Part shown: piece by piece, positions 1 to 64,000 of the stretch
Numbering within the stretch: the first letter of the stretch is position 1
How the letters are laid out: each line of letters starts with the position of its first letter
NCBI GenBank assembly: GCA_965178125.1
Contig: OZ237753.1
Coordinates: 744,001 to 808,000 of the forward strand
Direction: 5' to 3'
Source: Bilabrum cf. latius
Taxonomy: Eukaryota
Length of the DNA: 64,000 nucleotides
Translations under genes and position numbers: made by a program
Notes under the pieces: generated by a model
Told to the model about the DNA's origin: nothing
Seen by the model: the letters and a program-made list of their open reading frames with translations, nothing else
Databases searched by the model: none

Positions 1-3000
1 GATGTCCGTTCGGCTGCTTCAGAAGGCTTAGCCCACACCCGAAATCACTGAAAGACTACGGGTTTCCAAGACCGAACCTGCGAGGAATGTTGCCGCCAGG
101 GCCTAAGAAGAACTCCTTGTATGATCTGACGGTACCGTTGCGCCTCATGAACAGCAGCGCGAAGGAGCCACCCCAGCGGTCTGGCCGTGCACTTTGCATG
201 ACACGCACTGCCAGATCCTCCACGCCGTCCTGGTCCAAGTCTCCAATGGATGTCCCATGAGATCCAAACCCGTTGGACTGCTACGGGAAGTCGCCCGGCA
301 GTCCACCAGTGCCTTGCGCGATCTTACTGGCCGACACAATCTGCCCGGCAGCAACAGGCGATACAGAGGCCGAAGGTGTGATGGATGCAGTTGGCGTGAT
401 GCTGGGCGTCACCGAAGGTGTGACGGATGCGGTTGGCGTGACTGAAGCAGTTGGAGTGACACTCGCTGTCACGGATGGTGTAGGGCTCGCAGCAGGCCCG
501 CCCATGCTCACCACGAAGATCGCACCTGCATCCGTTGCCCCCGTGTCGTCCGAGATGCCGCTCAGCACCAGATTCGCACGACCGTCGCCCGTCAGGTCCG
601 TAAACGCCGCCACAATCACCAGCTGCGTGCCTGACCCCACCAGCCCAGACAGGCCTGGTGTGCTCGGCCGTAGCACCAGCACGCTCTTCACCGCATCTGT
701 GGCGCTGTCCACGTCAAGATGCAGGATGTGCACGGCGCCGTTGTTGGATCCCCCCGTGCTGTCTCGAGGCGCGCCCACGCCTACGTCCTAGATGCCGTCG
801 CCGTTCAAGTCGCCCACATTCACAACGTTGAAGCCGAAGCGGGACCCGCTCTGGATCGTGCCCGACGGCACGCCCTCCTGCCCGTCCGTGATCACACGCA
901 CAGATCCAGATGCCACTGCGCCTGACGACGTCACGGTCAGCAGCACCAGGGCGTCCGAGTCGGAGCCCCATGCGCCCACGGCCAGACTCACGGGGTGCCC
1001 TGCATGCCGCGGAGGCAGGGCCGCCATGCCTCGAGATAGGAGAGAGAGCTTCGGCGAGATGCCGCTGAGTCCACCACCTGTAGCCTGCGAGATCCTCTTG
1101 TAGCTCTTGATGGTGTCTTGCTCCGTCAGCAGCATGATCAGCACGCAGCCGCCATTTGTCACACCGTCGTCGGTGGCATCAGCTCCGACGGCGATGTCGT
1201 TGAGTCCGTCCGAGTCGATGTCTCCCAGCGTGCCGATGGGCGACGTGCTGAAGCGGTCACCAGCACCGAAGTACGCTGTGGGCAGGCCGGAGTATCCCGA
1301 CTGCAGCCTGGTGTGGTTGGTGACCTGTGCCTGGTCGTTCATGCGCACAATGAACGCGCGACCCTGACTGCTGGTGATAGTCTCGTGCCCTACAATGAGC
1401 CTGGGTTGGTCACCATTGTGTCCGTTGGGCTGGTCCAGCCGAGTCGGAGCCTGACCGAACTCCGTGCTCGAGGTGCTGCCGATGCTCTCGATGAAGTTGC
1501 CGCCCACGCCCAGCCAGTACTCGTTGTAGTCTTTCACCGTGCCGTCCGACTTCATGAACAGCAGGGCGAAGGAACCAGCGTTAGTCACGTCGCTGTGATC
1601 GCTCTGGAACACTTGCACGGCGAGGTCCGCCACGCCGTCGCCGTCCATGTCGCCGACCACGCTTGCTGTGCGGCCGAACTCATCGCCGGCCCGCGGAAAG
1701 GAGGCTGGGAAGCCACCCGCTCCTCTTGCGACTTTGGTGGCCGACACGACAACGCCGGCAGCAGCAGGTGAAGGTGATGGTGTAGGGCTCGCAGCAGGCC
1801 CGCCCATGCTCGCCACGAAGATCGCACCTGCATCCGTTGCCCCCGTGTCGTCCGAGATGCCGCTCAGCACCAGGTCCCGGCGCCCATCACCGTTCAAGTC
1901 CTGCATTGTGGCTATCAGTGACAGCTTCGAGCTGTTACTAACCAGCCCAGACAAACCTAGGGTGGTCTGGTCCAGAAGCACCACACTTTTCACGGCATTC
2001 GTGGCAGATGCTCTGTCCAGATGCAGTACCACGACCCGGCCAGAGTCCTCGCTGTGCGTGTCGTCACTGGGTAGACCCAGGCCCAAATCTGCGATGCCGT
2101 CTCCGTTCAAGTCTCCCACACTCACGAGGGCATCGCCCACACCGGAGGATAATGGCGCGTCGCTGTCCGAGATGCCTTCACGGCCCCCGGCGAGCTCGCG
2201 CACAGAGCCAGGCACCACATCTGCCGATGCGTTCAGGGTCACTAGCAACACTCGGCCGCTGCCCCATGCACCAATCGCCAGATCCACCGGGTGCCCCGGG
2301 TACCGAGGCGGCAGAGCAGCGAGTGCTGACCCTATGTTTCTACCCGATGTCGACAGGTCGGCCAGGCCCTACCCAACCGCTTGCGATACCTTGGCGTTGT
2401 GCTTGACCGTGTCGTCTGCCGCCATGAAGAAGATGTGCACGCTGCCACCGTTATACCTGCCATCGTTGGATCTGTCCGCTCCGACCGCGATATCGTTGAG
2501 CCCATCGCCGTCCAGATCGCCCAGACCGCCAGTCGATGAACCACTAAAGTGATGTCGATAGCCCGACAGCCCGCTGGGCACGCCGTTGTTGCCGTTGGAC
2601 AGCTCGGTCGCGTTGGTGACGGTGGCGCTGGTATCGAATCGGAACACGATCACTCGGCCATATTCAGACGCGTACTTGGGCTCCCCGACGATGAGCCTGA
2701 TCTGGTCTCCATGATGTCCGTTCGGCTGCTTCAGAAGGCTTAGCCCACACCCGAAATCACTGAAAGACTACGGGTTTCCAAGACCGAACCTGCGAGGAAT
2801 GTTGCCGCCAGGGCCTAAGAAGAACTCCTTGTATGATCTGACGGTACCGTTGCGCCTCATGAACAGCAGCGCGAAGGAGCCACCCCAGCTGTCTGGCCGT
2901 GCACTTTGCATGACACGCACTGCCAGATCCTCCACGCCGTCCTGGTCCAAGTCTCCAATGGATGTCCCATGAGATCCAAACCCGTTGGACTGCTACGGGA

Positions 3001-6000
3001 AGTCGCCCGGCAGTCCACCAGTGCCTTGCGCGATCTTACTGGCCGACACAATCTGCCCGGCAGCAACAGGCGATACAGAGGCCGATGGTGTGATGGATGC
3101 AGTTGGCGTGATGCTGGGCGTCACCGAAGGTGTGACGGATGCGGTTGGCGTGACTGAAGCAGTTGGAGTGACACTCGCTGTCACGGATGGTGTAGGGCTC
3201 GCAGCAGGCCCGCCCATGCTCACCACGAAGATCGCACCTGCATCCGTTGCCCCCGTGTCGTCCGAGATGCCGCTCAGCACCAGATTCGCACGACCGTCGC
3301 CCGTCAGGTCCGTAAACGCCGCCACAATCACCAGCTGCGTGCCTGACCCCACCAGCCCAGACAGGCCTGGTGTGCTCGGCCGTAGCACCAGCACGCTCTT
3401 CACCGCATCTGTGGCGCTGTCCACGTCAAGATGCAGGATGTGCACGGCGCCGTTGTTGGATCCCCCCGTGCTGTCTCGAGGCGCGCCCACGCCTACGTCC
3501 TAGATGCCGTCGCCGTTCAAGTCGCCCACATTCACAACGTTGAAGCCGAAGCGGGACCCGCTCTGGATCGTGCCCGACGGCACGCCCTCCTGCCCGTCCG
3601 TGATCACACGCACAGATCCAGATGCCACTGCGCCTGACGACGTCACGGTCAGCAGCACCAGGGCGTCCGAGTCGGAGCCCCATGCGCCCACGGCCAGACT
3701 CACGGGGTGCCCTGCATGCCGCGGAGGCAGGGCCGCCATGCCTCGAGATAGGAGAGAGAGCTTCGGCGAGATGCCGCTGAGTCCACCACCTGTAGCCTGC
3801 GAGATCCTCTTGTAGCTCTTGATGGTGTCTTGCTCCGTCAGCAGCATGATCAGCACGCAGCCGCCATTTGTCACACCGTCGTCGGTGGCATCAGCTCCGA
3901 CGGCGATGTCGTTGAGTCCGTCCGAGTCGATGTCTCCCAGCGTGCCGATGGGCGACGTGCTGAAGCGGTCACCGGCACCGAAGTACGCTGTGGGCAGGCC
4001 GGAGTATCCCGACTGCAGCCTGGTGTGGTTAGTGACCTGTGCCTGGTCGTTCATGCGCACAATGAACGCGCGACCCTGACTGCTGGTGATAGTCCCGTGC
4101 CCCACAATGAGCCTGGGTTGGTCACCATTGTGTCCGTTGGGCTGGTCCAGCCGAGTCGGAGCCTGACCGAACTCCGTGCTCGAGGTGCTGCCGATGCTCT
4201 CGATGAAGTTGCCGCCCACGCCCAGCCAGTACTCGTTGTAGTCTTTCACCGTGCCGTCCGACTTCATGAACAGCAGGGCGAAGGAACCAGCGTTAGTCAC
4301 GTCGCTGTGATCGCTCTGGAACACTTGCACGGCGAGGTCCGCCACGCCGTCGCCGTCCATGTCGCCGACCACGCTTGCTGTGCGGCCGAACTCATCGCCG
4401 GCCCGCGGAAAGGAGGCTGGGAAGCCACTCGCTCCTCTTGCGACTTTGGTGGCCGACACGACAACGCCGGCAGCAGCAGGTGAAGGTGATGGTGTAGGGC
4501 TCGCAGCAGGCCCGCCCATGCTCGCCACGAAGATCGCACCTGCATTCGTTGCCCCCGTGTCGTCCGAGATGCTGCTCAGCACCAGGTCCCGGCGCCCATC
4601 ACCGTTCAAGTCCTGCATTGTGGCTATCAGTGACAGCTTCGAGCTGTTACTAACCAGCCCAGACAAACCTAGGGTGGTCTGGTCCAGAAGCACCACACTT
4701 TTCACGGCATTCGTGGCAGATGCTCTGTCCAGATGCAGTACCACGACCCGGCCAGAGTCCTCGCTGTGCGTGTCGTCACTGGGTAGACCCAGGCCCAAAT
4801 CTGCGATGCCGTCTCCGTTCAAGTCTCCCACACTCACGAGGGCATCGCCCACACCGGAGGATAATGGCGCGTCGCTGTCCGAGATGCCTTCACGGCCCCC
4901 GGCGAGCTCGCGCACAGAGCCAGGCACCACATCTGCCGATGCGTTCAGGGTCACTAGCAACACTCGGCCGCTGCCCCATGCACCAATCGCCAGATCCACC
5001 GGGTGCCCCGGGTACCGAGGCGGCAGAGCAGCGAGTGCTGACCCTATGTTTCTACCCGGTGTCGACAGGTCGGCCAGGCCCTACCCAACCGCTTGCGATA
5101 CCTTGGCGTTGTGCTTGACCGTGTCGTCTGCCGCCATGAAGAAGATGTGCACGCTGCCACCGTTATACCTGCCATCGTTGGATCTGTCCGCTCCGACCGC
5201 GATATCGTTGAGCCCATCGCCGTCCAGATCGCCCAGACCGCCAGTCGATGAACCACTAAAGTGATGTCGATAGCCCGACAGCCCGCTGGGCACGCCGTTG
5301 TTGCCGTTGGACAGCTCGGTCGCGTTGGTGACGGTGGCGCTGGTATCGAATCGGAACACGATCACTCGGCCATATTCAGACGCGTACTTGGGCTCCCCGA
5401 CGATGAGCCTGATCTGGTCTCCATGATGTCCGTTCGGCTGCTTCAGAAGGCTTAGCCCACACCCGAAATCACTGAAAGACTACGGGTTTCCAAGACCGAA
5501 CCTGCGAGGAATGTTGCCGCCAGGGCCTAAGAAGAACTCCTTGTATGATCTGACGGTACCGTTGCGCCTCATGAACAGCAGCGCGAAGGAGCCACCCCAG
5601 CTGTCTGGCCGTGCACTTTGCATGACACGCACTGCCAGATCCTCCACGCCGTCCTGGTCCAAGTCTCCAATGGATGTCCCATGAGATCCAAACCCGTTGG
5701 ACTGCTACGGGAAGTCGCCCGGCAGTCCACCAGTGCCTTGCGCGATCTTACTGGCCGACACAATCTGCCCGGCAGCAACAGGCGATACAGAGGCCGATGG
5801 TGTGATGGATGCAGTTGGCGTGATGCTGGGCGTCACCGAAGGTGTGACGGATGCGGTTTGAGTGACACTCGCTGTCACGGATGGTGTAGGGCTCGCAGCA
5901 GGCCCGCCCATGCTCACCACGAAGATCGCACCTGCATCCGTTGCCCCCGTGTCGTCCGAGATGCCGCTCAGCACCAGATTCGCACGACCGTCGCCCGTCA

Positions 6001-8488
6001 GGTCCGTAAACGCCGCCACAATCACCAGCTGCGTGCCTGACCCCACCAGCCCAGACAGGCCTGGTGTGCTCGGCCGTAGCACCAGCACGCTCTTCACCGC
6101 ATCTGTGGCGCTGTCCACGTCAAGATGCAGGATGTGCACGGCGCCGTTGTTGGATCCCCCCGTGCTGTCTCGAGGCGCGCCCACGCCTACGTCCTAGATG
6201 CCGTCGCCGTTCAAGTCGCCCACATTCACAACGTTGAAGCCGAAGCGGGACCCGCTCTGGATCGTGCCCGACGGCACGCCCTCCTGCCCGTCCGTGATCA
6301 CACGCACAGATCCAGATGCCACTGCGCCTGACGACGTCACGGTCAGCAGCACCAGGGCGTCCGAGTCGGAGCCCCATGCGCCCACGGCCAGACTCACGGG
6401 GTGCCCTGCATGCCGCGGAGGCAGGGCCGCCATGCCTCGAGATAGGAGAGAGAGCTTCGGCGAGATGCTGCTGAGTCCACCACCTGTAGCCTGCGAGATC
6501 CTCTTGTAGCTCTTGATGGTGTCTTGCTCCGTCAGCAGCATGATCAGCACGCAGCCGCCATTTGTCACACCGTCGTCGGTGGCATCAGCTCCGACGGCGA
6601 TGTCGTTGAGTCCGTCCGAGTCGATGTCTCCCAGCGTGCCGATGGGCGACGTGCTGAAGCGGTCACCGGCACCGAAGTACGCTGTGGGCAGGCCGGAGTA
6701 TCCCGACTGCAGCCTGGTGTGGTTAGTGACCTGTGCCTGGTCGTTCATGCGCACAATGAACGCGCGACCCTGACTGCTGGTGATAGTCCCGTGCCCCACA
6801 ATGAGCCTGGGTTGGTCACCATTGTGTCCGTTGGGCTGGTCCAGCCGAGTCGGAGCCTGACCGAACTCCGTGCTCGAGGTGCTGCCGATGCTCTCGATGA
6901 AGTTGCCGCCCACGCCCAGCCAGTACTCGTTGTAGTCTTTCACCGTGCCGTCCGACTTCATGAACAGCAGGGCGAAGGAACCAGCGTTAGTCACGTCGCT
7001 GTGATCGCTCTGGAACACTTGCACGGCGAGGTCCGCCACGCCGTCGCCGTCCATGTCGCCGACCACGCTTGCTGTGCGGCCGAACTCATCGCCGGCCCGC
7101 GGAAAGGAGGCTGGGAAGCCACTCGCTCCTCTTGCGACTTTGGTGGCCGACACGACAACGCCGGCAGCAGCAGGTGAAGGTGATGGTGTAGGGCTCGCAG
7201 CAGGCCCGCCCATGCTCACCACGAAGATCGCACCTGCATCCGTTGCCCCCGTGTCGTCCGAGATGCCGCTCAGCACCAGATTCGCACGACCGTCGCCCGT
7301 CAGGTCCGTAAACGCCGCCACAATCACCAGCTGCGTGCCTGACCCCACCAGCCCAGACAGGCCTGGTGTGCTCGGCCGTAGCACCAGCACGCTCTTCACC
7401 GCATCTGTGGCGCTGTCCACGTCAAGATGCAGGATGTGCACGGCGCCGTTGTTGGATCCCCCCGTGCTGTCTCGAGGCGCGCCCACGCCTACGTCCTAGA
7501 TGCCGTCGCCGTTCAAGTCGCCCACATTCACAACGTTGAAGCCGAAGCGGGACCCGCTCTGGATCGTGCCCGACGGCACGCCCTCCTGCCCGTCCGTGAT
7601 CACACGCACAGATCCAGATGCCACTGCGCCTGACGACGTCACGGTCAGCAGCACCAGGGCGTCCGAGTCGGAGCCCCATGCGCCCACGGCCAGACTCACG
7701 GGGTGCCCTGCATGCCGCGGAGGCAGGGCCGCCATGCCTCGAGATAGGAGAGAGAGCTTCGGCGAGATGCTGCTGAGTCCACCACCTGTAGCCTGCGAGA
7801 TCCTCTTGTAGCTCTTGATGGTGTCTTGCTCCGTCAGCAGCATGATCAGCACGCAGCCGCCATTTGTCACACCGTCGTCGGTGGCATCAGCTCCGACGGC
7901 GATGTCGTTGAGTCCGTCCGAGTCGATGTCTCCCAGCGTGCCGATGGGCGACGTGCTGAAGCGGTCACCGGCACCGAAGTACGCTGTGGGCAGGCCGGAG
8001 TATCCCGACTGCAGCCTGGTGTGGTTAGTGACCTGTGCCTGGTCGTTCATGCGCACAATGAACGCGCGACCCTGACTGCTGGTGATAGTCCCGTGCCCCA
8101 CAATGAGCCTGGGTTGGTCACCATTGTGTCCGTTGGGCTGGTCCAGCCGAGTCGGAGCCTGACCGAACTCCGTGCTCGAGGTGCTGCCGATGCTCTCGAT
8201 GAAGTTGCCGCCCACGCCCAGCCAGTACTCGTTGTAGTCTTTCACCGTGCCGTCCGACTTCATGAACAGCAGGGCGAAGGAACCAGCGTTAGTCACGTCG
8301 CTGTGATCGCTCTGGAACACTTGCACGGCGAGGTCCGCCACGCCGTCGCCGTCCATGTCGCCGACCACGCTTGCTGTGCGGCCGAACTCATCGCCGGCCC
8401 GCGGAAAGGAGGCTGGGAAGCCACCCGCTCCTCTTGCGACTTTGGTGGCCGACACGACAACGCCGGCAGCAGCAGGTGAAGGTGATGG
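1..8488. repeat. Intragenic near-identical tandem array: unit A (1302 bp) and unit B+linker (~1410 bp), A+B period 2712 bp
   Basis: Sequence at 1 recurs at 2713 and 5425; sequence at 6194 recurs at 7496. Order from the N-terminus is A-A-B-A-B-A-B(partial). Copies differ by a few SNPs and one 18-bp indel in the TPTASV linker. Confidence 0.95.
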
Positions 8489-8629
8489 GGAAGGTCCAGT
8501 TGCATTTACGGAAGATAGCATTGCTGCACATATTGCTACCGTCAAGCCACTGGTACTCGTGCGATCATTGGCCTTGAAACGCCCCATGCGACCGGTAGTT
8601 GGTTGTCGTTCTGCTCTCATTGTTTGCAT
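1..8629 (-). CDS. Large secreted/surface protein of tandem FG-GAP (integrin-alpha-like) beta-propellers; 3' end runs off the window (>2,870 aa)
   Basis: One frame from ATG 8629 to base 1 once TAGs at 7496, 6194, 5705, 5480, 5081, 3500, 2993, 2768, 2369, 788, 281 and 56 are read through. Signal-peptide-like 'GLTVAICAAMLSSVNA'. Many GD(L/M/I)(D/N)GDGxxD(L/I)AVGA motifs, one spanning a TAG (GDLNGDGI*DVGVGAP). Start Met uncertain (several nearby). Confidence 0.85.
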
Positions 8630-11320
8630 GCTTGGAGACAGATACGTGGTTGGTTCTGCGGTGATTTGTATAGTTAATAAAGGAATTTTATACTATATTT
8701 ATTCTTGGCGCTTTTGCAGTTCTTTGTATGTATTCTAATTACACGGATGTTTTATGACTTGGCTATGGCAACAGTTTTTGGTGTTCACTGCATCAGGCCA
8801 GCAAAGATCTCCAAAATTTTTGATAAAAGCATGCAATATTAGGGCTTCGGTGGCCTCAACCGACTGAAAATCGACGCTTTTGGATGCGTCGACCAATACC
8901 AGTTTGTGCATGGTTCTGCTCTGTAGATGCGCAGCATGTTTAAGCTGAAGCGTTTAGGTCTCACTTATTCCTGAAATGTGTGCAACAAATGAATTGCTGC
9001 TGTTCAGCTTTTCAGTTTCGTGTATTTGATACAACTCGATGTTTATTTGTGCGGCGCACCCACACGCGCTCGTTTTATTGTCTGCTTCAACTTCATTTAT
9101 TGCATCGCTAATTGTTGTCAAATTCCGCAAAATCGTCACACTCGTTGCGGCAGCGGAACCTTGAACAATTCAAACCTTCATTCCTAGGTGCGCCGGCTGG
9201 TGCGGGCAGACGCCCGCTAAATTTGCTGAGGTTGCCTTTCATTGTGTATTCAATGATTCTATGAGGTTAGAACGCTCAATTTTGATCTGAGTGAAGATTT
9301 CAGGTTTCGCTTGAGCGAGTTAGCGACGAGTAGCAAAGCTTCCCACGCCGCGCAACTTTTTGACAGCAAGATGAGTACGATAAAGTTAGTTTCAACCGTG
9401 GAAACTAAATGTTGGCTAGGTCAGATCGCGCAATGTCCTTGTCTCTGTCATGAACCGGCCCTATATCTGAGACACAGAACTAGTCAGCAACTGCCTGTCA
9501 CCGCCAGAGGCTTAACTTGAAGTAGCAGGATTGTCTTGAATTTGTTGCCCTCCTGGGCCGGGAGAATTCGTTGTATGTCTAAATAAATCCATCGGTGGAT
9601 CTAGGCACAAGACTTCTGCTCTGTGTTCAATGCCATGTCTGGTTGTATTTTCTTGGTTGAGTCTGTGCAAGAAGCTTTGAATGCAGCAAGACGTGCCGGC
9701 TGGACTATCGGGAAGCTAAAGTTCAGCGAAGCATAACAGGTGCCGCTCAATTAGAAGAAAAAACATCACGGCTGCAAAAACCTCAAGTTGGGTTGCAAGT
9801 TGACAATGCTTGAGTGTGTTCCCCTCCTTGTTCCCTTGTCGCCGACGGCTGCAGGGTCGCATCCTGCTTATCTGTAAATGCCGATTCTTCCTATGACGGC
9901 ATCCGGATGGGCCAGGGGGGAGAGGTCCAAGATGGTTGGTGAGGCCAATGAGGTCTCCGGGCAGGGTCAGCTGTTCGTTCGCGAACGTTCAGCTGATACT
10001 GGCGTGATCCTGTGATCGACCGGCGAGGTGTCATTCCGGTTCGAGTCTACACTGGGGAAAGAGAGAGATCAGCCTCTGCGCTAGACAGGATTAGCAAAGA
10101 AATACAGAAGCAGCCTAAGCCAGTAGCTTTCTTCTCTGGCACGGCCTGTGACGCTAAGATGCGACGCAGCTTTGGCCTTTGCTCTAGGTCTAGGATCAGG
10201 TGCAACGCAGCAAAGCGGAGGAGTGAGCGGTCCAGGAGGCCAATGCATTGAGGTGCGACCAGGAGCGGCGGCCAGGGTGGTGAGAAATATGAGGGCGGCG
10301 GGGGGAGAGGTAGTGGTGCACCAGGTGGGTGGAGTATTAGTTGAGACGATTGGTGGGGTCATCTGGTTGACACGGTGGATTAGACCGAGCAGGTTGAGGT
10401 GGGGCGTGTTGGTGACGAGTGACTCGGATCAGGGGATTGGATCACTCGATCACATGCGGATGAGGAAGTCAGGGAGGTCACAACTAGACTTAAGCGGCAA
10501 AGATGAGCCGCGTGCTATGCGGGCCCTGAGGAGCAGCGCTCGCCAGTTCTCCGTTCATCATCATAGGAAGAACCGACAGTCTCAGATAAGTAGGAGGCGG
10601 CGCTGTAGCCGTAGGCGACAAGAGAGCAAGGTGGGCCGCTGTGGTTTTCACTGATCTATGATTAAATGCTGAAGTTTTGGGACGGTATGCAAGGGCACAG
10701 GGAGCCAACCAGCCAAGTGTGACTGATCAGGGAGCGAGCCAAAAATAGTGGTTTGTGCAGTGTGTAACCTCTTGCTTTACTGTTATATGTACTAGGACAG
10801 CAGGATTGAAGCGACGGGGAGCAGAGGTGAGCCGGAAGACGAGGTTGGCGCACAACGGGAGGAAGGGGGCTCCAGGTGCAAGGCACGAGGGAGACGCGAG
10901 TGGTAGCGGGCTGCACGACCAGAAGCGCGCAGAGGGCCAACAGGCGGGTGGACAGATGGGGTGCACGGCAGGTCGGCCAGGACCGGGGCGTGCAAGCTGA
11001 AAGGATAGGGCCAAGGTGGCAATGCATGGAGCAAAGCACACGGTCCCTAGGGCGGGGAACAGGAACAGGAAGCCATGGGCGACGAGGCCAGTCGCGTGCA
11101 TTGGGAAAGTGGCGAGTGCATTCGTAGTGTCAGGTGAATATCGCGCTCAGGTGGGCTGGTGAAGAACTAGTTGTTGGGGGTAAAGCCCAGGGGGTCCGCG
11201 GGACCGGGGACAGGACTTTTCTTTTTGGTAACTGCCAACCAGTGGGGATTGCAGCAGCCTTGAAGATGAGCTATTGGGTGTGGTTGAAGGAACAAATCTG
11301 ATCTGTATAGGTTCGATAGC

Positions 11321-14300
11321 TTAACGTCCTTGCTAGTACCTCGCCCACTCGCTCCTGCACATGGGACACTTGTTGTCACCTGAGCTCTGGAACCAGCGGA
11401 GCACGCACGCCCCATGGAAGCCCTTCCTGCATGTCCCGCACTGCTCCGTGGGCAATCGCATCGAGCCTAAGCTGATCACGCTGTAGCAGATTGGGCACGG
11501 TTCCGCCCCGGAGAGCTCCTGGTCAAGGTTCTTCTTCCACAGTGCCACCGCGTCAGCGAACGTCCCGTCTCGATTCGTCAGCAGCGCCATGAGCTGCATC
11601 CTCCATCGCTGCCACTGGGACTTGCCCAGCCCGCACTGGAAGTGCACCTTGGGCTTGTCAAGGGGGTAGGCCGGCGGGACCTCAATGGTGGCCTTTAGCG
11701 CCACTTCGTCCTGTATGTACTGCGCCACTACTTCCCCGGTCTCGCGGTGTACCTTGACTGAGAAATCGTCCAGTTCCCAGTCGTTCTCCTCTGCCGCCGC
11801 CTTGAGGGCGACTTCCTGCCCCGCCAAGATTCGGGGCTGCACGTCGATCTTAACGTGCTGGCGCAGCTGTTGCGTCCTCTGTTTGCCTAAGCTGCGCGCC
11901 CAGCTGGATGATTTGGCTGGGAAACCTTCCAGTACTGTGTGCAGCAGCTCACCCGCCAGCCCGCGCACGCTCCAGGGATGCGGGCCCATGGAGGCTCGGG
12001 CTAGAGTCGGATGCAGGTCACTGCCGGGATGCGCATCGCACGGGGCAGCTAGGGATACCGCCATCTGCTCACCGGCACCAATATCGGTGGGGCTGCCGTC
12101 CTCGTGAGCAAGAGACAAAGTACAAGAAGGCAAGTCGCGACCTAGCGTAATCGCACCCTTACCAGTCTGCAGCCCGGCGCATGCAGCATCCGCGAACGAG
12201 TCTGCAACTTCATCGATCAGTTCGAAGCCACTGTGACTGCCACCCAAACGAACCCCGCCGTCGTCCAAGCTCGACACAGTCTGGGCGCCGAGCCACAGGG
12301 ACAGGCTCCTCATGGCATCATCGCGGGCGATGCGCAGGTCCCTGAGGCCCTCAGCGTCGCTCGGAGAGGACGATCCGTCAGGATTCACATCGTTAGTTTC
12401 ATCCGGACTGCATGCGACAGGAGGAGTAGCAATGCCGGGGCCGAGGACGCCCTGCAGGCCTGCGCTGGCGAGCGCCCTGTCTCGCCTATTCGACGGCGGA
12501 ATCTTCGTGCTTCCAATGGTCCATGGCCTGCTTTGGAGGGCGCGACGGCGGGTGCTTGGGCCGTCCGAGGTGCTCTATCCTGGGTCGGGGCTAGAGTCAA
12601 GCGGAGCCTCTGCACCTATCAGAGCACTCTGATGGGTCAGGTCAAGATCGACGTCAGACCGCCGTGCATCCAGCACGTCGATCCCATTCGACAAAGGAAT
12701 GCCCGGAAGGTTCAAGTCCACCCCAGACGGAAGTCCAACCGCAGTGGCTACCCTAAGGACGTGCGATGCCATGCAAGCATCTGCCACCGCGTCCCCGCCG
12801 GCGAATTTCCACTCGTCCACAGCACCGCTCCTGACCTGGATCCCGGCAGCTGCCTTGCCAGCCTTTGTCGCCGACATGCGAACAGATGCCTGCCTTCGAT
12901 TCGCAGTCTGGGCACACGTGCACACAAATGATAGCAAGTTCTACAGCTGGGCCGGCGTGTGCTCGATCCCTGCGGAAGCCTTAGTCCATAGCAACGTTGC
13001 AATGCGTGCCTACTGCGCAGGTGACAGGGAGCCGGAGAGTGCGCTCTTCACTAGGATGAGCCAGATGATGAGCGATCGGCGCTCAAGGCACGGGCGGGGC
13101 AGGCGATCAAGCGCATGCAGGATGCATGGACCGGCCACATCGAGGACCCGCCTCGCCGCGCCCTTGCCTCCGAAGCAGGCCGATCGCATCGCTGCGCGAC
13201 CGGCCTCGCTCGTGCTGCCCACGCTATCGCCGCATACGTCGATCCCGCTGCTCTCCCCTCGAAGCATAGGGGATCCCTATCCAAGCGAGGCGACTCCATC
13301 TTCTCCAGGAACCCCCTCCTCGCTGAAATCAATCGCATCACCCTCTTGCATCGCGGCCAACATCCCCTCCCGCATCTTCCGGGCGTCCTCGTCCTCGTCC
13401 TCTTCTTCGTCAGCTTTCGTATCCTCGTCATCTACAGAGTCGTCGCTATCCGCCGCGGCAGCGGGAGCCTACGGCACAGATTCTTCGGGCGCACTCGCTC
13501 CAGCCCCACTGGATGGTCCCGCACCTGCCGTTGGAGGTGAGTTGCTTGCGCCGTGCGCACGGCGATGCTCGCGAACAGTCCGCCCCGCGGACCGCAGGCT
13601 AGAGCCAGCCTACTCGTCATGCTCACCAAGCAAATCAAAGGAGATCCACTCGCGTAGTCCTAATGGCCATGTAGATCCACCACTGCTGCCTGCCGCGGCG
13701 CCAGCAGCCAGCTGCTTGCCTCCCTTCAGCTCGCGCTCGATCGCACCTAGAAGCACCTTGCCGCGGCCCAGCATTCCCGCAATGCGAGCCTCACGCACCC
13801 AGTCACCTGCAGCGAGGAGCCCGAGCGCCCCGGCCAACAATGCCAAGCACTGCTTGGGATTAAATCCTCGGGCCAGTAGCACGCACTCCTTGCCGTGTTC
13901 AGTTTCCCATGCCAGCGACTGCGACGCCCAAAGCACGTCCACTGCACGTGATGCGAGGAGACTCGCAGCGGCATGCACCGTCCACTGCTCGTCTGCGGTC
14001 GGCGACGTATCCCTTACGCTAGCCAATGCCAGACTCGAGCCAGGCAGGCCCGTTGAATCGCTACGCATCATACCCATTGCAACGACAACGGCACTAGCAG
14101 ACGCTGTGGCATTGGACGCGGACTCCCTTGCTTGGTCATATGCGCCTGAGCTGGCAAGCAGTCCAGCCAGCGTGTCGCAGGCAGCGATTGCCGCCATTGA
14201 TGCTTCCACAGGCCCTTCAGACTGGACGATCCGGATCAAATCACTGTCCAGCTGCCTGCGCAATGCCCGAGGCTACGGGTCCGCCGCGCGACGAGACTGC

Positions 14301-17300
14301 ACGGCACTCGGACGGAAGTGTATCCTCGATAGATGGAGTAGCGCAGTGGTCCCCACAGTGCCTTGCCCCATGCCCAAACCATCACTACGATCCACCGCGC
14401 CAGGCGCGCTTGGCACACCAGATCTAAGCCCAACCTCTTCAATGGCACCGTCAAGCCTGGCTACGGTCGATGGTGGAAGCGAGCCACGAATGCAAGAGAT
14501 GGGCAGCAGCTGAGTGATCTCTTCAATACTTGCCCTATAGGCTGTACTTGCCCCATCAGAGGCTTGCGGCTCGGAGATGCCAGCGGCACTGATCCCGCTC
14601 CCTGGAGTTGATGCAACGACTCCAGCACCAGCGGCACTGTCATCCTCATCCTCCCCAGCGATGCCAAACCCCGAGCTGACCGCACCGCTGTGGGCGCTGC
14701 TTGTACTAGTGGTCGTTGTTGTATCGCCTGAGCCCAATAACTTCAGCGCTCTGAGAGAATAGCCGCTGCCCACTGCCACAGCAGCCTCGAGCTGTGAGAG
14801 AACGCCGGCTGCAAGAATCCTGTGCCCAAGCACGTCGCAGCACAGTCCAGTTGAAGCACAAGCAGCGATGGCATCCAAGGGATCGACTGGTCCATCCGTC
14901 TTCGGCTGTATACTGTTCATGATCTCTAATAGAATGGGCTTCGGCGCGCCTGCAGCGGTGATAGTTGGGGACGTTGACACAAGCCCTGTCCGAACAGCCC
15001 CCAGCACGCTCAGTGCATCACTCCCATCCGCCTACACCTTGACATCTGTCGATGGAACGCCTTCGACCTGAAGCCGAATTGCAGAAACGAGTCTCACCGC
15101 ATTCTGAAAGCCAAACAGCGCGGATAAGGTGGCAATGACGCGAGCTTGCCCCTCAGGAGCAGAGCCCGGCGAAACATCCACAGCCAACCGAGCTGCACAG
15201 TCGCGCACTGACGCCAGCAGTAGCGCAACTCTCAGCCCCTCATCTCCTTGCAAGAATGAAACAACGTTACTGTCTGCATGCTCGAGCTGTTCCTTTGCCA
15301 CAATCGGCTCCCAAGCAACCAGCAGCCGCCTTGAAACTGCTGGTGAGATAAACATGCGACCGTCTGCCCCGCCATCTGCAGTTTGAAACAGGTTCAACCT
15401 GCTGAGAGCTTGAGATGCCTCACAAGGGCTCTTGCTCAGCATACACACGGCCAGCAGCTGCACCATCAGACGACGGATTCCAACGGAGCTGAGCTCGGAT
15501 TGGCACTTCGTGGCAATCGCGCTCAGGAGGTGCTCCACTGCTGCAGCCCGGATCTCTGCCGTGGAAACGACCGCCTCAAGCACCTCATCTGCCGCACGGT
15601 GCCCTCCTCCACCGACAGCATGCTCAACCCTTGCAACTGCAGCCTCCAGAAGGTCCTGCGGCACTCGACTGCCAGGGCCAGCGAGCCGGAGCTGCTCGGA
15701 CAGCATTGCAGAGAGCCTCGATACAGTAGGATTCAGATCAATGGCAGCAGCTCCGTCACCTGAGAGCCGGTCTTCTAGCGAAGCATGCGTCTTCAGTGCC
15801 AACCACCTAGCTAGTGACGCGCCCGCGTCCTGTTGACTCATTTTAAATGACTCCTGCAACTAAGCCCAAAGAGTACCCGGCGACGCCTCGCCTAGTCCGT
15901 CAAGTACGTTCCACAATTCATGTGCTTGGTCTCGCTTCGACAAGCTGGCATCAGCAAACAGGACCCGCCCGCACGCAGCTACAACGGTTTCTTTCAGTTG
16001 GCTCACGGCATCTCTGCAAGCGGCCTCCCAGCCATCGCCCAACTGGCCGAGTGCTGCCCCTACGTGACGCAAGGCAGTCGGCGACTTGCCCAGCAAAATA
16101 TCGTGCAGTTGCTGTAGGAAGCCCTGAGCAGCTTCACGCAGATCCCCACTGGCACGTTCTGGCTGCTCCTCAGACTGATCGCTTGGCAGCAAGTCCAGCG
16201 AAAGCGGCAGAGCAAGGGTGTCGCCTGTGGCGATAGCAGTACCGTTCATTGCAATAAAATGCAGACAAGACTGGGCGGCATCACTCGCACCAACACGATG
16301 ACTTGAAGCAGCTCCTCGCTCTCTAGAGGCTTCCGCAGCAGATACAGTTGCTGCATCGCTCGCCGGTGACGGTGACGGCACCCCGCCGAGCGCCTGGTGG
16401 AGAGAGCTCCAGCACAAGCTGTGGGTCCGTTGCGACGAGCTGAGCTCATGCAAAAGCGAGGAAGCATCGTTATTTCCTGCTAAAGCCCCTTGAGCAACCA
16501 CCAAACCGGCTTGTTGCAGAGTCTGTGGCAGGCAGGCAGCTATCCCCAGTGGGTAGTCCAGGAGACGTGCGATCTGTTGACTCCCACCGGCCCCAGGTGA
16601 ACCTGACACCCCCCGAGCCAACTCAGCGTCCACGTCACCAAGTAGGTCGGCCACAATTCCGGCACTTCTGTCCGGAGACTTGCTCCTCCGTGCCTCGACC
16701 ACACCTCGCAGCCGGCCCATGCACGCCCCCAGCGCTGTAGCCGCAGGTACTGATGGCATCAGGCTGGCCTATGCATCCCCGGCAATCACAACAACATCGT
16801 CTGCGTTGCGATCAACCCCAGTCCCAGCGGAAGTTGCCAGTTTCATGCACACACCCCGCACTGCCTCAAGGAAAATTCTATCTGGCGAGCCGTCCGGTCC
16901 AGCCTCCGCCTTGGTCGCGAGAGACACCAGGATCGCAAGACACCTGCCGGCGGTGGCATGCTCGTCCTTCCCAAGAGCTGCAGCTTCGATGCACCGCACG
17001 CACATGTCGAGTGCGAGCAGCGCAGGGCACCCCGCACCTTTACTCTTCTTTCCCTTCCCTTTCCCCTTCTTCTTGCCTCCCTTGGACTGCGACAGCCCCC
17101 CAGCGGAAGCGGCACTTGCTCCGTCCGCCCCATCGCTGGACACTATCCCTTGCAGCAGCAGCTCTCGCGGAACGTTCGTCAGTGCAACCTCGATCGCAGG
17201 AGCCAAGCGGCCGAGTGCACCTCCACGGGCCGAAAGCCTGGCTGCACCGCCCAATGCCAGCCCCAGCGACTGTTCCCTGGCCATGCTCGCCCACACTTCA

Positions 17301-18589
17301 GCGACCGCAGGCACACCATCACGTACATCCTCGTCAGTCGTGCCACTCTCGGCAGTGCTGCTGCTGCTGCTTCTTGCAGCCCCGCCACCAGCCGCTTGTG
17401 GTCCGCCCTCTCCCTCCCCAGCCGCAGGAGAAGCACCCCTTCCCGCCCCACTGGCAGTCTTGATCCCACTACGACTGACGCCATCAATGGCACATGCAGC
17501 TGCAGGCGACTGGGCCAGGGCACGGAAGAGCCTCGCGACCGTGTCCCAAGCGGTTGCAACCTCGCTGGGGGAGTCGTTCAGCTGCAGGGAGGCGAGGGTA
17601 CAGCTAGCCAGGGGGCGGATGCACTGCATGGCGGTGCGGGGATGTCCCACCAGTAGTGCACTAGCGAGGTGCCTAGCAGCCTGCCGCAGCGGACCGTGGT
17701 GGGACTAGTGCATGTGCTTCAGTACTTCGCCGTCATCCAGGCACATGGCCAGCGCGGCAGCGATTGGTTGCTTCTGCTAGCCCTTCTTTCTCCTCTTGCC
17801 GCTCCCTTTCGCAGAGCCGGCAGCCCCGCCCTTTTCTCCTGCAGGAATCGACCCACCTGCCTCTGCTCTCTGCTCGGATGACGCAGAGTCTTCCAGTGGC
17901 AGCACGTGCTCGACAACCCACGAGAGGGACCGCACGGCGGCAAGTCTAGCTCGCTGGCAGGATTCCTCGGCGTCCTGCTCTCCGAGGGCAAGGCGCTCCT
18001 GCAAAACATCAAGAGACACCACTGCAGTATCTCGGAGCTTTTGAATGCAGCGTTTAGCAATTTTACCTAGAATGCGCGCTGCTTTGGTGGATGGCAGCAG
18101 GGCTTCAGTGAGTTGCTGCGCATTGACGTGTACGTCGCGGTCGCCATCTTGTGCCAGAAGCAGCGCAGCTGGGACTAAATCACCGGCAAATTCACCCACA
18201 ACAGATTTTGAGCGATTCACTAGAGCAAGAAATGCGGCAGACACAGCCCGGCGAACTCTGGTGTCGGGATAGTAGGCCAATGAAGGGCAGTGGTACGCCC
18301 ATACAGCTGCAATGTCTCGCAAAGAACCCTTTGGCTTCTCCGCAAATGACACCGACAAATCTGAAAGGGCTTTGACCTTTGTCGTTGCGCTCTTCTTGTT
18401 CAACCGTTTCAATATTTGCGCTACCTCAGCGTCGTTCCCGGTGTACACTGGCGCCGCACCGCCCTTCTTGGCTCCCGGCTGCGCCGCACCTGCCACTGAC
18501 CCGGCAGAGAACTGATCTGCAAACGCATCGAAGCCAACAAAAAGTCCAGGCCCAGAAGAGGCACCAGAGGCGCTTGGTTTGCCGCTCAT
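11321..18589 (-). CDS. LTN1: E3 ubiquitin ligase listerin (Ltn1/Rkr1), ~2,420 aa
   Basis: N-terminal 'FVGF...ILKRLNKKSATTKVKAL', RWD-like 'IEVPPAYPL', C-terminal RING 'CPICYSVI...CGTCRKGFHGACVLRWFQSSGDNKCPMCR'. Single frame with 13 in-frame TAGs (17777, 17705, 16769, 15860, 15032, 14273, 13610, 13469, 13277, 13010, 12941, 12575, 11333), ending TAA at 11321. An upstream exon is possible (TTGCAG just 5' of the ATG). Confidence 0.9.
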
Positions 18590-18789
18590 TGCCTGCAAGA
18601 GTGGCTCCAGCTGTAATTCTCGGCATCGCGCTAGATCTATTCCGGTTTTACAAGACCGTGAAGGAGTGCTGTCTCCTGTTTCTGTTCAAGCCTCAAAAGC
18701 ACCCAGCACGAGCCGACTCATCTCCAAATCTGACGACCGACCCGTACGACATCCACGCAGCTGCTCGCGTCTCCCGCGAAACGCTCTCC

Positions 18790-20955
18790 TCAGCGACCCC
18801 CGCTAGGCTGGGGCTGGGGCTGGGGCTGGGGCGGCAGGACGAATCGAAACCTCGTGCTCAGAAACTTGCGAAGCTCTCGGTCGTACTGTTCCGCCGAAGC
18901 TTCCACCTGATCCTCTGCTTCAGACACTGCCGGAAGGGCGTTCCCTTCCCCAGCGCCCTGCATCCCTCCAGTTCCCTCTGCTTGCCCTCGTCCCTGCTCG
19001 TCCCCGCCTGGCTGCGCAGAGCCTGCAGAGTCTGGCCCCTCTTCCCCTGCCGAATCACCGCCCTGCTGCCGCGCCCCATCGCCATGAAGCTGCTCCTGCG
19101 CACCCGCTCCTTCCACTCTACCCCCCTATGTCTGAGATCCACTCGTCACACTCCACGCGGCGGGTCCGGCCGGCCCCTCCAGTCTCAGATCCCACCGCTT
19201 CCAGTCGTAGATGGGCCCGTGCAGCTCCGGCGACCATTGCGCCAACACTTGACCCACGTCCGAGAGGGCCAGCACTCCGATGGGCTGTCCCGAGGAAGGC
19301 TCCACGATGGGAAGGTGCCTGAATCCCGACCGGAGCATCTTTCTGGCGCACCGCTCCACCGTCCAGTCCGCCTTGCCAGAGTACACCCGGGTGGTCATGG
19401 CGTCCACCAGGGGCCGCCGAGACACGGTGTCACACAGAGCTCCAGGTGGTTTATGTGTTCCCTGTGCGGCTTCGTCTGAGTCAGTGGAGGACGAGCAGCC
19501 AGTGCCAGCGCCAGCGCCAGTGCCAGTCCTGCTGCAGCTACTGCTGCTCGTCGAAACAAACGAGGATGATGTTTGCTCCCCCCCATCCCGCCGCACCCCA
19601 TTCTTGGCACTGCTCGCCGAACGTTCCTTGAGCAGCAGCCGCGCCGCGTCGATCCCTGTAAACATGCCCTCCTACCTCCCATCTGCCCCCAGCACCACCA
19701 CAGCCGACACGTCCCTCTTCTTCATCTCAGAGACGGCACCACCGACGGTGACACCGTCCTCCACGTGCGCATTGACCAGCACATCCTGCCCCTGGTCCCG
19801 CAGCATCGCCATCAGCTCTAGAGCCGTTGACTTGGGGGTCAGCTGGGGCCGCACGGGCCGCCTCTCTTCCGCCCGACCTCTCTTCGAGTCCCACGTGCCC
19901 AGCCACTGCAGCCCGAACCACGACGAAGACGGAGAGGAAGAAGTGGAGGAAGTGGAGCGGTGCCCGCTGGCAGGCCCCGACTCGGAATCGGAACCGGACG
20001 CGCTCAGAGAGCTGTGGTGCTCCGCGATGGCCCTGGCGATCTCGGCCTCGTCCTCCCCCGACCTCGGCCTACTTGTTCCCTGGTCCCGCTTGGGCAGCAG
20101 CGAGAATCGGATGAGGTCGCGCATGGAGAGAATGCCCACCACCGGGGCTGCGTCCCCTTGTTCCCCGGTGACGTCAGCCACGACATTCTGCCACGACTAG
20201 TCCCCTCCACCCAAGCTGCCTTGCTCGGCCCCCGCCAGCACCTGGGCGAGCACCGCCTCGAAGGAGTCCGGAGCATCCGATGAAAATGCACCCTCGGTAA
20301 CGAGGCTCTGGGTGTCGGTGAGTGCCCCGATGTGATCCAGGGCAAGAGATGCGTCGTTGTCGGCGACATCAGCTGAGGATCGCATGATGCTCTCCGGCGC
20401 GTACACGCTACGGAGTGCGCCAGCATGGCTGGTACCGGGCACCACAATGGGAAGATGTCGAATACCAGACACCAGCATGAATCGCAGGGCATCCAACACG
20501 ATTGCGTCCGGAGTTGCAGTGGCGACGCCTCGTCCCAGTTGCTTCACGTCACTCACAGTGCTGGCTGTTCCTATCTCTGGAAACCGCAGCATGACATCCT
20601 TCTCAGTGAATATGTCTCGTACCTGCACTTCGTCTCGACCTGGAATGTGTTCCGTCACCAACAAGGAGCTCGCTTGCTGCAGGTTCATGTAGTGCAGGGC
20701 ATCGAGAACGGTACTGGATTTGTCGATGGATGGAATATGCAGATACGACGGCTCTCGCCGCGCACGCACGCGCAGCACATCCGCCAGCGATGCTAATATT
20801 AGTTGTTTGCTGGATGCGTACGATATGGGCTGCCTCGTCCCGGACAGGAGCCGCCGCTTTCCGGCGCATCCAATCACCGTTCTGGAGACCCGGAAACCCG
20901 ACGCCAAACTACGACCAAGGGTGCGGATCCTTCGAAGCTATATAAGTTGATTCAT
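18790..20955 (-). CDS. CBS-domain protein (two Bateman modules), probably mitochondrial, ~721 aa
   Basis: 'TVLDALHYM...IFTEKD', 'GIRHLPIV...GILSMRDLI', 'GFRHLPIV...IGVLALSDV'. Starts MNQLI*LRRIRTLGRSLASGFRVSR (Arg-rich presequence-like). TAGs at 20938, 20197, 19672, 19126; ends TGA. Confidence 0.8.
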
Positions 20956-21368
20956 ATTTTGATACACAGTGCCCTGAGAATAGGCATACTGCCTCGGTGA
21001 GAGCCAGTGGATTCTGCGGGGCATCCCGTGGATAGCGAACCAATACGAATGTTCGTCAATACGCTCCGCATGCCTGCGTGCAGCGTGCTTGCGCAGGTTC
21101 GAAGAAGCTAGTAGCACGATACGCTTTGACCTATTCGGAATTGGAACGCTATGGCGGCAGGTATGCCCACGCCGAGCCAGAGTGCGAAAATTGGTGGGGA
21201 CAGCAGCACCAGCGACGACAATGAACATTTTCCTAGCAACACGACTAGCCAGCAGGTCCGTCCTGCAGGCAAGCCGAGACAAACAACAATTCGAAGCACC
21301 AGCAAAGCGCCCCCCCCCCCCCCCTTTCAACAGGTGAAAAGGGCAACCCCTAGGTCCTCCGCATGGGG

Positions 21369-21817
21369 TCAAATCATGATGCTGTCCTCATCGGCAGTCT
21401 TCACGGCCGTTGACTTGGTGTCCACAGAATCTACCGGAGAATGATCCAAATCCGGGGCATTGCGTGACACTCGCACCTTCCTAGTGTTGACGGTGCGGTT
21501 CCTTCTCTCTGGCTCTGGCCCCTCGAGAGCGGCCCTGATCTCGTATCGCCGCTACATCTCGAGCTTGTCCCCCTTCTCATTCATGCACATCTTCACGATG
21601 CAGCCTCCGCAGCAGCACACCACTAGCACGGAGCAAAGTATTATCACCAGCACGATGGTACTCTGCGCGCGATACCAGTGGATCGGTCAATGCATCGAGA
21701 GGCAGTGTGCAGGCAAAACAACGAATCCAACTCCGCGGCCGGGAAACTCTGTTTGCTCACGGGAGCACCACCCTCAGACTCAGGACATGTCGTACAATTG
21801 GTACCATTTACATCCAT
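21369..21817 (-). CDS. Small single-pass membrane protein, ~116 aa, 2 exons (21817-21761, 21662-21369)
   Basis: MDVNGTNCTTCPESEGGAP|STIVLVIILCSVLVVCCCGGCIVKMC...LEM*RRYEIR...SIMI-TGA. N-glycosylation sequons, hydrophobic TM segment, Cys cluster, GTGAGC...GCGCAG intron in phase 0, one TAG at 21552. Confidence 0.65.
21663..21760 (-). other. Spliceosomal intron (98 nt)
   Basis: GTGAGC donor, GCGCAG acceptor; joins two exons in frame. Confidence 0.6.
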
Positions 21818-22473
21818 TAATCGCACCAGCCGGCACAGATATCTGCTAGTAGGCGCAAGCGGGCGGCAAGAACATGTCAAATAGGCTGCGGTAGCTTGGC
21901 ACCAAACTCAATGCGTAGCCAACGACGGAAACGATGGAGGCAGGGAAGGTATTTTCATTAGTATTTGTTCTTGTTATTAGTACCAAAATGCATTTCAATC
22001 AGCCTTACGAGCCGCAATCAGTGTCGGTTTCCCTTCGGGTCGCACTGCTCGGCTTGGTCGCAGCGGTTGCAACCTCTTTTTTCTGAGGCGAACCGTATAG
22101 AGTCGTATTCGCGCACTGTAGGACAAGCTGGCCGATCAATCTTTCTAGCAAAATCAGATTATAATGGTAAGTATTTTTGTAATTGCATCGAAGGTCACTA
22201 GTATTCCTATTATGTCTTCATTATGAGCTCTTGGTCCTTCCACGTTGGTGGAGCAAGAGCAGCTGTGTGTGTGCTGGGCAGCGGTGTAGACATGCTCGGT
22301 CAAACCCCACCTGTATGGTGTCTTTTATTCTCTTCTGTTTATGTGCTGGATCGTATTTCTACGATTGAACTATGTCTAGGTGTATTTTGTGTGTCAGCTC
22401 CCCGTACGTGTGTCTTCCGGCGCAGCCCGGGAAAGAGAGCGACAAGAAGCCGCGAAGCAAGAAGGGATCGGCC

Positions 22474-22722
22474 ATGAAGTCGACGGGAGTCCCGCGGCAC
22501 CTCAGGAACCGATCCAAGAAGGTCCACGACCGTATCGCGCACGACATGAAGGTGCCCAAGCAGCAGCGCAAGTCTGAGAAGGAAGAGGCCGAGAGCAAGA
22601 AGAGCTCTGGAGGTTCAGAGAGCGAGATCCCTATGTGGGCCGTAGCTCTTCTGCTTTTCGTGTTGCTAGGAAGTACCGTGGTCGGTGTCGTGACCTCCAT
22701 CATGGGAGGCGGGCTGCAGTGA
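22474..22722 (+). CDS. RAMP4/SERP1-like small tail-anchored ER protein
   Basis: Basic N-terminus 'LRNRSKKVHDRIAHDMKVPK' and C-terminal TM 'IPMWAVALLLFVLLGSTVVGVV', resembling RAMP4 'PWLLALFIFVVCGS'. Ends TGA. An upstream exon is possible (GCGCAG near 22420). Confidence 0.55.
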   Translation: MKSTGVPRHLRNRSKKVHDRIAHDMKVPKQQRKSEKEEAESKKSSGGSESEIPMWAVALLLFVLLGSTVVGVVTSIMGGGLQ

Positions 22723-22805
22723 TTGCTGATCTCACATTTGAGAATTATGCCTGCAGTGCTTCAACTTTGCATCTCATAGGCATGCTAAACATGATCGTTT
22801 GCAGG

Positions 22806-23597
22806 TCAGGAGCGTGCCTCTGCTGCGCCGGTCGTACTTCCTCCATCGGCTCCACTGCCACCCTGGGGCTTGTCAACAGGGCCGGCCCCGACGGCGCCCA
22901 GGTCGAATCCCTCCAATGATGGCACGATGACGTCTGCTCCCTTGAACAGAGACTTGTCCAAGCGGTGGTCGGGACACACAACAACTGTCATGCCCGCGGC
23001 TTTGGCTGCCTGCACGCCTGCTGCCGCGTCCTCGAACGCCAGGCAGCTGCTCCTGCTCCTGGCATCGTCCCCGCACCCGATCCTCTTGGCCGCCTCGATG
23101 AATATGTCCGGCCTCGGCTTGCCCTTCCCACGCACCGCTTCATCGTCCCCACACACGATGCACTCCTCCTTCACGAACTTGAAGATCTCAGGGGCCGCCT
23201 TTTTCTTGATGGGGAGATACTCACGCGAGCTAGAGGTGGCCACAGCAATGGGGATGTCCGCCTCGGTGATGCTAGCAAGGAGCGACACTGCGCCCTTCAT
23301 TGGCCTGCTCTCTGCCATGGTGGACAGCAGCTTCTCGTCGCGACGCGTGAGGAGAACCTTGGCATCCACTGGTGTTCCATCAGGGGACTGCAGTTTCAGC
23401 TCGTCGATCAGCAGCTGGGCGCCTGGAACCTCTGGGTGGCCAATAATCATTTTATGCTGCTCGAAAGTATACTCTGAAAAACCGAATGACTCGCATGCAT
23501 GCTTGTACGCCGCGAAGTATGCCGGTTCCGTGTCCAAAAGTGTGCCATCGAGATCGCACACACAACCCGCCCACTTCGACCCGGCAGCTCCGGCCAT
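22806..23597 (-). CDS. HAD-superfamily phosphatase (HDHD1/GS1 pseudouridine-5'-phosphatase-like)
   Basis: Motif I 'DLDGTLLDTE', motif II 'AVATSS', 'GKPRPDIF', 'CLAFEDAAAGVQAAKAAGM'. No TAG; ends TGA. Confidence 0.88.
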   Translation of the reverse strand: MAGAAGSKWAGCVCDLDGTLLDTEPAYFAAYKHACESFGFSEYTFEQHKMIIGHPEVPGAQLLIDELKLQSPDGTPVDAKVLLTRRDEKLLSTMAESRPMKGAVSLLASITEADIPIAVATSSSREYLPIKKKAAPEIFKFVKEECIVCGDDEAVRGKGKPRPDIFIEAAKRIGCGDDARSRSSCLAFEDAAAGVQAAKAAGMTVVVCPDHRLDKSLFKGADVIVPSLEGFDLGAVGAGPVDKPQGGSGADGGSTTGAAEARS

Positions 23598-23769
23598 GTC
23601 CAGCGGCAATATACCCACGGAATGCGCAGTTGATCCAGAGCCGGGAGGGATTGCAAGCTGAAAGAGCGGTCCAGCTGCACCCTGGTGACTGTTCCTGTTT
23701 TTCCGGGTTGCCGAGTAGGCGCGGCGTAGTCTACGCCGGGCAGGTTGGCATGGTTATAATCTCGAAGCA

Positions 23770-26700
23770 TCAAAACAGCCCCATGAATCTCTTTGGCTTG
23801 CTACTTCCCTCTGCCGGCGCAACCGCTTTCCGGGCCGGTGCTCTCCCGCCCCCCGCATCCGGAGTGGTCGCAGCCACAGTCCCCGTCGCGCTGCCGGGAG
23901 GCGCCCGCCTGAGGCCGCCCCTCGAGGCCTGCGTCTTCTTCGCCCCGCTCCCGCTACCAGCACCAGCACCAGCACCTGGCCTGCCCTTGCCCCTGGCCGC
24001 ATTGCTTGCCCCCGCCGGCTCCGGGGACCCCATCGCCCCCACGGCCTGCTTCAGGCGGGCCTCCAGCTGCTGCCTGGCCCTCTTCTCCTAGTGCAACTCC
24101 TCCGTCTTGAACCGGAGCTCGTCCAGCGCCTCCCCGCGCTCCACCATGACCGTGTCGAGCCTCTGCGCCAGGGCCAGCTTGACGTCGTTGTCCATCCGCT
24201 TCTGACCCCTCAGGGCCTCCAGGTCGTCCACCATGTCGGCGATCTTGGCCTCGGTCCCGTGGGCCTGCTGCTGCAGCTCCCGCACCTGCTCCTGCAGCCC
24301 CACGGCCATGTCGGCTGCCTTGTCCTTGGCCTTCTGCAGGTCTGCCACCTTCTGCTGCAGGGCCACCACGTGGGGGTTGTCCTTCGCGGACTCCGACAGC
24401 TTCTTCTTCATCTCGCGGTTTTCCTCCAGCAGGTGCTTGTGCGAGCCCCTCAGGGCGTGGACCTCGTGCTCGGCCCTCTACCTCGAGGCCTGGGCCACGG
24501 TCGCCTAGTCCCTCAGCTCGCTCACCCTCTTCGCGCTCGCCTCCGCCTCCCGCTTGTACCTAGCTATCTGCCTCTCGTACCTGTCCTTGAGACGGTGGGC
24601 GAACTCCATCCCCTGCGCGCTCGCGAGGGCCGCGGCGCCGGGAGCGGAACCGCCGCCGCCCAGGGGCGGCTTCGGGGGGGTGGCTGCGGCGGTCGTGCCC
24701 GCAGCAGCAGCAGCGGCGACGGCCGCCGTGGCCGAGCCTCCGCCCGCAGGTGGGGCCGCGGCAGATCCGACCGACCCCGCGCCTCCTCCAGACTCGGTGG
24801 GTGCGGGGGCGCTCACAGCGACTGCCGCTGCGGTCCCGCCCCCCGCCCTGGACGCCAGCTGCGGAACAGGCCCTTGCGGAGCGCCGCGGAAGGGCGCCTC
24901 CGCGAGCATGGCTTCCAGCTCCTTGGCCCGTTGTTCCGCAGCATCTGCGCGGCGCCGCGTGGCCTCCAGCATTGCTTTCAGCTCGACGGGGATGGTCGAG
25001 ACCTGCGCGCCACCGCGCTCGGGCACGGCCTTGTCCCCGGGCCTCTGCTCCTTGTCTTCCTCCTCCTCCTCCTGCTGATCCCCTGCATCCTCCTTGCTTT
25101 CCCCCGCACCGCCCTTCGAGTCCTCCTCCTTCGGGCCTCCCTCCCCGTCCTCGTTCTCGTCCTCACCCTCCCGATCCATGGCATCCTCCGCCGCCCGCAC
25201 CGCCTCGTCATCCAGCTGCACCACATTGCCACCGTTCAGCTCCTTCGCCTTGCTCTCCCAGGCGCGGAGCATGGCCTTGAGCTCGCGGACCTCCCGCTGC
25301 AGCCGCACGTTGTTGTCCCGCAGCGCGCCCACCTCCTTGGCCTCTTTCTTCAGCTTGGCGAGCTTGTCGCGTGCCTGCCGCTGACGGGCGCAGCACTGGA
25401 TCCGGACCGCGGCGCCGCGCAGTTCCGCAAACCTGCGGGACTGCAGCCGCCCCCGCCTCCACGCCACCAGTTTGGTGGCGTAGTGCCTCCTCCTGATCTC
25501 CGCGAACCGAGCCACCTGGGCCGCCCCCCGCGCCCTGGCCTGCAGCTTGGTGACTGCAGCCCGGTACCTCAGGAACGCGAGCCGGGCCACTGCTCTTCGA
25601 GCGAACGCCTGAGTTCGCGTCGCCGCGAGCTCCCTTCGCATCCTTCGGACGGTCCTTCTCGCCAGGAACCCGCGCACGACCCGCTGCGCTACGGAGCACG
25701 AGTGCTTGATCCTGGCGTAGGTGCGCAGGGCCAGCCATCTCCTCACGGCCGACTGGGCGCGGACTGCGGATCCGCGCAGCACGTGCTGCCTCCTCCTCTC
25801 CATCTCGTCCACGCCCGCCTTCCGGAAGAAGACCTTGGTCTTGCCGACCTGGAACGAGTCGGGATCCAGCGGATCCTCGATCAGCTCCATGAGGCGGCGG
25901 GACCGCTGCTGGCCTTCCTCGACGGACAGCACGGGCCCGCTCTTGCCCGCGCTCTTGCCCGCACCCTTGGCCCTCTTTCCAAGTCCCATGAGCCCGCTCA
26001 GGAGCTCTCGCTTGTGCTCCAAGGACAGCAGGACCTGGTACTGCCGCAGGAAATCCTCGTGCAGATACCGCACGGGGTATCCGAGACGGGCCACGCGCAC
26101 CGCCTCCAGCACACCGCCGCACCTGAGCTGGGACACGACCCCCGTCCGCTCAAACTCCTTGGGCATCTGCTTGGCGTTGGGCTTGATGCACCGGACGTAG
26201 TGCGGCGAGGTAGACCGAATGACGGACAGGAGACTCTTGAGCTGCGACTTGAACTGGGAGCCTACGCTATCGCTCATCAGCCCGCCCTTCTTACCCTTGC
26301 CCTTCTTCTTGCCGCCCTTGCCGCCCTTCTTCCCGCCGGCAGCCCCTTCCGAGGATGCACCCGCTGCCGCAGCCCCGCCCGCTGCCTGAGCGTCGTCCCC
26401 GCCGGCCGCTGCTCCGCCCTTGGCTGCCGCCTCGACGCCGTACACCACCTGCAGCAGGGACACGGCCGATCCCTTGACGCAGTCCGTAGCTTCCTGGTGC
26501 ATCTGGTCCCTGTTCTTCTCGATAAATCCACCCGTGGAGTACTTGACCTGCCCCGCGTAGTGCTTGACGATGAACTGCGATCTGGCCTTGAGCTTTGCAG
26601 AGGCGCTGAACCGAGCGTGCTTGCCCAGCTGCTCCACCAGCTTGGAGGCGAATCCCTTGTTGGTGGCTCGCTGGCCCAGCAGGCACTGCTCGTCCAGCAG

Positions 26701-28610
26701 GGCCAGGATGCCAGGGGGCTTCTTGCCCTCGATGAGGTCAAGGCAGTCCTGGTTGTCAGGGAAATCGATCGAGCTCCAGTCGATCCCTTCGCGCTCGTAC
26801 TCCTCCTGCTCGAGCTTGAAGACGAACTGGTTGAACTGCTGCTGGAGCGTCTCGTTCGCGTAGTTGATGCACAGCTGCTCGAACGAGTTGTGCTCGAAGT
26901 GCTCGAATCCGAAGATGTCCAGCACCCCGATGAAGCTGGCCACCTGCTCCTGCTCGGCTCTGATCCTCAGGTTGACCTTCTTGACCAGCCACAGGAAGAG
27001 CTTACCGTATATGTCCTTCGCCAGCGCGTCAGCGGCAGAGGTGGCCTGCTCGGGCGAGAACAGCACCTTGTACTTCTCTCCCGCGGCGTTGATCATCTTG
27101 CTAGTCAGCGCGTCCTCCATGCCCTCCAGGGTCAGCCCAAGCAGACGGGCCGCGCTCGTGGCAGACGCCCTCGATGCCTCCGTGATCTTCGCCCCGTCAC
27201 CGCCGTCCGCGCCCGGCACCTTGTGCGCCTCGAACTGCACGTCGCCCAGGTGCAGCACCCCCGCCACCGCCTTCCACACGTCCAGCCTCTCCGCCCTGCC
27301 GATCCCCATCGTCTCCATGCCCTCCTCCAGCGCCCGGTACTCCTCATCGTCTCCCACGTCCCGCAGCGTGTAGCACCCGCTCTGGTTGGTGAGCCTGTGC
27401 TCCTCAAGCGGCTTAAGGTCCAGCCCCAGCGTCTCCTTGTCTTCGTCGCTGAGGCCCGCGTGCAGCTGGTAAAAGATGTGGAAGTTCCGCTCGCCCTTGG
27501 ACTGAGCCGCCACCCGCACCTTCTCCAGCAAATACGTCTCGATGGATCCGCCCACCAGCTCGCCCGCCCTGTTGAACTGCAGCGTGATAAATTTGCCAAA
27601 CCTGGAGGAGTTCTCATTCCTCGAGGTCTTGGCGTTGCCGAAAGCCTCCAGGATGGGGTTGGAGTCCAGGATGCGGCGCTCGATCGCAGAGGCCTCCCCG
27701 GTGGCGCTGCCAGCCGCCCTACTGCTCCCGGTGGGGGTAGACACCGCGCCGGCTGGAGTGCTGCCTGCGCCCGCACCGCTGGCTGCAGGCGTGGACGGAG
27801 AGGGCGAGGCGGGGCCGGCTGCCTGGCTTGCTACTTGGTCCATGTCAAGGGCGGACCCCAGTCTGGGGCTGAGCATGGCGTGGCTCGAGCCGGATCGCTG
27901 ATGCCGCTTCGGCCTCCCGATCCAGCAGACGTACCGCATGATCAGTTTCGTGCTTTCTGTCTTGCCTGCCCCCGATTCTCCCGAGATGAGGACGCTCTGG
28001 TTGCTCGTGGGCGTGCCCTTGGCCTCGTCTGGGCTGCGCATGCACCGGTAGGCGTTGTCTGCGGTGTCCCATACGTGGGGAGCGAGCGGCGGCGCGTCGA
28101 TCCCCTGCGACTTGAGCAGTCCTATTGAGTAGTATTGCTGCAGGATGTCCCTGGTGTAGAGCGGGAGGCGCTGGAACGGGTTCACGGCCAGCAGAATCGG
28201 GCCCGTCGACGTGTAGATGAGGTCTTTCGCGTAGCGCATCTGCAGCACATGCAATATTGCAGGCTCATGCAAATGCGTCAAGTTGATCAGATCGTCTACT
28301 CCTACTTGCTTTCTGTCCGAGCTACCAAGGTCGGTGTTCCGAAGCTTGACAGTGGTTAACTCCCCAGCCGAATCCGTCTTTAGGGTGACGTCGACCGGTT
28401 TTCCGCCGGAATCTGGCTCAACCGATGCTTTATCACCATCCTGCGCGAACTCGACAGAATACATCTTGGGACAGTGGCAGGCAGTGCCGCAACGAGACTT
28501 GTGTTGCAGCGCGGGATATCACGTTCGAAGCTCACAATGCTGAGAATTTGGCCGGGAATCCAGGCCAGCACATCATCTTTAATCCAAACGTTGGCCCCAA
28601 CTTCGGCCAT
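23770..28610 (-). CDS. Myosin heavy chain, ~1,580 aa: SH3-like N-terminus, motor, ~6 IQ motifs, coiled-coil tail; exons 28610-28536 and 28440-23770
   Basis: P-loop 'SGESGAGKT', 'LEAFGNAKT..NENSSRFGK', 'LDIFGFE', 'PHYVRCIKPN', 'QLRCGGVLE'. The tail continues as coiled coil through TAGs at 24505, 24478 and 24088 to TGA at 23770. Confidence 0.95.
28441..28535 (-). other. Spliceosomal intron (95 nt) in myosin
   Basis: GTGAGC...GCGCAG; the join gives WIPGQILSI|DGDKASV. Confidence 0.75.
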
Positions 28611-28885
28611 AGCCTCAAATCCTCCAGAGTGGTCCGGCTTCGGGAGATACCCTCAGACAATTGGCCAATCAATTAAATTCTAGCTGGTTTCTGCGACTCG
28701 TCCAGAAGCAAATAGTGGGACGAATCTTCAATTTACAACAAATTGAGCTGGTTGCCACTGTATCGCGATAAATGCCGGTCAGTCGGGGCAAACATGTTTT
28801 CTTTGGTGGGAGCGGTTGCAACGGCTGGGACCAAAAGGCACACCTTACAAATCACCTGCGGCAACTCGGCAGAAAATCAGGAGCC
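28611..28885. promoter_or_regulatory. Putative bidirectional promoter between myosin and WW-R3H genes
   Basis: 275-bp AT-richer spacer between head-to-head starts; ATTGG/CCAAT motifs at ~28660-28670. Positional inference only. Confidence 0.4.
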
Positions 28886-29752
28886 ATGGGGTGGACAAGG
28901 CAAGTTTCGAAGAGGAGCGGCAAGATCTATTATTTTAATACAGATACTGGAGAGTCAACCTATTCAAAGCCACCTTCGTGCGAAGAGAAGCAGGTATCGA
29001 AGCCGCCTACGCTTCCGAAGACGAAATCCGCAGCTTCGCCAGCTCTTTTGACTCGGTAGAGCTCCAGCGCGACTGCAGCAAGTGGTTTGAGCTCAAAATA
29101 GCCTGTTCTCCCTCAACAGAACCAAAAACCACCTGGAAAAGGCGTCTTCTCATCGCTGCTGGCTAAAGTGAAGAAGTAGGCTGCTCGGCCGGGGGTCGAC
29201 GGGTCCAGCAGTTAGTTGTCCTCGATCGAACTTGATAAAAAGCGGCGTCTCGAGGAGCAGGAGCGAGGCAAGAAGGTGGTTCGAGACTGGCGCGACAAGG
29301 CAAAGGCTGTGTGCGACGACCTGCTCAGCAGCGACTCTCGCACGTTCCACCGTTTCACCGGGGAGCACGTTACCCTCGATCTGATCCGGTTGGTCATTCA
29401 CGACGCTGCTGAATCGGCAGGTCTTATGTGCTAGAGCGTCGGGGAAGGGGACGAGCGTGTCGTGCTCGTTTTCAAAGCCGAGCACCCTCCTCCAGAAATC
29501 GTGGAAGCGGAGGCGGAAGAAGCCAGAGAGCAAGCCGCTCTGGAATCTCACGTGAAGGCACAAGCGGCTGCCATGGCGGAGGCAGCTAAGAACCGAACAC
29601 CTGCTCCGAGGGCCCAGAAGAAGGGAGCACCGCCGGACCCCAGCGAGAGGAGGCTGGTGGGCGGGATGAAGCGGGACAGGCGATCTGTGGCTGAAATACA
29701 GGCAGAGCTGGCGGCGGAACAAAAGCGCAGGCGAGTGGATGGAGTCGAGTGA
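28886..29752 (+). CDS. WW domain + R3H (SPAG7-like) protein, ~288 aa
   Basis: 'MGWTRQVSKRSGKIYYFNTDTGESTYSKP' (WW); 'RLVIHDAAESAGLMC*SVGEGDERVVLVFKAEHPP' and 'KRDRRSVAEIQAE' resemble SPAG7. TAGs at 29057, 29099, 29177, 29213, 29432; ends TGA. Confidence 0.8.
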
Positions 29753-30018
29753 ACTAAGTGTCCACTCCTCGCAAGCGACCGACAGGTGGGAGAATCGCGG
29801 GGGGGGTGCAGTTTGCGAGAGTGACAGGGTGGGTCTGCGCCCGTTTTTCTGTTTTGCGCATTGCTGGTTGTAAGTTAGAAAGCAGTGTTAGCCCAAGGTT
29901 AGATGGATTCGTGCGCCGATGCGATTGCCTCGTCGCTCTACATTGGTCGCAACTCGCACACCACACCCCGAGCTGTCCAAGCGTCAAGCCCACAAGCGGG
30001 TTTGGGCCACGGGCCAGC

Positions 30019-33000
30019 ATGGCGTTTTCGGGCGATAGCCCTTCGGAAACAAGTTCCAATTTGACAGAATATGCCAAAGAAGTCACTAAAAGGTAGCAGG
30101 CACTGCTAAACTTGTTGACGGCGCAGCAGCTCGTGCTGCGATTGGGTGCGACAGGCAATCCAGGAGACTTTGGGGGGCCTGCAGCCCTGATTGACTCGGC
30201 AGTGGCCGTTATTGGATGCGATAGAATAACTATGTTTGTGGTAGACCGAGTTCGAGGCCGTGTGGTCGCTGCATTGGCGAATGAGCAGGAATTGGAGGTG
30301 AGGTCGGAACCGCATGAACGTCCTGTTCCAGTACTCTGCGTCTGTGCTCCCTGTTCTGACGGCACTGCTTATGAATACGGTGTGGTTGCTCCTGCCGCGG
30401 CGGCAATTTTGCATTCTGTCGAGACTCCGCATCGGTGCTGCCCAACCGTTTCCTTCGAGAGCGCAGGGAGGTTCTCTTGCGGTAGGCAAGGGATTTGCTG
30501 GGCATGTTGCCCAAACTGGAGAGCCAATTCGTGTTGATGATGCCACGAATGATCCCCGGCTAGTTTTGGACTTTGAGCGCAGTGCAGCCAGCAGGACGCG
30601 CAGCCTCCTAGCCGTTCCTGTCAAGGATCGAAGAGGTGCAGTCGTAGCAGTACTTGAAGCCATCAACAAGCACTCATTTTCGCCTTCTTAGATATGTGCT
30701 TTTACATCGTTTGATGAGTATGTGCTGCGGTGTTTTTCAGTCTTTCTGGGAGAGGTGAGCGCATTCCGAAGTGTAACTCACACATGCGAGTCTGAAGCGC
30801 AGTCGACTCGACGCACCTGAACCATCCCCCCCTGTATATTTCGCAGTCAATGCACCGTTTAGGCTTGTACGAAGATGCTGCTAGGGCAAGTGCGGTCAAT
30901 GCTGCCCTGGTGAGAGCAACCAAGCGTCTCGCACAGGAAGTCGAAGTCTCTAGGGTCGTTGAGACGCTTGTCCGTGCGCTCAGGAGGCTAACTAGGGCAA
31001 CCCGAGTCAACGTTTACCTGGTCGATGCTGATTCAGAGATGATCCACCTGATAGATCCCGGTCTGACGACGCCGCGACGACATGTGCCCGGTTTGTTCGA
31101 CGCCGGCACGTTCGGTGCTTCCACCGCCGACGGCACCGGGGAGGACGTGCACGACATTCACCAAGGAGGGGTGTCCGATTACTACGCACATTCGTTGGGC
31201 CATATCGAGGACGACGGAAGCGAAGGAAACGACGGCTTCGATTCGGACGACTCTGGCTTCGGGGAGGTGACCGGCAAGCTCTCACCCGGCCTGGGGCTGG
31301 GCCGCAGCCTGGGCGGTTCTGGGGGCAAAGGCACCTCGGGCGACGAGCAAGACAGCAAGCTGCGGGCCAGAGATCTGTCCGACAGCACTGGCCTGGCCGA
31401 TGCCGGTGCCGATGCGTCGGATTCGCGGGAGGCCCCGCCCACCGCGAGGAGGCAGCACTCCTCCTCTGCCCCAGTCACTCCAACGCCTGTCTCGGATGCA
31501 GATGTTGCCCGCCCGGGCCGCTCCCGCAGAAAACCGCCCCCAGGTGCTCTTTCCTTGCCCCTAGATCGAGTCCGCGGCATCTCCTCGGGGGCCTCCTCCT
31601 CCAACCAGTCCTCTTCGTCCTCCATGGGGACAGGGAGGGGCGTGCTGGAGGTGGACCCAGACGCGGTGTACTCGCCTACGGTGCCACCGAGCAGCATGAC
31701 AATGCACGGAGGGCAGAGGCTCTGGAGCGATCACTCGTCACACCTAGAGGATCCCCAGAGGCGGCACTCTGCGCAGGTGGGCAGGGCGGGGGGGGCGGGG
31801 GGGGCTGCGGGGGGTCCGCTTGGCCTCTCTGGCAGCAGGGGGCTGGTGCGCCGGCAGACCGAGCAGCCCGGTGCTATGCGAGCCAATGCCAAGGGAACAG
31901 CCACTGTCCACGGGCACAGAGAGAATGCGAGTGCGCATCCGGGCCAGCCCGCGAGCGGCAGCGCGAGCTCCAGCACCACCGTGGCTGGGGGCGGAGGCCG
32001 CATGTTTCCGGCTCTGCCCAACAGGGCGGTACCACTGGCTCGCTTCAACTCCACCCCCCTGCCCACCATCTCAAGCCAGGCCACCAACGTGGGCGGGTCC
32101 GAGTCGGATGCGCACGGCGCGGGAGCTGAGGTGCGGGAGGATGAGACGGGAGCGGAGGGGACGTTGCAGTGCCTCGCGACATTCTCCATCCACAGGGGCA
32201 TCGTGGGGCGGGTGGCGCTGACGGGTGAAACCGTGGTGGTGCTGGATGCATCCGCCCACCCTGACTTCGATGCGGCTGTGGACGAGGCGCTCCTGGACCC
32301 CCTCCCTGCTGAGAAGCTGGAGCTGTCGTCTGGGCCGGCCGTGCAGGGCCAGAGGCACGGGGTGGTGGCAGACAGAGTCGGCATGCTGCGCAGCGGGATG
32401 CACGCTTCAGACTCAACGCCAGCCCTTGTGGAGCTAGGGCACCCTTCCGGGTCCCCTCTCTCCCCCGGGGAGCAGCCTGGAGGCGAGGCATCCCCGCGGC
32501 GATCCACGGTGGCGGGAGGCAGGGGGCCAAGAGGAAGGCAGGATGCCCTGCTGGGTGCCACGGAGAGACCCGCGCGCAGGAAGCAGTCGGCGGGGGCGTT
32601 GTTCCCTGGCGGCGGCACGGGCGCGCATGGAACGGAGCAGAGGGGCGAAGCAGACGGGGGCGGTGGCGCGCAGCAGCACAGTCAGGAGCAGGGTGCGCAG
32701 CCTCAGTCGCCCCTCGTGGGTGCCATGCAGCCCCCGCCCGAAGCCGAGGTTGCCAAGCTTACAAATCTTGGGCCCACTGCCGACGCGGCCGGCTGGGCCG
32801 ATGCAAATGCATCGCACGGTCGTGCTAGGGTGCGTTCGGCTGATCAGGAGCAGGCGATTCACTCCTTCACCCTGGCGGAGGAGTGGAGCGGGGGACGGGC
32901 GGGAGCCGACCAAGCCAGGGGCGTGTCACGGCGGGTGACTTCCAGGCTCTCCAGGGTGCAGAGCGCGGTGGTGGCACCCGTGTGCGACGCGGATGGGCGC

Positions 33001-36000
33001 ATTCTGGCCGTGGTGCAGGTGCTGAACAAGAGGACCGAGTCGGCACAGCAGGACTCGAGGGCTACCCTGCTGTCGGCGACGCACGGTCAGCTCTCGGTGG
33101 TGAAGAACTGCTCGGGCGGTTCCACGGCGCGGCAGGTGATCCAGGCCGCGCTGGATGCGGGCGGGACTACATCGGCCTCTGTTGGGGCAGACGTGGTGGC
33201 AGGCGCGGCGGGCGCAGGAGGGCATGCTGGTGACATCCCTCGGCCGCCGGAGCTGCCGCTGCCTTGGGGCGGCACTTTGGGCGCATCCCCGTCGCTTCTG
33301 CACGCGCTGGGACAGGTAGGAGGAGGCGCTGGTTCTAGCTCTGCAGGCCTGCTGTCCGGTGCCGGTGAGACTCCTGCAGGTTTCGGGGCTGGGAGCGGCG
33401 GGGCCCAGGGCTCCTCCTCCTTCTTCTTCAGTACAGCGCCGCTGTCGGCATCAGCTGGCAGTCCTGCTGGGGCGGTCGACGATGCGGTGCCTGGTCCGCG
33501 CAACGGCCCCTTCGTCTCGGCAGGTCTAGAGTCAGGTATGCGGTCCAAGCGGGCGCTCGGGCTCGCGCGCAAGGCCTCTCGGCAGGTGAGGTCTGAGCGA
33601 GCGCGGGAGATTCAGGTCACGCACACGGCTTCGCTTTCGCCGAGGCCCTCTGGGAAGGGGTTCGGGGCCTGGGTCGATGACGAGGACGAGGACGGGAATG
33701 GGAATGGGAATGGGAGGGGTGGTAGAAGGCGCGGCAGGACCAGCAGCAAGAGCTCCTTGCGGAAAGAGGTGGGTCTTGCTCCGTCTGGGGAGGCAGGGAA
33801 GGCAACAACCGGGGCTGCTGGCGCCGGGTAGGCCTAGGCCAGCGGGCAGGACAGCGGCAGCGACGGTCGGGGCGGCTCGCGAGACTCGGTGGCTCTGCCC
33901 TCTGTCGCAGTCGCTGGCCCCTCGCAGCCCGTGGCCCCGCCCGCAATCCGCGGTAACCACCGCCTGCAGCTCCCGTCCACGGTCGTGGAAGAGACAGGCA
34001 CGACGGACGGGAGGACGGCATCACCCTCGCAGCACTCGGTGGACTCGTCCGCATCCCCAAAGTTCGAGAGCCCCGGCATGCTCCCGGACAGGGGGCACAC
34101 CCTGTCTGGCGACTCGGGCAGCGGCCGGGGGAGCGCGCTCGTGGTTGGCATATCCGGCTCGCAGGGTACCAGGAGCGGCAGTGACGAGGACAGGTAGGTG
34201 GGTGCTGCCACGGGCCCTTTGCCCAGCAGCGCAGCATCCTCCCCCACGCGCGCCGCACCGACTGATGAGAGCCCCCAATCACTTGGAGATGACCTGCACT
34301 CCAGGAACAACGGCGCTGACGTTGACCTTACAGCTACCCCGATCGCCTCGGGAAGCACCGAATCGGACAAGCAGGACGCGGCAGCCGACCCGCCTGCAGC
34401 GCCTGTACAGTCCGCAGCGGGCGAAGCCACGGCGCTGCCTGCCCCGCCTGCCACAATCGGCTAGGTACACCGCTCCACCAGCGCACCGGAAGACCGCCCC
34501 AGCCCTCTGGACACCTCCCGCGAGTCGGACTGGAAGGCCTCGCCCTGGCGCAAGGGGAGCGGCTCGAGCGGCGGTGGGCAGCGAGGGAGGGGCAGGCTGT
34601 CCTCCATCGACGCGGAGGCCTTCGTGCCATTCTCAGCCACCGATGTTGGCGTGGTGGAGAGCATTGCGGCGTCAGCTGGCGTGTGCCTTCACAAGGCGCT
34701 TCTGTTCGGAGACCTGAGGAGGGCCCAGCGAAAGACCGGCGCGCTGCTCGAGATGGTGCAGGCGACGGCCTCGAGCAAGGGGACCTTTGACGTGGTGGAA
34801 GGGATCCTGGAGAGCGTGTCCAGGGCTCTCCGTGCCGTGCGCGCGTCCCTCTTCCTCTTTGACGCGCCTGCTGGCGAGTTGCAGTGCCTGGTGTCCGACA
34901 CCGACCTCGAGGACGTGCGGGTGCCCACCCGCAGGGGGATCGCTGGGTAGGCCGTGCGTGAGGCGCGGGTGGTGCGCGTGGCCAGCTGCCAGCCCGGCGA
35001 CGTTGAGTCGTCTTCCTCCCTGGAACAGGTGCTCCGCCAGCAAACCGCTTTGTCGCCGGGGCGGCGCGCCTCCCAGCTGGGCCACCAGGCAGAGGACGGC
35101 GACGGCAGCGAGCTGGAGCCCGGGCGGTGGCACTTGCAGAGCGACGCGGCCACGCGGCTCGCATCGCTAGGCAGCGCCGACACGGTGGAGAGCGGTGTGG
35201 TGGCGGTGAGGGGCCTCCCCGTTGTGTGTGTCCCGGTTCTGGACCATCAGGGCCGCGTGCTGGGAGTGGTGGAAGTGGTGGGCAAGTGGCAGCCGGGCGG
35301 CCCCGCAGGCGGAAGCTCCTCCGAGAACCCCTTGGAGCTCTCGCCGGCGCCCGTGAGGCCCGGGTCTGGCAGTCCGATGCAGCCCAAGCCACCGCTGGAG
35401 CTCACCCCGGTTCATGGGCAGGGCCAGGCGGATCACTCCGCCTCCAGCTCGCCAGCTGAGAGCAGTCCTCACGGCTTGGGGAACCAGCAAGGCGAGGCCC
35501 AGAAGAACAGTGGCTCCGGGACAGGCGGCCGACCCCCGGCGCCGCCGCGGCCGGGCCTGACCGTGCGCGCTCCCACGTAGTAGAAGCTGCCACCTGTGGT
35601 TAGTCGCATGCACTCGCAGTCGGACGGGATCGGAGCGCCCGGCGTGGTGGTCGGTCAGATGACCCCCATTGACCGAGGGGAATCCTCCGGTTCTCTGCTC
35701 GTATCAGGGCCGTCCGTGGAGCTGGAAGGCGACACTCCCACCGCAGTCACACCAGCCACCAGGGATGAAGTTCCTTCACTGCCCGGCCAGGGCGGAAGCA
35801 CGCGGGCAGTTGTCACGCCGGCCCGCGCAGCAGCCCACCCCGGGCAGCCGCACTCCAGGCGGAGCAACGCGCGCAAGATGCGCACGTTGTCGTTTTATGT
35901 GGGTCGCGGGGGTATGTCTGGAGCCAGGTCAGCTGCTTCGGTCGCGTCCAGCGTCACTGGAATGGGCGGCGTGCACGAGGACCGCAGCACGGGCATAGAC

Positions 36001-39000
36001 GATTCGTCCTCGTTGGCGCATCGTGCCGGCCAGCTGCTCCACCGAGAGGGCAGCATGCACTCGATGGATGGTGAGGTGCCGGATGGCACTCCGGCACCCG
36101 AGTTGGAGGGCAGTTACGGCCCGGTGCAGCCGTTCCAGGAGCAGCACATGGACGTTTTGATCAGTAGCAGGGGCAGGGACGAGTTCGACGACGACGACGT
36201 CGACCTAGTGCAGGCCTGCGCCATCGAAATCTCGCACGCATTCCGAGACAAAAGCGTGGAGCTGCTTATGTACTCCGATGCGGAGAGGCGGCGGCAAGAC
36301 ACGAGGAACAAGGGGCGGACTGGAGGCAAGCCCTGGTTCAAGAGGCTGCCTTCGCACCGCAGCATCGCCAGCTCCCAGCACGGCTCGACCTCAAACTCTG
36401 GCTCAGTGCAGGACAGCCTGCAGTCACACGGGACGCCCCCCGGGTCGAGGAGCGGGCGGGCATCCCAGCAGCCGCTGAACCGAAAAGGCAGCAACCTCAG
36501 CTCCGTCCGAAGCGGCAGGGCCAGTGCGGCGAGGGGCAGCGCAGATGGGGCTGAGCTGGGAGCTGCTGCTGGGGGCGGCAGGGTGCAGGACAAGGCCAAA
36601 ATGCTTGAATCCGTGCTGGCTTTCTATTCGAGGGATGGAGGCGACTCGGGAGGCGGCACGGTGGATCAGCACAGGCAGCAGAGGAGGTCTCGAGACAGTA
36701 GCGCGGGCGGCCGCAGCCGTCGGCGTGATGAGGACCAGGACCGCGCCCGCTCTTCTCGTGGTGACCGCGATTCGAGCGGCAGGGGTGCAGGCGCAAACGA
36801 CGACACGGTGCGGAAAGGGCGAGGCTCCCCCGGAGGCACCACCACCTCATCGCTCGTGTCACAAAAGGGGCAGGGACAGGCGGGTGGGGACGCAGCAGGC
36901 GCGCCAGACGGCGGCACGGGCTCGCCGTCCGCCTCATCCCCCCGTCCAGCGGAGGGCTCCCGTGCCAGTGAGAAATCATCCTCCCGGCGCAGGCACTCAG
37001 CGAACTTTCATCGGGATTCGGCGGGCGGTATTGCCGGCACCAAGGCGGCGGTGCATGCGCTGGGGCCGAGGCGAGTGAGCGACCAGCAGCTGCTGGCGTC
37101 GGGGGCGGGGAGGGGCCGCGGCGTCGTGCCAACTCCGCTCGTGGGTGCCTCTGGTGTGCCGCCCTCCGGAATGCGCCCAACTGACGCGGCAGCACCGCAT
37201 GGCGCTCACCCGGGTCACGATGCGGTGGACGGCAACGTCGACGGGGAGGAAGCGCCGGGTGGTGCCAGGGTGCTGTCGCCCAGGGATTCGTCTGGCGGGC
37301 TGCCCAGCCACGAGGGCGGCGCCACTTTTGGTCGCAAATCGAGCGGGAGGTCCTTCGGGGACGGGACGCGGTCCGACCGGCTGTCGAGGGGCTCTCAAGA
37401 AGGCACCTCCGTGGGTGGCGGGTCCGTGGCGGAGACGGAGCTCGACTCGGAGTCGATGGGGCGGACGGGCCGCGGGTCGAGGGGCTCGGCGACAGGCAGC
37501 GCGAGCAGAGGCCCCTCTGGAGACAGGGCCGGCAGCGGCACGGCGTCTCCCAGGAAGGCGTCCAGTGTGACAAGCGATGACGTGCAGGCCCTGCGCGCCC
37601 GTATGGTCAGGGACGGCCTGCGCGTGGACCATTACGACATGGACGCGGTGCCTCCTTCCGAGCTGGACCTGCCAGGCACCGACGGGATGGGATGGGTTTG
37701 CGTGCCTGGAGACACGGCTGGCAGTGGCAGCGTGGCGGCAACGGGCACTGCCGCCGGAGCTGTCGGTGCAGCAGCGTGTGCGGTGCACGGTGACGAGGTG
37801 TCTGCTCTGGTCCTCCGCGGCGGGGCCTCCCTTGGATCCCCCGGGCACCCGATCGGCATGGAGCTCCCACCGCACGACGACTGGCGCTTTATGCCCTGGG
37901 ACATCCAGCCCCACCAAGCGGGCGGGATCGTGCTGGACCTGCTGACCACGTCGGCTGGCGTGTCATTCACCGCAAGAGAGGCGTGGCTCCCTGCGCAATC
38001 CGACAGCAAGGCGGCACGGCAGGAGCAGCTGGCCATCCTATCGGGCACAGACGCGAGCGAGTCGTCCGGGGACGAGAGGGCCGGGGGGTCACCATCACCC
38101 GGCGACGCGGCGCCAGAGGCAGCGGCGGCAGCGGGCGGCGCCCTCGTGCCGGCCTTCTTCCTTCACGGCCCCACGGTGCTCGCATTCGTGGAGGCGGTGC
38201 GGCGCAGGTACCGGCGGTGCGTCTTTCACTCGTTCGCGCATGGGCTGCACGTATGCCAAGCCTCAGGTCTGCTGCTGCGGGCCACCAACAGCGCCGAGGT
38301 GCTTAGCCCCATGGAGCGGGCAGCCACTCTCTTGTGTGCCCTGAGCCACGACGTGGACCACCCCGGCATCAACAACGCCTTCTTGCAGTCGATCGAGAGC
38401 CCCGTGGCAATGCGGTACAACGACATCAGCGTGCTTGAGAACCATCACACCGCCACGACGTTCGAGATCATCCGAGCGCCGGGCACGGACTGCCTTGGCG
38501 TGCTTGACCCAGCCGAGTTCCGGCGGTGCAGGGCGCTCATGGTGCGTGCCATCCTCGCGACAGACATGAGCGGGCATTTCGACATGACGAAGGAGCTCAA
38601 GGCGATGACGGGCCCCTTCGAGGCCGGCGGCACGGACAAGTCGAGGAACCGACTGGCAGAGGTCGTGGTGCATTCTGCCGACGTGAGCGGGCAGGTGCTC
38701 GAGTGGGACGTGGCGCAGCTGTGGTCGCGGCGGGTCATCACCGAGTTCCAGCAGCAGGCCGACATGGAGGCCGCCCGGGGGCTGGAGACGGCGCCTTTCA
38801 TGCAGGGCTTGGAGAAGGACTCGAGGCAGATGGGCCTGCAGAAGGGATTCTGCTCGTACGTGCTGACCGCGCTGTGGCAGCCGCTGAGCGACCTATACCC
38901 GTCGCTGGAGCCGCAGATGACGGAGTTGTCGCGCAACGCGGAGATGTACGCTAAGCTAGAGGCGGAAGCGAGGGCGGATGAGGAGGCAAAGGAGGCAATG

Positions 39001-39051
39001 GAAGCGGCGGGAGGTAGCGGCGAAGACGAGCCAGAGGCGGACGGCGAGTGA
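30019..39051 (+). CDS. GAF-domain class I cyclic-nucleotide phosphodiesterase, ~2,920 aa; exons 30019-30297, 30467-30754, 30847-39051
   Basis: Three GAF motif sets (e.g. 'CDRITMFVVD...GFAGHVAQTG...LLAVPV...EAINK...FTSFDE'). Catalytic 'FHSFAHG...HDVDHPGINN...VLENHH...ILATDM...HSADVS...EFQQQ'. Nine TAGs (30094, 30689, 33829, 33835, 34195, 34462, 34948, 35578, 35581); ends TGA. Confidence 0.9.
30298..30466 (+). other. Spliceosomal intron (169 nt) in PDE
   Basis: GTGAGG...GCGCAG; joins two halves of GAF-A that lie in different frames. Confidence 0.7.
30755..30846 (+). other. Spliceosomal intron (92 nt) in PDE
   Basis: GTGAGC...TCGCAG; the join gives the GAF helix FSVFLGE|SMHRLGLYE. Confidence 0.8.
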
Positions 39052-39255
39052 AGAAGCCAGACTGAGACGGTACTACCCGATGAATGCCCACCGCTGCTGG
39101 AATCAGGAACTGACTGACTGATGACAGAGACTGTTTGGATATGCATTGGCTCCTTCTGCCCGTCGGTGGCAGTAATTCGGAGCAACCTACAGGCCTAGGC
39201 CGGGGTAGACCTTGTGGCACAATCGCGTCGTTGTCCCAACCAACTTACGTTGCTC

Positions 39256-40710
39256 ATGCGATCCTCGTTTGCCATACGCGCTGCTCGGTAGGCGCGAGCG
39301 CTTGCATTCTCAAGGTGTCTCCGTAAGGTCCCAGCTACGCTGCCAGTGCCAAGATAGCTGAGCTCGCAAGCAGGACAAGCGCCCCAATTGAGTGAAGAGC
39401 AGCAAGCAAAAGCTGAGAAGCTCAGATCAGATATTCTATCAAAGCTAACGAAACGCGACGAGGAGCTGGATGGAATGTTCAGCGACAGCGCACAGGCTGC
39501 TGCGGGCTCCAGCGGGGAGCCGATCGATCCACACCACAGGTTTCTCGCGACGTACTACTCGCACCGACACACTGAATACGTACTTCCTGCGCTTCGAAGG
39601 TTTTACGCTGATCCTGTGACGGCCCAGTGGCCAGGCAGGCGTGCGATGCTAGTTGCCTTTACGGCCGAGGTTCTGCAGCGCTTCTCTGAGGTTGAGCTCG
39701 GTGATTTTTTCTTCAGGGCCATGTACAGCCATTCGGTGCCTCCGATTTACATGCTAGCGTCGCTTCGCCTTGCGGCGGCGTCGGGAGACACCGTGGCAGG
39801 CCGGAAGCCTGCGCCTGCCCAGGCTGGTGACGCAGGTGGGCCCGATGTCAGCAAAGCGAGCGGCGGGGGCGGGCTCCTGGACCACGCCCAGCGCCTCCAT
39901 AGCATGCTGCAGAAGGCCCCCGGCACGCCCGAGGAGGAAGCGGCCGTAGCGAACGCGAACGCGACGCCAGTCCACAAGCTGCTGGTGCCTCACGTCGACT
40001 CCGATCGGGATCAGTTCGCCAAGGAGGGCCGCGAGGGCGGGGGAGGGCTCGACGTGTTCCCCGTGCTGGCCCAGCTGCGCATGGCCAGCGGGCCCTTCGG
40101 GGCGAGCGCCGCCCCGCCCGCCGGTGCTGTCCGTGCCACCAGCGCGTACTGCCTGCAGGCCGGGCTGTGCGTCGTGGATGCTCACCTCGGGGCCTTCTAC
40201 GCGTCAGGAGATGCAGGCACGTTCATTGGATCGTTGCTTGAGGCTGCCCTTCCCTGGGGTGATGACCTGAGCGAGAGGGGCGTGACCCAGTGCCTGCCGC
40301 TGCTGCAGTCGCATGGCGTGCCTCTCCCCGGGGATGTGACGAGTGCGCTGGAGGGGGAGGACGTCGTGGCGGCAGAAAAGGCCATCCGGTTCGCGCTGGG
40401 AAGGTATGCGGCCCAGGCCCTGCTGTCGGTGGCCTCCCAGCACGAGAGCGCGGCCCGCGTGCTTCTCGGGCGTCTGGAGTCGCTCGCGCCTGCGATGGGT
40501 GGCGATGCGTGGCTTGGGACGGGGGGCGGGTCGCTGGAGGTGGACGAGAGGCGGGCGATGGAGCTGCTACCGGCCCTGGCGATGCTGCTCGCCAGGGGGC
40601 GTGTGTCCGGCCAGCGGCCGACAGAGGAAGTGACCGCGGGCCTTGGAGGGGCCAGGGACCGAGAAATTGGCGCGGCAGCGGCAGAGGCGGCTGCATCTGC
40701 TCGATAGTAA
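39256..40710 (+). CDS. Hypothetical protein, probable mitochondrial presequence, ~484 aa
   Basis: MRSSFAIRAAR*ARALAFSRCLRKVPATLPVPR*LSSQ... runs in frame into ORF 39388-40707; ends CGA TAG TAA. No family recognised. Confidence 0.7.
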
Positions 40711-40855
40711 ATGAACGTAGTTCCTGTGTGTCCATTTTCTGCCTTACAGGTGCTTGCCTGGACTTTCTGGGACATTTCCTCGGATGTTGCATTTCCGGAA
40801 CCAGGAAACCTCCCGAGAATGTCCACACTGGTCCATTCAAGCGTCTCTCTCAAGC

Positions 40856-42625
40856 ATGGATATAAAAGCGATCTTTGAAAATTCGTTCGAGGTATTTAGG
40901 AAAGCAGAGGCATGCGCTGATGCTGGAAGGGACGATGAAGCTTTGGTTCTGTACCAGCGGGCGGCCAGCAGCTTAGTCCTGGTTGCTAGGCACTATGAGA
41001 AGGAAAGGCACACTCGAACGGACGATAGCATTTCACCATACCACTAGATGGCTCTAGAGTATTCAGACCTCTCTATTAAGCGAGCCGAAGCTATCAAGGC
41101 AAGACAGACGGGACCACACGTAGCGGGTGGAGATACTGGAGCAAAGACAAGCTCAGGTCCCCCACAGATCAAATCACCAAGCGGTGTTAGGGCTGCATTA
41201 GAGTCGGAAGCCTCTGTTGTGGTCCGGGCGAAAAGGGTGCTTGCTACGGCCGGCGATCTTCTCGAGAAGGCCGATGCAGCGTCTCGGCGAGGCAACGCAG
41301 CTACAGCCAAGTAGCTGTCCATACAGGCCGCCGAGCTGTGCATGAATTGTATTTAGGGACTCAACGCACATGTCAAGGCTGCTGGGGCGGCAGGCGGCGC
41401 TGCCTCACCTGGTTCGTCTCGAACGGTTCTTGAGGTGCGAGCCTCGATAGAATAGCTGTGCAGCGCGTGCCTTTCTCGAGCCGAGGCCTTATCGAACGCA
41501 ATACCATTCAGTGATCCTAAAACTACCGGAGAATTGCGCGCAAGCTCCAGCAGATAGCCTTCATAGGCCGAGATGCTGGCCTTGCTGCATCCGCCGAATG
41601 CGCTCATGCGAGCGGCGCTGGCGGCACAGGAAGATGCCGCGGCGGTGCGGCAGCGAGTGGCCGCAGGAGATTCTTCCTCCGCTCTATCCATCCACAACAC
41701 GAGCCTATCGGCCCTCGCTGAGACATGCGTCACCGTGCGAGGCGCGGCGGTGCCCCCTGGGGTCGACCCGCTCAGCCTGTACGATGTGTGCGTTGCCCGG
41801 TATCGCGCCTCGCTGGCGGCAAGGGACGCGATGGAAGCGCTTCTGAAAGAGGGAAATGTGGCCAGCAGCGTCTTGAAAGAGGTTGCCTCTAGGATTACGG
41901 GACTGCAATCGAGAGTGGCGTTGCAGCAAGCAGAGGGTGCAGTAAGCAGAGCAAGGCAAGAGATTGATGAGCTCCAGATCACCGCTCGTTGGGTGCACGT
42001 GCCCGTCGCTCCCGGGACTACTGCAGCAGGCGGCACTGCAAAAGCAGCAGACCCGGCTGCATCAGCAGCCACAGACCCTTCAAAGAGAGTCACGGTGGTG
42101 CCGGGGTTCGGTCCTGGTGTTGCGCACCCGAGGGAGGGCGTGGCGGGACAGGTGCCGAGCAAGAACCCAGAGCAGCTGGCATGGGAGGCAAAACAGCGGG
42201 CAGCGCTCGTGGAGGCCGCAGCAGCGGGCCCATCCACTGCGCCAGCCGCCCCTGATCTGCCAGCAGCTGGGCCTGAGAGCTGGCAGCAGCCACCAGCCGG
42301 CGCCACGGGAAAAGGCAGCATTGATGTGTACCCTGGTCCACCCGGCTATGCAGGGTCCGGGCCACCTGTCTATCCCAGCGGTGCTGCACCATCACCGGCT
42401 TCCTGGGGCCCTGGTCAGGTGTACGGGGCGGTGCCGCCGCCAGCAAGCGCTGGAGCCGGGCTGGCCAGTGGCACTGGGGCTGGAAGTTCGGGTGCTGCAG
42501 GGGATATGGCAAGCAAGGCAAAGTCGGTTCGTTCGGGGTCCAAACCGGGCTACACGGGTTCTTCAGGTGCGACTGGGACAGGAGGGGGGAAGGGAGCGGG
42601 TGCTGGCGACTGGACCATCGTGTGA
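40856..42625 (+). CDS. Protein with two MIT-like helical domains and a Pro/Gly-rich tail, ~589 aa
   Basis: 'FRKAEACADAGRDDEALVLYQRAASSL...SIKRAEAIK' and 'LLEKADAASRRGN...AAELC...CLSRAEAL'. Six in-frame TAGs between 41045 and 41566; ends TGA. Confidence 0.65.
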
Positions 42626-42785
42626 GAAAGGTGCGACTTGAATAGACTCATTGCAAGCTCTGTGCTCCCTGGGGCAAAACTAGTTGGATTCGGTGATGCG
42701 ATCCAAACCCGCGGCACCCGCTCGACGACCCCTCCTGCACAGTGAACTGAAGAAATATATCCGGATGTGCTGTGTGAGGTTGAAT

Positions 42786-45700
42786 TCAACTCACACCATC
42801 GTCGTCCACATCTCCCAAATCGAAGCCCGCTTCTTCCACTGTCGGACCGCCCTCACGGTCCTTTCCCCCCGGCCGTCCGCCCGGCTGCCGCCCGCCTCGG
42901 GCGGCTTGTTCGCCGCTCGCCCGCCTCGCCTAGGCGTCCCGCTCTTGCCTCCTCGCCGACACCATGCTGAGCGCCAGCCCGATCCTCGAGTCCATCGACT
43001 TAATCTCCTTGCGGAGGCCCCGGAGCGCCGACTTGAGCCGAACCACCGGCCCCGCATCGGTCGCGCGGCCCGTCCTATCCTCGAGCTCCCCACGGACCCG
43101 CTCCAGCTCCTCCAGCACAGCGACGCGCCGCTCCTGCCCCTCTCCAACCTCCCGCCTCAGCTGCCCCATCGCCTCCTCGGCAGCGCGCGCCCTGCCTCCC
43201 TCCTTGGCGTACCATTCAGGTGCAGTGGACCCGGCCTCACCGGCCGACCCCACGACAGGGAGGGAGTTGATCCTGCGCTCGCCCGCCCGTAGCCTCTCCG
43301 CGGTCCTGTCTGCCTCTGTTGCCACTCGCTGAAGCGCATCAAGGGCCTCGCTAAGAGGACCACCGGAGCCCGCACCCTGTTCTCTGGTCCTCCTCTTCCC
43401 GCCGCTTGCGCTTGCTCTTGCACCGAGACGTGCTCGCAGGTCACGGGCCTAGTCCGCGGCTGGAATCGTGGACAGGCCCTGCTCCATCCCACGCAGGGTC
43501 TTGCGCCAGGCGGACTAGTATCCAACCGCGCCCTAACCGCCCTTTAAACGCTCCCCACCGCTCACTTCCAGCTGCAGCGCACGCAGCAATGGCCAGACCC
43601 TCTCAACCTCAGCCGCCCACTCCAGCCGGTCCACATCGGGAGCACTGGCGAAGGCCGCTTCATCACCGCCGCCGCCTGGAACAGCGTCACTACCGTTGCT
43701 GCCAGCATCGCGCCGAGCACCCCTGCCTAGCACTTCCGCCTCTGCTACCTCCTCGTCGATTTCTGCCTGCCCAACGCCACCCTTGCCAAGTCGCACAGCA
43801 CCGGCACCTATGGACCCCGACTCGGGACCACCTACTCCAACGAAGCGACCGTCCTGGTACCACCCATCCTCGTCGCGATCTGCCCCGGTGTCATCCCCCT
43901 CTTCCACCTCCATGGGTGCGCCCGCGACCGGTTTTCTTGCACCACCCGTGGCTCCGAACCCTGCCGATGCCTCCAGCGACACCTCTCCTACGCCGCCTCC
44001 CCGTAGCCCCACGCCCTGATCCCCGTCCCCACCGGCGCCCAGCGGGACACCCGGCACACCAAGCGTAAACCCGCGAGCGTCCAGCACGCTAGATGCCAGC
44101 CAGTGCAGCATCCACACAAGTCCTTTGCCGAATCCCCGAGACAACTCCGTGGGGTTGCTGGCGGCGGGTGCCGTCGCCCGGTCGGGCGCTCCTGCTCGCT
44201 GCACGGCCAGCAGCATCGCGCGCGCCAGCTGCGCTGGAGGCACGTCATCGATGCTCCCGCCCTGCAGCCCAAGGGCCTCCGCAGCGTCTTCCCCCGACAC
44301 GTCCACATCCCCAGCACCGGCCATCGACTGGTCCACCGCCTGCGCCACGCGACGGAGGCGGAGCATCCAGCCACAGAGCGAGGCCGCCGCTGCCAGCTAA
44401 CGCGGGCCCCCCGCGGAGCCTGGGCGCGGCGGTGCCGCAGCCGCGAAGTGGAACGGCTCCAGTGCCCTGTCAGCCGCTGCATCGGACCCTGCATCCATGC
44501 CCCTCACGCCACCGTACCCCCCGAGCTCCAGCCCCAGGCCGCTGCCGCCCTTGTTCCCAGCCGTTCGTGTGCCCTCCCCCAGCACCTCCCTAGGCGGCAG
44601 GTCCACCGTCCATCGGTCCCGCGCCCCTAGGCACAGCAGCATCTCTCTCAGCTCCTGGGCCACCACCAGCAAGTCTGCCTCGGCCGGGGGCCCCTCCAAT
44701 GACATGAAGGAGCTGACGAACAGGGGTGGCCTGTCACGGGTCACGGCCCGGGGCCCTGGCCCCGTACCCGGCCTCCCAGCAGATGACGGGGCCATGGCCT
44801 GCATCCGGTGAGCGCTGGGGTCCTCGAAGACAGCTCTTGCCGATGGAGCAGCGGCCGGTGCGGCTGCCGGGGCGACTGCCCCTGCGCTGCCAGTTGCCCT
44901 GCGTGCCTCGGCTGCCACGACGGCAGCGGCGCTCCCTCTAGGCCTTGCCACGAGTCCCGAGCCCGCGCCAGGCACGGGCACAGGCATGGGGCCCAGGGGG
45001 ACCGGCGACCCTGCCGATACCGTGCTGCCTGCAGGGGGGGTGCCCGGGTTGCTATCGCCGACACCGATGCCGATGCCAGGGTGTTCGGATGCCGCGCCTG
45101 CCAGTCGGGGCGGGGATGCCGGGGGCTGACTGCCAGTGCGGCGATCTACCGGACGCGCTGAACCAGCACCAGCACCGTCTGTCCGGTGGCCCGCGGGAGA
45201 AACCGCTGCCGAGCCAGCGTCGCGGCTGGCGGCAGCGGATCCTGCTCCGTTCGGAGGAAGGCTAGGTCGGGTTGTCCCTGTTTCTTGTTGCTGTTGTTCT
45301 GCCTGCGCTCCCGACCCGGCGCGACCATCAACACCGCCAGCCTCGTTGCCTCGCCCGCTGCTGCCGCTGCCCCCTCCAGTTGCCGGGGTCGCCACCGGAG
45401 TGCCCTCGACGCGCCCCTTGGCCCCGCTCCCTCCATCACCACCCTTGCCCTCACCCTCGCCCTTGGTCTTCCCCTTCCCTGCAGCCCTCTGTCTCTCGGT
45501 GTACTCCCGCATGTACTCTGCCACCTCGAGCACCTCCTCAGCAGAGGGCCTGTCCGCTGGAGCCTGCGTGAGCATGGCGTCCACCAGCTTGCGCAGGGTG
45601 CTCGAGTACACGTCCGAGATGGGCGGGTATGTTCCCACCTGGATCTTCTTGAAGAGCTGAAAGAGGGAGAGGCCCTGCTCTTTGAAGGGGGAGCGAAGCA

Positions 45701-46716
45701 TCGCCAGCTCGTACAGCACACAGCCGAGGGACCAGACGTCGCTCTTGGCATCGTAGCCGCTTCCTTTGAGGACCTCTGCGCTCATGTACAGGGGCGTACC
45801 CACCTTACTGAACGCCTCGAGCGTGTTGTCGGAAAGGAACCGGCCGAGGCCGAGATCTCCGAGCTTCACGGTTCCGTCCAGAGTGAGGAAAATGTTGGCC
45901 GGCTTGATGTCGCGGTGGAGAACGCGATTTTCATGCATGTACGCGATCGCTCTGCATATCTAACAGAAGAATTTCCACACCACTCGTTCGTCGAATCGTG
46001 CATCGCGCTCGCGGGCCTTCCTTAGCTACCGCTTCAAATCGCCAGCCTCGGCGTACTCGAAAACCAAGTGCAGCTGATCTTCTTCAATAAACGATTCAAT
46101 ATATTCGATTATGTGGGGGTGCCGAAGAGATTGCACAAGGTCGATTTCTTTCAGGCACTTCTCGCTGCGATGACACTCAAAATCGGAAAATGCAAGCAGG
46201 GCAGCTGCAAGAGACGAGCCAAATATGAACGAGGCGGTTCGGGAGTTTAATTGTGGCACTCACCGGCTGCGATCATCCATCATGTCGAATATGCGGATCT
46301 TCTTCATCGCGACGAGCCGACCGTCCGAAAGCCGTTTCGCCCGATACACTACTGAAAACTTGCCTTTACCTGCATTCGCATGGGATTGTGGCCATTAATC
46401 GGGCAAAGTACTGTGCAGTGCGGACACAAATCTCGGTGGGCCCACGAATCGGGGGGCGGGCTATTCGATTCGCGTTCTGAACGAGGATCGCACAGACTCG
46501 ATTGAAAGACAGCGAAACGGTCTAACACTCACCTATTGGCTTCATAACATCGTACTCATTCAGCTTTCCGGTGCTCACGGGTACTCGAACCTTTCCATTC
46601 ATGCTGATTGCAGCCGACGGACGCTCATCGTGCTCGTGTCCTGCGTCTTCACAATGTATATCCGAGCCGTGCGCAACGCCTGCGTCCATTCTAGTAGGAT
46701 CACGAGCTTCTGACAT
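42786..46716 (-). CDS. NIMA-related (NEK6/7-like) kinase fused to a C-terminal IFT57-like region, ~1,222 aa; exons 46716-46533, 46369-46264, 46164-42786
   Basis: Kinase 'IGKGKFSVVY...VAMKK...HRDIKPANIF...KLGDLGLGRF...VGTPLYMSAE'. IFT57-like 'LSRGFGKGLVWMLHWLA', 'EWAAEVERVWPLL', 'TDAGPVVRLKSALRGLRKEIKSMDSRIG'. TAGs at 46026, 45960, 44397, 43533, 43515, 43449, 42930; ends TGA. Confidence 0.88.
46165..46263 (-). other. Spliceosomal intron (99 nt) in NEK gene
   Basis: GTGAGT...TCGCAG; the join gives MMDDRSR|EKCLKEIDL. Confidence 0.88.
46370..46532 (-). other. Spliceosomal intron (163 nt) in NEK gene
   Basis: GTGAGT...ATGCAG; the join restores the Gly-rich loop KPIG|KGKFSVVY. Confidence 0.88.
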
Positions 46717-47500
46717 GTCAACTCATGTTTATATCCGGAGAAACCACGCAATGCATGGCAAATTTGAGCGTTGGAGGATTTCGGCTACCTGTCAAGATTC
46801 ATGAACATTCACTAAAACACTCGTCACACTATTTACTACATTCTGATGATTTCTGCGGTGGGGACGCCCTCACTTTCCAGACAGGTTGAATCAGTCTTGG
46901 CTGCATCAATCTTGTCAGTTAGCTCAGAGAAGGTATCTAGGTACTATATCTGCTGGTTGATTGGCTTTTAAGCGAAGAAAATGCGCAACTTTGGGTAAGA
47001 TATCGATTCGGGGCCTGCGGTAATGTTTGACCCACCTCTCACCATGCACGGTTTGCCCTCAACGCCCGACAAGTTGAGCTTGATGGAACTTTTTGGTGTA
47101 CCAGTATGACATATATAAGTGTATTACAACCATAACTGGGGCATTGATGCTGCTTGCATGCTACATTGGGATGAAGTACCGCATGATACCTCAATCTTAC
47201 TAGGTGATACCCTTGCTTGCCATGTCTCGTAAATTTGAGGTATCATGCAAGGTTTACTTGGCTAATTGGAATTAATATATGTATGAGCACAAGTATATGT
47301 GCCAACATTGCCATTATTGCTGCTGCATGGGGGAAATGACCTGTTGGCTCTCCAGCGGAATACTGTCGACCCGCCTGTTCTCGGTCGCCATGATTGCTTT
47401 AAAGACACGAGTCTATGAGATTCCTGTAGTAAATTTGGAAATAAATGCCAATATTAATTTCAACTGTTGGTATCGCAGGCAAGTATTGGCCCGCAGCACT

Positions 47501-50500
47501 ATGGCACTAGTCGTGGCAGTGCTGGCGGCCTCCAGCTCGGCATCGGCCTGCACCGTCGACTTTACCGAGGTCGTGTACGAGATGAGCCACGACCTTGACG
47601 ACGTCACGCGCGCGATTGGTACTGTGGAAGCAGTGCCCGGGGACTCCACCGCGTTCGAGTCCGTGACTTACGCGATCACCGAGGGACAGAATTTCGGCGC
47701 TGGATTGGATGCGGTCGCCAACGCCTTCACCATCGACCCGGCCTCGGGAGAGATTACCGCCGTGGGCTCGCTGCCTGTTGTCGGCGGACTGTCTCACAAG
47801 ATAACGGTCAGGGCCACGGCCACGTGCGCGGGCGGCGTCACCGCTACCGGCTCCGTGGCCGTGGCGGCAAGGCTGCACCAAGCCGGCCCGTGCAGCATCG
47901 CGCAGGTCGAGGTGGGCGTGGCGGGACCCACGTGCGCAACTTCCAACACTGGGGGTGGCGTATTCTGCTGGGGCAACTGCGGCGCGGACGGCTCCCAGTG
48001 CGGCCTCCGCGACTCCCCGTACCTGAGCTCCAACGGTCGTGTGACAGAGCCGGAGATTTCGGGGGCCTTTGAGGGGCTGACCCCCCGGTCCTTCGAAGCC
48101 GCTGCCAGGAAGGTCACTTCGATCACCAGCGCAACTGGCAGCCGGGTGGCCTCATGCGCTCTGATGGGAGACAAAATCCGGTGCTGGGGCAACGGCGACT
48201 ACCTGCCGTACCCGAGCGGGGACGATGTGCCATCTCCTGCAGATGCACCCAACTACCCATACAACTTAGCGACCTCAAGCGACGACGTGAACGGGCGGTT
48301 CACCGACATTGAGGCAGGCGAGTCGGCGTTCTGTGCCACAAGGAGAGGGGGCTCCAGCATGATCTGCTGGGGAGCCACTGGTGGTAACCAGCTTGGAGCA
48401 GTCATCGATTCCGCTGTGACGCCCTTCTCGCACGGCTACTTGGAAACAGTGCTTGGAACCAGTAGCAGGCTTCAGATAGACGGTCTTGCGCTGGGAGATG
48501 GGTTCGCGTGCGGACAGGACGACTTACGAAACTTCAGAGACAACATATTCTGCATTGGACGCTCCCCTTGGGGATCTGCATCGGGCGGTCGAAGGAGGGT
48601 GGCAAACCTCCTCGGAAGTGCTGCTTCGGCTATCCAGGTACGCGACGTGTCTGCCAGCAAGAACCGCATGTGCGCGGTGCTTTTTGACCGCAGTGTGAGG
48701 TGCCTCACCCAGGTGGGCCAAGGTCTCGAGCTGAGCATCTTCCGCGGGCTGACTGGAGACCCCAATTCCATCGCTGCCGTGGACAGCGGGTTCTGCGTAG
48801 CCACCGCCGGCACTGCGGGCAGCTCAACGGTCCAGTGCGCTGTGAACGCTTCGTCGCGCGCGAGCCCAGGGGACGAAGAGGAGTTCAGCGTGAAGCTGCT
48901 GCCTGGTATTGCACAGTCTGGCCACAGCGCGAGTTACGTATCATTTATCGATAAGATGCAGACCCGTAGGCGCTCGAGCGCGGCAGATCACATATACGGC
49001 TTCATTGAGCCCTTCAGGTCGTTGCTCATCCTGCGGGTACAAGACTTCAATGTGCTGGAGCTGACAACTGACCTGTCAAACCGCCGTCGAGGGCGTGGGT
49101 AGATTCGTGCCTCCGACTTTGGCGATTCTGACGACGCTGCGAACCAGTTCGGCGCAGACACAGTGGTGGAGGACCTCGATGGAGACGGGCTCGATGACAT
49201 AATTGCAGGAGCTCCAGGCCTCGGTAACGGGGGCGTGTATGCTGCCGTTCTTCCGGCAGACATTCTCACGATCTCGACGGCAACATCATACTACAAGTAC
49301 CACACGGAGGCTTCCGTGGTTGCCGCAATGGGAACCGGTACTGGCCAGCGCTTTGGACAAGGAGTCTGCATCATCGAGCACGGGGCCAGCGACTTCTGGG
49401 TCGCTGCAGGCGGTCCAAGTGGCATTGACAGCTCTGGCGCGGCATCAGGCGCAGTCGTGATCTTCAATGTCGATCGCGCGACCCAGACGCCATCGGCCGC
49501 CGTGCGTATCGGAGCCGGCCAGGGCGGTCTATCTGTCAGTGGCCTCAAGGCTGGACACAGATTCGGACGGAGCGTGGCCTCCATGGGTGACATGGACGGG
49601 GATGGGATCCACGACATCGCCGTGGGCGCTCCCGGCCACGGCTCTAACGATGACGCCAGTGCAAACCCTGGTGCGGTCATTCTGCTGACCCTGACTTCAG
49701 CTCGCACAGTGAAGGCATCCCGTGTGCTGCTGCCAGGTGTGACTGCAGGCCTGCCTCAGCTGAGCGCGGGCAGCTTCTTTGGCGCATCCCTTGCTCGTGC
49801 TGGGTGCAGCTCAGTCAACGGTGATGCCCACGAGGACCTGCTGGTTCGCGTGCAGCTGAACCCGAACGGCGGCTTCGTCGCCGTATTTATGCCCCCAAGT
49901 CCCATGACAGACGCACTGCCAGCGCCGGGGTCGCGCTACTTCCAAGGTGCGGAGACAAGTCTCGGCAGAGTTCAAACTGGTCCATCGCAGCTGCTGTGCA
50001 AGCCACGCGGTGTGAATAAAGCTAGGGTGTATGCTGGTTGGTACAAGCGACCAGGTTACTTCATCGACATCGAGGGCGGCTCTGAGAGCCCCTACCAGGA
50101 CATGCAGTCGTACGACCAGCGTGCTGTGCAGCTGACCACCGATGGTACCGTTGAGCGCCTGTCGGGTGCAGGGTGCTAGTTCTGTGGGCTAGTCAACAAC
50201 CCCGGTATGCAGAAATCTGTCAGCTGCTTCGGGTGCGACGGGTACTCGTACACGTACAGCGGCGCCAACGTCACCGGAGGTCTGGGATACGGCTTCGGGG
50301 TATCAACAGTCGGCGGACCGTCGTTGGCCCAGCCTGCGATTGCGTACGGACCAGTGGACCTGAAGGCGAAAGTGTGCAGCTCGGTGCAGGCGCCAGTGTT
50401 CACCAAGTCCGGTCTACCTCGCATTACGGTCGAGGAGGGGTCGTCATCCGGCTGGACGACCATCCACAACAACGTCGTGGCCAGCGGCTCCAACTCGTAC

Positions 50501-53500
50501 AGCATGGATCCAATCTACCCGTTCAAGGGGCCATTCTTCAGGCCTAGGAGTGGCGGGATCTAGATCAGGATGGACCTCATCGACTTTGAGGACCCCGTGC
50601 TCGCAGAGGCCGGGCACGAGCTGCACGCTGCCATCGTGGCATCCAAGAGCGGGCGGGGATCCACTGCCCTGCCTTTCGTCGTCAGGGTGCGCAACAGGAT
50701 TGAACCGCCCACTTGGGTGCGACCCACCCAGAACCAGGTGAACAACGGGTACTCTCGCATCGTGACGACTGCCCCGAGCACGACTGCCGGGGTGTTCCTG
50801 CAGAGTCTTGAGGCCACCGAAGCAGAAGCGGAAATTGAGACGCTGGTCTTCGAAGTTCTGGACAACGCAGCCAACCTCCCCATCTCGATTTCGTCAACTG
50901 GGTCAGCTTCGGCGGATGCGAGCGTGATCGGCGACATTACTGGAATTCCGAGCGGAGTGCACACTGCCCGCATCGCAGCTGTGGGATACGCCGCTGATGG
51001 TAGCGTTGTGGCTCAGAGCACGCAGACCATCACCGTGGGAGTCGACATCAAGTGCCCAGCAGGCACCCAGCGCGTCAGCGGCGTGTGCGAGGCGTGCCCG
51101 GCGGGCACTTTCAGCACGGATGCGTCCAACACGTGCACGGATTGCCCAACCGACACGTTCCAGGCGGCCACCGGACAGCAGTCGTGCACGCAGTGCAGCA
51201 CTGAGCCCGGGGGCCAGTGGATCCGCCACGAGCAGGCTGGAAGTGCAGTGGCCTGTGAGGTGTGCCCCAGCGACGCGCAGATCAACGCCAACCGGGACGG
51301 CTGCGAGTGCCAGTCCGGCTTTGTGGCGGAGGATCCTGCGGCGACACGCGGTGACATTGTGTGCGTGCGCCCAGTTGCCGAGCTGCAAAGCACAGTGGCT
51401 GCTGACGTGACCATCCAGCAGTTCCAGCTGCCTATCGAGGCCGAGTGGTTCGTCAGGATCCCAGGCGCAAACGGGGTGTTCACTGTGGCAGATGCGACGC
51501 AGCTCGGGACGAACATCCCCACTGCTCGCGCCGTGGCTCTTGACAGCACAGCAGCTCTGCTAGACATCGTCCTGGCGCCAGTGTCCACCACGGGTGAGGT
51601 AGACTACTCGAGCGCTTCCGCGGACCTTGTGGTGCAGACTGGGGACTCGTTCGTCGCGCTGAGCAGATGCACGCTCGCCACCATGGAGGTGTGCTCGCTC
51701 AACTTCGAGGGCTCCACCGGCTCTGGCAGTGCCAGTCTCGGCGTGCGCATCGTGGTGGACCTGGGTCTGCAGCAGGACAAGTGCCGCCCCGGCCAAGAGC
51801 AGTCCCCCGCTTGCGAGTCGTCGGAGGCGAGCTTTGATCTGGCCATCGCAGTCGAAGACGTCGTGCAGGCGCCCCACATCAGGGCGGTGGGCGACAAGGT
51901 CGAGGTGGACGAGGGGTCAACCGACATTAACGCTGCGCCCGGAGTCACGGAAGTGCAGAGCCCCTCGACCGGCAACGTCGCTGCAGCACTTTCCGGTGAG
52001 AAGCTCTACAGCGTGGGGCTCGCCGACCTGCCCCACTACTACGTGAACGGAGTGCCTGCTGCGGTGTCCGACGGCATCACTTGGGACATATCTCTGCAGG
52101 TGAACGTTGCGGGCAACAGCTACATCGTGGGAGGCGTTATTGCCTCTTCAGCGGCGTCCGATGAGGGTCTCTCCCTATCCTCTGCGATCGATTACGAGAG
52201 GGCAGTCTCAACTGGAACTGGAAGTCCGTTTGGAGGATTCCAGGTGACTGCGATCCGAGTGCCCATTGCCCAGGCAGGAAATGTACTTTCTGCGCAACAC
52301 GAAGCCGCGCTGACGGTTACTGGACTCGGCGAAACCTTCACTCTTGAGGTGAAGAACGTGTTTGAGGCCCCCACAGAGCTGCTTCCTGCCAACAATGACC
52401 TGACCATGGTGATCGAAGAGAACAGTCCATCTGAGACCCTGGTGTCTGGACAGCACATAGTGGTCGTAGAGATGGACTCTGTGTACGAACTCTAGCTGCA
52501 GTGTGCCATAAACACTCCGTCAGCGGCAGCTGGCCTCTTCAGTCTTCGTCAGAACCGGCTATCGGCTGAGATCACGGAGCAGACGTTCGGCAGCACCCTT
52601 CAGCGACCGGCGGTGCTCGTGGGCATCTTCAGCTCGGGACAGATCAGCCACGAGGACCCGGTGGTTGGTGCTGACGGGACCGTTAACGTGGACATCACGT
52701 GCACGTACCCAATTGGTGGCGGTGCCACCGACCAGATCCAGCTGTCCCGCCGGGTTGTATCGATCTTGGACAAGGACGAGATGCCCAGCTTCCTCGGGTT
52801 CGACGGAACTGGCGCGCTGGAGGCTTCCGTGGAGGAAAATTCCGAAGCGTTCACCGTGGTGGGTCGCATCACCGTGAAAGATGAAGACGATGGCGCCTTC
52901 GGTGATTTGCAGTTTGGGCTGCAGGACACCGTCGTGGACAGCGGCGACGCGGACAGCTTTTCATTGTCTGCGGTGAAGCATGCAGAGGACGATGTCACCG
53001 TCCTTTCGGCAGCTGAGCTGCCCATGCCGAGCGGAAGCGTGCTTGCAAGCGAGGGTCTTGGAGAGACCGTGTCGAACATCGGGGACGTGGATGGCGATGG
53101 TGTAGTCGATCTGGCGGTATGGTCGCTATCCAGGCCAGACGTGGAGTCTCGGTTGGGTGCCGTGCACCTTCTGTTCATGAACAGCGACGGATCCATTCGT
53201 GCCACGCAACTAATCTCATCCACTTCGGGCGGGTCGGGCATCGCGACCAGCACGACGTCTCGCTTTGGGGCCTACCCGGTCGGCTTCTCACAGCCCCAGG
53301 GTGACGAGCCCGGGCTGATGCGTCTTGCAGTGGGGTAGTATGGACTGGATGTGAGCTCGATCTTCATCTTCCGATTGGCATCTGGTGGTACCGTGCAGCA
53401 TCAAGTTACGTTGGTTGATGGCTCTGGTGGGCTGCCTGCAGGCACGCTTGGACAAGGAGATCGCTTTGGAGCTTCGCTGACAAGCCCGGGCGACGTCGAT

Positions 53501-56500
53501 GGCGACGGCCTGAATGACTTGGTGGTTGGAGCTCCATTCGTGAACGCTGGAAGAACACTCGGTGGCGCGCTATTTGTGCTGCTGCTGCGCGCAGACGACA
53601 CGGTCAAGCAAGTGAGGCGCCTATCGCAAGCATCAGGGGAGGGCTTCGATTCCATCTCGCCTGCTGTCGCGTAGATCGGGTTCGCATGCGCCGCAATGCG
53701 GCCAAGAACCGCAGGCAACCCAGTGGATCTTGCGGTGCCAAGCATAGTCCACAATCGCCTCTTCCTTGCACGCCTGGGCGCGGATTCCACCGTATTGGGG
53801 TTGGAGGAAATCAGCAACGGGGTGGGCGGACTGCCCAGCGGAACAGTCTCCCCTGGATCGCAGTTCGGATATGGGGTGTCTGCCGTCGGTGATATCGACC
53901 AGGACGGACAAGACGACCTTCTCATGCCAATTCGGTTAGATGGCACCGGTGGACGCAGCTCTGGCGGATTCATCATCCTGTTTTTGAATCCGGGCAGCAG
54001 CGCTGTGCCCGTCAAGGCCTTTGCCAAGTTCACGTCTGCCGATCCCATCCTGCGCCCGCTCATCGCCCCCGGCTCCATTTTTGGCCCTGGGGCTGCTGCC
54101 GGTGACTTCAACTCGGACGGAACTACCGACCTGATTGTGGGTGCAAGGGGTGCGGCCGATAGGCGCGGCAAGCTGTTCAAGGTGCTGCTCGATGCATCTC
54201 CTGTGGCTCTGGCGGGGACGTCGTACGAGGTCACGGTCAAGGTGGCAGAAGGCGCTGACCTCGACTATGAGACGCAAGACACGTACGCCGTGACTCTGAG
54301 CGGTGCATCGGGCTCAGGAGCGTAGGGTGCATCCGCTGATCTGACCATCACGCTCGTTGACGTGCTTGAGGGCGCGACCTTCCCAGAGACCGCGAACACC
54401 GTGTACTCGGTGGCCGAAAACTCGGCTGCCGGGACACAGCTGACGGGGGCAGTGGCCGTTGGTGTACCGGGCGTACCCGGCGCTGCAGTGACCTACAGCC
54501 TTGGTGCTTAGTCGCCTGTTCGCTTCGCCATCGATGCGTCCACTGGGCAGCTGTCCGTCGCGAACGGCGCCGCTCTGGACTTCGAGTAGGACGGTGCCGC
54601 CCCACTCCCATTGACGATCATCGCCTAGGACCCCAACGGGCCCCCTGCCGAGCTAGAGGTGACCGTGCAGATCACTGACGAGAACGAGGCACCGGTGGTG
54701 TCTCTGTCTGCCACCGAGGCCACCGTGCCCGAAAACTCGGACCAGGTGGCTGGCACCGTGCTGGCTCAGGTGTCTGTGTCGGACGTGGATGCGTCAGACG
54801 CTCAGATCGGATTCAGCGACTTGGCGCTGTCTTGCGACCAAGCCGATCGCCTGCAGCTGCAGCAGTCTACCCAGAGCCAAGCCGAGGCCCAGGTGGTGTA
54901 CGTGACCAGCAACCCTGAGGACTTCGAGGCGCTGTCAACCGTTGAGTGCACCGTGACAGGGACAGATTCGGCTGGCCTGCAGTCCACCGCGCCGTTCACG
55001 CTGCGCATCAGCGACGAGAACGATGCCCCGCAGACCGGATCTAGCTACTCGTTCACGCTGGAAGAGAACCAACCTGCTGGGACCATTCCGGAAGCCGTCA
55101 ACACGGCCGTGACGGCCACCGACCAAGACGCTGGCGACGTGCTGACTTTCAATCTCGCGGCTGGCGCACCCTTCATAATGGACTCGACCACCGGACAGCT
55201 GACGTACGTCGGAGACGGCGAGGATTACGAAGCGTTGCTTGCTGCGGGCGGCAATTACGAGATCGATTTCACTGTCACCGACAGTGCCGGGGCCACGGCC
55301 ACCGGCGAGGTCCGGATCGACATCATCGACGTCAACGAGGCTCCGGTGCTGCTGGGCGCCGGAGGTGCCCCTCGGACCATCGCCAAGGACGCCGAGTTGG
55401 GAGCTGCCGTGTCTGGAGACTCGCTGTCATCGCAGGATGAGGACCTGCTCGACGATCCCGCCCTGGCCAACTTCGAGGTGTCCGGGTGCACGGGCAGCGC
55501 GTGCGGCGCGTTCGGCTTCTCGCCTTCCAGCGATGGCACGATCCGCCTCGTGGATCCTTCGGTGCTCGACTTAAGCGACGGCGCGGCCGAGGCGGTGCTA
55601 ACCATCCGCGTGCGCGACCGGCAGGATGCTTCTCAGGCACTCTACTCGGAGACGGGCGAGGTCACCATTGTGGTGGAGTGCCCTGAGGACGCGTGTCCCG
55701 AGGGAACCGTCGGGTTCGGGGGCTGCTCAAGGACTCAGACCCAGGTTTGCGTGCCCCTGTCTCAGCCCGAGCCACCTACCCCCGGTGATGATCCCGTCAC
55801 TGAGGTGGGCCGAGGGGACGCGGATGCGGGGACCACTGGGGTCTCCATCGATGTCGTGCCGCAGAATCCCTTGCAGCTGCCCGGCAGCGAGTACGAAGCG
55901 AGCAGAGACGAGCAATGCAAGGCTGTCGTCCGTCTGCAGTGGGGTGCTGCTGCAAACGCGGTTGAGGCGCTCTTGGAGCCTGTGCGCTTCTTCCGCATCA
56001 CGACCGCAGACGGAAGCTCCGCGGTCGTGGGCCTCGCTCGCGAGCAGAGCGTCGACGTGCAGTTCCCGGCCGTGTCTGACGGTAATGAGGGCAGCGTGTC
56101 CGTGGAGCGCGTGAGCACCGCAGCAGCGTGCATTGACAGCGTGTCCGGAACCATCTCCTCCGATGCAGGATGCTTCACCCCTGAGACTGACTCGAGCGGA
56201 TCGGCCGTGTCTGTCACCGTGGGCACCAGGTGCTTCTGCGCGAGCTGTGAGGCGGGCAGCTTCCAGAACCCCGTGTGCGAGGCCGACACCGTCGCCGCCT
56301 TCCAGCTGTCCAACCCCAGCGACTGGTGCTCGTCCTGCCGCAGCTGCAGCGGGCAGGAGTACGAGACCAGGTCATGCCTCGCGTCCAACCCCCAGGACGT
56401 CGGGTACGACACCGCGGGAGCTGCGTTCCTGGACCGAGAGTGCGCTGCGTGCACGCAGTGCGAGTACGACGAGTTCGAGATGTCGTCGTGCGGCGGTGAC

Positions 56501-59500
56501 GACGGAAGGACGGACCGCGTGTGCATGAACCGGGTGCTAGATGGGTTCCCCATCCGCCGGGAGGACGGCAGCACTGGCGCACGCGGACGCCTGTATCCGG
56601 GCTTCTCCAACAACATCCGCAACGCAGACTGCAACGTCGAGCTGCGGTTCGTGAGGTCTGACAGGAACCCTCCTGCCGGCTCCGATGTGGCCTGGTACCG
56701 GGTGCGCGAAACCCGCCGCTCCAATGTGCGCTTCAGCTATGTGTTCGGGTCTCGTAACCATCAGGAGACGCGCCTGGTGCTCGGCAGCTTCCCTAACCAG
56801 GACATGCGATTCGAGCTGAGCTACCTGCGCCTGAACACCCGCGCCGGGGAGACCATGCCTGCCGCGAGGCCTTCGGATGATGACGCTCGCTGGACATCGG
56901 TGAACTCTGTGGACGTGGGCACCCAGTGCGTGGAAACGTTCACTGCCGCGGAGGAGGTCGAGACGTTCCCTCGAAGGAGCGTGCGTACGACTGGTCACCG
57001 TGGCCGCATGGAGAACGCCTTCGACCTGCAGCAGCGGGACTCTCAGTGCAACGTGCTGGCTGACGTCAGGTATGTGTGCGGTGGAGACGACTTCATCGGG
57101 CAGGTGTGCGCGTAGGAGCAGACCTTTTTGATCCGCGAAACCAGGCGAAGCAACATCAGGTTCGCAAAAACGGTGACGTTGCGGGCGGGCACCGAGACTC
57201 GGGTCAACCTGGGCACGTTCCCCAACCAAGACGTCAGGTTCACGCTTTTCCATTCGGATGGTAACGGAGGCTGGCGCCGCACGAACGACATCGACGTGCG
57301 CACCGGCTGCGTAGAGACGTTTGAGGAGGCCAACGTGATCTCGGTGCAGCGGAGCGATTCCCAGACTGGCAACCGCGGGCGGATCTTCGGAGCCTTCGGT
57401 CAGAAGCGTGCTTCCAACGGGGACGTGCTGGTGCGCGTGAGGTACCACGATGACGTCGGGCCCGACACGGACCGTTTCGTGATACGTGAAACCAGGCGAA
57501 GCAACATTCGGTTCGCAAGGGAGATTACGCTGCAGAACGGCCAGGAGGCGCTGGTCAACCTGGGTCAGTTCCCTAACCAGGACATCCGATTCGGTTTGTT
57601 CTACGAGCGCGAGCACGGGCGCGCCGACTGGCGGCAGTGCGCCAGCGTGGACATCCGCACGGAGCGTGTAGAGACGTTCGAGCTGGCAGCGTACGCGGAG
57701 GGTGGGGCTCCCCGGGCCACGACCAAGCGCACCGGCTCTCGTGGTCGCATCGAGGGCGTCTACGGCAACCGGCGTGCTCCCGACTGCAGCACGCGCGTGA
57801 TCGTCAGGTACAACGACAGGCACGACTGCGAGAACGAGTCGAGGCACTTTGTGATTCGTGAGACGAGGCGAAGCAACATCAGATTCTCGCGGGAGGTTGT
57901 GCTCAACAACGGCTACGAGGCCGTGCTGGATCTCGGCCAGTTCCCGAACATGGACGTCCGCATCGGCCTCTTCTACGAGCGCACTCCCGGGCATTGGGAG
58001 CAGTGCGACAGCGTAGATATCCGCACCGAGTGCACGGAGCTGTTCGATGATCCCACGGGTGCAGAGGCGGCGCACGAGGTGCTGGACCAGGGCGGAGACT
58101 ACGACGCGCACACCGGCCGCTTCGGTCGCATCATGCAGCTGTGGGGCACCAAGCGGGCCGGGGCCAACTCTGGCCTGGTGTCCTTCAATCCCATCTCCGG
58201 TGTGGCTGCGCCCGTGCAGGAGGGCGACGTCATCGTGCGGCTTGCGTACAACGCCAACCACGGCAACGATCCCAACCGCCTGCTGATTCGCGAGACGAGG
58301 CGCAGCAACGTCAGATTCGCCAAGTCAGCTGTGCTGCGAGACGGAGAGGAGAAGTGGCTCAACCTGGGCCAGTTCCCGAACATGGACGTCCGCTTCACCG
58401 TGTTCCGGTTTGACCAGGACAAGGGCTGGCTGGCGGGCAACTCGATCGACATCCGCACCGACAAGGTCGAGACCTTCGAGAACGCTGCCCTCGCCGTCGG
58501 GTACCCAAGGGAGAACCACAGGCATTCCGGCAGCCGGGCGGTGCTGGACTCGGTCATCGGGAGGGAGCGGCTGTGCGACGGCAGCATCCCGCTGCACGTG
58601 CGCTACTGCGAGGACGAGCGCTTCGCACCCGCGAGCCGGACATTCGTGCTGAGGGAGACCCGCCGGTCCAACGTGCGCTTTTCCAAGCAGATCACGCTGG
58701 CCAACTGCAACGAGGCCGTGGTGCTGGTGCCCGGCTCCGACATCCCGAACCAGGACGTCCGCTTCCAGATCTTCGACTCTGACGGCGAGGGAGGCTGGTA
58801 CTCGTACGGCAACTCCGTGGACGTTGGCACGAGCAAGGATGCCGACGTGTGCCCTGCAGACCTGGCCGCGAGCGGGGCGCGCCGAGCGCAGGCGGCGCGC
58901 GGCAGCGTGGCGCAGTCGGTGGGTTCGATCGGCGGCGGGATCGCAACCACTCGGGTGGTGCTCCCCCCCATGTCCACCATCCAGGCCACTGTGGACCCCC
59001 TCGCGCTCTCAGGCGACGGCGCGACCTCTTCCGCCGCCGTTCTGGAGTCCACCGGAAGCGCCACCGCCGCGCAGGTGGAGGGCATGCGCGCCTCCGCGCA
59101 GGCCGCCCTCCGCGCCGACGTGGCAGAGCAGGACCCGGAGCTGGCCCAGTCGACGTCCATCTTCGTGAACGCGAATGCGGAGTCGGGCGAGCTGGTCGTG
59201 ACGGTGCTTCCCGAGTCCAGCCTCGAGGCCGTGGCCAGCATCGTGTCTGCCTCTGCGTCGTCCGCCGGCCGCCTCAGTGGGGCCATGGGCCTGGCCGCTG
59301 ACGAGGCCCTCCTGGTTGTGGTCGGGGACTAGGAGGCTGGGGAGGAGCAGGCGGGGGATGAGGTCAGCGGTGCGGAGGATGCCACTGGCCCGGAGCAGGG
59401 CACCTCTTCGGACTCTGCCAGCGAGGGCAGCGGCTCCGTGGCAGGAATGTCTCTGCTGGCGGCGGGCCTGGCTGGGGCTGTCGCCACCGCACTGGTGGCC

Positions 59501-59815
59501 ATCGGTGTGGCCGCTGCTGTCGCCCTTCGGCACCGTGCGGGCGCCGCGCGCTCACCTGCTGCTGTCGGCAGCGCCGCCTATGCCGCCGAGGCACAGGACG
59601 ATGAGGCTGGCGATGAGGACGACGAGGCCGTTGTGCTATCGACAGCCACGAGCCCCCAAGGGATGATGGGCGGCTCTCTGCGCGGACTTGAGGAGCAGGA
59701 GTCGGGTGCAGGTGCGGGTGCCTCTGCCCCTGTGTCGCCCATGCCGAGGTCTCACCGCCGGGGCAGCGAGGCGTCGTCCGGGAGCAGCAGCGACGGCTCT
59801 GAGGTAGAGGCCTGA
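47501..59815 (+). CDS. Giant type-I membrane protein (~4,100 aa): signal peptide, cadherin-like, RCC1-like, FG-GAP, Cys-rich, cadherin repeats, six unrecognised repeats, TM, short tail
   Basis: Single frame with 12 TAGs (49100, 50177, 50561, 52493, 53336, 53672, 54323, three in 54500-54630, 57113, 59330), ending TGA. Motifs 'MALVVAVLAASSSASA', 'CWGN', 'GDVDGDG..DL', 'CPAGTFS', 'LDYE/DxNEAP', TM 'LLAAGLAGAVATALVAIGVAAAVAL'. Confidence 0.88.
56540..58840 (+). repeat. Six diverged ~117-144 aa protein repeats with core RETRRSN(I/V)RF...(L)GxFPN(Q/M)D
   Basis: RETRRSN codons at about 56705, 57134, 57485, 57857, 58289 and 58652. Confidence 0.9.
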
Positions 59816-60356
59816 TCGCAATAGAGGCGGGGGGGGGGGCTTGTGCACGGTGCCCTTCACCAGGGGCCCAGCACTGCCTGTCACCCTGCGGTGGTATCCA
59901 CACCGATATGGTGTGGAGCATCCGCGGGCGTGGCGGGCGCTTGGCTGGGCTTGTGGGCTGGGCACGTGGGAGCTCTGCGGGTGGAACTCTTCGGGAAGCC
60001 ATCACAGCTTGTGGTAGCTGCCCAGGGCCGCTTGTCGTGTTAGATGACTCGGATGGTGCTGCGGTTCTCTCAGCGGGGCTTCCTTCGTTTTGAGGGGGGT
60101 CGCAATGAAGAAGACCCGCTGCACCTTGCTGTGGCTCATACGATGTGCAAGGGGCTGTGCGTTGGAGACGCTCTAGCCCTTGCATACAGTGCTGAATTGC
60201 CAAACATAGTGTATTCGCTTTCCAATGTATGTATTTGATCCAGTATTGCCCTGTCGGCGGTGCACCCCGATTCTGAGATAAGATGACCAAGTAACGTGTA
60301 CCTCCGCTGGCCAAAATGCAAGGTAGTATATCTAGCGTACTATTGCGCCCCACACC

Positions 60357-62501
60357 ATGTCGCGTGCAGCAAGAGAGGAAGTCGAGAATGCAAGAATGAA
60401 GGGAATCCTGCCGCCGGAGCGAGATAAGAATGGGTAGCTCGTGAATCCGCATATTCCGGCGTTTATGTCGGCGGTCCCAATCTGGATGAAAAGCGATAGC
60501 GATGGCCCGAGCCTTCAGCATCAGCGATTGGAGAAGGCCCCCGAGAAAAGCACTGAGTATGAAAAGAAGCGAGACCCGTACGCGAGGTACGATCCGAAGC
60601 AGTACCGCGAGGTGATCCGGCGCTACGAGCGACTGGAAAAGGAACGTGAGCGGGTTCTCAAGGAGGCCAAGGAGTCCGGAAAGGCAGACGAAGCATCAAA
60701 GCCCGAGTCGGACGAACAGGTTGATATGGAACAGGAACTGCAGAGGTACTCGGAGGCGGTCAAAATGAACGTCCGGAACCTTAGGAAGCGCGAGGACACG
60801 GCCAAGTACTTGCTCAACCTATCCACGGCGCCCGAGTTTTTCTACGACGGCAAAGCGCGCTCGATGCGAAGCAATCCGTTCCCGAATTCCAAGCCTGGGG
60901 AGCACGAGTACGAAGGCGACCTGATGTACGAGGGGACTGGCGAGGCCCCGCAGCTGGTGAGCGCACAGGCCTTCGCCTTCGACGCCCAGCAGCACGGCGT
61001 GGACACGCACGTGTTCGCAACCCCCACTGCGCTCTCCCTCATGATGACGGACCACGACAAGAAGAAAGAGGAGGCCAAGAAAGCCAGGGCGAGGGCCATC
61101 CAGGAGGCATACGGCAGCTCGGGGGCAGCCGCGCGGGCCACCGATGGGTCCCTCCGCCCCGCCGGCTCCGAGGCAGCCCCCGGGGCCCTCAGCGTCCCCC
61201 GCTCGCTTCTCATGGGCCAGTCGGGCGCATACGTGGAGTATGACGCGGAGGGCCGGCCCGTGGTCGGGGGCGGCGCCGCGCGGAGCGGTTCCGCATCCTC
61301 GTCGTCTGGCGGCAAGGGGAAGGGATAGGGCACCGAGCAGAGCTAGGGACCAGCCAGGAGCAAATGGCCCGAGGACCGGCGCGAGTTTGGCCACCGGGCG
61401 GTGTGGGGGTCCTGGTGCTGCCCGGTGACTCGCCGGTGGGGGTACGCCTGCTGCTTCTGCTCCGAGAGGGGGGCCCCTTGCGCGGGGCTGGCGGGGCGGG
61501 CGGCGTGGCGGCTGGCGGCGAGACTGAAAGGGGCTTCGATCCCAGGGGATGCGCCGGGGGCTCTGGAGGCGGCTCGGGCGCGGCGGCGGGTCAGGGAACA
61601 ATCGCAGGGTGGTGTGACAGCTGCAAGCGCAGGTGCAGGTGCGGGCACACGCGCGGGTTCGGGCGCAGATGCCATGCCTCAGCACCCCCGGCTCAACACC
61701 GCTCGTTCGGGGGCCGGGTTTGACGGGGAAGAGCAGGACGAGGACGGGCCGGGAGGCAGCGGCAGCCGTGGCCCCAGCCTAGCGGAGCAGGTGCGCGAGG
61801 CGAGGGCGAGGGGGGAGGCTGTCCCCGAGGTGGGGTCATTCCGAGAGGCGGCTCGCAAGGAGGTGAAGGAGGTTTGGGGAACAAAGGGGGGTCGCGGGGG
61901 GGACGCTGATGGGGGCTTGGATGGGGGCGCATCGCTGGGTTAGAAGCGCGGGGGCGCCGTTCTCGGGAACGCTGCTATCGACCTTGGGGGTGGGAGGGGG
62001 GGGCAGGCGCTACTCGACTCCATCAAGGACTCGGATGATAAGTTCCGCAACATGGGCGGCGCCGCGCGGAGTGCCCCTGGGCTGGATCGCAGCGGCGTGC
62101 ATCAGGCCCTGGAGCAGGAAAAGGCGAGGCAGCGAGCGACCGAGGCCGAGGCAGGCCAAGGGGGGACGGCTGCAGGGCCTCGGTTCGGGGCGGGGAGGGA
62201 GCTCGGGCAGAAGGCCAAGAGGGGCTGGGCGGGCAGGGAACAAGGGGGTGCCGGCGGCGGGGGGGATTCCTCGAGCGAGGAAGAGGAGGATGACGGAACC
62301 TCGGGCGCCGCGCGAAGGATCGCCGCGAAGCGCCGGCGGAAGGCCATCCGGGACGCGGTCCGCAGGGGCTTGGATCCCGAGACCGCGGCACGGCGCGTGG
62401 ATGGGGCCGCTTCCGGCAGTGGGGATGGTCGCACGGCGGAGGAAAAAGAGGCAGAGATGCTGCTGCAAAGGAGACCCGAGGATCCGATGGCCCAGGGGTG
62501 A
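60357..62501 (+). CDS. SLU7: Pre-mRNA splicing factor SLU7, ~714 aa, without the CCHC zinc knuckle
   Basis: 'PPERDKNG*LVNPHIP', 'SLQHQR', 'KRDPYARYDP', 'VRNLRKREDTAKYLLNL', 'YDGKARSMRSNP', 'SKWPED...GHRAVWGSW...WGYACC', C-terminal 'RRPEDPMA'. TAGs at 60435, 61326, 61344, 61941; ends TGA. Confidence 0.92.
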
Positions 62502-62686
62502 GGTGATTCTGCGCCATTGGGTCCCATGCCAGATCCCGGATGTAGACTAGCATCCATATTTGGGAGCATTTGACACGATTGAGCGTATGCCAAGGCTGTG
62601 TCATTTCTGTGCAATATTGCCATCTCTCTGTACCGCTACAGGCAACCCCTCCCGGTGACCCGCGTGAATCGCCAGCACTTCTTTCT

Positions 62687-64000
62687 TCAGGTCCTGCCTG
62701 CCTCGGACCCAGCTCCACTGGCAGGCGGACTCTCTCCGCCGGATGGCTCCGACGTGTCGCCATCCTGAACGGCGTGCTCGTCTCCGTGGCTAGTAGTGGC
62801 ACCGTCGGGATGCTCGCCTGCGTTGCCGGGATCCTCTCCGCTCCCGGTTTTCCTGTCGAAATCGTCCCACCGAAGCTCCTGGTCCCACAAAACAACCCCG
62901 CCGGTGGAATCCGTAGCAAGCGGAGGCAGCGCAGATCGCCTCGAATTGGAATCGCCGTGATGCTCTGAAGACCGCATTTCTTCACCGCCATGTCCCGGGC
63001 TCGGCGAAGATCTGCTTGAAGCGGACTCGTGCGAAGACTCGCGGTGCCCCTCCGTGTCCGTGTCACCTTCCGCCGCGTCGCTCGCAGCGTGAGAGGCTGT
63101 CGGCATGCCGTCTAAATTGCGGGCAACAGACCACGGAAAGGCGCTGGAAGGGTACTTTGCAGCGTTGCTAATGTCCTGTACGGAAGCACACTCGGGGGAC
63201 GGTGCCGCGGAGGCTTCCCGCGGCCCAGCCTATCTCTTGCTCCTCGAGCAGTTGCTTCGGTGCCGTTCCACGTCATCGAAGCTGAAGCTATCCCACGAAA
63301 CGACCTCCTCGAGGGCATACCTGGGTGTAGGCTCATCGCGTGATTCACTGTCTGCGGTGGAACTGTCACTCTGGTCGTCCTTCAATGGATACCCTGTGGC
63401 AATCACCATCGCAACGTCGAACCGCGGCGGCACCCCCAGCGCCTCTCGCACGGCCGGGCCGTGCAATCCCTCCATGGGCGACGTTGCGAGTCCAGCCGCC
63501 TCGCAAGCGAGAAAGTAGTATCCTGCCAATATGCCAGCTTGCTTTAGCGCCCAACCTTCGGCAGAGTGCGCAGTCGGTATCCTGTTTGGCCCCAGCACGG
63601 CAGATGCAACCAGCAATGCGGCCCGCTTGATTTCCTGGGCCTACGGGCCGAGCGCACCCCCGACTAACACGGCTATTTTTTCGCCCAACCCATCAATGTA
63701 TGCGGCTGGCTTCTGTCCGGCAGCTCGTTCCAGCGCCTCCAACCGGTGCAGCGTTCGCACCGCCTCCTTGTCTGCAAGAAGCACGACTGAAGCCGGGGCT
63801 TCCAGCACTCGCTTCGCGTTGGCACCAGGCATGCAATTTGCTATTGCTCGCTTTGTCTCTTCCTTAGATGCAACCACGAAGCGCCAAGGTTGCAAATTGA
63901 AACTCGAAGGTGCTCGTAGAGATACTTGAAGAACTTGTTTCAGCACCTGTGGATCCAACTATTGCTTGGTATCAAATATATGCACTGACTTCCTGTCTTT
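62687..64000 (-). CDS. Nitroreductase-family FMN protein; 5' end beyond the window
   Basis: 'RKSVHIFD', 'APSSFNLQPWRFVV', 'AAGLATSPMEG', 'LGVP...VIATGYP'. TAGs at 63959, 63641, 63230; ends TGA at 62687. Confidence 0.88.

What the first reader, a model, noticed from the sequence alone, without database searches (positions are those of the whole stretch)
1..64000. Non-standard nuclear genetic code: UAG is a sense codon (most likely Gln) throughout this genome
Seen: 13 of 15 genes are broken only by in-frame TAG (about 82 by hand count), never by TAA, TGA or frameshift. Reading resumes in the same frame and domain each time, including in conserved housekeeping genes (SLU7, LTN1, myosin, NEK kinase, PDE). 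TAGs fall inside folded motifs and even in tandem (TAG TAG at 35578). Known: UAG=Gln with UAA/UGA as stops is NCBI table 15; nuclear UAG-only reassignment is very rare (reported for the fornicate Iotanema and a few phyllopharyngean ciliates; UAG=Leu in a rhizarian). Inference: this GC-rich, non-ciliate-looking flagellate may be an independent, possibly undescribed origin.
Basis: partly seen in the sequence, partly recalled or inferred. Interest (0 to 1): 0.97.

Follow-up and report, generated by a model that had tools for sequence, protein, structure and literature searches.

The report
UAG read as glutamine, stramenopile-like protist
This stretch of a protist nuclear genome uses the stop codon TAG as an ordinary glutamine codon and ends its genes with TGA or TAA, a rare kind of genetic-code change that here seems to sit in a lineage where none has been reported.

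Summary
Confirmed. With TAG read as sense, the window resolves into about 14 compact eukaryotic genes: listerin, myosin, GAF-phosphodiesterase, a NEK-IFT57 fusion, SLU7 and two giant FG-GAP proteins. They carry 80 in-frame TAG and no in-frame TAA or TGA. Reading TAA or TGA as sense lengthens nothing.

Spliced contigs from three runs of two other studies carry at least 23 of these TAGs unchanged, so editing, splicing and assembly error are out.

The residue is glutamine. In a 90-95% identical sister organism found in metagenomes and public assemblies, TAG and CAG swap at three NEK sites. A fourth window TAG is Gln and one is Ala. All four C-termini of the sister's standard-code protein fragments (six fragments, two assemblies) fall just before a window TAG or CAG. 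Five more distant relatives have CAA or CAG at both NEK sites.

Twelve genes end in TGA (10) or TAA (2).

The myosin groups with Cafeteria inside stramenopiles. Seven literature searches found no nuclear stop-codon reassignment reported there.

The tRNA-Gln(CUA) and the eRF1 could not be examined, because no genome is held. Occasional termination at TAG is not excluded.

Verdict: a new lineage with a known code type (NCBI table 15).

The parts
2..8629 (-). FG-GAP repeat surface protein gene; the 3' end runs off the window. It carries 12 in-frame TAG (7498, 6196, 5707, 5482, 5083, 3502, 2995, 2770, 2371, 790, 283, 58). These are 5 distinct sites copied by 2712-nt repeats.
   Evidence: Pfam FG-GAP 8.5e-74; TAG list; repeat alignment; repeat offset 2712
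11321..18589 (-). Listerin (LTN1) gene with 13 in-frame TAG. It ends in TAA at 11321-11323. The last TAG (11335) lies 4 codons before that stop.
   Evidence: Pfam UBC_like/RWD 5.1e-21 plus RING at the C-terminus, downstream of 12 TAGs
18790..21228 (-). CBS-domain protein gene; 4 in-frame TAG; ends in TGA.
   Evidence: Pfam CBS 1.1e-18
22806..23618 (-). HAD-family hydrolase gene; no TAG; ends in TGA.
   Evidence: Pfam HAD_2 1e-20; stop codon
23770..28440 (-). Myosin gene, main exon. 3 in-frame TAG, all in the coiled-coil tail (24507, 24480, 24090). Ends in TGA.
   Evidence: Pfam Myosin_head 5.1e-223 over profile 1-679
28441..28535 (-). Intron of the myosin gene (95 nt, GT..AG on the minus strand), phase 0.
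   Evidence: Joint in contigs of X5, X6 and X7 but not X1; boundaries
28772..29752 (+). WW + R3H domain protein gene; 5 in-frame TAG (29057, 29099, 29177, 29213, 29432); ends in TGA.
   Evidence: Pfam WW 2.8e-08 and R3H 8.4e-06
30467..39051 (+). GAF-domain cyclic-nucleotide phosphodiesterase gene, with exon 30467-30754 and exon 30847-39051. 8 in-frame TAG (30689, 33829, 33835, 34195, 34462, 34948, 35578, 35581; the last two are adjacent). Ends in TGA. At least one further exon lies upstream of 30298.
   Evidence: Pfam PDEase_I 7.3e-61 at aa 2477-2710 and GAF; joints and in-frame splicing
30298..30466 (+). PDE intron (169 nt, GT..AG).
30755..30846 (+). PDE intron (92 nt, GT..AG), phase 0. It joins the GAF exon in frame to the main frame.
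39256..40710 (+). Gene of unknown family (no Pfam hit). 3 in-frame TAG (39289, 39355, 40705). It ends TAG-TAA.
   Evidence: The RNA contig starts at 39233, so the likely start is ATG 39256.
40856..42625 (+). MIT-like protein gene; 6 in-frame TAG (41045, 41312, 41354, 41453, 41555, 41564); ends in TGA.
   Evidence: Weak Pfam MIT match, 0.00031, below the curated cut-off; RNA contigs 40835-42763
42786..46164 (-). NEK kinase-IFT57 fusion gene, main exon. 7 in-frame TAG (46028, 45962, 44399, 43535, 43517, 43451, 42932). Ends in TGA.
   Evidence: Pfam Pkinase 2.3e-54 and IFT57 2.7e-18 in one frame; NEK7 is the best PDB match; one contig spans it; the same fusion is seen in relative L003
46165..46263 (-). 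NEK intron (99 nt, GT..AG on the minus strand). A second intron lies at 46370-46532 (163 nt).
   Evidence: the intron position is shared with L001
47279..59815 (+). Giant (4178-codon) membrane protein gene with FG-GAP, cadherin and ephrin-receptor-like domains, six copies of an unnamed repeat, and a C-terminal membrane span. 12 in-frame TAG (49100, 50177, 50561, 52493, 53336, 53672, 54323, 54509, 54587, 54626, 57113, 59330). Ends in TGA.
   Evidence: Pfam; sister-organism fragments
60357..62501 (+). SLU7 splicing-factor gene; 4 in-frame TAG (60435, 61326, 61344, 61941); ends in TGA.
   Evidence: Pfam Slu7 2e-52; 96 homologues
62687..64000 (-). Nitroreductase-domain protein gene; the 5' end runs off the window. 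3 in-frame TAG (63961, 63643, 63232). Ends in TGA.
   Evidence: Pfam Nitroreductase 1.6e-24; PDB alignment

Best explanation
The window is nuclear DNA of a GC-rich, intron-poor, flagellated protist, probably a stramenopile near the bicosoecids. Its translation system reads UAG as glutamine. UGA (mostly) and UAA terminate.

Shown here:
- UAG sits inside functional, transcribed, spliced and selectively constrained coding sequence.
- UAG is interchangeable with CAG between close relatives.

Inferred from how such codes work elsewhere:
- A tRNA-Gln with anticodon CUA decodes UAG. It would arise from tRNA-Gln(CUG) by one anticodon change, and it cannot read UAA.
- The release factor eRF1 has lost efficient recognition of UAG while keeping UAA and UGA.

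The change looks evolutionarily young and is shared by at least one sister species. TAG makes up only about 10% of Gln codons and is absent from the myosin motor. Two genes carry a TAG within five codons of their present stop, as expected if old TAG stops were read through to the next TAA or TGA.
For: 1. Frames.
- TAG=sense gives frames of 4178, 2876, 2733 and 2425 codons. TAA=Q and TGA=W give none longer than 1345 and 1422.
- There are 80 in-frame TAG and no in-frame TAA or TGA in about 18,600 codons. About 369 TAA+TGA would be expected at the off-frame rate.

2. Domains.
- Pfam domains run through TAGs or lie downstream of them.

3. Transcripts.
- Contigs of X5, X6 and X7 (two studies other than the DNA source) join exons across five GT..AG introns that the DNA contig X1 keeps.
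- They end near gene boundaries.
- They show no other letters. 23 of the 29 in-frame TAGs in 28000-47500 lie in the listed X5 pieces.
- Splicing keeps the frame.

4. Glutamine, from the NEK gene.
- Compared with sister L001/L002, 260 codons show 126 synonymous and 28 non-synonymous differences.
- The TAG sites read TAG/TAG at 46028, TAG/CAG at 45962, CAG/TAG at 45659 and CAG/TAG at 45491.
- Five distinct, more distant relatives have CAA or CAG at both window sites.
- Human NEK7 has Q at the second site and M at the first.

5. Glutamine, from the giant gene.
- Six sister fragments from two assemblies are 89-90% identical to the window protein.
- They show Q at window TAG 53336.
- Their four distinct C-termini fall immediately before window TAG 53672, TAG 54509, CAG (aa 2720) and CAG (aa 2787).
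- All three fragments of each assembly lie on one contig.

6. Stops.
- 10 of 12 complete genes end in TGA and 2 in TAA.
Against: - No tRNA gene lies in the window or in the ten related loci scanned. No genome is held. So neither the tRNA-Gln(CUA) nor the eRF1 was seen.
- One window TAG (54323) aligns with Ala in the sister.
- Distant-homologue columns at 11 FG-GAP and cadherin TAG sites are dominated by A, T, S, D, G, P or L, not Q. Sites in SLU7, the myosin tail, nitroreductase and GAF align with K, N, R, E, A, L, P, I or Y. These are variable positions, but taken alone they would not have pointed to Gln.
- The library type of X5-X7 is not on record, and the tool marks X5 'probably DNA'.
- Two of the four fragment ends could be contig ends rather than stops.
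- TAG close to the terminal stop in 2 of 12 genes could mean that TAG still terminates there.
Confidence: 0.88

Rival explanations
1. UAG has two meanings. It is Gln inside genes, but it is still recognised as a stop near the 3' end of some mRNAs, as position-dependent stops are in some ciliates and as UAA is in Blastocrithidia.
For: The unknown gene ends TAG-TAA (40705-40710). Listerin has a TAG 4 codons before its TAA, about where a fungal listerin ends. By my arithmetic, 12 genes x 5 codons x 0.0043 gives about 0.26 such cases expected, so two or more has P of about 0.03.
Against: The same pattern is expected from relic TAG stops that are now read through to the next stop. Every gene has a TGA or TAA right at the end of its conserved sequence. 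The sample is only 12 genes. No 3'-end or ribosome data are available.
Confidence: 0.07
2. UAG is a sense codon for an amino acid other than Gln. Elsewhere it is Leu (a rhizarian), Ser (Scotinosphaera) or Glu (some ciliates).
For: Distant-homologue columns at many sites favour T, S, A, L or K rather than Q. One sister comparison gives Ala. NEK7 has Met at site 46028.
Against: At 4 of the 5 sites where the window and the sister differ at a TAG, the partner is CAG/Gln, in alignments that are 90-95% identical. Five further relatives have CAA or CAG at both NEK sites. One of those sites is Q in human NEK7.
Confidence: 0.03
3. There is no reassignment. The genes are pseudogenes, the TAGs are assembly or sequencing errors, the TAGs are removed by editing or splicing, or they are passed by inefficient near-cognate read-through.
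For: None specific. The run types of X5-X7 are not on record.
Against: Only one of the three stop codons occurs in frame. TAGs stand unchanged in spliced contigs from two other studies. TAG positions are conserved in a sister organism under purifying selection, with 126 synonymous against 28 non-synonymous differences. A gene with 13 TAGs could not be made by leaky read-through.
Confidence: 0.02

Closest known systems
Iotanema spirale (Fornicata): nuclear UAG=Gln with UAA and UGA kept as stops (PMC5304391; abstract and passages read)
   Same: The same code: UAG alone is reassigned, and to glutamine. That paper predicts the same mechanism, a tRNA-Gln(CUA) plus an altered eRF1 N-domain.
   Different: A different supergroup: a metamonad anaerobe, against a stramenopile-like GC-rich aerobe with a nitroreductase and a flagellar gene. 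In Iotanema UAA is the primary stop; here TGA ends 10 of 12 genes. The eRF1 change seen there (T32G) could not be looked for here.
Protocruzia tuzeti and phyllopharyngean ciliates with UAG=Gln (PMC11687900; Discussion passages read)
   Same: UAG-only reassignment to Gln, arising independently several times.
   Different: Those are ciliates. This window shows a compact conventional chromosome stretch of at least 64 kb with spliceosomal introns, and its myosin groups with stramenopiles.
UAG-only reassignments to other residues: rhizarian exLh (Leu), Scotinosphaera (Ser), ciliate PL0344 (UAG=Glu, UAA=Lys) (passages of PMC11687900 and PMC5304391)
   Same: UAG and UAA are uncoupled.
   Different: The residue here is Gln, by codon comparison with relatives.
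UAR=Gln codes (table 6 type): hexamitin diplomonads, ulvophytes, Streblomastix, Amoeboaphelidium (listed in PMC11687900)
   Same: UAG is read as Gln.
   Different: In those, UAA is also Gln. Here there is no in-frame TAA, two genes end in TAA, and TAA=Q lengthens no frame.
Code 15 in crAss-like phages (PMC9523058; search listing only)
   Same: TAG=Gln.
   Different: That is a phage strategy inside a standard-code host. This is a cellular nuclear genome.

Membership tests
Nuclear code with UAG=Gln and UAA/UGA as stops (NCBI table 15 type) | In-frame UAG inside conserved protein-coding genes, with frame and domain continuing | tested here: met
   80 in-frame TAG in 12 of 14 gene models. Pfam domains span TAGs or follow them.
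Nuclear code with UAG=Gln and UAA/UGA as stops (NCBI table 15 type) | UAG is present in mature mRNA, not edited or spliced out | tested here: met
   Spliced contigs of X5-X7 carry the TAGs with no other letters; 23 of 29 TAGs in the laid stretch lie in listed X5 pieces. Caveat: these are contigs, not raw reads, and the library type is not on record.
Nuclear code with UAG=Gln and UAA/UGA as stops (NCBI table 15 type) | UAG positions correspond to Gln in relatives | tested here: met
   Three TAG/CAG swaps and one shared TAG in the NEK gene. Q at 53336 and A at 54323 in the giant gene. CAA or CAG in 5 distinct relatives at both NEK sites. Four of four fragment C-termini fall before a window TAG or CAG. 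Distant homologues are uninformative.
Nuclear code with UAG=Gln and UAA/UGA as stops (NCBI table 15 type) | UAA and UGA are not used as sense and still terminate | tested here: met
   TAA=Q and TGA=W do not lengthen the gene frames. 10 of 12 complete genes end in TGA and 2 in TAA, right after their last conserved domains. The zero in-frame count is partly by construction.
Nuclear code with UAG=Gln and UAA/UGA as stops (NCBI table 15 type) | A tRNA-Gln gene with anticodon CUA | not testable with these tools
   No tRNA in the window or in the ten related loci scanned. No genome is held.
Nuclear code with UAG=Gln and UAA/UGA as stops (NCBI table 15 type) | eRF1 with an altered stop-recognition domain | not testable with these tools
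   The eRF1 gene is not in the window, and there is no genome to search.
Position-dependent (ambiguous) stop codes | The same codon is both a frequent sense codon and the regular terminator of genes | tested here: inconclusive
   Every frame reaches a TGA or TAA. But 2 of 12 genes have a TAG within 5 codons of it. There are no ribosome or peptide data.
Stramenopiles, near Bicosoecida (taxonomic placement) | Groups with that clade in gene trees | tested here: inconclusive
   One gene only. The myosin falls in a 19-tip clade (support 0.992) whose only named members are 3 Cafeteria proteins, inside a clade of stramenopile sequences. The best named hits are stramenopiles. The best named SLU7 hits are fungi and green algae. 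There is no 18S.

The most novel reading that the evidence does not exclude
This is the first nuclear stop-codon reassignment in stramenopiles. A bicosoecid-related clade of at least two species reads UAG as Gln: the window's organism, and a 90-95% identical relative present in metagenomes and public assemblies.

The switch is recent enough to have left traces:
- relic TAGs just upstream of present stops;
- TAG making up only about 10% of Gln codons;
- no TAG in the myosin motor.

The relatives at 61-76% identity show CAA or CAG at the same sites and may still use the standard code. If so, the whole transition could be bracketed in a GC-rich, compact genome.
Probability: 0.5. Interest if true: 0.85.

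Novelty: new member of a known kind. Interest (0 to 1): 0.72.

Why it matters
Nuclear codes in which UAG changes meaning while UAA stays a stop are very rare. The passages read list only about eight cases. They break the usual coupling of UAA and UAG, so each independent case tests ideas about how tRNA(CUA) and eRF1 co-evolve.

This case has three useful properties:
- It lies in a GC-rich heterotrophic flagellate lineage with a small, intron-poor genome.
- It has close relatives that share the code.
- It has more distant relatives that have Gln codons at the same sites.

Together these would let the order of events be worked out: tRNA gain, eRF1 change, loss of TAG stops.

There is also a practical point. 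Standard-code gene calling cuts this organism's proteins into pieces. The sister's giant protein sits in public collections as three fragments per contig. Annotation and phylogenomic pipelines will therefore mis-handle this lineage.

Tried and rejected
- tRNA scan of the window and of ten related loci: nothing. Rfam: nothing. Tandem Repeats Finder at score 200: nothing.
- No RNA holder is listed on record for the stretch. The argument from transcripts rests on spliced contigs only.
- Residue from distant homologues: not decisive.
  - SLU7: 96 hits, all about 35% identical or less.
  - Myosin-tail sites.
  - Nitroreductase, IFT57 and GAF alignments to PDB chains.
  - FG-GAP and cadherin columns from 147 representatives.
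  - All gave variable, non-Gln columns.
- Internal repeats of the FG-GAP gene: either too identical or too diverged to help.
- Listerin search: 1 hit only.
- A MAFFT run timed out and was replaced by phmmer alignments.
- One PDB query was out of frame and was corrected.
- Two scans of genome contigs found no relative of this organism, only two bacterial-MAG kinases at 28-32% identity.
- The genome search on the metagenome loci: the records are not held. So the longer contigs of the 61% relatives could not be read to learn which code they use. Their NEK-IFT57 frame of 638 codons has no TAG. At the window's rate about 2.7 would be expected, which is not significant.
- The listing of cluster members gave no organism names for the nearest myosin and SLU7 hits.
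- Supplementary files of papers were not consulted. The eRF1 alignment of PMC5304391 is in a supplement.
- Rejected readings: pseudogenes, editing, TAG-bearing introns, a ciliate origin, and a TAA or TGA reassignment.
Full report
**What is in the window**

The 64 kb is 62.5% G+C. Under the standard code it is cut into many medium-sized frames, the longest 1345 codons. Reading TAG as sense joins them into frames of 4178, 2876, 2733, 2425, 1564 and 1157 codons. Reading TAA or TGA as sense extends no gene frame (longest 1345 and 1422).

The long frames are ordinary eukaryotic genes:
- an FG-GAP repeat protein;
- listerin, with its RWD-like and RING domains at the very C-terminus;
- a CBS protein;
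- a HAD hydrolase;
- a myosin (motor domain E = 5e-223);
- a WW/R3H protein;
- a GAF-domain phosphodiesterase whose catalytic domain lies about 880 codons after its last TAG;
- a protein with no Pfam hit;
- a weakly MIT-like protein;
- a NEK kinase fused to IFT57;
- a 4178-codon FG-GAP/cadherin membrane protein;
- SLU7;
- a nitroreductase-domain protein.

**The observation**

With starts refined from the transcript contigs, I count 79 in-frame TAG in 13 models. One more lies at 30689, in an upstream PDE exon. That makes 80, in 12 of 14 models. There are no in-frame TAA or TGA.

In-frame TAG occurs at 0.0043 per codon, about the off-frame rate of 0.0050. At the off-frame rate TAA+TGA would give about 369 in-frame hits. 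The zero is partly by construction, since I delimited the frames by TAA and TGA. The independent evidence is that single Pfam stretches cross TAGs (kinase, Slu7, nitroreductase, cadherin) and that C-terminal domains lie beyond up to 12 TAGs.

The 12 TAGs of the first gene are only 5 independent sites copied by 2712-nt repeats. The tandem TAG TAG at 35578 is real.

**The TAGs are in the RNA**

One search found seven runs that hold the stretch. None is on record as RNA. I laid the contigs of X1, X5, X6 and X7 on 28000-47500.
- X1 holds the whole stretch as one unspliced contig.
- Contigs of X5, X6 and X7 come from two other studies. They join exons across five intervals that have GT..AG ends once the tool's cut offsets are applied: 28441-28535, 30298-30466, 30755-30846, 46165-46263 and 46370-46532.
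- These contigs start and stop near gene ends.
- Splicing keeps the reading frame. The GAF exon joins the main PDE frame in phase 0.
- No differing letter was reported anywhere. 23 of the 29 in-frame TAGs of that stretch lie inside listed X5 pieces with 0 other letters. The remaining 6 are not in the listed pieces; 103 pieces were not shown.

I read these contigs as cDNA. The library type is not on record, and the tool labels X5 'probably DNA'.

**Which amino acid**

Distant homologues did not settle this. TAG sites fall mostly at variable positions:
- SLU7: K, N, R or E;
- nitroreductase: P or K;
- GAF: E, I or Y;
- FG-GAP and cadherin: A, T, S, D, G, P or L.

Close relatives did settle it.

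A scan of metagenome contigs with the NEK domain found 39 loci. L001 and L002 are 95% identical in protein and carry TAGs of their own. In 260 aligned codons there are 126 synonymous and 28 non-synonymous differences. The TAG sites read:
- 46028: TAG in the window, TAG in L001;
- 45962: TAG in the window, CAG in L001;
- 45659: CAG in the window, TAG in L001;
- 45491: CAG in the window, TAG in L001.

Five distinct, more distant relatives (the L003 group, L009, the L012 group, L014 and L019; 61-76% identity) have CAA or CAG at both window sites. Human NEK7 has Q at 45962 and M at 46028.

The one exhaustive protein search, with the giant protein aa 1700-2700, returned three fragments at 89-90% identity. 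A cluster look-up added a second set of three from another assembly, each set lying on one contig. These fragments have Q at window TAG 53336 and A at window TAG 54323. Their four distinct C-termini fall immediately before window TAG 53672, window TAG 54509, window CAG (aa 2720) and window CAG (aa 2787). One assembly has Q where the other fragment ends. Two of these ends could be contig ends.

In total, at 4 of the 5 sites where the window and the sister differ at a TAG, the partner is CAG/Gln. TAG behaves as a synonym of CAG.

**Termination**

Of 12 genes whose 3' ends lie in the window, 10 end in TGA and 2 in TAA.

Two genes have a TAG very close to the stop. The unknown gene ends TAG-TAA. 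Listerin has a TAG 4 codons before its TAA, near where a fungal listerin ends. About 0.26 such cases are expected by chance (my arithmetic). I read these as relic TAG stops now read through. Occasional termination at TAG cannot be excluded.

TAG makes up 10.2% of presumed Gln codons (79 of 771). It accounts for 0 of 45 Gln codons in the myosin head and neck, where P is about 0.008 by 0.898^45. This hints that TAG is still avoided where accuracy or speed matters.

**Who it is**

Among 5.8 billion proteins the nearest myosin is 48% identical. The best named hits are Cafeteria roenbergensis (46%) and other stramenopiles.

In a FastTree of 121 motor domains the query sits in a 19-tip clade (support 0.992) whose only named members are three Cafeteria proteins. 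That clade lies inside a clade of stramenopile sequences.

Cafeteria is also GC-rich (about 70%). Its genome paper mentions a non-standard code only for the mitochondrion (passages).

This is one gene. The best named SLU7 hits are fungi and green algae, and there is no rRNA in the window. I give 'stramenopile' about 0.75 and 'near bicosoecids' about 0.5.

**Mechanism**

Shown here: UAG is translated, and as Gln. Inferred: a tRNA-Gln(CUA), which pairs with UAG but not UAA, and an eRF1 with weakened UAG recognition. Both were argued for Iotanema in PMC5304391 (passages). Neither molecule could be examined here.

**Comparison and novelty**

Passages of PMC11687900 list the known cases in which UAG and UAA differ:
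- a rhizarian (Leu);
- Iotanema (Gln);
- Scotinosphaera (Ser);
- Protocruzia tuzeti (Gln);
- phyllopharyngean ciliates (Gln twice, and Leu);
- ciliate PL0344 (Glu for UAG, Lys for UAA).

None is a stramenopile. Seven full-text searches combined UAG, genetic code or stop-codon reassignment with stramenopile, bicosoecid, Cafeteria, Bigyra or Opalozoa, or looked at 2025-26 papers. They found no report of a nuclear reassignment in stramenopiles. The library holds open-access papers and bioRxiv only.

The code itself is known: table 15 reads TAG as Q. The lineage appears to be new.

**Limits**

The evidence comes from 64 kb plus a few kilobases of a sister organism. It rests on contigs rather than raw reads. 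There is no tRNA, eRF1, peptide or ribosome data, and the taxonomy rests on a single gene.

Noticed in passing
42786-46164 (-), and L003 1-2660: A NEK6/7-like kinase and IFT57 are encoded in one frame, and one transcript contig spans them. The 61%-identical relative L003 also runs from the kinase straight into an IFT57-like N-terminal region in one frame. So this is a conserved kinase-intraflagellar-transport fusion, not a by-product of TAG read-through.
   Followed up: partly
40705-40710 and 11321-11337: Two genes have a TAG 1 and 4 codons before their TAA stop. These may be relics of former TAG stops, or sites where TAG still terminates.
   Followed up: partly
25738-28437 (-): The myosin head and neck use no TAG among 45 Gln codons, against 10% overall. 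All 3 myosin TAGs are in the coiled-coil tail. The last 600 codons of the PDE also have none, among 19 Gln codons.
   Followed up: partly
2-8629 (-): The FG-GAP gene is built of alternating A and B units of about 434-470 residues, with a 2712-nt period. Copies of one type are nearly identical. This points to recent expansion or gene conversion, or to an assembly that may have collapsed or expanded.
   Followed up: partly
56700-58700 (+), inside 47279-59815: The giant protein holds six copies, about 120-145 residues apart, of an unnamed domain marked by a conserved 10-residue motif (starts at aa 3144, 3287, 3404, 3528, 3672 and 3793). No Pfam family matched that part.
   Followed up: no
8700-11320 and 21400-22800: Two stretches of lower G+C (about 0.55) have no long frame under any of the codes tried. 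They lie between divergent or tandem genes and are presumably intergenic or promoter regions.
   Followed up: no
42760-42763: The transcript contigs of the convergent MIT-like and NEK-IFT57 genes overlap by 4 nt at their 3' ends. 3' UTRs are very short, about 25-140 nt.
   Followed up: no
L018 1-2576: A second NEK-like kinase, with 6 in-frame TAG in a 556-codon frame (G+C 0.55), comes from the same metagenome as L002. It is probably another gene of the sister organism using the same code.
   Followed up: partly
window 28000-47500 in runs X5-X7: Near-identical spliced contigs of this organism occur in runs filed under two other organism labels (B and C), in two studies other than the DNA source.
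   Followed up: no
22372-22719 (+): A small lysine-rich ORF with a C-terminal hydrophobic span matches RAMP4 weakly (E = 0.00063, below the cut-off). It has no TAG.
   Followed up: partly

Follow-up and report, generated by a model that had tools for sequence, protein, structure and literature searches.

NCBI table 6, in which UAA and UAG both encode glutamine and UGA is the sole stop, is used by many ciliates, Hexamita, Dasycladales, Streblomastix and Amoeboaphelidium. Reassignment of UAG alone to glutamine is listed for Iotanema spirale, Protocruzia tuzeti and two phyllopharyngean ciliate lineages by McGowan et al. 2024 (PMC11687900). The mechanism proposed for I. spirale by Panek et al. 2017 combines a tRNA-Gln(CUA) with an altered eRF1 (PMC5304391). 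The I. spirale eRF1 carries a T32G change in the GTS motif, and the transcriptome analyzed in that study covers hundreds of genes (PMC5304391).

The window analyzed here is a 64-kb stretch of DNA, taken over its full length. The main reading, to which we assign a probability of roughly 0.85, is that the window comes from the nuclear genome of a Cafeteria-like stramenopile in which UAG encodes glutamine and UAA and UGA are the sole stops, that this code is a clade trait, and that a CUA-anticodon tRNA and a change in eRF1 would account for it. The first-pass annotation had proposed that UAG and UAA are uncoupled, with TAG as a sense codon and TAA as a stop. This core reading is supported by codon counts and by the end of the orthologous LTN1 gene in the contig of a relative, L001. 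TAG as glutamine together with TAA and TGA as stops matches NCBI table 15.

In-frame stop triplets were counted in 13 ORFs, each taken from its ATG, or from the edge of the window, through the last sense codon, a total of 18,516 codons. TAG occurs 78 times (0.42% of codons), and both TAA and TGA occur 0 times. Another 2 in-frame TAGs lie in 5' exons of the PDE gene that have RNA support, and stop-to-stop ORFs contain 84, so the earlier figure of ~82 internal TAGs with no internal TAA was correct. These counts confirm that TAG is present in frame and TAA is absent. The longest ORF under the standard code is 1319 aa, and reading TAG as Q gives ORFs of 4178, 2876, 2733 and 2422 aa with coherent Pfam architectures.

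The in-frame TAGs are spread over genes of many kinds. An FG-GAP/cadherin surface protein of 4178 codons (47279..59815, + strand) has 12 and a TGA end, and an FG-GAP repeat giant gene with 904-codon tandem repeats (2..8629, - strand) has 12 and runs off the window. The GAF-PDE gene (30006..39051, + strand; Pfam PDEase_I, 7e-61) has 9 and ends in TGA. Two introns near its 5' end, at about 30298-30466 and 30755-30846, are removed at GT..AG joints seen in three runs for the first and two for the second. After splicing the frame stays open and encodes a GAF-like N-terminus, and 7/7 of its main-exon TAGs lie within two RNA-type contigs. A class V-like myosin (23770..28758, - strand; Pfam Myosin_head, 5e-223) has 3 TAGs in the tail, a TGA end and a 5' intron (28440-28534) with a joint in three runs. 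A NEK6/7-like kinase in frame with IFT57 (42786..46530, - strand; Pfam Pkinase and IFT57) has 7 in-frame TAGs and two 5' introns with spliced joints (46165-46263 and 46368-46530); one contig covers 42760-46164, and the IFT57 part found no match in the protein database at 1e-10. The MIT-domain gene (40856..42625, + strand) has 6 TAGs, 6/6 of them unchanged in the contigs of all three runs, and a TGA end; two of the contigs end at 42634 and 42635. TGA ends were also found for the splicing factor Slu7 (60357..62501, + strand; Pfam Slu7, 2e-52, and a PDB SLU7 match) with 4 in-frame TAGs, a CBS-domain protein (18790..21228, - strand) with 4, a WW-R3H protein (28772..29752, + strand) with 5, and a nitroreductase-domain protein whose 5' end is beyond the window (62687..64000, - strand) with 3.

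The LTN1/listerin gene (11321..18589, - strand; 2422 codons, 13 in-frame TAGs) ends in TAA. Its C-terminus (residues 2277-2416) contains a Pfam UBC_like domain (5e-21) and a RING, listerins in the PDB match at E = 3e-33, and an LTN1 orthologue is present in L001. Going by its sequence, L001 is from a clearly diverged organism with the same code as the window, so the code would be a clade trait. Directly after the UBC-like and RING domains the gene reads TGG GCG AGG TAC TAG CAA GGA CGT TAA, as described in the first-pass annotation. In a codon-for-codon alignment TAC-TAG-CAA-GGA-CGT-TAA of the window is matched by TAT-CAG-CAA-GGC-CAT-TGA of L001. The TAG 4 codons before the stop (11333..11335, - strand) is opposite CAG and the TAA (11321..11323, - strand) is opposite the TGA stop. 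The two genes share the QQG[R/H] tail and place their stops at the same codon, and they agree at 9/12 bases in the stretch that opens with CAA and closes with the stop. Upstream of the stop 149/180 positions are identical; downstream the figure is 96/180, from a gapped alignment and at about chance level. Differences in the last 627 nt of LTN1 fall 33/19/106 by codon position and are dominated by third positions up to the stop. CAG and TGA at the same codons in L001 thus argue that the TAG in the LTN1 tail is a translated glutamine codon, with the LTN1 TAA at the stop site of the relative.

The second TAA end belongs to a gene of no known family (39256..40710, + strand) with a probable start at 39256, no Pfam match and an RNA-type contig at 39233-40630. 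It ends CGA-TAG-TAA (40705-40710), as annotated at first pass. The predicted read-through overlap with the next gene was also found: translation past the TAA would reach 40878, inside the MIT-gene transcript that begins at 40835-40843 in RNA-type contigs from three runs, which fits the earlier MIT start at 40856. One database relative of this gene (P0121, 95% identical) ends ...SAR and another (P0122, 59%) ends ...GGRQ. TAA stands at a real CDS end in LTN1, by orthologue alignment, and probably also at 40708, which is backed only by the neighboring transcript start and the relative ending ...RQ. Read-through of TAA would lengthen the LTN1 gene by 58 codons and the gene at 39256 by 56, drawn from lower-GC spacer.

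The 13 supported gene ends comprise 11 TGA (CBS, HAD, RAMP4, myosin, WW-R3H, PDE, MIT, NEK-IFT57, cadherin/FG-GAP, Slu7 and nitroreductase) and 2 TAA, and TAG is required at 0/13. Eleven of the twelve TGA ends counted at first pass are backed by a Pfam family or a long ORF; the twelfth is that of an unsupported small ORF at 21369. The earlier remark that only two TAA ends are visible holds. A further TAA-ended ORF (29899-30663, - strand) was rejected as a gene because it lies opposite the PDE 5' exons that have RNA support and lacks a Pfam match.

Ambiguous codes that use a codon as both stop and sense occur in Condylostoma, Parduczia and karyorelicts, and in Blastocrithidia for UAA. The alternative that survives best is of this type: UAG would be glutamine internally and a terminator near the mRNA 3' end, with TAA only as a back-up. 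In both TAA-ended genes a TAG does precede the TAA, by 1 or 4 codons, an unlikely coincidence with an estimated chance of ~1.7% per gene, and 3' UTRs look very short. In two studies RNA-type contigs stop ~10 nt past the MIT TGA, and PDE contigs stop 39-94 nt past the PDE stop. An LTN1 end at ...WARY is plausible as well, because yeast and human listerins have 5 and 3 residues, respectively, between the CP.CR motif and the end. L001 decides against this alternative at LTN1, where the relative has CAG, ends at the TAA codon of the window and cannot be aligned downstream. TAG as a terminator at true C-termini is thus contradicted at LTN1. For the gene at 39256 the sole comparative evidence is the 59% identical relative, which ends in Q after R, so the TAG at 40705 may be either sense or a terminator; TAG is used at none of the 11 other supported ends. 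A context-dependent UAG is improbable, although rare or conditional termination at UAG could escape a sample of 13 genes, and TAG as a sense codon with TAA as a true stop remains the preferred reading.

The ratio of CAA to CAG in the 13 ORFs is 136:560, and a TAA:TAG ratio of the same size predicts 18.9 in-frame TAAs, giving P(0) = 6e-9. A-ending codons are used relative to G-ending codons at ~0.18-0.26 in all two-fold families. The L001 LTN1 gene has 20 TAGs and 0 TAAs in 2,341 codons, and its CAA:CAG of 26:44 yields an expectation of ~12 TAAs by our arithmetic. Internal TAA at glutamine columns, which the first-pass annotation named as evidence for ordinary table 6, was found in neither set (0/18,516 codons in the window and 0/2,341 in L001 LTN1). 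Under table 6 the shortage of TAA would have to follow from high GC. The genome is 62% GC, GC3 is 0.72, TAA is the rarest of the three stop triplets overall and just two TAA ends are visible, but TAA is common out of frame in the DNA of the same 13 ORFs (26 and 58), and 0 in-frame TAAs stand against expectations of ~19 there and ~12 in L001 LTN1. The original ORF calls had used TAA as a stop, and this circularity was checked by calling ORFs again with TGA as the sole stop. The long ORFs lengthened by just 56-157 codons, into lower-GC spacers; extension from 40710 enters the next transcript, and at LTN1 conservation ceases at the TAA that aligns with TGA. Table 6 is strongly disfavored, and we regard it as very unlikely next to a code that keeps UAA as a stop.

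The residue encoded by TAG was assigned from conserved columns. Both TAGs of the NEK kinase lie at glutamine columns, with Q in 28/38 homologues at 46026 and in 38/38 at 45960. Both residues are also Q in Cafeteria, and in human NEK7 one of them is Q and the other M. Where the LTN1 C-terminus is conserved, a window TAG is opposite CAG in L001, and L001 TAGs are opposite CAA and CAG in the window. Each of the five TAG sites with strongly conserved surroundings (two in NEK and three in the LTN1/L001 comparison) thus corresponds to Gln or a Gln codon. Moderately conserved LTN1 sites place TAG opposite TCG (Ser) and CGG (Arg) in L001, and weakly conserved TAG sites align with K, M, S, R, A and others, as would be the case if UAG specified several residues at once or one of those known from other UAG reassignments (Leu, Ser, Tyr, Glu or Lys). 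No alternative residue recurs among these sites, and the unanimity of the strongly conserved sites makes such an assignment very doubtful. TAGs in the PDB alignments of Slu7, IFT57 and the nitroreductase are uninformative because they fall in variable or unaligned columns, and those in repeats within the FG-GAP and cadherin genes are uninformative because they occupy variable repeat positions. Judged by these alignments, TAG is a glutamine codon.

Contigs of other sequencing runs were compared with the window. Five GT..AG spliced joints were found across runs X5-X7 and none in the DNA-like run X1. The kinds assigned to X5-X7 are software guesses (X5 is called 'probably DNA') and none is on record as RNA; all the data are contigs, and X5-X7 were treated as cDNA because of their spliced joints only. 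Within the X5 spliced RNA-type contigs listed, 22 in-frame TAGs show no letter difference from the DNA. The contigs of other runs have no alternative letters and no splice joints at these 22 sites. TAGs unchanged in spliced contigs exclude editing, introns and sequencing errors at these positions. An unchanged code, with the TAGs as assembly errors, pseudogene lesions, introns or RNA-edited codons, is refuted for practical purposes by the 22 TAGs identical in RNA-type contigs of other runs, by ~80 TAGs but no TAA or TGA interrupting long ORFs with intact domains, and by the same pattern in the diverged relative L001.

The closest named homologues of the window genes are from stramenopiles. A quick NEK tree groups the window kinase with Cafeteria (82% SH-aLRT), and the second-best representative among the myosin matches is the Cafeteria roenbergensis myosin (54% identical). 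A scan of genome contigs for the myosin head returned just one 585-bp contig at 40% identity from a bacterial assembly, which is irrelevant here. On these two genes, NEK and myosin, the source is most likely a Cafeteria-related stramenopile. The DNA is most likely from the GC-rich, compact and intron-poor nuclear genome of a flagellated eukaryote.

In the proposed mechanism a tRNA-Gln bearing a CUA anticodon would decode UAG. Such a tRNA would be unable to pair with UAA. Recognition of a third-position G by eRF1 would be lost or weakened, and recognition of UAA and UGA would be kept. This scheme, put forward at first pass, is reasonable and agrees with the one proposed for I. spirale (PMC5304391). 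ARAGORN detected no tRNA gene in the 64-kb window or in L001, Rfam gave no RNA family match in the window, and the eRF1 gene lies outside the window. Few nuclear codes split UAG from UAA, and independent cases test the capture of UAG by a CUA tRNA and the tuning of eRF1 to G versus A at the third position. If the window does come from a GC-rich stramenopile that ends most of its genes with TGA, both the taxonomic and the compositional range of such codes would broaden. Gene callers that use the standard code shred these genes, and database relatives (P0012 and P0121) begin or end at TAG positions; table 15 is needed for metagenomic bins of the clade. Organisms of this clade are also candidate cellular hosts of giant viruses in which TAG specifies glutamine.

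Organisms that use table 6 share UAG = Gln with the window but also read UAA as Gln, in contrast to the window with 0 of ~19 expected in-frame TAAs. Ciliate macronuclear genomes have hallmarks not seen in the window, which is GC-rich, long multi-gene DNA. The codon table described for Protocruzia tuzeti and the two phyllopharyngean lineages is identical to that of the window, but these organisms are ciliates (PMC11687900). The uncoupling of UAA and UAG, emphasized at first pass against the usual joint change, is real here, yet it has precedents such as these and Iotanema spirale (PMC11687900). The rhizarian exLh (UAG = Leu) and Scotinosphaera (UAG = Ser) are described as keeping UAA as a stop, like the window (PMC5304391; PMC11687900). 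They differ from it in the amino acid, which is Gln at the conserved columns of the window. Giant viruses and phages with TAG = Gln carry the identical single reassignment (GVMAGs V2 catalogue, PMC13524828). These are viral genomes, whereas the window is cellular, with spliced introns, Slu7, IFT57 and LTN1.

I. spirale, a fornicate, resembles the window in that UAG is the sole in-frame 'stop' and equals Gln, UAA and UGA terminate, and UAGs close to 3' ends were interpreted as sense codons (PMC5304391). The dominant stop is UAA in I. spirale and TGA in the window (11 against 2, at 62% GC), and the evidence consists of hundreds of genes plus an eRF1 sequence in the former and 13 genes without eRF1 in the latter (PMC5304391). 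I. spirale is a metamonad and the window is apparently from a stramenopile. A literature search at the level of titles and abstracts found no nuclear reassignment of UAG in stramenopiles. The chances are about even that the window represents a new independent origin of UAG-only reassignment to glutamine, which would then be the first in stramenopiles, in a Cafeteria-related clade of heterotrophs that has two or more diverged members and a GC-rich genome in which most genes end in TGA rather than TAA, and which may include hosts of giant viruses with TAG = Gln.

The 64-kb window has a GC content of 55-69%, and its longest standard-code ORF is 1319 aa. Treating TAG as a sense codon yields ORFs of 4178, 2876 (open-ended), 2733, 2422, 1564, 1050, 812, 714, 613, and 529 aa that fill the window, separated by spacers of 69-2691 bp. 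The ORFs are plainly eukaryotic and include listerin/LTN1 (11321-18589, minus strand; UBC-like plus C-terminal RING), a class V-like myosin, a GAF-PDE with RNA-supported 5' exons (30006-39051, plus strand), Slu7, a NEK6/7-like kinase joined to IFT57, CBS, WW-R3H, MIT (40856-42625, plus strand), HAD, RAMP4, and nitroreductase proteins, and two giant FG-GAP/cadherin surface proteins. Neither tRNA genes nor Rfam families were found within the 64 kb, and the spacers at 8630-11320 (2.7 kb) and 21229-22368 (~1.1 kb), which have a lower GC of about 0.52-0.55, held no ORF with a Pfam match. The giant FG-GAP (integrin-alpha-like) gene at 2-8629 (minus strand) extends beyond the window and consists of tandem repeats that are nearly identical and recur every 904 codons, its TAG codons returning at identical repeat positions. 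Sense-strand runs of 8-15 G lie 14-47 nt past the stop codons of the cadherin gene (59829-59839), the WW-R3H gene (29799-29806), and a small ORF at 21369 (21310-21324). Just 3 of the 13 window runs of ≥7 G/C are placed downstream of a stop like this, and a role in 3'-end formation is speculative.

Codons were counted in 13 window ORFs (18,516 codons, stops left out). There were 78 in-frame TAG codons, plus two in the PDE gene's spliced 5' exons, and no in-frame TAA or TGA, in agreement with the many internal TAGs and absent internal TAAs described in the first-pass annotation. TAA occurs off-frame 26 and 58 times in the DNA of these ORFs. Codons ending in A are still in use (CAA:CAG 136:555, GAA:GAG 194:752, AAA:AAG 94:394, and TTA:TTG 27:152). 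Were TAA and TAG synonymous, normalization to CAA/CAG would predict ~18.9 TAA codons, and the probability of observing none is 6e-9. The proposed uncoupling of TAA from TAG withstands this comparison. Because TAA had counted as a stop during ORF calling, a circularity control was included. With TGA as the sole stop, the long ORFs gain just 56-157 codons, which run into the lower-GC spacers.

One relative, L001 (10.6 kb, 58% GC), came from a scan of metagenome contigs that used the LTN1 C-terminus as query. Its LTN1 is 86% identical to the window protein over the last 208 residues and only 40% identical across the whole protein. The 20 in-frame TAG and 0 TAA among its 2,341 codons show that L001 has the same code although the two are well diverged. 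LTN1 ends TGG GCG AGG TAC TAG CAA GGA CGT TAA in the window and TGG GCC AGG TAT CAG CAA GGC CAT TGA in L001. The CAG opposite the window TAG identifies this codon, four before the end, as a translated Gln codon, and the window TAA occupies the exact codon of the L001 TGA. Differences over the last 627 nt fall 33/19/106 at codon positions 1/2/3, and identity drops from 149/180 just upstream of the stop to 96/180 (gapped, about chance level) just downstream. LTN1 is therefore terminated by TAA past a sense TAG, as first proposed. L001 also encodes a C2H2 zinc-finger array (7254-8738, minus strand) in a gene ending in TGA; within the array, TAG keeps returning at one place in the linker (SLRqHMR) that is occupied by R in other units (LRRHVR).

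The second TAA end belongs to the gene at 39256-40710 (plus strand), which terminates CGA TAG TAA. The database search gave just two relatives, 95% and 59% identical, and no Pfam family matched; the protein is conserved, and its Arg-rich N-terminus resembles an organelle targeting peptide. The 95%-identical protein ends ...SAR, but its prediction under the standard code means that it stops at whatever stop comes next. The 59%-identical protein ends ...GGRQ, which fits a terminal Gln. Read-through of the TAA would extend to 40878, beyond the ATG of the next gene and 43 nt inside its transcript, bearing out the predicted overlap. The evidence for TAA as a stop is weaker here than for LTN1. Supported genes end in TGA (11), TAA (2; the 39256 gene and LTN1), and never TAG; of the twelve TGA ends first counted, 11 are supported. 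A TAA-ended ORF at 29899 (minus strand) is not a gene and lies antisense to RNA-supported PDE exons. TAG may terminate occasionally or depending on context, given that 13 gene ends are covered and that, by an odd coincidence, TAG sits just upstream of TAA at both TAA-ended genes.

The residue encoded by TAG was read from conserved columns. Two TAGs in the NEK catalytic domain fall in columns that are Q in 38/38 and 28/38 filled rows of an alignment of 39 of the 120 homologues listed. Cafeteria roenbergensis NEK has Q at both, in identical context (AGDLKRQLRKARER...VVWK.F.Q), and in human NEK7 one of the two is Q and the other M. All three TAGs in the conserved LTN1 C-terminus face Gln codons in L001; at less conserved sites TAG faces many codons, TCG and CGG among them. 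TAGs in Slu7, IFT57, nitroreductase, and the repeat proteins occupy variable, uninformative positions. The five informative sites agree and indicate that TAG encodes Gln. UAG=Gln with a UAA stop is NCBI table 15. The NEK-IFT57 gene (42786-46530, minus strand) is a single open frame of >1150 codons, uninterrupted by any stop between the two parts, which are joined by a low-complexity, G/A/S/P-rich linker of ~260 codons. One RNA-type contig spans 42760-46164 and continues over the introns. The predicted kinase of a 90%-identical relative ends ~15 residues past the kinase domain, and the fusion may therefore be lineage-specific or an open frame by chance.

Contigs from three public runs of two studies (X5, X6, and X7) were compared with window 28001-48000. 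Run kinds were guessed automatically and X5 was flagged 'probably DNA', but all three were treated as cDNA because of spliced joints, contig ends at gene borders, and gene-by-gene depth differences. Five GT..AG joints were found (28440-28534, about 30298-30466, about 30755-30846, 46165-46263, and 46368-46530), and a near-identical DNA-like run (X1) covers the entire interval without any of them. The listed X5 contigs contain 22 in-frame TAGs with no differing letter or indel reported, which rules out editing, introns, and sequencing errors as their source. The starts assigned at 39256 and 40856 hold, with contigs beginning at 39233 and at 40835, 40838, and 40843. Transcription units in this interval are very compact, with 5' UTRs of ~13-23 nt and five introns of 92-169 nt, all near gene 5' ends. 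Two MIT contigs, one from each study, stop ~10 nt past the TGA, and 3' UTRs look very short. PDE contigs reach 39145, within the spacer that precedes the 39256 gene, and convergent contigs share positions 42760-42763.

Six of the best eight organism-named NEK matches listed are stramenopiles. A quick maximum-likelihood tree (40 rows) clusters the window NEK and its 86-90% identical relative with Cafeteria roenbergensis (SH-aLRT 82%) within a mostly stramenopile group. Cafeteria myosin is the second-best match to the myosin head among 1.84 billion representatives (54% identity, one stretch, residues 1-832), and Pinguiococcus is within the ten best clusters. These two genes provisionally suggest a Cafeteria-like stramenopile; the high GC, the very short spacers, and the small number of introns, placed near gene 5' ends, also fit such a genome. 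In the tree, a NEK7 entry labeled 'Symbiodinium sp. KB8' is nearly identical to that of Cafeteria roenbergensis, which suggests Cafeteria contamination in that assembly.

The TAG=Gln code of the window is well supported. Its presence in a cellular clade gives a lead, but no evidence, on the hosts of TAG=Gln giant viruses (see also PMC13524828). A full-text literature search, covering listings and abstracts, found no stramenopile UAG reassignment, and the window's code probably represents a new independent origin. PMC5304391 and PMC11687900 describe codes in which UAG alone has become Gln and UAA still terminates, in Iotanema spirale, Protocruzia tuzeti, and two phyllopharyngean ciliate lineages, along with UAG=Leu and UAG=Ser variants, and 'genetic code 15' is named in the abstract of PMC9523058. 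The window is therefore a new case but not a new principle, the same reassignment having already been described in other lineages.

What the first reader, a model, noticed from the sequence alone, without database searches (positions are those of the whole stretch)
44397..46028. Diagnostic sites identify the UAG amino acid as glutamine
Seen: 45960 'ERVVWKFFC*ICRAIAYMH..RVLHRDIKPAN' and 44397 'HFAAA...PR*LAAAASLCGWML'. Known: NEK6/7 read 'ERTVWKYFVQLC' and IFT57 reads 'HYFALP..PGEQFYMFCTLAAWL', with conserved Q at both TAG positions. Supporting sites: GAF 'GIAG*AV' (34948; PDE GAFs have GIAG(H/Q)V), cadherin 'LDFE*' and 'IIA*D', myosin coiled coil 'EELH*EKRARQQ', and frequent adjacency to Gln codons (G*QKQ, R*Q, Y*Q, KQ*, AQ*). 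One site (CBS 'DGR*EGMFT', 19672) is neutral or would also suit Leu.
Basis: partly seen in the sequence, partly recalled or inferred. Interest (0 to 1): 0.85.

Follow-up and report, generated by a model that had tools for sequence, protein, structure and literature searches.

The report
UAG read as glutamine here
In this GC-rich protist genome the usual stop codon TAG sits inside many expressed genes and lines up with conserved glutamines, so it most likely encodes glutamine, a rare but already known type of genetic-code change.

Summary

**TAG is a sense codon.**
- Reading TAG as sense raises the longest open frames from 1469 aa to 4179, 2899, 2751 and 2454 aa. Reading TAA as sense gives no such gain.
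- Ten long frames hold 76 in-frame TAG in 17,792 codons.
- Spliced contigs from two other studies carry the NEK-IFT57 gene without a single difference from the window, all seven TAGs included.

**The residue is glutamine.**
- TAG 45960 falls in a NEK6/7 column that is Q in 119 of 119 homologues.
- TAG 44397 falls in an IFT57 column that is Q in 21 of 23.
- TAG 46026 and TAG 42930 face Q in the closest relatives.
- A simple likelihood over six alignable columns gives Q 0.995 or more.

The GAF, cadherin, CBS and Slu7 sites fall in variable columns. Adjacency to Gln codons equals background.

**Not testable here.** There is no tRNA in the window and no whole genome is held.

UAG-only to Gln is known in Iotanema and some ciliates. 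My searches found no stramenopile case.

The parts
45960..45962 (-). In-frame TAG inside the NEK6/7-like kinase domain (motif ..VWKFFC[TAG]ICRAIAYMH..)
   Evidence: It faces Q of human NEK7. The column is Q in 119 of 119 aligned homologues, with 1 gap. It is kept in the spliced X5 contig.
46026..46028 (-). Second in-frame TAG in the kinase domain (GDLKR[TAG]LRKA)
   Evidence: The column reads M 60, Q 41, L 14, V 3, H 1. The five closest hits shown (P0002, P0003, P0004, P0007, P0015) all read GDLKRQ.
44397..44399 (-). In-frame TAG in the N-terminal part of the IFT57 portion (..GPR[TAG]LAAAASLCGWML)
   Evidence: The column reads Q 21, A 1, E 1, with 4 gaps, among 27 IFT57 sequences.
42930..42932 (-). 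In-frame TAG near the IFT57 C-terminus (RRQERDA[TAG]ARRAS)
   Evidence: P0123 (51% identity) reads Q opposite it. P0121 (97% identity) ends exactly before it. The column is variable among distant IFT57s.
43449..43535 (-). Three further in-frame TAGs of the IFT57 portion (43533, 43515, 43449) in a lineage-specific insert
   Evidence: The columns are empty in the 27-sequence alignment. P0122 (47% identity) reads S opposite 43449 in a poorly conserved stretch.
42760..46755 (-). NEK6/7-IFT57 fusion gene. Exons are 46755-46531, 46367-46264 and 46164-42760. Introns are 46530-46368 and 46263-46165 (GT..AG). The CDS runs from about 46716 to the TGA stop at 42788-42786 and gives 1222 aa with 7 TAG.
   Evidence: X5 record 13 (3734 nt) covers it with 0 differences and both joints. 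X7 shows the same joints. The ORF was rebuilt from those coordinates. Pfam finds Pkinase (1.2e-53) and IFT57 (7.4e-18).
30796..39048 (+). GAF plus PDEase_I frame with 7 in-frame TAG, ending in TGA
   Evidence: Pfam. TAG positions. X5 record 10 covers 31819-39145 with 0 differences.
11324..18685 (-). Listerin-like frame (UBC_like plus RING) with 13 in-frame TAG. The last TAG (11333) lies 3 codons before the closing TAA.
   Evidence: Pfam. PDB listerin E 1.2e-33; the human and yeast chains end 3 and 5 residues after the aligned CR(S)E. Codons at the gene end.
47276..59812 (+). FG-GAP plus cadherin giant frame with 12 in-frame TAG, ending in TGA
2..8698 (-). FG-GAP repeat frame with 13 in-frame TAG. 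These are four distinct sites repeated in near-identical modules, plus one near the upstream edge. The frame runs off the window.
60282..62498 (+). Slu7 frame with 6 TAG. Two of them lie before the likely start Met. It ends in TGA.
18793..21387 (-). CBS-domain frame with 4 TAG, ending in TGA
23773..28518 (-). Myosin frame with 3 TAG, all in the tail and none in the motor domain, ending in TGA
39118..42622 (+). Two frames without a Pfam family (39118-40707 and 40715-42622) with 4 and 7 TAG. Eight of the 11 lie inside RNA-like contigs.

Best explanation
The window is nuclear DNA of a GC-rich, intron-poor flagellated protist, probably a stramenopile. Its nuclear code has UAG reassigned from stop to glutamine. 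UGA is the usual stop and UAA a rare one.

Shown:
- TAG is in frame inside many genes.
- It is kept in spliced transcripts.
- It faces Gln at every conserved or closely comparable column.

Inferred: decoding uses a tRNA-Gln with anticodon CUA, most simply one base change from tRNA-Gln(CUG), together with an eRF1 that no longer ends translation efficiently at UAG.
For: (1) ORF lengths. TAG as sense gives frames of 4179, 2899, 2751 and 2454 aa, against a maximum of 1469 aa under the standard code. TAA as sense gives no gain.

(2) Codon counts. There are 76 in-frame TAG in 17,792 codons of 10 long frames, beside 548 CAG and 129 CAA.

(3) One-frame homology across TAGs and domains downstream of TAGs.

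(4) Transcripts. Of the 28 ORF TAGs in 30700-50600, 22 lie inside gene-sized X5 contigs with 0 differences. Three GT..AG introns are removed in X5 and X7, which belong to two studies. The X1 contig holds the whole stretch unspliced. The spliced form gives one 1222-aa ORF ending in TGA.

(5) Residue identity:
- NEK column at 45960: Q in 119 of 119.
- IFT57 column at 44397: Q in 21 of 23.
- Site 46026: Q in the 5 closest hits shown.
- Site 42930: Q in P0123.
- Likelihood over 6 alignable columns: posterior for Q is 0.995 to 1.0, and the next best residue, K, is 0.003 or less.

(6) UAA is not sense. Adding TAA as sense lengthens the longest frames by only about 60 to 160 codons. If TAA were used like CAA relative to CAG, about 18 in-frame TAA would be expected for 76 TAG (my arithmetic). 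The frames were defined as TAA-free, so this part is indirect.

(7) No readthrough context. The base after TAG is G 35, C 16, T 14, A 10. By my arithmetic from the residue frequencies in the same call, this is close to the share of G-initial codons.
Against: - Only two TAG columns are strongly conserved across homologues. Two more rest on one to five close relatives.
- The homologues are not independent, and the likelihood is unweighted.
- The CBS site 19672 faces P, I, V in three PDB alignments, and site 43449 faces S in P0122. Both lie in poorly conserved contexts.
- No tRNA gene is in the window and no genome is held, so the decoder is unseen.
- There are no protein-level data.
- The kind of runs X5 to X7 is not on record. 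The tool guesses 'RNA?' and for X5 'probably DNA'. My reading that they are RNA rests on gene-sized contigs and removed introns.
- Both TAA-ended frames have a TAG 0 or 3 codons before the TAA, so UAG may still end translation at some gene ends.
Confidence: 0.88

Rival explanations
1. UAG has two meanings. It is glutamine inside genes but still a terminator close to the mRNA 3' end, as in position-dependent codes. The short tails after some terminal TAGs would then not be translated.
For: Both of the 2 TAA-ended frames, out of 9 frame ends seen, carry a TAG 0 codons (TAG TAA) or 3 codons (TAG CAA GGA CGT TAA) before the TAA. At 0.43% TAG per codon this is unlikely by chance; this is my estimate from two cases. 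In listerin the TAG sits where human and yeast listerin end, 3 to 5 residues after the RING. The 3' UTR implied by the X5 contig is only 26 nt for NEK-IFT57.
Against: Seven of 9 frames end in TGA with no nearby TAG. The same pattern is expected if these TAGs are relics of former stops, now read through to a backup TAA. Contigs cannot show where translation ends.
Confidence: 0.15
2. UAG is a sense codon but stands for another amino acid, such as Leu, Glu, Lys, Tyr or Ser, as in other UAG reassignments.
For: Variable columns face K, N, R, A, V (Slu7), P, I, V (CBS) and S (P0122). UAG to Leu, Ser and Glu codes exist in other protists (passages of PMC11687900).
Against: The two near-invariant columns are Q in 119 of 119 and 21 of 23. 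The closest relatives read Q at two further sites. The best alternative, K, has a posterior of 0.003 or less.
Confidence: 0.04
3. UAG is read as Gln by near-cognate wobble of the ordinary tRNA-Gln(CUG) plus a weakened eRF1, without a dedicated tRNA-Gln(CUA).
For: [quoted passage not shown]
Against: At 76 sense TAGs in 17.8 thousand codons, several of them in one essential domain, efficient decoding would be needed. From recall, known reassignments of this kind usually have a cognate tRNA. This cannot be tested here.
Confidence: 0.08
4. The TAGs are not translated at all. They would be pseudogenes, unrecognised introns, RNA editing sites or assembly errors.
For: None found.
Against: Ten separate frames are affected. 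The contigs of four runs from three studies show no differing letter at any laid place. The spliced contigs keep all 7 TAGs of NEK-IFT57, while the real introns are removed with GT..AG ends. A 97%-identical fragment from another source ends exactly at TAG 42930.
Confidence: 0.01

Closest known systems
UAG-only to Gln nuclear codes: the fornicate Iotanema spirale, the ciliate Protocruzia tuzeti, and two phyllopharyngean ciliate lineages (passages of PMC11687900). From recall, this is the pattern of NCBI table 15.
   Same: UAG is sense and faces Gln. UAA is not seen as sense. UGA is a stop.
   Different: The host lineage differs: this is a GC-rich (about 62%) protist with long, intron-poor genes whose NEK groups with stramenopiles. 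Those passages list no stramenopile. The tRNA and eRF1 are unseen here.
UAR to Gln codes of many ciliates, Ulvophyceae, Hexamita, Streblomastix and Amoeboaphelidium (passages of PMC11687900)
   Same: A stop codon is captured by glutamine.
   Different: In those codes UAA is reassigned too. Here, reading TAA as sense adds nothing beyond short extensions of the frames, and two frames end in TAA.
UAG to Leu (an uncultured rhizarian and some ciliates), UAG to Ser (Scotinosphaera), UAG to Glu (a ciliate) (passages of PMC11687900)
   Same: UAG alone is reassigned while UAA keeps another meaning.
   Different: The residue differs. The conserved columns here are Q, not L, S or E.
NEK kinases with a C-terminal IFT57 domain in Stentor and other ciliates (passage of bioRxiv 10.1101/168187)
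   Same: The order is the same: a NEK kinase followed by IFT57 in one protein.
   Different: Here it occurs in a non-ciliate. A linker of about 300 low-complexity residues separates the two parts. Unnamed sequences P0128 and P0049 show the same fusion.

Membership tests
UAG-only to Gln nuclear genetic code | In-frame UAG inside conserved coding regions of many unrelated genes | tested here: met
   76 TAG in 10 long frames. Homology is continuous across TAGs.
UAG-only to Gln nuclear genetic code | UAG is present in the mature transcript, neither spliced out nor edited | tested here: met
   Of the 28 ORF TAGs in the laid stretch, 22 lie inside X5 contigs with 0 differences, and three introns are removed. 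The run kind is inferred, not on record.
UAG-only to Gln nuclear genetic code | UAG positions correspond to Gln at conserved columns of homologues | tested here: met
   Q in 119 of 119 (NEK) and 21 of 23 (IFT57). Q in the closest relatives at two more sites. Posterior for Q is 0.995 or more.
UAG-only to Gln nuclear genetic code | UAA is not a sense codon | tested here: inconclusive
   TAA as sense gives no gain alone. On top of TAG it lengthens the longest frames by only about 60 to 160 codons, and 2 of 9 frames end in TAA. The frames were delimited by TAA, and the window is only 64 kb.
UAG-only to Gln nuclear genetic code | A cognate tRNA-Gln with anticodon CUA | not testable with these tools
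   No tRNA in the window, no Rfam match, no genome held.
UAG-only to Gln nuclear genetic code | An eRF1 with altered stop-codon recognition | not testable with these tools
   eRF1 is not in the window and no genome is held.
UAG-only to Gln nuclear genetic code | Gln at UAG positions in the proteins themselves | not testable with these tools
   No proteomic data are available.
UAR to Gln code (ciliate or ulvophyte type) | Both UAA and UAG are in frame in coding regions | tested here: not met
   No domain-bearing frame needs TAA to be read through.
Ambiguous stop/sense code (Condylostoma or karyorelict type) | The same codon is sense internally and a stop at the mRNA end | tested here: inconclusive
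   Two frames have a TAG 0 or 3 codons before the closing TAA. Contigs cannot show where translation ends.
NEK6/7 kinase subfamily | Full kinase domain whose best matches are NEK6/7 | tested here: met
   NEK7 E 3e-71. Pkinase 1.2e-53. The spliced ORF restores the N-lobe with GKGKFS..VAMKK.
IFT57 | IFT57 domain, and the N-terminal motif (..F..P....QF..F..L..WL) seen in the 27-sequence alignment | tested here: met
   Pfam IFT57 7.4e-18, above the 40-bit cut-off. Chlamydomonas IFT57 chains E 3e-4. The N-terminal motif aligns.

The most novel reading that the evidence does not exclude
This is an independent, so far undescribed origin of the UAG to Gln code in a stramenopile lineage near the bicosoecids, shared with environmental relatives whose predicted proteins also break at in-frame stops. 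It may have been caught at a stage where former TAG stops are still visible just before backup TAA stops, or where UAG still ends translation at some gene ends.
Probability: 0.45. Interest if true: 0.72.

Novelty: new member of a known kind. Interest (0 to 1): 0.6.

Why it matters
**Annotation.** Any annotation of this genome under the standard code will break most long genes at TAG. The protein databases already hold such fragments: P0013 starts at the first Met after TAG 45960, and P0121 ends exactly at TAG 42930. Knowing that TAG is Gln allows correct gene models.

**Code evolution.** Splits between UAG and UAA are rare: the passages of PMC11687900 seen name only a few such lineages. A case outside ciliates and metamonads would add an independent data point on how UAG alone escapes eRF1. 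Here that would happen in a GC-rich genome where UGA is the main stop.

**Former stops.** The two TAG-then-TAA gene ends suggest a way to study what happens to former UAG stops after a reassignment.

Tried and rejected
- **Whole genome:** not held, so no search for tRNA-Gln(CUA) or eRF1 was possible.
- **tRNA and RNA families:** ARAGORN found no tRNA in the window. Rfam found no family at gathering score.
- **Metagenome scan with the NEK-IFT57 protein:** it returned 7 loci at 24 to 41% identity, all other kinases. None held the close relatives P0013 or P0121 to P0123.
- **Search for fused IFT57 forms of 636 to 2025 aa:** nothing at E 0.001 or better. Low-complexity words probably filled the candidate list, so this says nothing about how widespread the fusion is.
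- **Cluster look-up of 8 relatives:** no organism names.
- **ESM Atlas on the myosin motor:** only generic myosin clusters, of no use for placing the organism.
- **Slu7 search:** 95 hits, but the TAG columns are variable or empty.
- **Sites checked and set aside as non-diagnostic:** GAF, CBS and cadherin.
- **Gln adjacency:** rejected as evidence.
- **Sequencing runs:** no listed holder is on record as RNA. In one search the cadherin gene beyond about 47300 has almost no cover in X5 to X7.
The alignment was then made from the stored window file.
- **Literature:** no report of a nuclear UAG reassignment in a stramenopile. The library lacks most subscription journals, and I saw no supplements.
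- **The NEK tree** is a quick, single-gene tree with long branches. It gives only a tentative placement.
Full report
**1. The observation**

The other quoted sites also exist: GAF 34948, CBS 19672, cadherin 54587 and 54626, and myosin tail 24088.

**2. TAG is a sense codon**

- *ORF lengths.* Under the standard code the longest stop-to-stop frames are 1469, 1337 and 1155 aa. With TAG read as sense they become 4179, 2899, 2751, 2454 and 1582 aa. TAA as sense changes none of the 15 longest, and TGA as sense reaches only 1546 aa.
- *Gene content.* The ten long frames carry Pfam families typical of a flagellated eukaryote: FG-GAP repeats, a listerin-like UBC_like plus RING, CBS, a myosin motor, GAF plus PDEase_I, Pkinase plus IFT57, FG-GAP plus cadherin, and Slu7.
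- *Codon counts.* Together they hold 76 in-frame TAG in 17,792 codons, beside 548 CAG and 129 CAA. A few of the 76 lie before the likely start codon or outside the transcript contigs (39196, 40705, 40718, and the first two in the Slu7 frame), so the number of coding TAGs is somewhat lower.
- *Homology across TAGs.* The NEK7 alignment (E 3e-71) runs through both kinase TAGs. The PDE catalytic domain follows 7 TAGs, the listerin RING follows 12, and the conserved Slu7 C-terminus follows all of that frame's TAGs.

**3. The TAGs are in transcripts**

Seven public runs hold the stretch. None is on record as RNA. I laid four of them on 30700-50600.

- X1 has one contig covering the whole stretch, unspliced and identical.
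- X5 has gene-sized contigs: 30700-31759, 31819-39145, 39233-40630, 40835-42763 and 42760-46755.
- X5 and X7, which belong to two different studies, both skip 30753-30844, 46165-46263 and 46368-46530. All three skips have GT..AG ends on the coding strand.

I therefore read X5 and X7 as RNA, although the tool only guesses ('RNA?', and for X5 'probably DNA'). No differing letter was listed for any run.

Of the 28 ORF TAGs in the laid stretch, 22 lie inside X5 contigs: 7 in the PDE gene, 2 and 6 in the two unnamed genes, and 7 in NEK-IFT57. Three lie outside the contig ends, and three are in the cadherin gene, which has almost no cover.

Joining the three NEK-IFT57 exons gives a 3734-nt mRNA. It has a 39-nt leader, one 1222-aa ORF with 7 TAG, a TGA stop and 26 nt of trailer. 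Pseudogenes, hidden introns, editing and assembly errors are thus excluded as explanations.

**4. Which amino acid**

I used X at every TAG so that the queries were neutral.

| TAG site | Context | Residues in the aligned column |
|---|---|---|
| 45960 | NEK kinase | Q 119 of 119, 1 gap |
| 46026 | NEK kinase | M 60, Q 41, L 14, V 3, H 1; the five closest hits shown (60-66% identity) read GDLKRQ |
| 44397 | IFT57 N-terminal part | Q 21, A 1, E 1, 4 gaps |
| 42930 | IFT57 C-terminus | variable in distant IFT57s; Q in P0123 (51% identity) |
| 43449 | IFT57 insert | S in P0122 (47% identity), in a divergent stretch |
| 60435 | Slu7 | K 16, N 11, R 5 and others |
| 61344 | Slu7 | K 31, A 16, V 13 and others |
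| 34948 | GAF | E, I, Y, H, Q in PDB alignments |
| 19672 | CBS | P, I, V |
| 54587, 54626 | cadherin | A, E, K and E, T, S, K, R |

- *NEK.* 120 of 1389 homologues were listed, and all 120 were aligned.
- *IFT57.* The exhaustive search gave 50 hits. I aligned the 26 of at least 330 aa plus the C-terminal part of P0049. The two non-Q rows, P0135 and P0160, lack an alignable N-terminal motif.
- *Site 42930.* The local context in P0123 is conserved: RDFQARQ against RDA[TAG]ARR. The 97%-identical fragment P0121 ends exactly before this TAG, as a standard-code gene call would.
- *Likelihood.* A simple unweighted likelihood over the six columns with enough residues gives a posterior for Q of 0.995 (heavy pseudocount) to 1.0. 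K is next at 0.003 or less.
It counts 6 of 152 neighbours (3.9%) against a 3.8% Gln background, and three of the six are one repeated site.
- *Bottom line.* The conclusion rests on two near-invariant columns plus two sites supported by close relatives. None of the conserved columns speaks against it.

**5. The other stop codons**

Of nine frame ends seen, seven are TGA and two are TAA. Reading TAA as sense on top of TAG lengthens the longest frames by only about 60 to 160 codons.

Both TAA ends are preceded by a TAG: 'TAG TAA' at 40705 and 'TAG CAA GGA CGT TAA' at 11333. In listerin this TAG sits where the human and yeast proteins end, 3 and 5 residues after the aligned RING end.

I read these as former TAG stops now followed by a backup stop. 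Dual use of UAG at gene ends cannot be excluded.

The base after TAG is G 35, C 16, T 14, A 10, which shows no special readthrough context.

**6. Mechanism**

- *Shown:* UAG is in frame, transcribed, and equivalent to Gln at conserved columns.
- *Inferred from established knowledge of such codes:* a tRNA-Gln(CUA) and an eRF1 with weakened UAG recognition.

Neither can be examined here. The window has no tRNA and no Rfam match, and no genome is held.

**7. What organism**

The best named NEK hits are stramenopiles: Phytophthora, Tribonema, Heterosigma, Ectocarpus and Cafeteria, at 60-66% identity.

A quick single-gene tree puts the query next to Cafeteria (SH-aLRT 87). The two sit within a 5-row set (97) inside a clade holding the other stramenopiles. 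This is tentative.

Unnamed fragments at 47 to 97% identity exist in JGI, ENA and Logan data. Two of them, at 47-51% identity, begin without Met, and one begins just after an in-frame stop close to the window's TAGs. Environmental relatives therefore probably share the code.

**8. Comparison with what is known**

Passages of PMC11687900 list UAG-only to Gln in Iotanema spirale, Protocruzia tuzeti and two phyllopharyngean lineages. They list UAR to Gln in several groups, and UAG to Leu, Ser or Glu elsewhere. No stramenopile appears.

Six full-text searches found no report of a nuclear UAG reassignment in a stramenopile. For the hits of those searches I saw only the listings. The library lacks most subscription journals, and I saw no supplements.

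I therefore class this as a new member of a known kind. It would be a moderately important addition if the lineage is confirmed and unpublished.

**9. Verdict**

Confidence that UAG is translated as Gln is 0.88. Interest is 0.6.

Noticed in passing
window 42760-46755 (-): NEK6/7 kinase and IFT57 are one gene. A single spliced contig gives a 1222-aa ORF in which about 300 low-complexity residues join the two parts. The same architecture appears in the unnamed proteins P0128 (764 aa) and P0049. It is reported for Stentor and other ciliates (10.1101/168187, passage). In the NEK tree P0049 groups with a Prorocentrum sequence, so the fusion may be widespread in SAR protists.
   Followed up: partly
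window 11321-11335 (-) and 40705-40710 (+): The only two TAA-ended frames have a TAG 3 and 0 codons before the TAA. In listerin the TAG lies where its homologues end. These are either relics of former TAG stops or residual stop function of UAG.
   Followed up: partly
window 2-8698 (-): A giant FG-GAP repeat protein is built from near-identical modules of about 450 aa, of two types. Companion + strand frames recur at offsets of about 2712 nt. Each in-frame TAG site is repeated 2 to 4 times. The frame runs off the window.
   Followed up: no
window 47276-59812 (+): A 4179-aa predicted surface protein combines FG-GAP, cadherin and ephrin-receptor-like domains. It also has about seven repeats with the motif RETRRSN(I/V)RF and a C-terminal hydrophobic stretch. 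It has almost no cover in the RNA-like runs.
   Followed up: no
window 23773-28518 (-): The myosin has no TAG in its 826-residue motor domain; all three TAGs are in the tail. More generally, few TAGs fall in conserved domains, as would be expected for a codon that re-entered genes mainly at tolerant sites.
   Followed up: no
window 42623-42788: The convergent genes unk2 (+) and NEK-IFT57 (-) have stops only 160 nt apart. The X5 contigs of the two genes meet at 42760-42763, and the X6 and X7 contigs of unk2 end 9-10 nt after its TGA. The 3' UTRs are therefore very short or overlapping.
   Followed up: no
window 39118-40707 (+): This frame has no Pfam family. Its first Met inside the transcript contig is followed by an Arg-rich stretch that looks like a mitochondrial presequence (my reading of the translation). 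The X5 contig ends at 40630, before the frame's end.
   Followed up: no
P0004 (labelled Symbiodinium sp. KB8) and P0015 (Cafeteria roenbergensis): The two NEK sequences are almost identical in the tree, with end branches of 0 and 0.045. The Symbiodinium-labelled record may be a Cafeteria contaminant.
   Followed up: no
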